Shown: one piece after another, positions 1-55,267 of the stretch
Numbering within the stretch: position 1 is the first letter of the stretch
Layout: the number at the start of each line of letters is the position of its first letter
Assembly (NCBI GenBank): GCA_001724265.1
Contig: MEDY01000360.1
Coordinates: 1 to 55,267, forward strand
Direction: 5' to 3'
From: Rhizaria sp. SCN 62-66
Lineage: Eukaryota
DNA length: 55,267 nt
Notes under the pieces: model-generated
Database searches by the model: none
Seen by the model: only the letters and a program-made list of their open reading frames with translations
What the model was told of the DNA's origin: nothing
Made by a program: the position numbers and the translations under genes

Positions 1-84
1 GCCCTCGAGAAGGACTACGAGGAGGTCGGCTCCGACTCCGTCGAGGCTGGCGCTGAGGGCGATGAGGGCGATGGCGAGTACTAA
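1..84 (+). CDS. TUBA: alpha-tubulin, C-terminal end (partial, 5' part outside window)
   Basis: Frame 1 reads ALEKDYEEVGSDSVEAGAEGDEGDGEY-TAA, the diagnostic alpha-tubulin C-terminus with acidic tail and terminal Tyr. Stop is TAA (82-84). Confidence 0.97.
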   Translation, partial: ALEKDYEEVGSDSVEAGAEGDEGDGEY

Positions 85-1654
85 GTACTCTGCTGAGCTG
101 TCATTCTCTACTGCTGCTGTCTTAGCTCCCGTGTCTGCGTCTGCAGCACTTTCTTCATGAACAAGCGTGCTGAATAAGCATTTCTCTTTTGTTCTTTCTC
201 TTCACAAGAAAATACACTTACTAATCATTTGTGGCAAGTTTTGTGTTGTTTATTCATTTTCGTAACTGAAATGTGAATGATGTGTACAAAATGTATTTGT
301 TATTGATCCGTGGTTCTAAGAAGTAGGACAAAATTAACAATAATTGTCAGTGCACGCGGAACCAACTTGGTGCGTGTATACGTTTGTAAACAGTAGTTAC
401 TTCCTGCTATACTTCAAAAATGCATGCACTGAATACGTGCATACACATGTGATACAACAAATACATCAGTTATAATATATGGTGTCACCCTTGTCCGATT
501 TGCGTCCGCGAAAATGGTGCGAGGTTGTGTATTAAACAAATATGATGGTGGTGTGGTAGTGTTGAAGAGTAAGCTGGCAGTGTTCTGTGCTGTTCTGATA
601 TTAGTGTCACAACCTGTTGACTTAAAAATACGAGATACTGGTAACGTGGGAGTCTGGAAGGTATAGCTTGTTTTGGTGTGTAACGATACATAATGTGGTC
701 GCACACGTTGTTGTCGGTGAAGAGCTGTTACAGCGCAAACATGTTGAGTGTCAGTGCTCCAAAAGCACTGAGAGACACTAATTTGATGCAATACATCTGA
801 CAGACGTAAACCTTAAGACATCAAACAGCCGTGTGCTAGGTGAATTATCAGCAAGCTACTCAGAAAGAAGTCAAAATCGAGTGTGAAATTGAAAATTATT
901 ATTAAAAAATAAGTATGATACGATGGGTCCGATCATGGGTGTGGTAGATATCTACAAAAGAAACAACATAAAAACATATGAACGTTTTTAAATGAAAACC
1001 TGGGTTGGACTGAAAACAAGAGGGAGAAAAAGATACGTGTACATTTGACGAAAAAGCAACTGTTACGAATCGTAAAACGGGATGTGAGGGAGTGTGTGAG
1101 CAATATGACATATGCTAACCATGGCTATAATTGAATGAGCAGTTTGATTTTGTCGTTTGATTGGATGAGTAATATTGAACATAAAGGTTCACAACGACTG
1201 AAACTGCAGTTTGTCCAGAGCACAAAGAAATAAGACAAGAGCCGAGTTGAGCTACAAAGCAATTATTACTACTTGTGCCTAGCAATCTACTGCAGAGAAA
1301 ACGAACAGAACAAAACGAAATTAGTGGGGAAAGTACCAACAACAATGATGGCGTAAAGCAAAAGGCGGCAAAAAAGACAGAAAAGAAAGAAAAGAAGGGA
1401 ATAAAAGAAAGAAAGAACGAAGAAGAAACAAAAAGACGGTGCTCACGCAGTCACGTAGACCATGATCACAGAGACCACGATAATGTGACAAAATGCAGTG
1501 ACACACGATTGCAGTCCAACGTAAGGAGCAGTATCACTTAGTACTGCGTTGTTATAGTGTCCGCTGATAAGAAATGTGAACTTGAAGTAAGATTGTACAA
1601 ACACGCAGTAAACGCCGCGTACATATGAGATCTTTTTATAAAAACACACTGTGA

Positions 1655-2540
1655 TTACGATTGCGACTGTACGTTGCGGCTGTTGTTATCACTGGGGCCT
1701 CCAATGCTGCCGCCGCTGCCGCTGCCGCTACCGCTGCTACCGCCGCCACCGCGACGGCGGGCGCTTTGCACAGCGTAGCCGTCACTACTGCTCTGCGACT
1801 GGTGACCATGGCTGCTGCTGTGACTCGATTGCCCACGCGGGCGCTGCTGCTGCTGCTGCTGGTGGTGATTATGGTGCTGTTGGCGCGGTTGTGGATATTC
1901 GTGGCCGCGAGCAGAATCACGCGTGTGCGCGCTACTACCTCCGTGCGGCTGTTGACTGTTGCGAGGGTAGTGACCGTGAGCATGTCCGTGACCGTGAGCA
2001 GCAGCAGAGTGACCGTAAGCGCCCGCATCAGCAGGCACGTAGTAACGACCATGAACAGGAGCGTGACTGTGCGCAGCGTGACCGTGCGCAGCGTGAGCGC
2101 GAGTGTGACCGTGAGCAGCCGAATGACCGTGAGCCACAGAGTGACTGTGAGCAGCATAGTTGTGACCTTGCGCATGCGGCGAACACGCACCATGACTCTG
2201 CGTCATAGACAGAGGTACTGGCACTGGCACAGACACGGCACCGCCCGAGTGCGACGCCGGCGCGGCGGCAGTCTGCGACGCGGGGAGATACGCTGGCATG
2301 CGCCCGCCAGTCGCAGTGCCAGCGGCACCGGTCGGTCCGGCCACAGCCAAGACACCGGCACCGGCAGCGACAGGAGCAGGAGGGGCGGCGCCGACGGGGA
2401 CGAGCCCGTGGGGACCGTATCCGGGAGAGGGAGAAGAAACGGGGATGTAGGCAATCGTCGGGGCGATAGCATATGCCGGCTGCTGATGGCCGTCATAAAT
2501 TGAAGGATACGGGTAGCGGCTTGGGTACGCTCGGCCCCCG

Positions 2541-2573
<33 letters not shown>

Positions 2574-5500
2574 GTGTGGGTGTGTTGACGCACGTCGGGT
2601 CCGCTGCTGCAGCTAATGTAGCCGCGACTGGAGGCGTTATGGTGGCTGCTGCGGCCGCCACCGCCGCCGCCGCCGCCGCCACCGCCGCCGCGGCCGGCGT
2701 ATGGCCCGCCTGCGCTGGCGTTGCGCGCTGGGTCCTGCCCTGCTGCGTACGCGCCGTCTGATGTACCCGTAGCACTTGTGACGCCACCGACACCAGGAGG
2801 ATGCGCCGACGCGCCTCCGTAACCGCTAGCAGCACCACCAGCAACAGCGGCGGCCGCGGCAGCGGCGGCAGCAGAGTCAGGTGTCCAAGGCTGGTGTTGC
2901 TGTTGCTGCTGCACTTGCAACCACAGCAAATGCTGAGCGTGGTGGTGCGGCTGCATGTGCGCCTGCTGCTGCTGCTGCTGTTGTTGTTGCAAGTGTTGTT
3001 GGTGTGGTGGCGCCGGCGGCTGGTGCGACTGCTGGTGTTGATACGGCTGCAGCAGGGGCGGGATCGAGTGGGAACTGCTGGGACCAGGTGCTGCGGCCGG
3101 ATGACCGTAGCTGGGACCGCGACTGTAACCGCGCTGCCTGTGCCCGTGACCGTGAGCAGAGTGACCGTGAGCAGCAACGTGACCGTGGGCAGCGGCGTGA
3201 CCGTGGCCGTGACCATGCTGATTGTGACTGAGACTCGACGCCGGGCTCTGCGCCGGTGTTTGCGGATACGACCACTGAGCAGCAGCAGCGTCACCATACG
3301 AATATACACGAGGTTGCGACTGCGCAGCCCCTCCATATGCGTATGCATCCACATACGCCGCTGGGGGTGTGATGGACTTGGCAATCGCGCCTGCGCCGGC
3401 GGCAGCGCCAGCAGCTGTCGCGGTTGCAGGTGTAGCAACACTGGAAACAGCAGAATTACCAGTGTTCGTGGGTGATGTTGTGGGGACAACGCTGGAAAAC
3501 GCGTCGTGGCCGAGCCACCGTCTGTTGTCATGATGTTGCTGCGCTGTATACTGTGTTGCCTGCCCCGAAAGCTGCACGGATAAACTGAATTTACCGTGCT
3601 GCCGCTACTGCTGCTGCTGTTGTTGTTGCTGTTGCTGAGAGAACTTGTCGCTATACCGTTGTTCATGTCCATAGCCGTGACCGTGTCCGTGCCCGCGGCC
3701 TTGACCGTGTCCGTGCGTTTGACTGCGTGCAGAGCCGGGCCTTGCAGAGCCACCGCCGCGGACACGCGAGTAACCGCCGCTGCCACCACCGTGCCCGTGA
3801 CCGTGACCTTGACCGCAGTGACCGTGGCCGTGGTCGCCGTGTCTGGCGCTTCGCGCCTCCGCACGGCGCGACTCACTCTTGCTCTTACGCTGGACCAGAT
3901 AGCCGTACACACGCGCTTCCGCCTCGCCGCTGAGAGCGCGGAATGTCGCGATCAGAGGGGCGGGCTCGAGGGGCGCCGTTGCACTGCTACCGTCAGCCCT
4001 CGCTCTGGCACTTGCGCTCGCACTCGCGCTCGCACGGGCACTGGCAATAGCACTGGCACTGGCGCCCGCAGTAGGAGCAGAGGCGGCGTCAGCGTTGGCG
4101 CTGGCACTGCTGTTAGCGTCCGCGTTTGTTGCCGCCATGGCTTCGAGACTGAAGGTGGCGGCAACAGGGCTCGCGAGCGCGCTGTCTTTACGGCCGTCGC
4201 CGTCGCCGTCGCCGTCCTCGTGCGTTTCAAGATCAGTAAGCGTTGAAAACGTGTCGTCGCCGTCAGTGTGTTCGCTCTTCGCGCCGCGACCGTCACCGGC
4301 GCTCGCGTCGTCGCCCGCACTCTGCCCAGCGCCGCCGACGACAGCAGCGTCGCCGCCGCCACCGTCACCGCCGGCTCCGACGCTGTCACGTGACGAGTAC
4401 ATCGCAGCGGCACCGGCACTAGTGTTATCGCTCTTTTTGTCGCTCTCACCCGCGGCGGCCTTGGTGTGGCTGTCGCTGGGGCTGCTCTTGCTGCTGGCCT
4501 TGCTGTCGGCCTTGCTGCCGGCTTTATGCCCGCCGCCGCTGTTGTTGCTGCGGACAGCGGTGCGGTGCGTCGTGCGGACAAGCGCCGGGAGCGTGTTTAA
4601 GTGCGCGACGAGGTCTGACGCGGGCGGCGCACGCCGACCGTCGAGGATAACGTTCGCAAACAGGTTGCCGGGCTTGTAGCTGATAAGGCGCACGATTGGA
4701 CGCTGCTGCTGCTGCTGTTGTTGCGGCGGCGGCGGCGACAGCTGCGGTGACGGCGACGGCTGCGGGTGCTGCAGGTGTTGATGATGCAAGCCTTCGGTGG
4801 CAGCGGCTGGAGCCGCGAAAGCGGCGATGGGGCGCTCTGAAGCAGCTAGCGGGTGGCGCTGCTGTTCGGATTGGCGCTCGCTGGGTTGTTCGTCAGCAGT
4901 GCTGTTAGCGTTGCTGTTGACGTTGCTGCTGGTGGTGCTGTTGTTGTTCTCGTGCGCAGCTGTTGCGTCAGCTGCAGAGTCTCTGTCCGCCGCGGAAACA
5001 GCGGCACTTGCAGCAGCACTCGCAGAAGCAGCGGCGGCAGCAGCGGCAGCGGTCGCCGCGGCAGCGTTGGCAGCGACGACCGCTGCCTTGATGCAGACTG
5101 AGATGAGCCTACGCACAGTCCGCGCGTCGCCGCACACGTTGCTCACCTTCAGCAAGCAGCCGGGGACAAACCGCAGCGGCTCACCGTCACTAGCGGTGAT
5201 TTCGAAGGCGGCAGCGAGGCGGGCGTCGTGGGCCTCAGCGTTTGCGACGGCGTTATGGTCATTGTGGCTAGCGTCGCTGTAAACACCGAGGGCGCTGGGA
5301 ACGGAGTCTTCGCTCCCATGCGCGTGCGTGTGCGCCTCGGAAGCGGAGTCAGCGGCACTCTAAGACGCATCGGTGTCAGAGCTGTCAGGTGCGAGGCCGA
5401 GGCCGCTCAGCGCGGCGCTTTCGTAGAGCGCTGCAGGGTAGAGCGTCAGAGTGCGCTTTTCTGCGTTGGGAGGCGAAACGCGTGACACTGTTTGGTTGTC

Positions 5501-6178
5501 CCCCGTAACATCCGCGTCTTGCTCTGAAATCGCGGGTGCAGTAACTTCACTCCCTTGGAGGTTGGAAACCGCAGCAATGGCATCATCGGACGACACAAAG
5601 ACCAGCCACGCTGAGGGGTGTGGTAAAGTGTTATGAGTTGTTAGGACGGAGGCTGATTCAGCGCTGACCTAGTCAGCCGCGTGTACTGACTGTGAATAGT
5701 CAGTTGTGGAGCTGTTAGGCATGCTTTGCGCCACAATTGTAGTTGCGGTAGAGTCTTTTACGCTAGAAATCTGGTCCTGCGAGGCAAATACGATGTTTAC
5801 GAGAGAAAGCCCCTGGGTGTCAAAGAAGGAGCGAGCGTACTCAAATCGCTGCCACTCTGCGGGGAAACCCTACACAAGCACGGTGTGCGCAACAATATCG
5901 AGCTGCGAGGGAGCGTAAGGCACTGTGCGGAAGACGTGTAGGTTGTCTGCAGTGACAGCGATCAGCGAGGACGCATGTAGAGCGTCTGCAAGCTCCGGTG
6001 CGGAGTTGGTGATGTTGCGAATGCTGTCGTAGCTTAACAGTACCGACAGCGGGACAACACCGCATGACCCGGGCGTAAAAAGATTACGCAGCGAGGCCGA
6101 ACTTGCAATGCTAGCGTCGCAGAGCAAATTCTCAACCAGTGTGCGCAGTGTACGCTGCTGGTGGAGCAAGAGCGGCAT
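1655..6178 (-). CDS. La-related (LARP7/p65-like) RNA-binding protein, paralogue 1: divergent La motif + RRM1 + split xRRM + Q/H/G-rich tail; about 1507 aa if 4 in-frame TAG are read as sense
   Basis: ATG at 6178 in GCCACCATG context with an in-frame TGA just upstream. ORF-track pieces 5870-6178, 5360-5596, 3605-5155 and 1655-3577 share one frame, interrupted only by TAG at 5870, 5669, 5360 and 3605; ends TAA 1655. La-motif-like LVENLLCDASI..GVVPLSVLLSYDSIRNIT..LADALHASSLIAVTADNLHVFR; RRM1-like HTVLV*GFP..AWLVFVSSDDAIAAV; xRRM-like [49 protein letters not shown]. Confidence 0.8.
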
Positions 6179-8136
6179 GGTGGCTCAAGGAGTAACACTC
6201 ACGACGCTTGCACCGTCGATTTGCTGCCGAGATTGCGCTGAAAAAGAAGCATAAGAAGACAAAAGTACGGCGGAATGAATGAAATCGATATAACAAACAA
6301 AGAGCATGGGCATGGTTGCGCATTCAGAGACATTTAGCGTGACTGAGTGTGATGTTCCGGTGCGTGGTCTTGACACCCGCAGCCGACCCAACGGCTTTGT
6401 TGCCTAGACGAGCTGCATCGAGCTCGAATTTCGCAGGAACAAAATCGCGTATTTGAAATATAAGCAATCGTTGGGGTGTGTTTGTTGGCATAGACGTCGT
6501 TAATGCGTGCAGGGTGTTAAAACATGGCATGGTCTCGCTAATAAGACGGAAGAATGACACTTTTCCAGGCCATGCGCGAGCTGGGCATCCCCGTTTGAGC
6601 GTCGACGCATTGCAGCGCATACCGCCTCGTTAAAGGAGATAAAAGCGTAACAACAAGGGCTGGATGGAAAAATAGCATCTTTTCAACATGTTGATCTGAT
6701 TGTGATCACGTGTTGTGTCCCTATATTGCCACGTTTCTGGTTCTCGGCAACCCCCACCGACCCACGCTGCGCGACTTGTCACCGTCACTTTTTGGTGACA
6801 AATTGTGACGAACTTGCTTCGCGATATAGACGTTGTTTCAACTGGCGAAACAAATGCTTAAAATGTATCCAATAAGAACGATCATGAATTGAGTGTTTAT
6901 TGTACGTCTTCGTTGCCGATTGTTAGCTATGACCACAGTACATAATACATGTCAAAGTGTCCAATATATGTGTCAATGTCAAGACTGAAAGACAGACTGC
7001 ATTTGCACGAGGAGTTCCGTGTTTTTCCGTCGGCATTACTGAGCCAACTGCAAACACGCGCGCTGACTAAGTGGACGAGGGGATAAGTGGCAGTAACAAT
7101 GCGTTAGGTGAAGCAAAAAGTCAACAAGAAGTCTGGCGTGCTGCGACAGCTACGCAAAACGTCCAGTGACAGTGAAGAGGGGAAGTGACAAGACTAAAGG
7201 GTTAATGAAGGAGTGAATGAGCCTTCTGCAAGCAAACCATGAAACTAGGATATTTTGATATATGTGCGCGAACCAACAAGCGTTCGGTAGCAGCATCATA
7301 TCAACAATTGTGAGTGTGTAGCTTGTCTGGCAAAGGTTAAGGTCGTATGAGGATGTGGGAGAATCATCCACGAGTTGGGTGAATTAAAAAAAAAACAGCT
7401 TATTCAACGACAACAAAAAAGATAAAATTACACAGATCTGACAAGATACAAGGAGACCATTGAACAGGATAGACAAGAATAAGCAGATAGACTTGTAAAA
7501 TTGACCACAAGAGCATGGCGAATCTGAGCGCATGCAAGTGTGACTCAGAAGAAGAAAAAAAATTATGAGAAGTATGATACAGTGGCCCAGAGCAAAAGGC
7601 GAGCTAGTTTGCTTTGCAACAGCACGCGCAAACACACCCATGCAAGTTACGACAGTAGCAGGAGCAGCTGTGCAGTTTTCGCTTCTGGAAAGGAGGGGAG
7701 ACAGAATCAGTGCAGAAAGGGTCTAAAGTTTATGGCACAGTAATAATGAGACACGCGCGGGCTTCTCTTCACGATCGCTAAGAAGCCGCGGGAATCGAGA
7801 AGGAAGCAAAGGGAGCCAAGGGAGGCAAAGGGATTGAAGAACGGAAGCAACAGAGTTTAAAAAAAGCAGCTCACATGCGCTGCGTTACGAGAGTTGCTCA
7901 CTGCTTGCTACAAGTGCTGTTGTCATGGTCATGGTGAGCGTCACTGGTGAGCGTCACTGTAACTTCGGTCCCGTGTGAGACTGTGACTTCAATCCAGCGT
8001 GAAACTGCGATTGTGGCTGTGACACAGACTGCGTCCGAGAGCGATCTTGGGACTGAGACTGAGACTGAGTCTGCGGGCAAGTCTGCGGGAGTGGTTGCGA
8101 CGGGAACTGAGACTTGGTCCTGGCTGTGAAAGATTA

Positions 8137-11100
8137 TTATTGATGCGGGTAGTTAGGAGGTCCATGCTGTTGCAGCACATAAAGCTGTTGTTGATGCTAC
8201 AATTGCGGCTGCATATGCACAAAATGTTGCGGCACGTGCTGATGATGCACCTGGGGCACAGCTTGGGGCAGAGGGTGATATTGCTGGGAATGCGGCTGCT
8301 GCTGCTGCTGCTGTTGATACTGCTGGTGGTGGCTCTGGCGCTGATGCTGATGTGAATGCCCACGCTGCCGCGCCGCCCCTGTGTTGTGACTCTGGACCTG
8401 GCTCTGGCCGTGGCCGCGACTGCTGTTGCGGCCCAAGGGGCGCTGCCCGTGACCGTGCCCGTGACCGTGAGTAAGACCGTGACTGTGACTGCGCTGGTGT
8501 GCTCCACGGCCCTGCTTGGGCTGCTTTTGCTGCTGCATACGCTGAGGCTGGGGCTGAGGCTGGGGTTGAGGCTAAGGATGAAGCTGATGTTGCAGAGGCT
8601 GAGGCTGGGGCTGGGCCTGGTGCTGAGGCAACGGCTGCTGTGGCGGGGAAAGCTGCTGATGCTGCCTGCTTCCACTGGTACGGCGCTGCTGTGTATACGG
8701 CGACAGACCGCTGGGGACCCGGCTCAGATCCGACCGTAGCATCTGCGACGGCGACTGCAACAGTCGTGCTTCTGCCTGAGCCAGCGTCTGAGCCTGATCC
8801 TGGGGTTGAACCTAAGCCTGGGCCTGGGTCTGAGTTTGAGCCTGCGGCTGCGGCTGCTGAGGGTGAGTCTGAGAGTGAATATGGAGCAAAGTCGGCGACG
8901 GCGCCCGCACCGGCAATGCAGACGACTGTGAATCCGCGTCCACGTGCTCCTCATCATGCGCGTCCGGCGAGTACTCATCAGGTAACTCGTGGTGTGACTC
9001 GCCGTGAGGCGGGTACGCATGGTGTGGACACGTGTGGGCGTTATAATGCTGCGGATATCCAGCTTGCTGCAGCGACTGTGACAGAGGCGGCTGCGGTGGC
9101 AGAGCAAGCTCCAGTGACGTGCCTTCCGACAACGCCAACAATGGCGTCTGTGAAGGCACATACTGGTAATGATACAGCTTCTGCTGCTGATGCTAATGCT
9201 GATGCTGGTGGTGTTGCTGAAAATGCTGCTAGTGTTGTTGCGAGTTCGCGTGCGATTGAGAGTGCGACCGCGCGCGACGCAGTCCGGAACGACTACTCTG
9301 CTGTTGGTGCTGCCGTTGATGCTGACCCTGGTGATGATGCTGTTGCTGATACGGTTGCATGTGATGTGACGCCCCAGGCGACCAATGCTGCGGGTGCTGT
9401 TGATGCTGATGTACGGAAGGTCCCGATGCGACGACAGAATACAGCACAGGCTGCTGCTGCAACGGCAGCAAAGTCTGAGCATGCGTCGTCTCATTTCCAG
9501 CACTTCCAACAGTCGCCGCAGCGGATGCGGGGGCCGCGGCAGCAGCACCGGCAGCAGAGGCAGCGGCGGCAGAGCCGAGGCTTGCAGAGGAATGCACATA
9601 CACCGTAGGCGGCTGCGCGGCGTGAGCGTAGACATACGTCGGACCGTTCGCGTACTCGCGACCGTGAGCAACTGCATGACCGTGGGGGTGGCCGTGAGCA
9701 GCGGAGTGACCGTGGGCAACGTAGTGACCGTGGGCAGGCGGTGCAGCGTGTGCGTACGGCGACAAGCTCTGCTCATGCTGCTGCTGCTGCTGTTGAGTCT
9801 GGGGAGGCTGCTGAGATTGCTGAAGCTGTTGAGGTTGTGGTGCATGGTTATAGTCGTGCGGATGCGTGTGTGCGGGTGGAGGAGTCTGCAGCAAGATATA
9901 CGCTTGCAGTGGCTGCAGCGGCGGTTGCTGTTGTTGCTGCAACTGCGCCTGTGCCTGAGCTTGAGCCTGAACCCGTGCCTGGGCCTGTGACAGCAGCGGA
10001 GGAAGCTGAGGAGTCGTTGGCGACGGCGAGGCTTGTTGCTGATGTTGTTGTTGCGGCTGCTGGTGCTGATGACGGTAATGCTGTGCAAGGGCGTGGTCAA
10101 CATGGTATTGCTCAGTCGGCTGCAGGTAATAATGCGCCGGCGCCTGAGTGTGATTCGCTTGGGTCTGCGCGTGGGCCTGAGCCTGCACCTGAGCCTGATT
10201 AGCCTGCACCTGCACATGATGGGCCTGAGTCTGCGCATGTTGAGCCTGAGCCTGTGCGTGTGCGTGTGCGTGGGCTTGAGCCTGGTATACCTGCGCCTGC
10301 GCCTGAACCTGCGCATGTGCACGTGCCTGCGCCTGAGCCAGGGCCTGGGCTTGAGCTTGGGCCGGGGCTCGATTGTGTGCGTGAGCCTGTGCTTGCAAGT
10401 CAGCAGACGAAAGCGGGGGGCCAAAGTGACCGTGAGCGTGCGCAATATCCTGACTGTGGCTGTCGGCGTGATCATGGTGCCCGTAACTGGTGGGACCACC
10501 GTGACCGTGAGCAGAGTGACTGTGGGCGGAGTGACCGTGAGCAGCGTAGCTGTGACCATGGCTGAAGCCGAGACCGAGACTGCGTGCGCGTGCATGTGCA
10601 GGCACGGGGCGTTCACGACCACCACGGAAGCTCTGTTGCTTTTGACGCTGCTGCTGCTGTTGCTGTTGCTGTCGCTGCTGTTGGTGGTGCGCAAAAGAGC
10701 GGTTCTGCTTGTGCTACGTTTGATGCAGAAGCTTTAGCTGCGGGTCAGTAGAGGCCACAGGAGTTAGCGCATGTTGTTGTTGCTGTTGCTTAGACTTCTG
10801 CGTTCGCTTTTGCTGATGCTGCTGTAGCTGTTGTTGCTGCGTCTCAATCTGCAGTCTTAACTCATACTGCTCGTGTCGCTGCTGCTTGTGCAGCTTTTGC
10901 TGTTCAACACACTGCAACATCAACGAATGCAGTTGAGCACGCATCATCGACTCGGTGGCATCGTCAGGCGTACCAGAGTCGTGAGCCAGCTGCTGCTGTT
11001 GGTGTTGGTCTTGCTTTTGCTCTTGCGATTGCTTCTAGTCGAGCTCGAGCGTGTGACCTGCCGCAACAGCACTCGACATCAAGTTCACAGCTGTACCCGT

Positions 11101-14100
11101 GCACATGTTCGCGTCCAAGCTCTGGCTCGCAGCGACAACCCCACGATTGGTATTGCTGTTGATCAGGTCGAGTGCGGCCACAGTCTTAACATCCGCTGTC
11201 TTCACAGCTACAGCTTCAGCCTCTGCCTCGACGGTCGCTAAAGACGCTGATGACTTCGTTGCCGCTCTCTGAGACACTGCGTGAGACGCCACAACGGCAG
11301 CTGCGCTTGCCGAAGCCTCTGCGTATACTGTTGCAGGTGCCGTCGTCGTCGCCGCCGCATCCGTCGCCGTCGCCAACGTGGATGTGGACGGCACCGACAG
11401 CGCGCTGGCATCCGCTGCCATCGCCGCCGCAGTGGCCGGCGCTACTGCCGCAGTGGCCGGCGCTACTGCCGCAGTGGCCGGCGCTACGGTCGCAGTGGCC
11501 GGCGCTACGGTCGCAGTGGCCGGCGCTACGGTCGCAGTGGCCGGCGCTACGGTCGCAGTGGCCGGCGCTACGGTCGCCGTCTCTGAATCGGCTCTCTTCG
11601 CTGCAGCGGCATCCGTGGAGGCGGCTGCGGCTGCGGAGTCGATGCTAAGCTGCGCACGCCTCGCCTCAGACCTGTCCTTGCGCTTGACTAGATAGCCCCA
11701 CACACGCTCTTCGCCGTCGCCGGTCAACGCGCTGAAAGTGGCTAGCAGCACCGGCCCAGTCACGGCCTGCGCGGCCACAGGCAACACAGTCGACGCAGAC
11801 ACGGACGCGGGCGCGCGCGTGGCGGCGACGGCGGCGGTGACGGCGGGGGGAGTCAGCGTGCGCCCAGCAGTTGGCAACGCTGTCGCAAGTCCAGACAAGG
11901 CGGGCACGGCAGATGCGCCTGGAGCAACAGCAGACACTGGCGCAGTGGCGGCGGACACGGCCGCAGACGCAGACGCTGTCGGAGTGGCGGGAACTAGTGC
12001 TGCTTGTGAGGTCATAGGTACTGGAGCTTGTGAGACCACGGAAGCTTGCGAGAGCACAGCAGATGTAATGCGGAGCGATATGCGTGACGCGTGTGGCAAA
12101 GCGTTGAGATACGGCACCAGAGCCGCAGCTGGGGGCGCCAATTTTGAGTCGAGAATGACATTCGCGAACAAGTTACCGGGTTTGTAGCTGATGAGGCGCA
12201 CCAGAGGCCGTGGAACAACGACAGTACTGCTGATGTTGATGTTACTACTATTGCTGTTAACGCGACTGTTGTTGTTGCTGTTGTAGCTGTTGTCTACAGT
12301 GTTGCTGTTAAGAAGGCTGTTGTTGTCAATGAGGCTGCTGCTACTGCTGCTGACAACGCTTGAGACGCTGTCGCGGGGACTCTGGCAGTCGCTGAGGCCG
12401 AGACTGAGACTGCGCACGAGCCCTTGACTCGGCTCCAGAGCCTGGCTCTGGTTCTGGTTCCGGCCTTCAGTGCAAACATCAGCGCCAACGCTTGCGCCCT
12501 CAGTAGCCGTGACGATGGCGGCGTCTGTGTTCGTATGAGTGCTTGCACTCGCGCGAATGTTCGCAGCGGGGGTCGTCCTCTCGCCCGTGTTTGCGATCGC
12601 ATTGAAGGTGCCAGCGTGATGGTTACTGGTGACGTGTGCGCCGCCCGCGTTGGAGTCAGGAGCTGAGACGGACGCGACTGCGCTCAAAGCAGCAGTGTAG
12701 CGCATGTGCCTCGCGTTCTTGCTCTTATTCGCTCTGGCATGTGTGTCCATACCCTTGCTTAGACTCGCAGCAGGAGCAGTAGCAGCAGCTGTGGCGGTGG
12801 CTGCATTGGCGGCGGCGGCGGCGGCGACCGCGGCAGTGACGCACGCAGTGATCAAATAGCGCACTGTGCGGACATCACCGCAGACGTTGTTCACCTTAAG
12901 CAAACATCCTGGCTCAAACGGAAACGCCTCACGGCAGCCCACCGTCACACCGCCGCCGCCGCCGCTGCCCCCGTTAAGAAAGCCGCCGCTGGCGGTGTCG
13001 CTGTATCTGCAGCTATAGCTGTCGCCGTGCGTGGGGCTCGAGTTAAGGCCGTAACTGGGAGCAGGGCTCCCAGTCGGCCCAGAGCCGCGACCGTGGCTGT
13101 GGCTAGGGCTAGGCTCGACGGCAGCAGCAGCGGCAGTGGCAGCGGCAGTGGCGGCGGCGGCGGCGGTTATAGAGGCTTCATCGCATTGCAAGGGCGCCAC
13201 TTTGTGACAGATTGCAGTCTCAGCGACGCCTGCGCCCGCGCCTGCGCCTGTTCTTGCGCCTGCGTCGGCGCCTGCAACGGCGTCCGCAACGGCGCCTGCA
13301 ACGGCGTGTGCAACCGCAGCTGCGGCGACGGCTGCGGCTGCGAACGGGACAGCAGACTGGGCGGTGGCAGCTGCGGCCTTGCCTGCAACAGGGACAGTGT
13401 CTGCCGTTGCAACAGCTGCAGCTGCTTCAGAGTTCATCGCAGCGATTACGTCGGGTAGCGGCGCAACGGTGGTTTGATGTGCGTTGGTGGTTGATGGAAT
13501 AGCCTGCGGTGCATTGACGTCAAGCGCAAGTGCACCAACAACACTCGCTCTGGTACCACCAGCGCCAGCGCCAGTGTAAGCATCCGCGCTAGCGTCCACG
13601 TCAGCGCAGTAGCCATTGGCGTCAGAGTAGTAAGCGTCAGCGCCAGAGCCAGTGCCAGTGCTCGAGTCTGCGTCAGCGTCGTCACCATCGCCGCAGCCGT
13701 CGCCGCAGCCGCTGCCGCTGCCGTTGTTGTTAGGGCTGTTGCTGCTATAGAGCGGGACCGATTTCGCGCACGACAAGCCTGGGGCAGCAGCAGTGTCGCA
13801 TCCATCGCAACTATCGTTGCTGCTGTTGTTGCCGTTGTTACAGATGTTGTTGCATATGGTGAGGTTTTTAGCATCATTGCCGAGCGCCGTTTTGGCGGCA
13901 ACAGGAGTGCGCGCGGTGCTATTAGATACCGTCGTCGTTGCGTTGAGGTAGCACGCGTTGGGCTCAGCAAGAGAGGCAACGGAGGAAGACTCGAGGACCG
14001 AGTCGGCTACGGTTAGAACAAGCGTATTCTTCGCAACGTCGTCGTTTTCGCCGACATAGGGCGTCATTGAGTTGTTGTCTGGTACAAGCGTCGATGTGTC

Positions 14101-14931
14101 GCTAAAGTAACCGGGAAGCAGTGCAGAGTCGCTCACACTCGCGGATATGTTGCGGTGGTCTGATTTTAGAAGAAGAGCTAAGTCCGGGCAACGTGTCCCC
14201 TCCCCGCTGTTCAGACCTTTATAACTCGCCTTAATAGCGCTGCTTGCGGTTGAAATTGCATCAAAATCTGCAACGGGGTCAGAAATTAGCATTACCGCAC
14301 GCGCCGCGTCGGAAACAGACGCGAAAACGAGCCAAACGTGGTTTTCTTGTCCGGCGATTTGGGGCTCCGACGCGAGAGTGGGCTCCGGCTCTCCAGCTAA
14401 GGCGCCTGTGGCGTCCTCCCCAGCCCGCGCTTCACAAACGCATTCAACCGGAGAACTAACGGCAGCGCCAGTCGCGCCAGCGTTCGCTGTATCCCCGCGC
14501 AGCGCGCGGTCGGTTGTGGCGGCGGCGCGGGCGCGGGCGAGGTTTGTGTTGACGAGGGCTAAGCCGCGGGCACTGAAGAATCTGTGTGCTTCGCCGAATC
14601 GCCACTTCGCAGGCCAACGCCGTGCTAAAACCGTGTGCGCAGCGAGCGCGGGTGGCGGCAGGAGCGAGAAGGGGAGCCGGCGCGTAACGCTGGCGCCGTC
14701 GGGAGCGAGGTTGAGCTGGGTTGAAGCGCGCAGCGCGCGTGCGAGGGCGATAGGGCAGTTGGAGACGGTCAGCAGTGGAGGGAACTGCAGGAGTCGTGCT
14801 AGCGGGATGACACCGGTGGCTGGGAGCGTGAAAAGCGATGAAAGGGTAGGAGAGCTAGTGATGCTTGCGTCGCACAGGAAAGACTAGGCGTAGGCGCAGA
14901 GGGCGTGCTCCTCGGAAGCGGAGAGCGACAT
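8137..14931 (-). CDS. La-related (LARP7/p65-like) RNA-binding protein, paralogue 2; about 2264 aa if 8 in-frame TAG are read as sense
   Basis: One continuous frame from ATG 14931 (alternative in-frame ATG at 15126) to TAA-TAA at 8137/8134, with TAG at 14884, 11035, 10714, 9229, 9193, 8812, 8572 and 8197. Collinear blocks shared with paralogue 1: [116 protein letters not shown]. Confidence 0.8.
11428..11574. repeat. Coding minisatellite, 7 x 21 bp (CGCAGTGGCCGGCGCTACKGY), encoding VAPATA(T/A) on the minus strand
   Basis: Seven head-to-tail near-identical 21-mers with no spacers, inside La paralogue 2 just after the xRRM helix. Confidence 0.95.
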
Positions 14932-16259
14932 CGGGAGAGGCACGTGGCGTCGAGACACGCCCTGGACAAGGACAAAAACGCGGCCACAGAAGGGAAATAA
15001 ACCGTGGAAGGTGTAGGTGTGAGGTATAACAGATCCGCTTTCATCGCGTATCTGCTTTACATTGAATGGGGTCGTTAGAACTGAGATTGCAGGCGTGGCA
15101 GTGGCTGCGGAAAGGAGCAGGGGCATTGGTGTTTTTCGCACAGACTTCGTAATCTTTGAACATAATTTACAACAAAGAAGGTGTCACGCCAACGCTGCAG
15201 AAACAAATATGTGATACGTTTAAATCTACATTTTCATTTCACCTCTTTAATGCTTGAATCTAGGGACTATTATACTCGGGCAGCAGCGCGCAAAACTTGG
15301 CATTGAGCTGGCCTCTTTTATCCATGGCCAAAAAAATGGGCCACGCCGGTTGTCGCTCGGTGCCAAAACGTGCTCACAATTCAGAACAATTCACCGGGAT
15401 CAATCTCAGTTGGAGGTCCAAATACCGCGTTATAAGGTCACCAAAGCTGTTTTTTAGTTGATTTAGAGGTTTATTTTCTTACACGTATTAAAAAGGGCAT
15501 TATAACCCGCTTAGCAGGACTGCCCCAATGTCTCCTTTCCCACGAGCACGCCGCATTTTCGAACTCGACGCACTTTGCGCTCTGGTCGACGCTACACTCG
15601 CTCATAAAGGCTGCTAAAACCCGGATTCCACTCCGTGACGTCTATTATACGCTATTTATGGCGGAGTGAGCGGGGCGCTGAGTGCTTTTATCGCTACGAT
15701 CAATACAGTCGAAATACAGTCGAACGGTAGATCCTCTCACAGCGCCACCGCAAACGCCTCTCAGAAAGTTATCACATGGCCTTAGTGGACGCATACCAAT
15801 ACAACTAGCGCTCGCAATAGCGCACGACTATAGATATTAATAGAAACTACAAATTACGTGCCCTATCCGCGAAGAGCGCCTCTGAGACAGGCGAACGCAT
15901 TAACTCGCTGTTCAGAAATTACAGTAAGCTTAAGCTTATAACAGAATACTCAACTGAACGGCGCACCAGTACCCTACAACTCCCCCGCAGCGTCAGCGCT
16001 GGGATATTAGTTATTGGTCACCTGAGAGAGGCTTGCAAGCTATAATAAAGCGCATTCTGCCAACAAAACATGCTGAAATAGCACAAACATCGCCTTCGCA
16101 CTCAACCACAACAATCCTTTTTTTTACTCCGTTTTTTTACGCTAACGTAATCTAAAAACCTCATAATAATAGCACTCCATGAACTTATAAACTTGGAGAC
16201 ATGACAGACTAGTAAGTATGAATGATGCTAAATTATGATGAATAATGCTTTTAGAGCAC

Positions 16260-18003
16260 TCAGACGATCTTCGCGTAGCACTCCATGAGCCTCTCCACCA
16301 ACTCATCCTTCTTCCCACTGACCTTGAGTGCATACAACTGCAAAAACGCCTTGAGCTCCGCGACCGTGCGCTTACTCAGTGTCCCCGCCGCCGCCGAAGC
16401 CTTAAACTCCTCGATCATCTGAGCATTATCGACCGGCCCGGCCTCCGCGGCAGCCTCTGCACGGCGCTTGGCCGCAGCTGATATCTTGGGTGGGATCGGG
16501 CCGAGTGGAGCACCCGCGGCTGCCTCGACGGCGGCGACAAACCTCGCGGCGGGCTCGGCGGCCTTGCGCTCAGCCTCAGCGGGCATGGTTAATACCTCGC
16601 GCTGATCCAACGGCGCCGGCTCGCTCAACGCGACCGCTTGGACGATCGCATAGTGGCGCTGGAGAGCCGGGTTTCCGGCACGAGTAACACCAACACGGCC
16701 ATCTGAGTCCCCCCGGAGCTCGATAGCACGGATAAGGTCCTTGGCGGCGGCGATGGCGTCGGCGGGGGCCGGGATGGGCCGGTCGAGCCGCAGTTCGCGG
16801 ACGTCGTCAGCGAAAGGGAGATACACCATCACCATGCCGGGGGGCTGGACGAGCATGCGCGATCCACCCGCCCCCGGGGCGGTACTATGGGCGGCGGAGG
16901 CGGACGAGACGGACGCAGCCAGCGAGCCCCCCGTCGGAGCCTGCGACTGCAGCTGCGGCGCGGAGGCTGCAAAGGCGGAGGCGGAGGCGGAGTAGAGGGC
17001 TTGCGAGGCCAGTAGATGGGAGTCGCGTGGCGCAGTGGCAGGCAGCGCGTACGAGCTGACGCTGCCGCGGTCGTCGCGCACCCTGAGAGCGGCCAAGGGG
17101 GGCTCTCCGGCAAAGCGCTCAGGCTGGGGGAAGAGCGCAACCAGCCTGGGCGCTGCCTGCGCCTTGGGGACCAGACGGCAGATCATCACGACGCCGCGCT
17201 CCGCCATTTTGGTCAGCAGGGCGTTAAACGCGACGGTGGAGCGGGGGTACTCCCTCTCGCACGGGTAGAGAAACGTCGGGCCGCGGACGTTCATGGAGAC
17301 TGGCACCATCGCGGCAGGCTTGAAACCAAGCACGGTCAAACCGGCGCGGGCGGAACAGGCAAAGGTCTTGACGGCCTTGATGTCGTCGTCCGAGAAGAAG
17401 ACTTTCTCGCGCAGAGCGTAGGGGAAATACTTGCGGATTTGCATCTCGCTCAGCACCTGCCCCGTTGTTTTGCATACGGAAAGCGCCTTGGCGTGGACCT
17501 CGGCCCCGGTGGCGGAGTCCAGCCGGCGCGCGCTCTCCGGCTTCAGGGGCCGGGCCAGGACAAAAACGTTGACGCCCATCACGAGCCCTGTGTTCACTGC
17601 GTCCCCGCCCGCATCGGCGCTCGCACCGCTGCTGCTCCCCGAGCCATTGCGCGCGGTGTGCTCGCCGAAGTGGATCGGGAGGGTGGTCAACACACGCTTT
17701 TTGACGATTTTCGACCGGAACATTTCCTCAAGCTCGCGCAGAGACCCGGCAGCCAGGGCCTCGTCGGCCAGGGATGGGTCTTCAAGCGCCGCAATGTAGA
17801 ACTTCCCGGCGTCGAAGGTGCGGGCGGTGGCTGCGAGGGCCGCGGCGGCGGCTGCGACGGCGGCGGCCGAGGAGGAGGAGGCCGCGGCGGCCACAGCGGC
17901 GCCCGCGGGGCCCTCGAGCTTGACGCCGCCGGCGGTCAGCAGGGCCATGTATTGCGCTGCTGTAACGGCGCCGTCGCTGGCGGACTGGGACTGAGACTGC
18001 ATC

Positions 18004-18038
<35 letters not shown>

Positions 18039-19040
18039 TTGTTGTTGTTGTGAAAGGTTGAGGCTGGTGCTAAAAAGACCGTTGCTGCTGCTGTTGCTAC
18101 TGGGACCGGCACCAGAGGCAGGGGGGTAACTGCTGTAGGGGTTGAGACTCATTTGAGACCCGAATAAGAAGCCGCCACTTGCATTATCGAGCTGCGAGCT
18201 CATACCAGAGCTGTCAAAAGCGCCGCCACCCCCAGCACCAGCCGCGGCAGCAGCGGCAGCAGCGGCAGCGGTCGAGCTAGAGCTAGACGAAGGCTCAAGC
18301 TTGGTAATAGCGTTGCTTTTGCTGTTGTTTTTGTTATCGTCGTTGGCGAGTTCGGCAAGTGCAGTGAGAGGAGCAGGGATAAGCTGGAAAAGCTTGAACG
18401 AGACCCCTTCATTGCGGAGGTCGGTGAGACGCTTTTCGGCGCGCGCGCGTTCGTCTGCGACCCCCGCGGCAGGATCATCGTTGGCTGTGAAGAGCATGAC
18501 GCGGAGAAACACGGCCGCGGCGTTGATAGGCCGGATTTGATCCGCGAGATGCCAGAGGGCGTAGCTGAGGGGACAGGAGCCTGCGACTGCGTTGGAGACG
18601 CCGATGGTGGCGTTGAAGACATGGGGGTTTTGCAGCCCAGTGAGGGTCTTGATGAGCTGCGCTGACGGGGGAGCGAGCGGGCAGAGCTCGTAGATGCCGT
18701 TGCGGGTCGTGTTGCTCTTGAGCGTGTTGTAGAAGACGATGGATATCTTGTCCGAAGGCGCGCGAATGATCTGCAGCTTCACCGTATTAGTTATGAGTTT
18801 GAGCACGGACGTGAGCTGAGAGACGTAGACAGTCTTCTCTGGGTTGTCCGGGTCGGACGGGTCGGGCTCAGGAACCATGGTGAGCCACAGAGACGGGTGG
18901 CAGTCGACGACGATGAAGATGGCTTCCTTTTTGGCTAAACCGAGGAGGTTTGAGCCGAACTCTGAGCTGTCGTCTTGGACATCGGCGAAATCGTCGCCGT
19001 CGCCGAAATCGGAGCTGTCGATCGGGGCCCACTCAGACAT
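16260..19040 (-). CDS. KU70: Ku70 (ATP-dependent DNA helicase II 70 kDa subunit), 926 aa, intronless, with low-complexity insertions
   Basis: vWA domain (KEAIFIVVDCHPS, PSDKISIVFYNT, RVMLFTANDDP), Ku core (GLTVLGFKP, PTFLYPCE, PRLVALFPQ, QPPGMVMVYLPFADDVREL, NPALQRHYAIVQAVAL) and C-terminal SAP domain (TVAELKAFLQLYALKVSGKKDELVERL). Stop TGA. Confidence 0.95.
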
Positions 19041-19530
19041 GGCGAGTGTTGGGTTGCGCCGAACTGGAAGGTTGATGGGGAAAGAGTGCGGATAAGAGAA
19101 GGGTGGGCGGTGAGGGTGAGGTAGGGGAAACGGGAGACGGGTTGGCAGCGATAATAAACAGAAAACGGCCTGCCAATTTAATGAAATACAGAATATAAAG
19201 CATGCAATTTGTTGATACTATTTACAGTTCACTGTGACAGTTTCTAGTGGTAGTTCGGGGGTGAGTCGAAGTATCTTCGAAGGCGGGATTTGCTGCTGGT
19301 CACGAGCCATCGCAAGCCAATTCCAGAAACGGCCCTTCGTTCAACTCTTTGCCACGCGATGTGGCATCCGTTAATTGCTGAATTAAATATTTATCTTGTG
19401 ATAAGTCGATTCTTTTTATCTTTTTCTAATACCATTTCTCTCCAAATCCTTTTCGTGTCGCTCTAGCTCTTGTTTCTCAACTCCAGCTTCCCAAGCTGCC
19501 GAACCCGCAACGCCTCAAGCCACGGGCCCC

Positions 19531-22281
19531 ATGCGAGACTCTATCACCGTCGCCGTTGGCGCTGCTGCGCCGCCGCCGCCTCAGGCTTCTTTGCGCCCGG
19601 CCTCCCCGCCAGCGCCGACCCGTGCGCCTCCGCCGCCACCCCCACCCTCCCAAAGTAGCACATCCAGCCACAGCAATCGCAATAGCTCCGACAACAACGA
19701 TAACAACACCAACAACAGCAACCATATCAGCAGCGGCGTGGTTAATCACCCTAATAACAACAAGCGCATCTCCGCCGCCTCCGCAGCCGCCCTCGCAAGA
19801 CTGGCGTCGTCCAGAGAGAAAGGAGGCTCAGTCACGACTGCAACTTCCGTCATGTCCGTCCATCACGACTGCTGCTCCCCCCAAGGTCCCGTCGCCGGCG
19901 CCTGCGCGGCTGTCTCGCCCTCCGTCATCTCCGCGCTGCACCGCAAGTCCGAGAAACACGCCCTGGCTCTGACCGAGGCCGCTCGGACGGCGCCAGTGCC
20001 CGCCTACGCGCCCGCGCCGCCGGTCGTCGCCGTTTTATCAGAACCTGCGACGCCGCAGCAGCACTACGGGGCGACCCCCCGCCTCTCCCATAGTAACGCG
20101 TCCACCGCGAACTCATCCGTTGTGGTGGTACCAGCGACGCATAACAACGTCAACGTGCACTATCAAACTGCTGCGGCGACGAAGGCCGCTCCCGCCGCGC
20201 TAGCCGCAGCCGCTGCCCGCCACCACCGAACCCACCAAAACAGCAGTAACAACAACAGCGCTGAGAGCTACGTTGCGAGGCGCACCAGCTCCCGACAGCA
20301 GCGGCGCTTCCCCCTTGCTTTTGCGTCCCCGGACCCTCCTTCAGAGCCCGCGGCCCCCGCCACGGGCGCGTTCGTCTCGGCGCCACTGGCGCAAAGGGCC
20401 GCCCCGGGCCTCGCGGCCGCCGTGGCGGTGGCGGCCAACGAGCGCGCGCGGGCGCAGGCGGTACGGCGGTCTGTGGCAGACGCTGACTCGAGCGCGGGCG
20501 TGCCGCGCGTCGCCAAACTCTCAACAGCATCTTCCTCAACATCATCGCCATCGGCATCGGCATATTCGCAACAACAAAAGCAGTTCACACAGCGACAGTC
20601 ACTGGGAGTTGGCTCGATTGTGGCGCCACCGCCGCCGCCTGCGTGGGCGTCAAGGAGGACGCCTGCAGCCGTCGTTTTGACGACTTTGCTGCCCTCAGCA
20701 GGGCCTCTGGGTGCCCCGGTGCTCGACTTGGGCGCCGCGGTCTCGGGAGACGCGTCCATTCCCCTTCTGTACAGCCCCCATCTCCAGCAGCAACAGCAGC
20801 AGCAGCAACAGCAGGTGTACAGCCATGGCTATAACCCAACTGCGACTGGGAATATGTCGCTGTCGCAGTCTCTCGCTCTGTCTCGGCCGCAGCAACTCCA
20901 GGCGCAGGCGCAGTCGCGGTCTCAGATGCAGTCCTATGCGCAGTCCTATGTGCAGTCGCAGCTGCACGGCCCCGCTGCCGCTGCCGCTGCGACTGCGCCG
21001 TTGTCATCGAGGCGGGGCTACCCGCTCGCTCTGCAGGACACGGACTACGCGCACACCGTCGCCGCCTCTGCGAGGCGGGTGTCCATTCCTCTTGACAATC
21101 ACTACAACAATAACAACAACAATCATCACAGTAGTCACAATGGTGCTACTCCCAGCAACAGCGGCAGCAGTGGCAGCAGCGGCGGCAGCGACAGCGGCAG
21201 CGGCAGTACTGCGGGTTTGATCGCAGATACGAGCGTGCCGGGGGGAGGCGCGACTGAGACTGTCTTAAAGCCGTCTCAATGGGCCATCGACGCCGCGAAG
21301 CGGGCTCAGGCGGCTGCCCGCGCCGGAGGCTGCAACGACTACGACTTTGACGACAACGACGACGATGACGGCGACGGCGAGGGGACTTATCCTCCTTGCG
21401 GTGACGCCGGAACGCATGAGTCTGGAACACGCGGCGCTCACGGTCACTCGTCTGCGGGTACTCGTGGGGTCACGCGTGCCGGGCAGAGGCGGTGGGCCGC
21501 AGAACGCAGGCGCATGCGTGCAGCCGCCCATGCACACCTCGCTCTTAACTCCACCACGAACATGAACAGTGCTAACAACGCTCACAAAAACGCTCCCAAC
21601 AGTCCTCAAAACGGTAATGGTGCAAGTTTGGGTGGATTCACTGCTACGGAAGCGTTGTCGCTGTCGTTTGATGAGCACGGCAACCTCCTCGACTCTAATA
21701 CCGATAACAACAACAATAACAACGACAACTCGAGTGCTAGTCCTACTCATATCAGCCTCAGCAATGGCTCGATGAGTGCGAAGCGCGGAAACAGCGTCAC
21801 CGTCGGTGCCGGCGTCGACACCGGCGCGCTGTTCATCCGCGCCGCCCGCGAGCTGAAGCGCGTCGTCGAGAGCGACGCCCCCGCGTACCCTGACCGGTCG
21901 GTAGTCGCCGGTGCGGGCTACGCCGACCGCTTGGACGCTGCTTTCAACGCCAGCCTCAACCTTACGACGAGCAGTACCTACCACAGCAACAGCAACGACA
22001 GCAGCAACGCAGGCGCAGGCGCAGGGGTCGACGCTGGCAGTGACGGTCACAGCGCGGGCCACAGCAACGGCAGCGGGCATGGCGGAAACGGCGGCGGAGG
22101 CGGAGGTGTCCACAGTGTGATGTCCGGTCTTCGTCAGCGTGCGTGGAGGGCTGAACGAAAAGTGTACGATTTAGTCGCATTTTCAGAGGCGTTATGTGAG
22201 CAAGTGTTGGTGTTGGAGCATAAGTTGGCGGCGGCGGAGAGTGCGGCGGCGCAGTTGAGGCGCCGGCAACAGGCGGAGTAA
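19531..22281 (+). CDS. Hypothetical low-complexity protein (916 aa) with short C-terminal coiled coil
   Basis: Long open frame with coding-like GC composition, divergent from Ku70. Ends LRQRAWRAERKVYDLVAFSEALCEQVLVLEHKLAAAESAAAQLRRRQQAE-TAA. No family recognised; start uncertain. Confidence 0.75.
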   Translation: MRDSITVAVGAAAPPPPQASLRPASPPAPTRAPPPPPPPSQSSTSSHSNRNSSDNNDNNTNNSNHISSGVVNHPNNNKRISAASAAALARLASSREKGGSVTTATSVMSVHHDCCSPQGPVAGACAAVSPSVISALHRKSEKHALALTEAARTAPVPAYAPAPPVVAVLSEPATPQQHYGATPRLSHSNASTANSSVVVVPATHNNVNVHYQTAAATKAAPAALAAAAARHHRTHQNSSNNNSAESYVARRTSSRQQRRFPLAFASPDPPSEPAAPATGAFVSAPLAQRAAPGLAAAVAVAANERARAQAVRRSVADADSSAGVPRVAKLSTASSSTSSPSASAYSQQQKQFTQRQSLGVGSIVAPPPPPAWASRRTPAAVVLTTLLPSAGPLGAPVLDLGAAVSGDASIPLLYSPHLQQQQQQQQQQVYSHGYNPTATGNMSLSQSLALSRPQQLQAQAQSRSQMQSYAQSYVQSQLHGPAAAAAATAPLSSRRGYPLALQDTDYAHTVAASARRVSIPLDNHYNNNNNNHHSSHNGATPSNSGSSGSSGGSDSGSGSTAGLIADTSVPGGGATETVLKPSQWAIDAAKRAQAAARAGGCNDYDFDDNDDDDGDGEGTYPPCGDAGTHESGTRGAHGHSSAGTRGVTRAGQRRWAAERRRMRAAAHAHLALNSTTNMNSANNAHKNAPNSPQNGNGASLGGFTATEALSLSFDEHGNLLDSNTDNNNNNNDNSSASPTHISLSNGSMSAKRGNSVTVGAGVDTGALFIRAARELKRVVESDAPAYPDRSVVAGAGYADRLDAAFNASLNLTTSSTYHSNSNDSSNAGAGAGVDAGSDGHSAGHSNGSGHGGNGGGGGGVHSVMSGLRQRAWRAERKVYDLVAFSEALCEQVLVLEHKLAAAESAAAQLRRRQQAE

Positions 22282-23358
22282 AGCAACTGCAAAGCAGTCG
22301 CGGAAAAGCTTTTACCCTCGCGTCACTCTAATAAGAAAATGCGTCTCGCTTGCGTGAGCGAAAATCGGACATTCCATCAAGTGACAAAACAATATGATAT
22401 ATAGAAACAGGAAGTGAAATTAGCATTGTGAATATGCAATGTAGTTATTGATTTACCAATACAGATGGTTCATTTTCACGAATAATGTCTTTGTATCGAG
22501 TTTGTTTCATGGTATCAAATGGTCACTCTAGAGCCTCTAACGCGCTGGGGGATGTGTTCTCGAAGGTTCATCGTGCGTGAGTAGAAAATATACGTCTGTA
22601 CACACGTATTACGTACGTACGTACGCACGTACGTAGTAGGTAGGGAGTACGAACCTACTTGTCACAAATGAGCTCTGCCAATGATACAAGTTACTATCGA
22701 TGTTATTTTAATAGCTGTGATTTTTGTGATTTTTGGTATGCATATATTGGGATGTATATAATGATTGTATTTGAAATGATTTTGAAGAAAACGATTATTC
22801 ATACAAAGATGATTCATGTGCGTACTTGCTTTCACTGAGAACAACTACTACTAAATTAGATCAAAAGAATGAAAAGAAGATACTGTGCTGTTGTTGTTGC
22901 TGCGTTCCGAGAGACACGAAGCAACAACAGACACCAAAACAAATAGGACAAGACGAAAGAGATGATGAATATAGAACTAAGTCTGGAAGAACAAAACAAA
23001 AACAAAACAAAAATGACGTGTTCTGTGTTCAGACCAATAAAACAAACCACGCACGCACAAACACACACACACACAAACGCCCCCAAAGCAAAGAAAGCAA
23101 GGAAGCGTCATTCTGTGATGCGTCACGTGTGAGTGTTAGCACACCAAAAGCAGCAAACCATCACACGGCGACAAAGGCGCAGGTGCGCATTGGAGTCGGA
23201 CACACGACGATCACGTAACTCGCCGCAACGTCCTATCTCCACAGCGCAGCGCCGACTGTGTGGCACACACGTGTCGCAGCCTTTGGCAGAGTGTACGGAC
23301 TGTTTGCTGAATTTGCGCATGCGGCAGCTTAACTTGCGCATGCGGCGGCCTGACTTGT

Positions 23359-26300
23359 TTACCGCTGGTCAAAGCGGAGGCGCGCGGTGGCGTAGAAGCC
23401 GATGATCCAGAGCACAAGCATGCAAAGCGTGGCCCAGCCCAGCGACTCCCAGTAGTAGCCAAAGCTGAAGCCAAGGTAGTCCATGACATACTGCGCGATG
23501 GGGATGAACTTGGTGCCCGTGCCATCAGCGATCTCGATGAGAGGCGTGCATTCAGGCAGAGGAGTGCACCACTTGAACTGCGGCATCGCGAGCGCCTCGG
23601 TCAAGTGCGAGATGGGCAGCATGCGGAAGAGCCAGACGTAGCCGCGCGGGATCTGCGGGTAAGGAATCGCAATACCGGCGAAGGTGAACGCGAAAGAGAA
23701 GAAGAGACCCTGGATGACGTTGGCGGCGGGCGCGTTGGGGGAGATGGACGCGGCCGTGGTAGCGACGGAGGAGAAGAGCAGGCAGAAGACGTAGACGGCG
23801 AAGAAGTACTTGAAGAAAGCCGAGGCGTCGTTGAGCAGCCCCATCATGAAGTACATCGGGATCTGGAGGATGAGCGAGCCGGGGATGCACCACAAAATGT
23901 CGCAGAGCAGCGTCGCGATAGCCCACAGCGTCGGCCAGTACATACCGGAGGACGTCTCGCGGTAGAACACCGCGCGGTCGCTGATCTTGCCGGGCAGCGA
24001 CGACGACGAGTGCGTGACGGAGCCGAACATGGCGCCGACGACGACGGCGGCGATGAGCGACGTGGCAGCCGACTGCGTGGTGACCTCGAGCTGGAAATAG
24101 ATGCATCCGAACAGGATCGACAAGATCGTGAGCACCATGAAGCGCGTCATGAGCATCGGCGGGTTACGCCAGTTGCCGCGCATGGCGCGCTTAATCACCT
24201 CCGCGGCCTGCGCGAGCAGCGATGGCGCCTTGTAGTCGGGGGCCGTGGTCAGCGCGGTGGGCAGCGCGGCCGAGGCCTGCGAAACGCGGGAGATCGAGTC
24301 GCGGCGCTTGACGCCGGACGCGCCGGAGACGACGGACTGGTTCGCAAACGACGCGCCGGACGCCTCGGAAGCGTTGTCGTCGTTGTGGTGACCGTGGCCG
24401 CCGACGTCGATCTTGATCGGGTCGACGATCAGGCCGTTGGGGCCGGCGGAAAGCGCGGAGTTGACGGGGACAAGGACGTCGGGCGCGGCGGCAGGCGGCA
24501 GTGCCTGCAGCTCAATCGCACCATCCTCGCCAGCGCCAGCGCCAGAGTGACCATCGCCAGCGGGGGCGGCCTGCTCGGAGAGGGCCTCGATCTTGCGAAT
24601 CTTGCTCATCGCGGCGGAGCGCACGCGAGAGTTAGTGTAGTAGTTCATGAAGCGCTCGACGATCACCGCGGTGGGCTCGGCATCGGCCTTAGCGTCGGAG
24701 ACACCGACACCGAGCTCCTCGAGCATCCACGAGGCCGGGTTGTAGCGCGGAGGGATGGGCTTAACCTTGGGGATCGCGGACAGGTAGCGGACAAAGCGAC
24801 GTGAACGCTCGCCGAGGTCGCCGAAGTACATCTGGTAGCCACCGGAGGCGAGAAGCACGAGACGGTCGAAGAGGTAGAAGAGCTCGGCGGACGGCTGGTG
24901 GATGGTGCAGATGACGGCGCGGCCGGAGCGCGCGATACGGCGCACGACGCGCATGACGGTCTGCGCGGCGCGGGAGTCGAGGCCGGTGGTGGGCTCGTCG
25001 AGGAAGAGCACGGCTGGGTTGGCGACGAGCTCGCAGCCGATGTTGACACGCTTGAGCTGCGAGGGGGAGAGACCGGGGATCTGCTTGGAGCCGATGAGCC
25101 GGTTGGCGATGGTGCTGAGGTCGAGGATCTCGAGAACTTCGTCGACGATGCGGTCCTTGACGTCGACGGGGACGTCGGCGGGCAGACGGAGGTAGGCGGC
25201 GAAGCACAGGGTCTCACGAACGGTGTCGGTGGAGAGCAAAGAGTCGAACTGCTCGACGTAGCCGGTGGTCTTGGCGATGTCGTACTTGGTGGCGGTGCGA
25301 CCGTTGAGCATGATCTTGCCCTCGATGACACCCATGTTCTTGCGGCCAGCGAGCACGTCTAGCAGAGTAGTCTTGCCGGCACCGGAGGCACCCATGAGCG
25401 CAGTCAACCTGAAGTGGCACGCAAAGTGAGAACAAACGGAAATATATATCGGGATAGTGAGCGATTTGAATCGTAAAATTAAGACACAAATGTAAAATCT
25501 TCGTTGAAGCATGAAAGAATAAGAACGTACTTGCCGGGCTCGGCGTAGCCGTTGACGCCGCGGAGGAGCGGGCGGTCGACCATCGTGTTGGTGCCATCAG
25601 TGGCCTTGACCTGGACGGTGTAGCGGACGTCGGAGAAGGTGAGCCAAGTGGGCGTGAACGCCACAGCCTCGCGGAGAGTCTGGAGCGTGTTGGCGTTCGA
25701 GTCGCCGCGGACGAGCGAGCTGTCAGAGACCGAGGACGGGACGCGGCCGAGCGCGTCAGCGGCGGCGTCCTCGCCCATGCCGGCGGGCACGGGGGAGCCG
25801 AGTCCGGGGTCGTCGAGGTGGGCCTCGTCGTCGGCGAGGATCTCCTTGTCAGTGTCGTTGTCGAGCATCTCGGGCTCGTCGTCGAAGCGCGTGGTGCCCA
25901 TCGAAGCCTCAAAGTTAGGCCGGTACAGAAGGAGCGAGTGCGCGGCGAGGCAGAGGCACGCGAAGCCGAAGAGGTAGATGGCACCGTAGCCAATCCACTC
26001 TTTGCCAATCTTCATGTCGACCTGGTTGAGGAAGAGGTGGCCGAGGGGGATGCCGGAGTCGGTGATCTCGCTGTAGCGCGACGAGAGGAACTCGTTGTTG
26101 GCGAGCGCGCGGACGGACCAGGAGAAGGGCGAAATCCACATCATCCAGCGCATCCACACGGGGAGGTTGGACAGGGTGACGAAGAGACCACCGAACATGA
26201 TGAAGATACCAGTACTGGGGCCCGCAATCGCGTGGGCGGAGGGCTCGTCGCGGGCAATGGCCGAAAGCATGCGGAACCAAATGGACATGAGGAAGCACGT

Positions 26301-28393
26301 CAGGATGACGATCGCGTAGAAAATGAAGAAATGGCCGGCGTCGCGTACGCAGTTGGACATGAAGTAAATGACGATCGACAACAGGGCGGACTCCACGAAG
26401 AAGATAGGGATACCGCAGACGGCGGCGGACAGAACGAACATGTACGTGGGGTAAAAGCTGGCACCGGCTTGTTTGAAGACGATGAGGTTGTTTGCGACAG
26501 AAGTGGCGAGCTCGACCATGGAGCCGAAACCGACTTGGGTCATGCAAATCTAAAGACAAAGAAAAAGCGGAAAACAAGACACATATATAAAATAGTGAGA
26601 TTACGAAACGTGACAATGAGATATGAAATGCAGTTTTACATTCAAATATATTATTATCATTTCATAGTGAATCAGTGGAGCGGAGATATTGTTCTTCAAC
26701 GTACGAGGAGGACGGCGATACGGAGGTAGAAGTTGTCCGGGGGAATATCCCAGTAGAGCGAGCCATAGAGCAGACCCATGATAATGGCCTGCGTAAAGCG
26801 CGGGATGATGACGTTCATGTTACGCTTCGAGTTGGCCCACTGGCGCGTGAAGATGATGTTGAACAGCGTCATGAAGGGCAGAACGTAGCCCGTGTGGTAC
26901 ATCGCCTTGGTCTCAGGCGACGGCATGAGCGGCGCGTGCTCAATCGCGTGCGAGCTGGGCTGCAGAGGGATCGCCTGCTCCAGTTCGGCCTCGGTCGTCT
27001 TCCAGAACGGCGACCGCTTGTAGTGCTCGACCATGAGCGACGTCGACACGCACGGGGTCTCAGCGCGCAGCAGCGTGCCGCCGTTGTGAGTCTCCCACGA
27101 GGTGACGGGGGCCGGCACGGGCTTGCCATCGCGCGCGAGCTGGCGGGCCGCGCGGCGCTCGTTGGTCTGCAGACGGTCTAGCGCGACGCGGGGCTGCGAG
27201 AGGCAGTCGATGATGAAGTCACAGATGTCGACGTCGTCGGGGCAGATGTAGCCCATCGACGCGAAGTAGGGCTCGACGTCTTCGCGGGGGCCCTCGTAGA
27301 TGATCTTGCCGTCCTTGAGGATCAACACGCGGTCGAAGATGTTGTACACGCCGGGGGTGGGCTGCTGGAGTGAAGTGACGACCATGCCGTTCGTTTCGTT
27401 GACCCAGTTGCGCAACCCGCGGGTGATGTCCTCGGAGGTCGCAGAGTCGAGACCGTTGGTATACTCGTCGAGGAACAACGCGCATGCGTCACCGACAAGC
27501 ATCTCGCCCAGAGTCACGCGGCGCTTCTGGCCGCCGGACACGCCGCGGATGATGGCGTTGCCGAGGATGGTGTTCTTACACTCCTCGAGGCCGAGCAGAC
27601 GGATCGTGTTGTGGACGCGGTCCTCGTCGTAGTGCGAGGCGGTGACGCGGTGCGCGAACTCGAGTGTCTCGGTGACTGTGAGCAGCGGCATGTGCTCGTC
27701 GACCTGGTCGACGTACTGCGCGAGACGGCGCGTGTTGCACCCTTGCGCGTAGGCCTCGGATGACGAGAAGCCGTTGTACGAGATCTTGCCGTCCGAGACC
27801 TCGAGACGCGACGAGAGAACTTTGAGGAAGGTCGACTTGCCGTGGCCGGGGGGCGCGAGGATGAGCGTCATCGAGCCCGGCTTGAGCACGCCGGAGATGG
27901 CGTCGAGGCGGTGGAAGTCGCGGTTGCGGAGGTTGGCGCCGAGGGTGGCGACCGTCTGGACCATGTTGATGAGCGGCGTGATCATGGTGTCGTAGCCGCG
28001 CGCCTGCTCGGGGATGCGCACAGTCTTCGAGACATCGCGGTAGGCGATCGTGAGGTCGGTGCGCTTGAAGTCCCTCTTGGGGGCCTTCTTGGCGTCGGCA
28101 GTAGCACCGGCCTCAGGGTCAGCCTCCTCAGCAGCAGCAGCAGCAGCGGCGGGGGCAGCAGCGGCGGCGGCAACGGGGGCGGGCTCGGCAGCGGCCGGCT
28201 TAGGGGCCGACGTAGCCTCAGCAGGGGCAGGGGCAGCAGGAGCCTCGGCCTCGGCCGTGGGCTCAGTAGGAGCCGCAGGCTCAGTGTTCGTCTCGGCTGT
28301 TTCGGCAGAGTTGCCGGCCGTCGGGACGAGACCGAGCTCAATGGCGTCCTCGTCCTCGTGCTTTGCAGCAGGAGCGTGTTCGGTAGACGACAT
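23359..28393 (-). CDS. Full-size ABCG/PDR-type ABC transporter (NBD-TMD-NBD-TMD), 3 coding exons 28393-26705, 26549-25531, 25408-23359, about 1585 aa
   Basis: NBD1 APPGHGKST / VSGGQKRRVT / LFLDEYTNGLDS; NBD2 GASGAGKTT / LSPSQLKR / LFLDEPTTGLDS / CTIHQP; two TMDs; PDR-like end RFDQR-TAA. GTACGT..AG introns 26704-26550 (155 nt) and 25530-25409 (122 nt) restore RIAVLL|ICMTQ and PGK|LTALMG. A pyrimidine tract + CAG just before the ATG suggests a 5'UTR intron. Confidence 0.95.
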
Positions 28394-29683
28394 CCTGGAA
28401 AAACAAAAAGGGGAGTAAAAGAGGAAGAATAAGAAGGACAGCGGCAAGCCGAAGGAGAAAAGAGGGGGGGTGGAGGGTGAGCTTGGGTGCATGCGGAAGT
28501 CGGCGTTTTGAAGTGCAACACAAACGCGACAAGCAATAAAATTAACAAAAAAGGTCATTGTTGGAGTGAAGTGCGCATAAAAGAGGATGTGTGCGCATAG
28601 AAATGATGTTGTGCATGGCCTTGACGGAGAAATGTGCACTAGCGAAAGGTCCCGAAGGTCGCGGCAGCAGCCGTCGAGTTCGGCGAATAAAATTTTTGGG
28701 CAAAACGTCACTCGGCGAATTTCAGACCAAAACAGGGCGATAGATGAACACGCAACAATAAAGTTGCGCTGCCTTGTTTATCTTGGCAAGCACATTATAG
28801 TATAGAACGCGTCGTAGAATAGCAGTCGCAGGGCAGTGCCGCCCATGTGCACGGCAAGTGCTGTCATTTCACCGGCTAACTCAACCAATGCACTGTAAGC
28901 AGCACAAAATAGTTAAATTAATAGTCCGATGCATGATTAATGCTCAGCTATCGTATTGTACGCTCAAACTCTGTGATTATGGTGATGTACTCATAATTGC
29001 ACAATCGGCCCATTTTGACCTGCCACATGCCACAGCCAACCACCTGCATGTGGGGGGTGACCGTGAGCACTGTCAGGCTCGGCACTTCAAAATGTGGTCG
29101 TTTGACAATTTTTGAGATTTTTCCTCCACTCAGACTTGTCCGAGCATCGCATGAGTATTATTAAAAATTATTACAAACAATTAAATTATAAGTCTTGATT
29201 TCATCTTGAATTGTTCGTGTCGCATTGGATTACACGGTGTATATGCTGTGAAAGCTGACGTTTTCATCGCATCGCGACTGGCGCAAACAGATGTGATAGT
29301 CTTATTTCGAATGACTAACAGCGTCCAAACAAGACCCGAAAGTATCTTCGGAATATAATTTTAATAATATACAATAATATTCTGTGTATTCGTTACGATT
29401 ACATCACTCACATGTAGATATCACTGCTGAAAGCTCAACGTCAACCAGCCAATGTAATTCTCCGAAGACACGAACAAAACAACACCTGTGCCCTCTCCTG
29501 TCGCGCATTTCTCTGCAGGATCCGCGCAAACACGTCAAAAAATAAATCTATATACCAAATATAATTTTCCTTTCATGCGCAACTCAAATTCAGTCATTTG
29601 AGCTGAGAAGAACCACAAACAGCAACTTATCCCTTCCGTAGATAGCAGATACAGACTCATTACTCGCTCAGACAGCATGCACT

Positions 29684-30064
29684 TTACGGTGCAACACCGA
29701 GCTGCTCGAGCTTGCGTCCAAGCGCCATCTCATTCTGCCGCTGCACGCCCTGCAACAGCGCTGCCGCACGTGCACGCTCGACGTGGAACACCGCGTCAAG
29801 CCTCTGCTGCGCGGGCCCCGGCGGCGCGGCGGCGCGGAGGCGGGCGCGGTCGTCCTCGTGCTGCTGCTCCTGCGCCAACAGCTGCATCAGATGCTCGTTC
29901 TGCGCGCGCTCGAGCGCCTCAACTTCGGCCCACTCCTCAGCAGTCGGCACACGCGATGCGTTGTGGCCGCCGTTGTTGCTCGGGTTACCGTGATTGTGAG
30001 CTGAGCGGGCGGCGGCGGCGGCGCGCGCGGCGGCGGCGGTGACTGAAGGCGACGCAAAAGAGCG

Positions 30065-30097
<33 letters not shown>

Positions 30098-30159
30098 AGG
30101 GGCAAGCAAGTCGGCGGCAGCGGCAGGGCGGCCAGAGTACGAAACCCCCAGTTGCTGCA

Positions 30160-30191
<32 letters not shown>

Positions 30192-33100
30192 TGCTGCTGG
30201 TTGTAGCCGCTACTGTGGCTGGGAGGGACAGGGCGCGCGCCGCCGGGGCGGCGGTGCGCTGCAGTCTGCGGCCGCGCCGGGCGAGAAACAGCGCCTGTAT
30301 TCGCATTAACATGAGCAGTCGCGTTTGAAGGGTTGTTGTTGTTGTTGTTGTTGTTATAGCCAGTGTTGGACCGAGGTCCACCGGTGAACTGATGCGTGTG
30401 GGCAAATTTGTTGTTGTTGTTGTTTGCAGCATTGCTATTATTGCTAGCAATGCGTGCCCCGGCGCGGGGGCCATATGCAGACATCGGCCGACCGGCACCG
30501 GCGCCGGCGCCCCCGCCTCCGCCATAGTAGCCAGACTGCTGTTGCGGCGGCGGCTGCTGCTGATGATGATGAAACTGCTGCTCTTCATCGAAGTTAAGCC
30601 GTCGCGACGCATCGATGCCACTGCCCGGCCTCTGCTGTTGTTGCTGTTGGCTGCGTGCATTCTGCCCAATGATCGGGCCCCGGAGGTCAGTCTCCGTGCC
30701 GGTGCGGCGGCCACGGCGGCCAACAGGCACGGGAATGAAAGCCGCCATCGAGCGTGCGACGTCGGCGGCCTCTTCGTGGTCGATGTTAAGCCGCGCAGCG
30801 ACGAGCGCGATGACGTCATCACTCACCCGCGTGCCCGCAGCCGTCACAACGCCGCCGCCGCCACCGCCGGTGCCGCCACCGCCGGCGCTGCCGGCGCTGC
30901 TGCCGTCGCTACCATAGTCGCCACTCCCGCCGCAGCCAGCGTCACCGTTGTCATTGTCGCCGCGGTTTCGGCTGTTGTTGTAGCGGGAATGACTCCGCGG
31001 AGCGCGCCACGGGGAGGGGCTAGCCGGATCGTCTGAGAAACCCGGGCCGGAGGCGTGGCGCGCCGAGGCCACCGCGGTCGCAGAGGCGGGCCGCGCGGGA
31101 CGCGCGCTAGCCGCACGGCGCGGCTTAACTTGCGGCTGCTGCGGCCTAACGTGGGGTTGTTGTTGCTGATGATCATCGGTGTAGTCGCAGTTCGCGGCTG
31201 CTGCGGCGGGGTTGCGGGGCTGGAACAGCGCCGTCCGGAGGCGTTCTTTCTCGGCTTCAATGTCGCGCACACGCTGTGCTTCGGCCTCGAGCCGCTCACG
31301 CCACTGACGCTGGCGGTACTGCTGCACGCGCGCAGCCCTGAGAAATCGCAAGAAAAAACAAAAACAATATGATATAGCACGGGGGGGGGGGGGGGGGGGG
31401 GGGGGGGTGAGACATGCAGAAGATAAATACAGCCGCGATACACATCTCATGAATTAAAATACGTAAATAAATCAACATTATTTCGAAGTATATCAAAATA
31501 CGAAATACCTTGCGACCGCCTCTGCCTTTTCCTCCGCTTCGAGAGCTCGTTGCGCCGCCGCTACCTCGCGCTCCTCCCGCTTCTGTTGCCGCAGCGCCTG
31601 GGAGCGCGCAAGCTGTTCCTGCTGCCGCTGCATCTGCGCACGCTCCCGCTCTTCCGCAATCGCAGCAGCCTGCTTGAACACCTCCGCGCGCGCCTGCTGG
31701 GCGTCAGTGCTTTGAGCACGCACTTGGGCCAAGTGTTTCTGGAACGCGCCCTCCTTCGCGCGCACTTTGCCTTCGATCGCGGCGTGCTTTGCGGCGACCG
31801 CGGCGGCCAGCGCCTCGTTCTCCTCTTCCTCGCGTCGCCGCTGCCGCGCAACAGCCTCCGCGTGTGCCGCGGCCTTGCGCGCGCGCTCTTCGTTCTCCTT
31901 CCGACGCTGCTCCTCGAGCGCGGCCGCGCGCGCCGCCCGGTGGGCCTCGCGCGCCGCCTCTTCCTCCTCGGCCGCGCGCTGCCGCTGCCGCCCGGCCTCG
32001 GCTGCCGCCGCCACGCCCGCCGCCGTCGCCGCAGCCTGCTCGGCCAGCGCACGCTGCGTCGCTCGCCGCCGCGCCGCGAGTAACGATGCGCGCGCGGCGT
32101 CTTCCTCGGCGCGGCGGCGCTCCCCGGCGGCGCGAGCGGCGTGCGCGTCCGAGAGGACCTTAGTCGTGCGCTCGAACCCACGCTGCGCGCGCGCGACACG
32201 CCTCTGCTCATCGTCCACATCACCACCATCTCCTTCGCCAGCCGCACCGGCACCTGCCCTCGCGGGCGAGCGAGTGTGTGCGCTGCCGGCGGCGGCGGCG
32301 CCGTCGCGGGCCTGCATCTGCTGCAGGTCCCGCGCCGCCGCCGTGGCTCCAGCAGTAGTTTTGCTCAGAAACCCCCTTTCGGCGGCGGACAGCTTCCCGG
32401 GGTCCCGCGCCTCGAGCTCGCGGCGGCACGAGGCCAGCCAGGACCGCTGCGCCGCAGCCTGGCGCTGCCGCGCGGCCTCGGCGCGGCGGCGGTCCTGCTC
32501 CTGCCCCCAGAGGCGCTGCTCGCGGGCCAGAGTAGCCGTGGCCTGTTGCAGCAACTCGGCGCGGAGGGCAGAGGCGATCTTGGCACGGCGCTGCTTCGCT
32601 TGGTTGTGAAGCAATGCAGCGACGCGAGCGCGCTCGAGTGACACAGCGTCTAAACCAGTGTCTTGCCCCTGCTGTTGTTGTGTGTTGTTGCTGTCGATGT
32701 TGCTGTAGTCGCCGGAGTGGGACATGTGGGCAGGCGTGCCGGAGTCTGCGGGGCCCGTACGGACGCTACCGCCGCCGCGGGAGAGAGGCGCGGCCGACGC
32801 GGGGCGTTGCCGCGAGGATTGATGGCCGTTGATGGTGTTGCCGGCAGTGAAACCAGCGTTGTGCTGCTGCTGCCGCGACAAACGCTGCTGCTGCTGTTGT
32901 CGTTGCTGGCTCTGGGAGGAAGAAGACTCGCTCTCGGCAAAGTTGCTCGTCGGGTGGCGGCGGTTGCGGGGCGGCGAAGCGGGCGGCGTCGCCGGCCCCA
33001 GTGTGTTATGATGAGGCCCTGCGTTGTTGTTGCTATGACTGCTTGCGAGCGCGATGATCGCGTCGCGGCAGTGCGCAACCTCGTGCGCGTACTCCACGCG

Positions 33101-33367
33101 GCGCTTCTCGTGGCGCTCGTGGCGGATTGCGCCCGCGCGCTCACCGTGCTGCGCGACAAACGACTGCAGCGTCCGTGGTTGCAGCTGCGCTGGCTCGAGC
33201 CCGCAGGCGTCAAGTGCTTCTCGCGTGCGGGGGCTGTCCAGCCGCAGTGCGGGCGCGGACGCGGGCGCGGGCTCGCACGGGGACGCAGCGGCGGCGGAGG
33301 CCAATGGGGCAGCGCCGCTGGGGCCTCTCGCTGCCGCGGCCGCCGAGGAAGAGGACGTAGACGACAT
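29684..33367 (-). CDS. Hypothetical coiled-coil protein (E/R/A/Q-rich), 2 exons 33367-31509 and 31337-29684, about 1170 aa
   Basis: Intron GTATTT..CTCAG 31508-31338 (171 nt) joins EAVAR|AARVQQYRQRQWRERLE in frame. Long charged helical central region and C-terminal helix (QNEHLMQLLAQEQQHEDDR..LDAVFHVERARA). Stop TAA. Confidence 0.8.
31381..31407 (+). repeat. G27 homopolymer (poly-C on the transcript) inside the intron of the coiled-coil gene
   Basis: 27 consecutive G; exact length may be assembly-dependent. Confidence 0.9.
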
Positions 33368-34319
33368 CCCGTGGTCCGGCCAGGGAGAAGTGGGCGCTCT
33401 TGGTGGGCTGATGTACGGCGAAACAAACTACTCAGGCGCGGTAAAAAGGGAGAATTGTGTGAACTCACTTGATGCACTCAAAAAAGATGTAAATTTTGCT
33501 ACAGACGTTAAAAATTTTCTGCTGTAGGCTCCTAAACTCGCAACCGTTTCTTCGAAGACCGTTGGTTGCCAGCATTTTTGCGAACTGACCGACGAAACGG
33601 ACGGATGGTGTTCCCGGCCACCACCAGTCTCAGCCAGACAAGTCGGTTTCTATCGATGAACTTCGACTGAGGATTTAATGGGATATTCGCCGTTTGTTCA
33701 AAGAATCGTTTATGTACAATGTGTTTTGTGCCTGTTAGTTCCTGTATTTGACTAATTTATTGCGTAACAGCGCGTCCGCGGCCCACACTGAAGCGTTGTA
33801 AACTGGCTATCCAGTTCGAACGGCTCTCCCCCTCGGCTGCTCGCCCCTTTCCCCCCGCCCTGCCCTGTCCTCTCGCCCCTGCGCAGCCGCTCACCTCACA
33901 GCATCCCCATCTTCTTCTGTGCTTTTTTTTTGCCCCCGCAGGAGCTTCACTGCTAGGCCGTGCATTCTCTCGCCTTAGCCTCGCCGTCCCTCTCCTTTCA
34001 GGGCTCCTCTAGTTTCTCTCTGTGTGTCTAGTCTCTGCCGGACTGCCGGACTGACGACAGACGACTGAGCTCGCTTTGCATAGCCTCAGCAGCCGCAGCA
34101 GCAGCAACGCAGCAGCAGCAGCGGCAGCGGCACTGACAACCTTCAGCAGCATCAGCTGCATTGACACAGCGCTCGCAAAGCCGCAGACACATAGCTCTCT
34201 ATCTGCTCTGTGCACGTGACAGCGTGTTCCATCTGTTGTCTGCTTAGACAGCACGCATCTACACTCTCTCACGCACATTTGCGTTTGTTAACGCGTGGTG
34301 ACTACAGCCTTTTCACCAG

Positions 34320-37300
34320 ATGCAGAAGTACAACGTTATCAGCAAGGTCGGCGAAGGTTCGTACACACTCGACACGTGCCTTCCTTATCGAAGCTCTATA
34401 TATCTCGCTAATAACGCCTCGTTGCTCTCATTTACACCAAAATGTTAGCAATTTTACTCAATGTATCTATATCTCGACTTTTCTGTGTTTCTGCATTCGT
34501 CTCACTCTTTGTTGTCCCTTGTTGTTTCGCTTTTTCTTCGCTGACAATCTCTGTAATCAACTCTTATCGACTCCGCGTTCTTGTTTAGGCGCCTACGGCG
34601 TCGTGCTCAAATGCAAGGACACCGAAACTGGCGAACTCGTTGCGATTAAAAAGTTCAAAGAATCTGAAGACGACGAAATCGTGCGCAAAACCACCCTCCG
34701 CGAAGTCAAAATCCTCTCCCAAATCCGCCACCCCAACATCGTGCTGCTCAAGGACGCGTTCCGCCGCCGCGGCAAGCTCTACCTCGTCTTCGAGTTCGTC
34801 GAGCGCAATTTGCTCGAGGTCATCGAGGAGCACCCCTCCGGTTTGCACCCCGACGACGTGCGGTTGTTCATATACCAACTCGTCAAGGCCGTCGCACACT
34901 GCCACGCGTACGACATCGTGCACCGCGACGTGAAGCCGGAGAATTTGCTCGTGGCCGCGCGCACCAAACAGCTCAAGCTCTGCGACTTCGGCTTTGCGCG
35001 CGCGCTCCCCCACGGACACGCCGGCCGCACCAACAACAGCGGCGGCGGCGGCGGCGGCAACAGCGCCGGCGGCGGCAACAGCGCGGCCGGCAGCGCGGCC
35101 GGCGGCGGCAATACCCGTGGCGCCCGCCGGTCGAGCGCCAACTCACAGGCCTCGGGCGCCTCGCTGGGGGCCAAGGAGGCCAAAGACAACTCTAGCAGCA
35201 ACAGCACCAACAACGCCGCGGGAAGCACCAGCGGCGTCAAGACCGTCGAGGACTTGCTGACGGACTACGTGGCGACGCGCTGGTACCGCGCTCCTGAGCT
35301 CCTCCTGGGCTCCACCAACTACGGCAAGCCCGTCGACCTGTGGGCCATCGCGTGCATCATGGGCGAGCTGACCGACGGCGAGCCGCTCTTCCCCGGCTCC
35401 TCCGAGCTGGACCAGCTCCACGTGATCTCAAAGGTCCTCGGCACTCTACCAGAGGACCAGCGGGAGCTGTTCGCCCGGAACCCGCGCTTCGCGAACGAAC
35501 GCCTGAAGCCCGTGGCGGCCCCCGAGACGCTGGAGCGGCGCTACCTGGGCAAGCTGGACAAGCGCGCGCTGAGTTTCCTCAAGGCGCTGCTGCGGTTGGC
35601 TCCGGGGGAGCGGCTCACGGCGCGGCAGGCGCTGGAGCATCCCTACTTCGAGCCGCTGCGGGAGCGCGAGCGCGAGCAGAGGGAGCGGGAGATCAGGGAT
35701 CGTGAGGCGCGTGCTCGTCAGCAGCAGCAACAGGGCCAGGGTCAGGGCCAGGCTCAGCAGCAACAGCAGGCTGCGGTTGAGAGGGTGGGCACAGCGGGGG
35801 ATAGGGCTGAGCGCACTGCAAACGCCACGCTGCCCAAGCTCGGCCCTCAACAGCAACAGCAGCAACAGCAGCAGCATTATGGTCCCAACGCAGCGCATTC
35901 GAGCACCAATACGCCCAGCAACGCAACTGTCAATGCCGACGGCAGCGTCGGTGCCAACGGGCCCGGACTGCAGCTCGAGTTCAGCTCGGTGGCAAGTAGT
36001 ATGACGAGTATGCTTGAGGCCGCGGAGGCGCGCCGTAAACGCGCCGTTGCCGCCGCCGCTGTTGCCAGCAACAACAACAGTAACATCAGTAATAACGGCG
36101 TGCAGAATCGGCCGCCGACACAGCAGGGCGCCCAGCAGCAACAACAGATGTCTCTAAATGCGACCGTGGGCGGCTCCACTATGGGCGGGGCGGGGGACGC
36201 TGCTGCTGCCTCCGCGGCGTCTGTCAAGCGCACAGGCACGCAAAAGACACTGCAGCAACAACAACAACAACAGCTGCAGCAGCAGACGCAACAGCAGCAG
36301 CAGCTGGGGCAGCGGCAGACTCAACAGCAACAGCAGCAGCAACAGCAGCAGACGCAACAGCAAATGCAGTACAATGCACTCTACCAGCCTCAGCAGCAGC
36401 AGCAGCAGCCTCAGCCCGGCATTGCGCGACTTGCGACCACCACCGCTGGCGGCGCAGGCGGCTTAACTTCCTCTGCGGCGCTGAGCCACATGTCCCTCGT
36501 CGCGAGCGTCCCTGTGGCCGCGGCGACGACGGGCGCCGCGCTGGCTGCGGGGCCCAACAGTGGCGGGCTGGCGCGGGTCGCGACGCAACAACAGCAACAG
36601 CAGCAGCAGCACTTGCAGTACCAGCAGCAGCAGCAGCAGTATCAGCAGCAGTTGTTGTTGCAGCAGCAACAACAAGCGCAGGCGCAGGCGCAGCAGCAGC
36701 AGCGGCAGCAGAGGCAGGTGACCGCCTCGGACGCCAATGCTGTCGCATACGGCTTCGCCCCGACTCTCGTTCCCGCGAACAGCAACAACGCCAGCAGCGG
36801 CGGCAGCAGCAGCAGCAGCAGTAGTAATCTCGCTGGCATCAACGCTGGCATCAACAACAACAGCAGCGGTGGCGGCGGCGGCGGTGGCGGCGGCGGTGGC
36901 AACATGGGCGCGGCTCTGGGTGGACTGGGAGGGCTCAACCTCGGCCTCGGCGTCGGCGTCGGCGTCATGCCCCCCTCCTACGGCGTCGACTCGCTGTCCC
37001 TGTCTCACTCGTTGACGCGCACGCGCACGGGCACGGGCGCCAGCGCGAGCAGCTCCGGCCCTGCCGCTGCGGTCAACGGCGGCAGCGGTCTCAACACCAC
37101 CGCCGCCAACGCTGCGAACCTCAGCGGCGGCGTGGGCCTGAGCGTGGGCGGCCACGCGGGGGGCGGGTCACTGCCGCTGCCGATGCCGATCCCGCTGCCC
37201 CTGCCTCCGCAACAACAGCAGCTGGGGCAGCAGCAGCAGCTCGGGCAGAGTCGGGAAGGGCTGGCGAGCAGAGGCGGAATGGGTCTCGGCGGCTTAGGTT

Positions 37301-37632
37301 TGAACAGCGGCTTGACTTTAAGCGGCGGCCTGACTTCCGACCACCACAACTACGCCGCGTTGCCGCATTCGCAACAGCTGGGACCGCAGCAAATGGCCCA
37401 GCTGCAGATGCAGATGCAGCAAATGCAGCTCACTCCGCCCAACAACAACAACAGCAACAACAACAACGGGAACGTTGGTGCGGGGCCGCTGTTGCAGCAG
37501 GTTCCTGGGGCCATGTCGCTGCATCCCAACGCACACACTACCGTTGGCGGCGGCGGGAGCAGCAGCAGTCTGGCGCAGGTCGTCTCCGGCAACGGCGCGC
37601 CGTACGTAAGCGCCAGCGCCAGCGCCACCCCT

Positions 37633-37666
<34 letters not shown>

Positions 37667-37941
37667 TGATGATGCAGCAACAACAGCAGCAACAGCAACA
37701 GCAGCAGATGATGATGCTGGCGCAGCAGCAGCAGCAGCAACAGCAACAGCAGATGCTCCAGCGCCAGCAGCAGCTGCAGCAGCAACAGCAGCAGCAGCAG
37801 TGGGCTCTCCAGCAACAACAGCAGCAGCAGCAACAGCAAGGCGTCGGCTATGGTCACGGCCACGGCCACGGCCACGGCCACAGCGGCGGCGGCCACGGGC
37901 TCGGTCACGGCGTGCCCGTGAGCTACGGCAAGGGCTACTGA
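34320..37941 (+). CDS. CDKL-family (CDKL5/LF5-like) Ser/Thr kinase with poly-Q C-terminal tail, 2 exons 34320-34356 and 34589-37941, about 1129 aa
   Basis: Splicing GTTCGT..TTTAG (34357-34588, 232 nt) gives [83 protein letters not shown] and LERRYLGKL are CDKL hallmarks. Stop TGA. Confidence 0.93.
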
Positions 37942-38701
37942 AGCTACAACGAAAGCATTCACAGCTAACTTGAACACCGAAAGGCTCAAACGGGTACAGC
38001 TGAGTGAACTGACTGTATGGAAGACTCTTTGGTGTTGTTCACAGCTTTGGTTGCCTGACTTGTTGTTCTGCTTGCGTTTGTTGTATATTTTTTTAAATTT
38101 AATGATTGAATGACTTTGGTTTTTGCCTTTTTTTGAGAGCTTTGCGTTGTGTGTTTGTTTGTTCGTTAGTTTTGTGATACTTGTACCTATTCGCATGATT
38201 CAAACAGCACCCTCTTTCGAAGGAAAAGGAAGTACAATATGCATGTTGTACGATGTAATTCTTAATAACTTGTTTTTTCCCGTGACTATTTGTTCTTTGT
38301 TCCGTCGTTGTCTGCCTTGCATCTGCTGTTTCAATTTGAGTCAATACGTTAAATAGAGTGTCTTTATTCAGTTGCTTCACTCTGCACACTATCGCCTTGG
38401 GTTGGTCTCTGCTTAAGCTGCATTTTAGATCGAACTTGATATAATGTTGACATGAGTGTTCATATTGTTATTATTTCTTCATGTGTTGTTCTATGGTCAT
38501 TATTACCTCCGAATGTCTCGTAGCACGAAGGACCCGTTTTCTCCTATCACGAAAATGAGTTATGCAATCATCGTATCTCGCAACGTGATAACGCCGATAA
38601 AATCAACACTTGACGGAAATACTTGCAATTGAAATAATAAAATTGAAACAAGCGCATTATACTTCTGAAACTCCTCGAAATGGCTTGGTGGTCAGGGGAG
38701 G

Positions 38702-38737
38702 TGCTCACGGTCACCCGCGGCCAAGTGACCGTGAGCA
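38702..38737. promoter_or_regulatory. Perfect 13-bp inverted repeat TGCTCACGGTCAC-N10-GTGACCGTGAGCA upstream of the PABP start
   Basis: Arms 38702-38714 and 38725-38737 are exact reverse complements, 120-160 nt upstream of the ATG. The repeat is certain; a regulatory role is inferred only from position. Confidence 0.45.
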
Positions 38738-38789
38738 GCGGCAACTTGCTCCACGACTGGCAGCGAACGGGGGACTGGGCTCGGTGGCT

Positions 38790-38809
38790 GGGGGGGGGGG
38801 GGGGGGGGG
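38790..38809 (+). repeat. G20 tract about 50 nt upstream of the PABP ATG
   Basis: 20 consecutive G flanked by further GGG runs (potential G-quadruplex). Confidence 0.85.
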
Positions 38810-38858
38810 CGTGGGACGACTCGGGTAATCTAACCAGACATCTTCAAAAACTAAAAAA

Positions 38859-41255
38859 ATGGCGTCTACTGCTGCTACCACCACGACCACTCTGACTGCT
38901 GCCAACCTGAACTCCGGTTCTCTGTGTACGTCTCTACCCTGGACTCTCCAATCAACCTCATCCTCACTGTACTTTTGCCTCTGCGGACGGCCCCCGAGCG
39001 CTTTTTGCGTAATCGCGCTCGTTAAATCAGTAGATCCTGCGTAGATCTTTGCTTGCAGTGTGTTTTCAATCTGTATCATGGGAAATGACGCGCTGTGTAA
39101 AGGCCTCCATGAGACTTTAGCGCGCCTTCTTCTACCGTCATTGGCCAATTCCGCGCTCACTTTGCTTTCCCTCTGTTCTCGCCTCTGCTACCCCTCTTTC
39201 GCCCCTATTTTTCTACCGAACTCGTAACAAACAACTCTATTTTGTTATCCTTGTCGTAATTGTTGTTCTATCGTTCCCATCTTTCCCTGACTCACCCTTT
39301 CCCAAACCAAAACCCACAACCACAACTCAAACTGCACACGTAACTCTTCGCGTGTCTCCCCACGCTCCCCACGACCCCCATTTTCGCTCTTCCCTCGTGC
39401 GCACTGCTCAGACGTCGGCGACCTCGCCCCCGAGGTTGATGAGAACGACTTGAACGAGAAGTTCAGCGCGGCGGGCCAGATCGCGACGATCCGCCTGTGC
39501 CGCGACTCGACCACGCGCCGCTCTCTGGGCTACGCCTACGTCAACTACCTCGACCCCGTGTCGGCGCAGAAGGCGTTCGACACGCTCAACTTCTCTGAGA
39601 TCAAGGGCAAGCAGTGCCGCGTGTGCTGGGTGAACCGCGATTCGTCGCAGCGCCGCTCCGGCCTGGGCAACCTCCACGTTTCGGGCCTCAGCGACAGCGT
39701 CGACAACCTCACCCTCTACACGGCTTTCTCCAAGTTCGGCACCGTCCTCTCGTCCAAGATCTGCTACAACCGCGACACGCACAAGCCGCTCGGCTACGCG
39801 TTCGTCCAGTTCGAGTCGGATGAGATCGCGCGCGACGTGGTCGAGAACAAGTCCCCCGTCACCGTCGGCGACTCCAAGGCCGTCGTGGCCATGTACAAGC
39901 AGCGCAAGGACCGCCAGGCGCAGCGCTTCACCAACATCTACGTGAAGAACCTCCCCGGCTCCTGGACCAAGGAGAAGCTCGACGAGACTTTCTCCCAGTT
40001 CGGCAAGATCACCTCCTCCGTGCTTTACAACGCGCGCCCCTCGCCTGCCGCCGCCGCCGCCGCCACCGCCGAGGGCGCTGAGGCTGCTTCCCCCGCGCCT
40101 GAGGCCCTCTCTTACGGTTTCGTGTCTTTCGAGACGAACGAGCAGGCGCAGCACGCGATCGAGCGCGCCAACGAGCTCGACGTCGAGGGCCGCCGCGTCT
40201 ACGCCGCCGCCGCCATCTCCCGCGCCGAACGCGAGCGCTCCAAGCGCGACAACCGCAGTCTGCGCGCGCAGCAGATCAACAGCAAGTCGCTCCACTGCAA
40301 CCTCTACGTCAAGTTCCTGCCCGAGACGGTCACCGATGACAAGGTCCGCGAGGTCTTCGCGCGCTTCGGCACCATCACCTCGCTCCGCGTCAACCGCACC
40401 GCGGACAACGGCCCGTGCACGGGCGTGGCGTTCGTCTGCTACAACGCGCCCGAGGAGGCCAACAAGGCCATCGCGGCGCTGAACCAGTCCCTCGAGTTCG
40501 GCGGCGCGGCCCGTCTCTACGTGGCCCTCCACCAGCCTAAGACCCAGCGCCTCGCCCACGGCGGCGCGCACGGCGGCGTCCACGGCGGCCACTTCCGCGG
40601 CGGCCTGCCGCCCCACGCCGCGGGCGGCCGCTTCCCGGGCGGCGGCTACGGCGGTTACCCCCAGCAGGGCGGCTACTATGGCGCGCCCTACGGCATGTAC
40701 CCGGCGATGGGCGGCGCGCGCGGCGGCTTCCGCGGCGGCTACGCGCAGGGTGCGGCCTACGGCATGCACCCGGGGCAGATGATGATGCAGCAGCAGGGCG
40801 GCTACGCGCGTGGCCCGCGCGGCGTCCAGGGCGGCGTCCGCGGCGCGGGCATGGGCGGCATGGGCCCCGCAGGCGCGCGCGTGGGCGCCGGGCCCCGCGG
40901 CCCGCGCATGGGCGGCGCGTACGGGCAGCAGATGGGCGGCCAGCAGGGCCAGATGCAGCGCCAGCGCCGCCCGCAGCAGCAGCAGCAGCAGCAGCAGCAG
41001 GGCGGTGTCGTCGCCGGCGGTTTCGACCTCGCTGCGTTCAACAGCATGCCCGCTGACCAGCGCCGCAACTACCTCGGCGAGCTCGTGTACCCGCTCGTGC
41101 AGGCCCTCGACGAGCAGCACGCGCCCAAGATCACCGGTATGATCATCGAGATGGACCACAATGAGGTCATCAAGCTGCTCCACGCGCCCGCCGAGCTTCA
41201 GGACAAGGTCGCCGAGGCGCGCCAGGTCCTGCAGGAGGCGGGCACCACCGCGTAA
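38859..41255 (+). CDS. PABP: Cytoplasmic poly(A)-binding protein (4 RRM + RGG/Q linker + MLLE/PABC), 2 exons 38859-38925 and 39412-41255, about 636 aa
   Basis: Intron GTACGT..CTCAG 38926-39411 (486 nt) restores NSGSLY|VGDLAPEV. RRM1 CRDSTTRRSLGYAYVNY, RRM2 GNLHVSGL..LGYAFVQF, RRM3 FTNIYVKNL..YGFVSF, RRM4 CNLYVKFL..GVAFVCY, PABC LGELVYPLV..APKITGMIIEMD. Stop TAA. Confidence 0.96.
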
Positions 41256-41904
41256 GCGCGCCATTTGCAGTGCAGTGTAGCCGCTTCACTGTGTATTCGC
41301 GGGGAGTGACTGAGTGACGCAGATCTTGCTTCTACTCGCTCTCTCACTCGCTGTCCAGTGACGCAACGGCAGCGCCCATTTTTCTTCAGAAATACTCCTA
41401 CTTTGTTCGTTTCATTTCATTCATCCCCCCAGCCATCAATTTTTATCAGTTTCTCTTTCTTCATTTTTTTCTTTTTCACTCTTTCCCCGTCTTGACAACA
41501 AACATGTTGTTGAGATGGGGTGACGTATGTAAATGAGTTATTCATAACGTGCTTTTTCTGGTGTTTGTGTGTGTGCTCACTTACGAACCACGCTGCGCGT
41601 CCTGTCCTTGCCACATTGTGTTCTCATCTTTTCAAGTCCCCACCCCGTTTCCCTCCCCCCGCATCCCGCCGTCCGCCGCCAGCCAGCTAGCCATCCAGTC
41701 AAGCCTCGTCCAATCTAACCTCTCATCCATCTCGCATCTCGCATCTCAGCAACAATCCCGTCCAGTCTCAAGCTTCTTCTTTCTAGGCTCGCTGTGTCTC
41801 GTGCGTGTGCGCGACGACAGTGTTGTGGCGGTGTGTGGACTGGGCAGGGCGGGCTGGCGGCGGACACCCGCAGTCTCAGTCTCTATGTCTAGTCGCTCTC
41901 TATA

Positions 41905-41949
41905 TTTCTCTTTCTCTTTCTCTCTCTCTCTCTCTCTGCTTTCTCTCTC
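41905..41949 (+). repeat. Imperfect (CT)n microsatellite downstream of PABP
   Basis: tttctctttctctttctctctctctctctctctgctttctctctc. Confidence 0.8.
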
Positions 41950-43808
41950 GGACGCTCGTGCTATGCAACCGCATAGCGCGACTGTATGCACTTCGCCACG
42001 CTTGCCAGTCTGTTGTAGACCCTCTAGACAGGCTGGCTGGCAGGCGGCAGCGCTCTGTGACACCTTTGGTCGTAACGTGTGTTTAGGCTCTGCTTCGCTG
42101 CTGATTCACTTGTCGTCACAGCAGCAAGGCGGGTGTTCAGACGTGGCACAAGCTGTTATGGCCGTGTGCTCTTTCCTCCACACGGCGACTACGGCCTCTG
42201 TTATGCTCCGCATGCGTGCGCGCTCCGCTGCCTCACTCTCGATATCGGGGGCAGCAACCGGGTGGCGCAAGCGTGGCGCGATGCCAGTGCACGACACGAT
42301 AGAAAGCGTGAGTTGGCGTGAGTTGTTGGGTTGCGAGCGATAAAAGTGACGTCTTCGGTGACCGACTGCGAAAAATTACAAGAATAAGATATCAAAACAA
42401 AAGAAAAAACAATACAAAAAAAAAAAAAAATCGGCTTGAATCGGCCTTCATCTAGTGTAACCGTAAAAGTGAGTGCAACTTGAAATGCTCTCGTTGTCAA
42501 AAGCTTCATTGAGAAAAATATGGCAATCCAATGACAGATGTGAGTTATTGAAATAGTAGTACATGTATTTTATCGTTAATATCAATAAGCGACAAAAACC
42601 ACAACGTATCGCGAGCAAACATATAAAAGATACAGCTTCAGGAAAGATAAGCCCACAAGTCGGAGTCAAAAGTCATGCGCGGGCGGGCGTAAATCAAGTC
42701 ATAGTCACAGAAAACATCGGAAGGCTTAACAAAGCGAGTGCACAGCATGTCTCCACGGCTGAGGGCATGGCTAAGCGCATGCGGCCGCGGGAGACAGCTG
42801 TGCGAGTGAGCGCGTTATGGAGGACGGCGCAAGCAGGGATAGGGCGGAGTATGACTGTGATGTGATTGTACAGGACGCTGACACGACGATCGGCGAGCGC
42901 TTACGACTGAGACTGCGACTACAGCTGTGTGAATGTGAATATGACTGTGGATGCGAGTATGATTATGGGTGCAACTGTGAATGAACGAACGAATAAATGA
43001 ACGAATGAAGAAAGTGACGGTAGATATGAGAGAGTCTGTAGCCTCAGAAGTCCGTGGGTGTGCGAAAACGAGGAAACTGCTGAGGATAAGAAGAGTGAGT
43101 GAAGAAACATGGAGGGATGATACGGGGCTAAAAGAGGGGACAATTGCGTGCGGCAACTGCGTTGCTGCGGCCGTCGCTGCCGCAGTCGGTATTGTTGTTG
43201 TTGAGCAAGAGCATCAGCATTAGTAGTGGCACTGCTGACGAGAGGAAGGGGAGGGGTGTTATTGCGGCAAGAATTACAAAGGACGATACAATGCGATAAG
43301 ATAACTGTTAAGCTAACCAAACAAAATGAATACAACAAAATGATGATTGAAAAACAGGCAGATAAAAGATTTAAACAACGGCGAGACATCAACACAACAC
43401 AAGACAAACACGCACAATTATAACAACCAAACAAAAAAAGCGCGACTAGTTGGAAGCACTGAAACACGACACAATGACAAAAGCGCACGGAGACACAACA
43501 CACTCACAAATGACCCAAACACGACACGTTGTGGACTTAAGACTAAAGACATCGAGACGTATATGGTGCATGTACGCTCTCTCCCTCTCTACGGCACTGT
43601 ACAGCGTCCAAAGCCCCACTGTGTGACGCGCGTGTGTAATCAGAATCAAACATGAAATAGATACGTCGTATGATGATGTTGCTCTGATTGTCTGTGCTCA
43701 GCTGCTCAAAGCATCGCATCTCAACTCTGCGTGTGTGTGCGTGTGTGTTAAGCCGTGGCTCTCAGCGCAGCGTTGTCGAGTACTGCCCAGTCGCCTCAGA
43801 CCTAGATC

Positions 43809-46764
43809 TCAGACCTCGACGGCGACCGCGCCGCTGAGCCCGCCGCCGCCACCGGTGCTGCTGCTGCTGGCGGTGGCGGTGGCGTCGAGGCTGGGCGCCT
43901 TGCTGCCGAAGCTCGGCGCGGCGTCGACGCTGGGCCCCGGGCTGGGCATCGAGATCGGGACAGGGATGATTTGCCCGGCGGTGCTGCGGCTGCTGCTGCG
44001 CTTCGAGTCGAAGCCGGGGGAGGTGAAGAAGGACGTGCTGCCGCCGCTGCCGGCGCCCACGCCCACGGTCATGCTGCCACTGACGACGATGCCGTTGCTG
44101 TTGCTGCTGTTTGACCCGGCGGCGGCGGAGCTGACGATGACGGGGACGGGCACCGACGACGCGCCGGCGGCCGCGGCGGGGGCCGGCAGCGGCGACGGCA
44201 GCGGCGATGGCAGCGGCGCCGGCGCCAGCGACAGCGGGTGCGGCAGCGAAGCAGCAGCAGTGGAGACGGCGGCGGGGACGGCGACTGGCGCGGCGGGCAC
44301 AATGCCTGCACCGCTGTTGCTGCTTCTCGCGGCACAGACGCCGCCGTTGCCGCTGCTGCCGCTGGCCTGGCTCTGGCTGGTGCTGCTGGTCGCGTCGACC
44401 GAGTTGAACCGCAGCAGCGTCTCCTCGCCGTGGCTGTGCGCGCGCGCGTGCCCACCGCCGCCGCCGCCGTGGCCGCCAGCGCCGCCGGGGCCGCCGGAGG
44501 TGGAGACCGCGCGCTCGACCCGCGGCGTCACCGTCATATGCGTCGTCGCCGACGCCGCCGCTGTGGCAGCTGCGGCGGTGGTGGTGGTCACGACGACGGT
44601 GTGCGCCGACGACGCGGGCGGCAGCGGCGCCGGGCGCGGCGCGTAAGCCGGGGTCGCGGCGACCGAGTTGGGCAGCGAAAACGGCAGCGCGCCTCCGCCG
44701 CCGCTGCCGCGCGCGCTCACCATCACCCCGTTGACGCTCACGCCGCCCGCAGCGATACCGCTGCTAGCGGCTCCTGCACCGGCGCCAGAGCCAGCGCCTG
44801 CAATAGCGCTGCCGCGGGCGCCGGCGGCGGAGATGACGAGCGTGGGCGTCGTCCCGCTGCCGTTCGCCACGGCGGCGTTGGCGGAGTGAGAGGAGCTTGA
44901 GGTCGCGGCGGCGGCGGTATTGGGTCCGTTCTGCTGCGAGTAGTAGGTGAACTGGCCGGACGGGGCAGCCATGGGGCCCAGGAAGCCGCTGCTGCTGCCG
45001 CCTGCGCCCGCGCCGGCGCCGCCGTGCCCCGCATGCCCGTGCCCGTGACCGTGGCCGCCATGGCCGTGGCCACAGTGGGCGGGGTGAGGCCCGTGGTGGG
45101 GGCTGCCGAAGCCGCCGTAGGAGAGATTCGTGCTCGTGGTCGCGAACGGCGAAGGCGGGACAGCGAACGAGGCGCGCGTGCTACCGGAGACCGAGACGGC
45201 GCCAGAGGACGACGACACGCCGCGCGGCCGGCGCGCTACGGCGTCCGCGCACCGCTCGAACTGGAAGTCTGAGTAGTAAAAGCAACAACAACCACAAAGA
45301 AAAAGCAACGCGAAACAAAACAAGAGAATAGATAGAAGAAATACACAGTGAGAAAAATGACATTTAGAATGAATTTTAATAAAATCGTGTACTGGCGCGC
45401 GTTCATTATTGCAGTGAAATATTAACTCAATGCATGCGCATATACTGCCTCAAATCGACGCATTTGTGAACAAATGGTGGCGTACCGAAGTAGAGCTGTG
45501 CAAAGTGCGCCTGCGCGTCGTGCTTGTCCATTTCGAGCCTGTCGTCGCCGTGGATGTCGACGAGCTCGTGGATGATGGGCACGCTGGACGCCACGCCCAG
45601 CGAGTCGAACAGCAGGAAGCGCGAGGAGCGGCGGAACGAGCCCATGCGGGACTGGCGCCGCGACCCCAGCGACAGCAGGGACGCGCGGACGCCGGCGCCG
45701 GGCAGCAGCGCCGAGGCGGAGCCGCCCGAGCCGGCCATGGAGACCGAGGCCGGCGGCGGCAGCAGCAACGCCGGGTGCGGCACGGCGGTGTCGAACGCGT
45801 CGTTCTCCTCTTCGTCGTCGTCGTCGTCGCCGTGCCCGCCGCCGTGGCCGTGGCCGCCGTTGCCGCTCCCAGTGCCGCGCTTGCGGGTGGAGTAGCTCAG
45901 CTTCGCGGCGCCCGCGGCGGCACCGGCGGCGGCGCCCGCGGCGGCGGCGGCGGCGGCGGCGCTGTTGCTACTTGTGCGTGCCGGATTGCTGTTGCTGTTG
46001 TTGTTGTTGATGCTGCCGCCAGAGCGTCCGAAAGCGTCCATGGCGTTGCTGCTGCTGGGGGCGAGCGGCCCCTCTTCGCAGTTGATGTCGTCCTCGTACG
46101 CGCCCACGGCGTCGTCGGGGCCGCGGTGGTCGTCGTCGACGTGGCTGTTGCTTTGGTTCGCGCGCCGGCTGCGGCGCCCGGGGGTCATCGTCACGCTCGG
46201 GCTCGCAGCGCCCGCAGCGGCAGCACCGCCGCCGCCGCCGCCGGAGCCCGCGGCGCCAACAGCAGCGGAGCCGGCGACGGCGGTAGCGGCGACGGCTAGA
46301 GACAGCGAGGGCGTGGACGAGTGGTGCGCGGGCGGGTGCGTGCTGCGGCTAGGGCGCGACGAGGCAGACGCGTGCGCGCCGCTGCCGCCGCCATTGTGAC
46401 TGGAGGTCGGGCTCGGCGCAGGGTTACCGCTACCATGGCCGTTGCCAGCGCCAGTGCTGGTGGACTTGGCGTCCGCGAGCTCGCTGGAGTGCGAGTGCGG
46501 GGCTTGTGTGGCGCTGGGGCGCGCGGAGGCGTCGGGCGTGGCAGTGATGGTTGTGACGAGCGCGGTGGTCGCGCCACCAGCGCCCGCGGGGGACGCGGTG
46601 GCGCCCGCAGCGGCGGTGTCTTTAGCGGAGTTGCTGCCAGCGGCGGCGGACTTGGGCGTGGCAGTGGCGCCTGCGCGGGCAGAAGGGGAAGAGGAGGAGC
46701 GCGCGCCGGCCTTGGGCGAGGGCGAAACGTCGGCGTTGGCAACGACGGAGGAACCGCACCCCAT
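43809..46764 (-). CDS. Hypothetical S/A/G-rich disordered protein with N-terminal MGCGSS dual-acylation signal, 2 exons 46764-45486 and 45268-43809, about 912 aa
   Basis: Intron GTACGC..CTCAG 45485-45269 (217 nt) joins HFAQLYF-D|FQFERCADAV. MGCxxS fits N-myristoylation + S-palmitoylation consensus. Only a short ordered-looking core (RFLLFDSLGVASSVPIIHELVDIHGDDRLEMDKHDAQAHFAQLYFDFQFERC). Stop TGA. Confidence 0.8.
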
Positions 46765-47379
46765 GGTGTGCGAATGGGAACGCGGGAGGCGCTGCGGGAG
46801 TCGGGAGACAAGAGGAGCAGAGCAGGGGCGCAGTGGAGGTAGGGAAGGAGACCTATAGAGCGGAGACGGGACAGATTATCAGAAAATAATATATGAGAAT
46901 GTGATTAAATGTATGTATAACTTTATCCGCTAGTCCTGCGTCTAATGATGAAGGGGAGGCGCACAGCTGGCACGTTAATAAGGAACGATGATGAGAGGCT
47001 CCTCGAAGCAAAGTAAGAAACCACCGCTTGGTTGGTCAGATAGACTGGGTGGACTGAGTAATCCTTTTAGTCAAGAGAGCGAGCCTCATAGCCGTTGAAG
47101 AGAAGCTCATATGAGAGTGGTAATATCTCTATAATCTCATCGTCATTTTGATTATGTGTATGTTATCGCGTTTTTTTTAGTATTTTATTTACTGGAACTT
47201 GCATTAATTTTCCTTAAAACAGTGATTGCCGTGATCTAAATCACTTGAAGATCACACCCGCGTTTCACTCTGTCAATACTTCCTCCACTCATTCCCTTTC
47301 CAGGCTCTCACCTCTCCTTCGCAAATTGAGACAACCAGAACCGTGCTAGCGACATTGCACGAGCGCATACACGTCATTT

Positions 47380-50300
47380 ATGCGTGTGGAGTTAGCCGCG
47401 ACAGCAGCGCCGGGGCTCGGCGCGCCGCCCCGCAGTGCCGGCTCTGACCTAGTCCCATCAACATCAGTCCCTGCTACTGCCCCTGCTACTGCTCCTGCTA
47501 CTTTCCCTGCAACTGCTGCTAACGCTGACGCCATTGCTGCTGCAGTTGCTACCGCGGTCGCCGCGCTTAAGGCGGAGGCGCAGGCAAAGCTGGATCGGTT
47601 GGCGGCGCGCTGCAACGCCGAGCTAGCGGCTCAGCGCTCGCGTCACGCCGCCGCCCTCTTGGCCGCCGCGGAATCGATGGAAACTGCGCTGGCCGCGGCC
47701 AACGAACGCGCCGCCGCTGCAGAAGCACGCGCCGCGCAGGCGGAGGCCCGGGCTGCCGCCGCCGAGGCCAAGACGTCTGCTGCCGAGGCCAGGTCTGCGC
47801 GGGCTGAGACTAAGGCTGTGAAGGCGGAGGCTGAGGCGACGCGGGCGGGGAAGCGCGCGCGCGAGGCTGCCGCGGGCGCGGACGAGGTGCAGAGCGCGGC
47901 CAGCGGGCTAGCTGCAGCGCTGCTGCGGGCGCGCGGGGAGCTGGAGCTGGCGCGCACGGCTGCCAGTGACACGGACAAAGCCGACACGGTTGACAAGGCT
48001 GACAAGGCTGGCAAGGCGTGGACAAACGCGAATGCAGCGGGCTCAGGCGCACACGCTAATCCCGCTGATGCCACTGATGTGAGAGCGAATGTTTGCAACA
48101 AGTGTCAATGCAAGAGCGACGAGAGCGTGGTCACCGCGAGCACGAGCAGTGTCTCTCCTTCTTCTGCTGCTGCTGCTGCTGCTGCGCCAGTGTCAGCGCT
48201 AGTGTCAGCGCCAGTGTCGGCGCCCTTCTTTAGCCCGTTTTCGCCCATCTCGCCCGACGTCACTCAAAGTCAAGCCGCTGCGTATGAAACTCATGCCGCA
48301 TACGAAAGTGAAGCCTCGCTGGAGCCACACTTAGCAACACCATTGCATGCGTTCGCGACCGCCTCGAATGCGAAGATCACCGCAAGCATTCGAAGTCACA
48401 AGAGCAACGTCACGATCGCTCGCACGGGCGCTGAGACGGAGGCTTCGCTAGCAGCTCTAGCTGCGGCTGCGGGAGCGACTACAGCCGGCGCAGACAACCG
48501 CAACGGCAACGGCAACGGCAACGGCGGTGTGAGCGACCACCTGCAGCGCTCACAGCGTGACGCAATGACAACGCCCGTGCCCAGTCACAACAAGAAGCAA
48601 CAACAGCAACAGCAGCAGCTACAGTTCCAGCAGCTGCAACGCGAGCGCATGAGTCATCGCCGTGATAGACCCGAGTATTCCAAGAACTACGACTGCGGCG
48701 GCAGCGGCAGCGGCAGCAGCAGCGGCAGCAACAGTGACGCTGACGCTGACGCTGACGCTGACGCTGATGATGATGCTGACACTGAAACTGATCCTAACTG
48801 CAGTGACCGGGAGTGCAGGGACAGCGAGTGTGTCAATGAACGTGGCCGCCGCCGCCGTCGCGACAACCACAAGCACAGCTGCCACCGCAGTCGTGCGCAC
48901 AACCATCACGGCCACGGTCACGATCGCGGTCACGGCCACGGTCCCGGTTGCAGTCGCAGGCGAGATCCCACTGACCGCAAGTCAAACCGTGACATTAACT
49001 GTAAACGTAACAACGCTACGCGTGACAGCGGTGCTTCTGTCGCAGCGCCCGGGTCGGGAAACACGGTCTCATCCGTCTCATCAAGCATTTCAGTATCGTC
49101 GGGCTTTTTAGGCCCATCAAGTCTATCTGGCGCGTCGGTGCGCTGCGCCCGCGCCCGCTGCCCCCGCCGCGGCTGCGGCTGCGCCAGCAACGGCCACTGC
49201 CACGGTCACGGTCACGGTCACTGCAGCCGCCACGGCAACGTCGAGAGCAATGTCAGCAGCAGCAACACAGACGGCAGCGCAAGGGGCCTCAGTGTCGCGG
49301 GTGGGGCTCATGGCTATGTTAACGGCGGCGTCAACGGCGGCGCCTTTATGAGCACGCGCGCGCTTCTCGCCGCTCAGGCCGCCGCCGCGCGCGCCGCCCT
49401 GGCCGACGCAGAGGCCGCCGCGGCAGCCGCAGAGACTGATGCTGTGGCCTAGGCCGTAGCCAAAGCTAAGCCGCAGGCAACTGCAGCCGGATCACAGATG
49501 CACCCGTCAGCAGCCGCAGCAGCAGCAGCAGCGGCAGCGGCAGCGGCTGCGGCAGTGGCCAAGGAGGATGCAGCAAAGGCAAGCGCTGAGGCAGTCAAGC
49601 ATGCGCTGGCGCAGATCCTTGCAGCCGCTCAAAGTCAGGCCGCGTCTGGTACGGGCTTTGGTCTGGGCCACATCAGCAACAACAACAACTGCAGTAGCCA
49701 TAAGGGCGCTCTCAACGCTGATACTGCTGCAACTGCTAGCTCAGTGAAGCGCAGCACGAACAACAACAATATCGACTACAATATCGACAACAACAACAGC
49801 AGCACCAGCGCAGGTAATGCAACTGCGGCTGCTTCGGCGGCTGACTGTGGCGGCGGCGGCCACTACGTGAGTCCCCCCTCATCACCGTCGCTTTCACCGG
49901 CGGCCTCGCCCACCGCGAAGTTGCCCGCCGCGGCCTCGCCCGCCGCAAACCAGCCCCCGGCACCCGGCCCCGGCCCCGCTGCCGCTGCCGCTGCTGCCGC
50001 TGCCGATGCCGATGCTGATGCCGTCGCTGCCACCGGAAGATTCGCGGTGGGCTCGGACGCTGGCGCAGGTACTTACACAGGTACTTACACAGGTACTCAC
50101 ACCGCCGCCGCCGACCCCAGTGCGCGGACCTTAGACGTGCGCGACATGCGCTTGTAGCCCTTAGACGTGCACCGCCCCGACGCACCCCATTCAGACACAA
50201 CGGCTAAGGGGCACTTAGACGCGTCTAAGAGGTACTTAGACCCCGTCGCGCTGGCGCTGGGCCTGATTTCGGCGCGCGCAACCACGCCCGCGCCCGCGCC

Positions 50301-51681
50301 CGCGCCCGCGCTTGCTGCTCTGTCGGGGTCGGTGCCAGTGCCGGCGCTGATGCGCCGCGGCAGCACGGGCTCCGCCTTTGCCACGACTCAGCTTAAGCCT
50401 GAGACCGCCGCGCACGCTGCGACTGCTGCTGCCGCTGCTGCTGCTGCTGCCGCCGCTGCCGCTGCCGCTGCTCCTGCGACAGAGAATGCGGCAGAGACTG
50501 CGGCCGCGACGGCGCACTCCGCAGCTGCGAGAAGCAGAGACGGCGATGACGCCGCAAAAGATCGCATTGAGAACGCCGGCCTCACGCTGCAAGACGCACT
50601 GCATGCGGCGCACATCCACGATCAAAGCGACAATACGCCAGCAGCAGATGCAACAACAGCAGCAGCAGCAGCACCACCACCAGCAGCAGCAGCGCAGCAC
50701 CACCAGCATGCACGCGCTCGCAGCAGCGATCTCGGCCGCAGTCTAAGCGCCCGCAGCTCCAGCGCCAGCGGTGTAAGGGCCAGCGGTGTAAGGACCGCCT
50801 CCCCGGCTCCTGCGGCTGCTGCTGCTGCTGCTCACCCGCACGCGCGCGCTGCGTTCGGCCGCACACTGCCCCTGCCACTGCCTCTGCCTCTGCCGCGCGG
50901 CCACGGCCCGCGATCGCAGCCGCACGCGCATGCGAGGTCGCCGTCGCCGTCGATGTTTGCGCGCACGTACACGCCCTCGCAGAGCGCCTATGCGGCAGCG
51001 CACGGCTTTGCCGCGGCCAACACGGCGCAGCGCGGCGCCCGCACCCCGAGTCCCAGCCCCGGCCCCGGCGGCGCCCGCACCCCGAGCCCCAGCCCTGGGC
51101 CCGGCGGCGGCGACGGCGGCGGCGTTGTGGCTCTGAGGGAGGGCGCGCGGGCGCGGGCTGAGCGCGCGGCGGCGGTGTCCGTGGCGCGCGCCGGCTCAGG
51201 CTCCCCGCGTCCTTACTATGGGCCCCTGCCGCTCTACGCGCCGCGGCCCGGCGCTGCAGCCGTGACCGACGCTCGGCCACGGTCACGGTCGCGGTCGCGA
51301 GCGCAGTCGGGGACACAGTCACAACCACTATCGCGGACTGGCACGCCGGGGGTTCGGACTCCCGCCCCGTACGGCAGCGCCATGGCCAACACTCTCAACA
51401 ACGCTGCTACTGGCGCTGTTGCTACTGCTGCAGTTGGCGCGAGTGCGGGCGCAAGTGCGAGTGCTGCCGGTCGCTGCGACGCCGCTCCTCTAGTCGCGCC
51501 ACACTGGCCTCAGCAACAGCTGCCACAGTTGCAGCCGCAGCTGCTGCAGCAGGCGCAACAGCCGGTGTTCAAGGTGAACGCGGTCACGCGCGACGCCAGC
51601 GGCGGCTTCGGCTCGCCGCCGCCGCTGCCGCCTGCGCACGCACACGCGCGTGGACACGCGGCTGCGCGCGTTGCAAAACAA

Positions 51682-51718
<37 letters not shown>

Positions 51719-52158
51719 TTGTTCAACGGCGTCAGATGCAGAGTTTGGCGCATAGTCAGTCCTGCGACACTGAGCTTCAACCGCAAGACCAAGATCAACA
51801 GCAACAGCAGCAGCAACAGCAGCAGCCGAAGTCAGAGCAGCAGCAAGAGCAAGGTTATGATGTACTGGTGAGTCGCAGTGTCATTGACGACTGGGACGCG
51901 AGGCGGCTTGACTTCGGCGACAGCGCCCCTGTGCCGTCAGTGCCAGCTTTAGCCATACTTGCAGTGCAGCCAGCTTTAGCAGCGACACAGAACGTGGCAA
52001 ATGACGCTCATCACGCCGCCGTTAACGGTGTTACTCTCGCTGGAGCTGACTCAGGAGCGGGCATTGTGCAGCACATTGCAGCCGCTCTGGTCGCTGGCGA
52101 CGACGCCAGCGACTACGGGTTTGAGATTGTGGACGAAAACAGCGCTGCTACGTACTGA
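47380..52158 (+). CDS. Hypothetical protein with N-terminal coiled coil and low-complexity body; about 1592 aa if 2 in-frame TAG are read as sense
   Basis: ORF pieces 47380-49452, 49498-50157 and 50167-52158 are the same frame, separated only by TAG at 49450 and 50155, with coding-like sequence continuing immediately (ETDAVA*AVAKAKPQ; RDMRL*PLDVHRPD). Ends TGA, then AT-rich 3' flank. Confidence 0.78.
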
Positions 52159-52697
52159 TCGGTAGACTGTGTCACTGCAGTGTCTGAGCGCGCTGTTGCC
52201 AAGGCTCAGAACAAGTTTGTCAGAATAAGAACTTGAAGAGTAACAATCAAAGTGATGTTGTTTCAGTTCAAATGAATATCTACATAGAACATGTTTTTTC
52301 AATAGAGTGATATTAGAGTACAGACTACACAGAAATTTATTATCAATAACAAAGCACAATACGCCCAAACAACGAGGCTGTCGCAACTCAACTCAAAGTA
52401 TGACGAATACTTGATCGTATGTATTGCATCGATAATATCACTTGTGAAAATACGTCTTGTTTAAGTGAATAATAGAGTGGTTAACATTAATAAAAGCATA
52501 ATCAACGAAAACGACTTCCATCTAATCTCTTAACACAAGTACAAGGAGTATAGTTAGTACCTCGTGTCAACAACAGCAGCAACAAAAAGACAGTCATATC
52601 AGCGTTCCGCTCGCGCCCCGCGCATCCCAGCCCACAGCCCAGGCTTTGCACCGGCGCTCTCTTATCTTATCTGTACAACATCTGCGCTTTGCCCGGC

Positions 52698-54287
52698 TTA
52701 GCAGTAGCTTGCGCGCGCCATCTGCGCGCTCGGCTCCTCATCCTTCGCCGCTGCGACACCACCTTTCTTCGCAACGCCGCTCTTGCTGCCCGTGGAACGG
52801 CTGTTGCCGCTGTCGCGGTCGCTGGGGCAGAGGCGCTTCACCGGGGCGCGCGCAACCTTGCGTCCGGAGACCCAGCCCACGGCGGCAAACAGGTCGATCC
52901 AGAACTTGGCGAGGTTCCAGCGCCAGAACACGTCGGTGGCCTCGGTCTCGGCGGCGGAGTAGTCATAGGGGTGCGCGTGGTGGTAGTTGTGCCAGCCCTC
53001 GCCGCCCGAGAAGAGCGACACCACGCCAGTCTCGCGCGCCTCGATCTTGTCGTTGTACGGCCGGTATCCGTGCCAGTGCGCGAGCGAGTTGACGAGCCAC
53101 GTGACGTGGAGCGTGATGACCCAGCGCAGGCAGCCAAGCGCGGCGAAGCCCAGCCAGAGCCCGCGGCCGGTCCAGCCGTCCGCAGCCGCGCCCGCCAGCG
53201 CGGGCAGCGCGAAGCAGCACAGCAGCGACAGCCAGCCGTAGTGGCGGTCCTGGAACATTACCACGGGGTCCGCCTCCAGGTCCGAGCAGTCGACAAGCTT
53301 GGCGGCGGCGGCGAAGGCGTCGGTGCGGGGCGAGAACACCCATCCCATGTGCGCGTAGAAGAAGCCCCGCGAGATGTCGTACGGGTCCGCGGCCGAGTCG
53401 GCGTAGAGGTGGTGCACGCGGTGCTCGCGCGACCAGTGCAGGATTGAGCTCTGGTTGGCGACCGTGTTGGTGAGCATCAGGATTACGCGCGCGGGCAGGG
53501 CAGCCTGGTAGCTAAACAAAACAAGGAGAGTACAAAAGAGATATTAGTGGGTTCAAATAGTCTTCAAAACAAGATATACTACGATAGAATGCTGCAATAT
53601 AACACGCATTTATGTTAGTTTCTACATCATTTAAGTTATTTACAGGATATATTTACTGCTTATATTGCAGATGACGTACGCGCGGTGCGACCAGAGCCTG
53701 TGCGCGCCCGCTGTGATGCCCATGGTCCCCGTGACGAAGTAGAAGAGCACGGTGGCCACGGCCCAGCGCAGGGCGGCGCCGCGGTCGCTCTGCGCGGCCA
53801 AGTCCGCGGCTGCGGCGACCGCGAAGACGTGGCCGAGCGTGATGACCGCGGCCGCGACCTTGCGCTGGGTCGTCATGCCCACGGAGCTTGTGGGAGCGGC
53901 CGTCAGCAGGGCGGCGCGCGTCTCGTTCGCGGCGGCGGGGGCGGCGCGCGCGCCCGCGACGAACGCGGACGGGTGCGCGCGTGCGACGGGGTCCTTGACG
54001 CTCTTCGGGAGCACGGAAGCGGCGGTGATGGCGGCGGCGGCGGCGGAGGCGGAGGCAGCGCTGGAGGGGCGGGGGCGAAGGGAGGGGGAGCCGTTAGTTG
54101 CGCCAACGCTGGCGTCGGCGTCAGTGGTGGAGTCGCTGTCTCCCGCGGCGTCGGCGCGGGGCGAGGGCGACTTGCTGGCAAAGACGAGGCCCGAGGCAGA
54201 GGCGGGCGCGGAGGCCGCGGCGCGCTTGGTGCTGCTGCTCGCGGGGGGTGCGGGGCCGGCGGCGACAGGAAGCACAGAAGATGGCAT
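52698..54287 (-). CDS. Delta-9 acyl-CoA/acyl-lipid (stearoyl-CoA type) fatty acid desaturase without cytochrome b5 fusion, 2 exons 54287-53680 and 53511-52698, about 473 aa
   Basis: Three His boxes: GITAGAHRLWSHR, WSREHRVHH, GEGWHNYHH; also DPYDISRGFFYAHMGW and TWLVNSLAH. Intron GTACGT..TTTAG 53679-53512 (168 nt) restores HRA|YQA. Stop TAA. Confidence 0.96.
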
Positions 54288-54799
54288 CCTCTCTGAGAGA
54301 CAAGATTAAAAACAAGATTAGTGAGAGATACACATGTGATAAGGTACATATTAAGTTATCAACGACATAGCCTTTGATGTTAAAACGCAAGAGTGGCGGA
54401 AGAAGGGTGATTGCGTGTTTGATGGAAACGTGTCAACGAGACGGATCAGGTCTGTAAATCAGGCTATATCATCGTCATATGTGGTAAAAATTTGAAGAAG
54501 TAAACTTCAAGTAACACTTCTTTGAAAACAGTTAGAAAAACCAAATAATATCTTATTTAAGCTTACCGTCACTTCTTTGATAGTTCCTCCGTTCCCCCTT
54601 CAAGTCGTGACCCAAGGACTGTGGGCCATGACGCCTCGGTCTCTGTCACTGCCCAGTCCGACCGTTATCTCGGTGAGCCATCTTCTCATGTCTGGCTCTC
54701 GATGGAACCATCGTTGTTTCGTGTATCTGTTGGGTATTGTATTATTCAGTGCTGTTTACTTCTTATATTTTAATAATTTGTCTTGGTTCTTCTTCGAAG

Positions 54800-55267
54800 A
54801 TGTCGTACTACCAGCAGCAGAAGATGAGGACCTCGTCTTCTGTCGCCCCTGCTTCCTCAGCCGGGGCCAGCGCTGGGGTACTTGGCACTGGCACGGCTCG
54901 GAGCGGGCCAGCGCACGGCCCCGCCGTTCCCCCGCCCGTCTCCGTGACCGGCCGGCCTCACCCGACCCCTTCCTCCTCGTCCTCTGCCTACAGCAGCAGC
55001 GGTCACTTCAAAGGCACTCGCACACTCACTTCGTCGTCCTCCTCTGCGTCCTCCTCAGCGGCGCCCCCCGCCGCGGCGGCGTCGGACGCGTTCCTGCTGC
55101 GCGACCGCGTGCGCCTGCTGGAGCAGTACTCCCTGCGCGCGCCCGCGCTCTCGCCCGCGCTGGTGCCGCCGCCGCCTGACGTGGCTGCCGACGCGCTCGA
55201 CGCCGCGCTCGCCACGGCCGCGCTGCTCTCGACGACCGCGGCCGCCGCCGCCGTCGCGGGGGGCGCC
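54800..55267 (+). CDS. Hypothetical protein, N-terminal part (runs off the window)
   Basis: ATG 54800 opens MSYYQQQKMRTSSSVAPASS..DAFLLRDRVRLLEQYSLRAP.. with no stop to the window end; GC jumps at the ATG. Not in the ORF track because it lacks a stop. Confidence 0.7.
   Translation, partial: MSYYQQQKMRTSSSVAPASSAGASAGVLGTGTARSGPAHGPAVPPPVSVTGRPHPTPSSSSSAYSSSGHFKGTRTLTSSSSSASSSAAPPAAAASDAFLLRDRVRLLEQYSLRAPALSPALVPPPPDVAADALDAALATAALLSTTAAAAAVAGGA

Follow-up and report, generated by a model that had tools for sequence, protein, structure and literature searches.

UAG as a probable sense codon in an uncultured GC-rich eukaryote, with glutamine and glutamate as its candidate meanings

Does UAG end translation in the organism from which this DNA comes and, if it does not, which amino acid does it specify? 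The question is raised by the stretch analysed here (55,267 nt in full, referred to as the window), in which three genes are interrupted by 14 in-frame UAG codons; a related gene on another metagenome contig carries two more. A sequence-only reading of the window proposed that UAG encodes glutamine while UAA and UGA remain stops. The whole evidence base is the 55 kb of the window and that one 2.5-kb contig.

When TAG is read through, three long frames stay open: 1655-6184 on the minus strand with four TAGs, 8137-15183 on the minus strand with eight, and 47218-52158 on the plus strand with three, of which the one at 47347 lies upstream of the likely ATG and leaves 14 sites. The corresponding genes are P0001, encoding a La-module protein (1655..6178, minus strand; ATG 6176-6178, TAA 1655-1657, four in-frame TAGs), its tandem paralogue P0002 (8137..14931, minus strand; ATG 14929-14931 placed by homology, TAA 8137-8139, eight TAGs) and P0003 (47380..52158, plus strand; likely ATG 47380, TGA 52156-52158, two TAGs). 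A recount of the frames confirmed what the sequence-only reading, which gives each TAG by the low coordinate of its codon, had reported: 14 in-frame TAGs, no TAA and no TGA in 5,429 codons, with no frameshift across ~16 kb of microsatellite-rich sequence. In the other two frames of the same stretches the mean counts per frame are 10 TAA and 21.5 TGA (P0001), 16.5 TAA and 31 TGA (P0002) and 9.5 TAA and 30 TGA (P0003), which gives a total expectation of ~36 TAA and ~82 TGA against none in frame.

Under the standard code, these genes and their relative would have to be pseudogenes in decay, or relics under hardly any constraint, in which every nonsense codon happens to be TAG. However, the chance that random nonsense mutation yields TAG at all 14 sites is 4e-4 to 6e-3, falling to 1e-4 to 3e-3 when the two codons of the second contig are added (16/16). 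The intact frames also count against decay, as do two strain indels in P0002, ascribed to this organism, which are both in frame (9 nt and 18 nt).

TAG is likewise absent from the 14 readable gene ends of the window, a small sample comprising eight TAA and six TGA, and this too is at odds with a standard code. The earlier tally of 12 termini (eight TAA, four TGA) was right in finding no TAG end but too low for TGA and overall. No TAA or TGA occurs in frame in the gene frames examined in the window. Five of the stops are backed by C-terminal homology: the TAA of alpha-tubulin (...GDGEY; 82..84, plus strand), the TGA of Ku70, six residues past the SAP domain (16260..16262, minus strand), the TAA of a full-size ABCG transporter (...RFDQR; 23359..23361, minus strand), the TAA of PABP after its MLLE domain (41253..41255, plus strand) and the TAA of a desaturase. 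The first three match homologous C-termini and bear out the claim that UAA and UGA are genuine stops.

A different explanation is that the TAGs are artefacts, arising from assembly or sequencing errors, unrecognised in-frame introns or mRNA editing to CAG. The window is a repeat-rich, metagenome-derived contig, and introns do occur in this genome. However, contigs from independent runs carry the same codons: X3, from a different study, spans eight of the 12 TAG sites of P0001 and P0002, and X4, from a divergent strain with 26 differences, spans nine; together with X7 they leave 10 of 12 unchanged, with no CAG at those positions. In P0001 (minus strand), codon 103 from the ATG (5870..5872; HTVLV*GFP, at the end of RRM1 strand beta-1) and codon 170 (5669..5671; HAAD*VSAES) are unchanged in X3 and X4 contigs, and codon 273 (5360..5362; DTDAS*SAADS) in an X3 contig. 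In P0002 (minus strand), codon 16 (14884..14886; YA*SFLCDAS, La motif helix 1) and the TAG 20 codons 5' of the TAA (8197..8199; QPQL*HQQQ) are unchanged in X3 and X4, that at 11035..11037 (Q phase of an xQ array) in X4 and X7, that at 10714..10716 (LLHQT*HKQN) in X3, X4 and X7, and that at 8812..8814 (Q phase of a period-2 array) in an X4 contig. Two sites fall outside every listed independent contig piece and to that extent favour an artefact: P0001 codon 858 (3605..3607), preceded by a ten-codon CAG/CAA run, and 8572..8574 in P0002 (Q phase of a (PQ)n array). The two TAGs of P0003 (plus strand) lie at 49450..49452 (ETDAVA*AVAKAK) and 50155..50157 (RDMRL*PLDVH).

The remaining two sites of P0002, 9229..9231 (SQQH*QHFQQ) and 9193..9195 (HQHQH*HQQQ), stand as TAG in X3, in X4 and in one poly(A) RNA contig (X6 9029-9285), where both TAGs (9195 and 9231) are neither edited nor spliced out, with DNA carry-over possible in this set of assembled metatranscriptome contigs, which are not raw reads. 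Of five intergenic bins across 5713-7997, four have an X6 depth of 0; the DNA runs stand at 5.9-7.2 there. The three introns verified in the window have a GC content of 0.30-0.36, the 5' splice site GTACGT and lengths of ~120-165 nt, and the ABCG and desaturase genes switch frame across introns; none of the three lies in a TAG-bearing gene. Local GC at the TAG sites is 0.48-0.68, and the three genes contain no 80-nt window below 0.40 GC and no GTACGT, so the TAGs lie outside introns. Their placement within codon-periodic arrays, in the Q phase, is also at odds with an artefact. The TAGs are real DNA and not assembly errors, and the artefact explanation, already largely refuted, is highly improbable.

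What kind of protein is interrupted? P0001 comprises a La motif, RRM1, RRM2-like blocks and a long Q/H/G-rich tail, and the tail of P0002 is very long and Q-rich. An AlphaFold model of P0001 residues 1-215 (pLDDT 84.5) finds its best fold matches in the N-terminal domains of human La (2voo_A, E 4.8e-8) and also matches LARP7; by sequence, the best PDB match of the P0001/P0002 La module is the La protein 1s29 (E 0.0011). Both proteins are thus predicted to carry the La module fold, a La motif followed by RRM1. They miss the gathering score of the Pfam La family (16.4 bits, where 37.1 are required) and lack the aromatic EFYFSD signature, the consensus of 40 relatives, which reads ENLLCD and *SFLCD instead. 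Two TAGs stand inside the confidently folded module (P0002 codon 16 and P0001 codon 103). P0002 retains six of the seven La-module residues that are near-invariant; a TAG takes the place of the other one, and the next in-frame ATG after codon 16 is codon 214. Downstream of the TAGs, blocks of the two paralogues share 71 of 101 residues, 37 of the 71 through different codons, so the conservation of these blocks is at the protein level.

The sequence-only reading had named as counter-evidence that the three genes be untranscribed with a dN/dS near 1. Differences between the window and X4 in P0002 comprise five synonymous and 18 non-synonymous changes where neutrality expects 26% synonymous (pN/pS ~1), so recent purifying selection on this gene is unsupported. 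A pseudogene account draws further on the confinement of TAG to three low-complexity genes, with none in the others, and on most TAGs being simple C-to-T derivatives of CAG. However, the retained La-module residues of P0002 and the X6 RNA contigs reaching both La genes oppose it, and relics under the standard code remain very unlikely.

A further member of the family, L001, on the second contig, has one open frame of 850 codons that contains two TAGs, no TAA and no TGA. The database protein P0133 stops exactly before the first TAG of L001, and P0131 stops directly before the first TAG of P0001.

Use of TAG across the window is very uneven. Among Gln codons, TAG accounts for 14 of 466 in the three TAG-bearing genes and for none of ~485 in the other genes, a skew with a chance of P ~5e-5 by our own estimate. 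TAG is absent from the remaining ~8,400 codons of the window, including Ku70, ABCG, PABP, desaturase, five more ORFs and a kinase rich in long polyQ runs (191 Gln codons). It thus occurs in three of ~14 genes; there is no housekeeping gene among the three, and TAG use is not general or extended to conserved genes within the window. P0003 is an Ala-rich low-complexity protein that matched no Pfam family, and all three TAG-bearing genes look weakly constrained. TAG is rare and probably costly, kept to weakly constrained low-complexity genes and shunned in better-conserved ones.

Such rarity would also be expected if UAG formally remained a stop, lacked a tRNA of its own, terminated weakly and were misread by near-cognate tRNAs, as tolerated only in dispensable low-complexity genes; within the same genes TAG makes up ~3% of Gln-type codons, against ~30% for CAA. 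However, a gene with eight TAGs would yield hardly any full-length protein in this way unless every readthrough were very efficient, and TAG serves as the terminator in none of the 14 genes. The base after TAG varies (C at seven of the 14 sites, G at four, A at two, T at one), in line with the earlier remark that the flanks hold no programmed-readthrough motif, so there is no readthrough context. Weak termination is an unlikely account, if a little less so than relics under the standard code. Interruption by TAG alone, the agreement of independent DNA runs, the RNA contig, the position of TAGs in a folded module, downstream conservation and a further family member together argue that UAG is a sense codon and not a terminator in this organism, at a probability of roughly 80%. 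The pattern of TAG use would fit a recent or inefficient reassignment.

The identity of the residue is less clear. Ten of the 16 TAGs (14 in the window and two in L001) stand in Q arrays, and these contexts point to an origin of most TAGs from CAG by a C-to-T change. Such arrays speak for CAG ancestry and not for codon meaning. Asking which residue aligns to TAG, a check proposed by the sequence-only reading and run here on the La-module columns, gives Glu-dominated columns and never Gln. The column of P0002 TAG 14884 holds E in 37, D in two and A in one of 40 homologues, and that of P0001 TAG 5870 holds E in 23, K in six, R in three and five single residues among 37 homologues, with no Q in either. 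These two alignable conserved TAG columns are both among only three Glu-dominated columns of 151 folded ones; neither TAG falls on a conserved Gln. Moreover, the P0001 codon paralogous to P0002 TAG codon 16 is GAG, and at least one TAG seems to have come from GAG at a near-invariant La-motif Glu.

Since CAG-derived and GAG-derived TAGs coexist, both Gln and Glu are candidates. Glutamine has about an even chance, glutamate is a serious but less probable candidate, and a residue other than these two is unlikely. The earlier proposal is supported as to UAG being sense with UAA and UGA as stops, but the alignable columns and the paralogous GAG tell against its choice of Gln. The full combination, UAG as Glu with UAA and UGA as stops in an uncultured GC-rich wastewater-reactor eukaryote that lacks a close sequenced relative, at a low-usage stage in weakly constrained genes, is possible but doubtful. 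The available text of the literature searched holds no report of a nuclear code with UAG as Glu and UAA and UGA as stops. The most probable mechanism would pair a CUA-anticodon tRNA with an eRF1 that recognises UAG poorly. The window contains no tRNA genes and no Rfam matches, and scans of other sequence collections returned no further contigs of the organism.

The closest known parallel, as far as the accessible text describes it, is the fornicate Iotanema spirale, in which UAG encodes Gln and UAA and UGA are stops, with 204 in-frame UAGs in 126 scrutinised genes and Gln at 22 of 28 hyperconserved UAG positions (PMC5304391). As in Iotanema, UAG is found in frame here and only UAA and UGA terminate, UAA being the commoner (PMC5304391). 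Unlike in Iotanema, TAG occurs in three of ~14 genes, none housekeeping, and Glu is indicated at both alignable sites; the present genome is GC-rich, and its PABP shares no more than 45% identity with any relative. Among ciliates, the available account gives UAG-only reassignment to Gln in Protocruzia tuzeti and two phyllopharyngean lineages and to Leu in one phyllopharyngean lineage, with the meanings of UAG and UAA decoupled as they are here (PMC11687900). Unlike those ciliates, the present contig has a GC content of 55-64%, genes on both strands over 55 kb and introns of ~120-165 nt. Presumably, then, the window does not resemble a ciliate macronuclear genome.

Glutamate has precedents in codes that differ in other ways. 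In the trypanosomatid Blastocrithidia, as outlined in the accessible source, UAR is read as Glu and UGA as Trp, UAA also serves as a stop, and the reassigned codons are unevenly used and avoided in highly expressed genes (PMC12153298). The possible Glu meaning and the non-random use of reassigned codons, shunned in some genes, are similar here (PMC12153298). However, no UAA or UGA occurs in frame in the present case, and its genome is GC-rich whereas theirs is AT-rich. According to the text available, an uncultured oligohymenophorean ciliate reads UAG as Glu and UAA as Lys (PMC11687900), and the rhizarian exLh reads UAG as Leu, with in-frame UAGs on conserved Leu positions (PMC5304391). Both share with the present case a meaning of UAG separate from that of UAA, although UAA is also sense in the ciliate and the Leu-position pattern of exLh is not seen here.

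Nuclear codes that give UAG and UAA different meanings are described, in the available parts of these sources, for just a few lineages (PMC11687900, PMC5304391), and such codes bear on how eRF1 tells UAG from UAA. If UAG is sense here, metagenomic annotation of this lineage would be systematically wrong, because standard gene callers cut at TAG, as in P0131 and P0133. The organism would then be a further independent case in a GC-rich, intron-bearing genome, outside the AT-rich organisms usually tied to stop-codon capture, and its very uneven TAG use would capture reassignment at an early or costly stage. With UAG as Gln and UAA and UGA as stops, the code would correspond to NCBI table 15; if UAG encodes Glu, the code variant itself would be new.

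In three genes of the window every in-frame stop codon is a TAG. The tandem La-module paralog genes P0001 (1655-6178, minus strand) and P0002 (8137-14931, minus strand) and the gene of the Ala-rich low-complexity protein P0003 (47380-52158, plus strand) each form a long frame once TAG is read through, with four, eight and two TAGs respectively, and their 5,429 codons contain no in-frame TAA or TGA. This confirms the observation of TAG-only in-frame stops, and all 14 TAGs reported by the sequence-only reading were recovered at their positions. Off frame (mean of two frames), TAA occurs 10, 16.5 and 9.5 times and TGA 21.5, 31 and 30 times in P0001, P0002 and P0003, and the in-frame deficit of TAG itself is only some two- to five-fold (4/8/2, against 8/17/11 off frame). 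Random nonsense mutation of the codons present is expected to yield a TAG share of 57-69%, giving a probability of 4e-4 to 6e-3 that all 14 interruptions are TAG. The accompanying claim that no gene ends in TAG also held, although its count of 12 termini (eight TAA, four TGA) did not: 14 gene ends were found in the window, eight TAA and six TGA, with five homology anchors. These TAG-only frames, together with DNA from other runs, protein-level conservation past the TAGs and a second locus with two TAGs, uphold the proposal that UAG is no longer a stop and make it probable (about 0.8) that it is a sense codon, for a scope of 58 kb.

The gene set of the window is of eukaryotic nuclear type, including the 3' end only of alpha-tubulin, Ku70 with a SAP domain, a CDK-like kinase, a fatty-acid desaturase, PABP (39291-41255, plus strand) and a full-size (two-half) ABCG/PDR-type transporter (23359-28777, minus strand) interrupted by two introns. 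GC content is 55-64%, with AT-rich spacers. Three spliceosomal introns were verified on the minus strand (25410-25531, 26550-26708 and 53511-53676); they measure approximately 120-165 nt, have a GC of 0.30-0.36 inside GC-rich genes, and in all of them the 5' splice site is GTACGT, the branch motif resembles CTCAC/CTAAC and the 3' end is YAG. The kinase frame at 34195-34570 (plus strand) has no Met upstream of the catalytic domain, so the first exon must lie further upstream, beyond another intron, and the gene model is incomplete. Homopolymer and dipeptide tracts (polyQ, polyN, polyG, HG repeats) occur in nearly all window proteins, the kinase and Ku70 included (examples at 34195-37941, 43809-45449 and 45427-46875), and the ORF at 45427-46875 (minus strand) begins with MGCGSS, resembling an N-myristoylation signal. 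PABP shows extreme codon bias (GC3 0.92; 46 CAG against one CAA), and comparison with 5.8 billion proteins gave 45% identity for its best non-self relative. Sequence comparison points to a lineage with no close sequenced relative. The window sequence recurs in contigs from bioreactor, wastewater and activated-sludge runs of seven studies, which indicates that the organism is uncultured.

Contigs of four other runs were aligned to window positions 1600-15300, which hold the 12 TAG sites of P0001 and P0002; the P0003 sites fall outside this stretch, and sites 3605 and 8572 are absent from the listed contig pieces. Eight of the 12 sites are covered by X3 (DNA from a separate study), nine by X4 (a divergent strain with 26 listed differences) and two by X7, ten in all, with no run showing a different letter at a TAG, which excludes assembly or sequencing error at these ten. 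In the poly(A) metatranscriptome run X6, a contig at 9029-9285 carries two TAGs, both unaltered, at contig level and with DNA carry-over possible; X6 depth in five intergenic bins across 5713-7997 was 0 in four and 1.2 in the fifth, compared with 5.9-7.2 in the DNA runs. RNA editing is rejected for these two RNA-covered sites only. The search for CAG in other data, suggested by the sequence-only reading, therefore found none in contigs covering ten of 12 sites in DNA and two in RNA. Placement of the TAGs inside introns was likewise rejected: local GC around them is 0.48-0.68, and within P0001, P0002 and P0003 neither an 80-nt window with GC below 0.40 nor a GTACGT was found.

P0001 and P0002 are 40% identical over an N-terminal domain of 130 residues, and three more blocks recur in both. 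The predicted fold of P0001 residues 1-215 (pLDDT 84.5) has its best structural matches in human La (La motif plus RRM1; 2voo_A, E 4.8e-8) and LARP7. At the sequence level La is matched weakly, with E 0.0011 in the PDB and a Pfam La score of 16.4 bits where the cut-off is 37.1. By sequence, the PDB entry closest to the La motif is 1s29, the Trypanosoma brucei protein, which serves as a taxonomic lead only. The aromatic signature of the La motif, EFYFSD, is replaced by ENLLCD in this family, whose Q/H/A-rich tails are very large (1,507 and 2,264 residues) and which is tandemly duplicated at 1655-15183 (minus strand) and is lineage-specific. The first TAG of P0001, residue 103, falls in the model at the end of RRM1 strand beta-1, and that of P0002, codon 16, within La-motif helix 1, with no further in-frame ATG before codon 214. 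In the RRM2-like blocks 3' of the first TAGs, 71 of 101 residues are identical between the paralogs and 37 of these 71 are differently encoded, showing that conservation acts at the protein level. Judged from sequence and model, both genes would have to be translated across their TAGs. Two strain indels in P0002, of 9 and 18 nt, are attributed to the organism.

A search of metagenome contigs gave a single match, L001, a 2,554-bp contig of 68% GC whose one open frame of 850 codons encodes a further member of the family and contains two TAGs but no TAA or TGA. No more contigs of the organism were found among genome contigs (queried with PABP and the La alignment) or viral contigs (queried with the La alignment, PABP and ABCG). 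A profile run against 1.84 billion representatives retrieved P0131, which is P0001 ending precisely ahead of its first TAG, and P0133, the N-terminus of the L001 gene ending precisely ahead of that gene's first TAG. The family members P0132, P0133 and P0134 each have a longest contig of 39,308 bp and, because of this equal length, may be neighbours at one locus, of the window's organism or a relative.

Evidence on the residue that UAG would encode is divided, and the assignment to Gln made by the sequence-only reading fared unevenly. In its favour, 10 of the 16 TAGs (the 14 plus those of L001) are neighboured, up to four codons away on either side, by one or more Gln codons, and seven by three or more; most of the Gln-neighboured TAGs are in Gln phase within an array, one of them after ten Q codons, a pattern indicating that the Gln-array TAGs descend from CAG. 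TAG is scarcely reachable from other array codons, however, and under little constraint such a pattern would arise whichever residue TAG encodes. Codon tallies at the 382 Q-phase positions (four TAG, six GAG plus GAA, ten AAG plus AAA) gave no separation and were dropped as a Gln versus Glu test. The alignable columns go against Gln: in a La-module alignment of 41 sequences, Glu predominates in just three of 151 folded columns, and the two alignable TAGs each sit on one of these. The column of P0002 codon 16 holds E 37, D 2 and A 1 in 40 others, and that of P0001 codon 103 E 23, K 6, R 3 and five residues seen once each in 37 others, Gln being absent from both. In the homologs, Glu-dominated columns contain 2 of 182 Gln residues and 80 of 361 Glu residues. 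Opposite the TAG at P0002 codon 16, P0001 carries GAG, and P0002 keeps six of the seven near-invariant residues, the TAG standing at the seventh; at the codon 103 column the four closest relatives of P0001 have R, C, S and R. From these comparisons the odds would be about 50% for Gln, 38% for Glu and 12% for another residue.

UAG-only reassignment is listed as Gln in Iotanema spirale, Protocruzia tuzeti and two phyllopharyngean lineages, as Leu in the rhizarian exLh and one phyllopharyngean, and as Ser in Scotinosphaera; one ciliate has UAG as Glu along with UAA as Lys (PMC11687900; PMC5304391). Literature listings and abstracts gave neither a UAG for Glu with UAA as stop nor a wastewater eukaryote with UAG as sense and UAA as stop.

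Use of TAG is uneven, amounting to none of approximately 485 Gln-type codons in the other window genes versus 14 of 466 in P0001, P0002 and P0003, where TAG makes up about 3% and CAA about 30%; the kinase has 191 Gln codons, long polyQ runs and no TAG. This unevenness keeps alive two less likely rivals to a sense codon, namely that TAG is a leaky stop and that the genes are decaying. Comparison of P0002 with strain X4 gave five synonymous and 18 non-synonymous differences (pN/pS ~1), a synonymous share near the expected 26%, so recent constraint on P0002 is without support. Genes untranscribed and with dN/dS near 1 had been named as evidence against the reassignment: P0002 has a pN/pS of about 1, and an X6 RNA contig, with DNA carry-over possible, spans 9029-9285. 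Codon position 1 accounts for 13 of the 23 differences, with many Ala/Thr/Ser/Pro exchanges (three ACG to GCG), a marginal excess for which CpG sites spanning adjacent codons, or else very weak constraint, could be responsible. Another reading frame, prompted by this excess, was rejected, since the P0002 frame alone encodes the La and RRM blocks and lacks both TAA and TGA. Reassigned codons are also described as non-randomly distributed in Blastocrithidia (PMC12153298). In this organism, TAG is probably a rare and likely costly codon, tolerated solely in weakly constrained genes.
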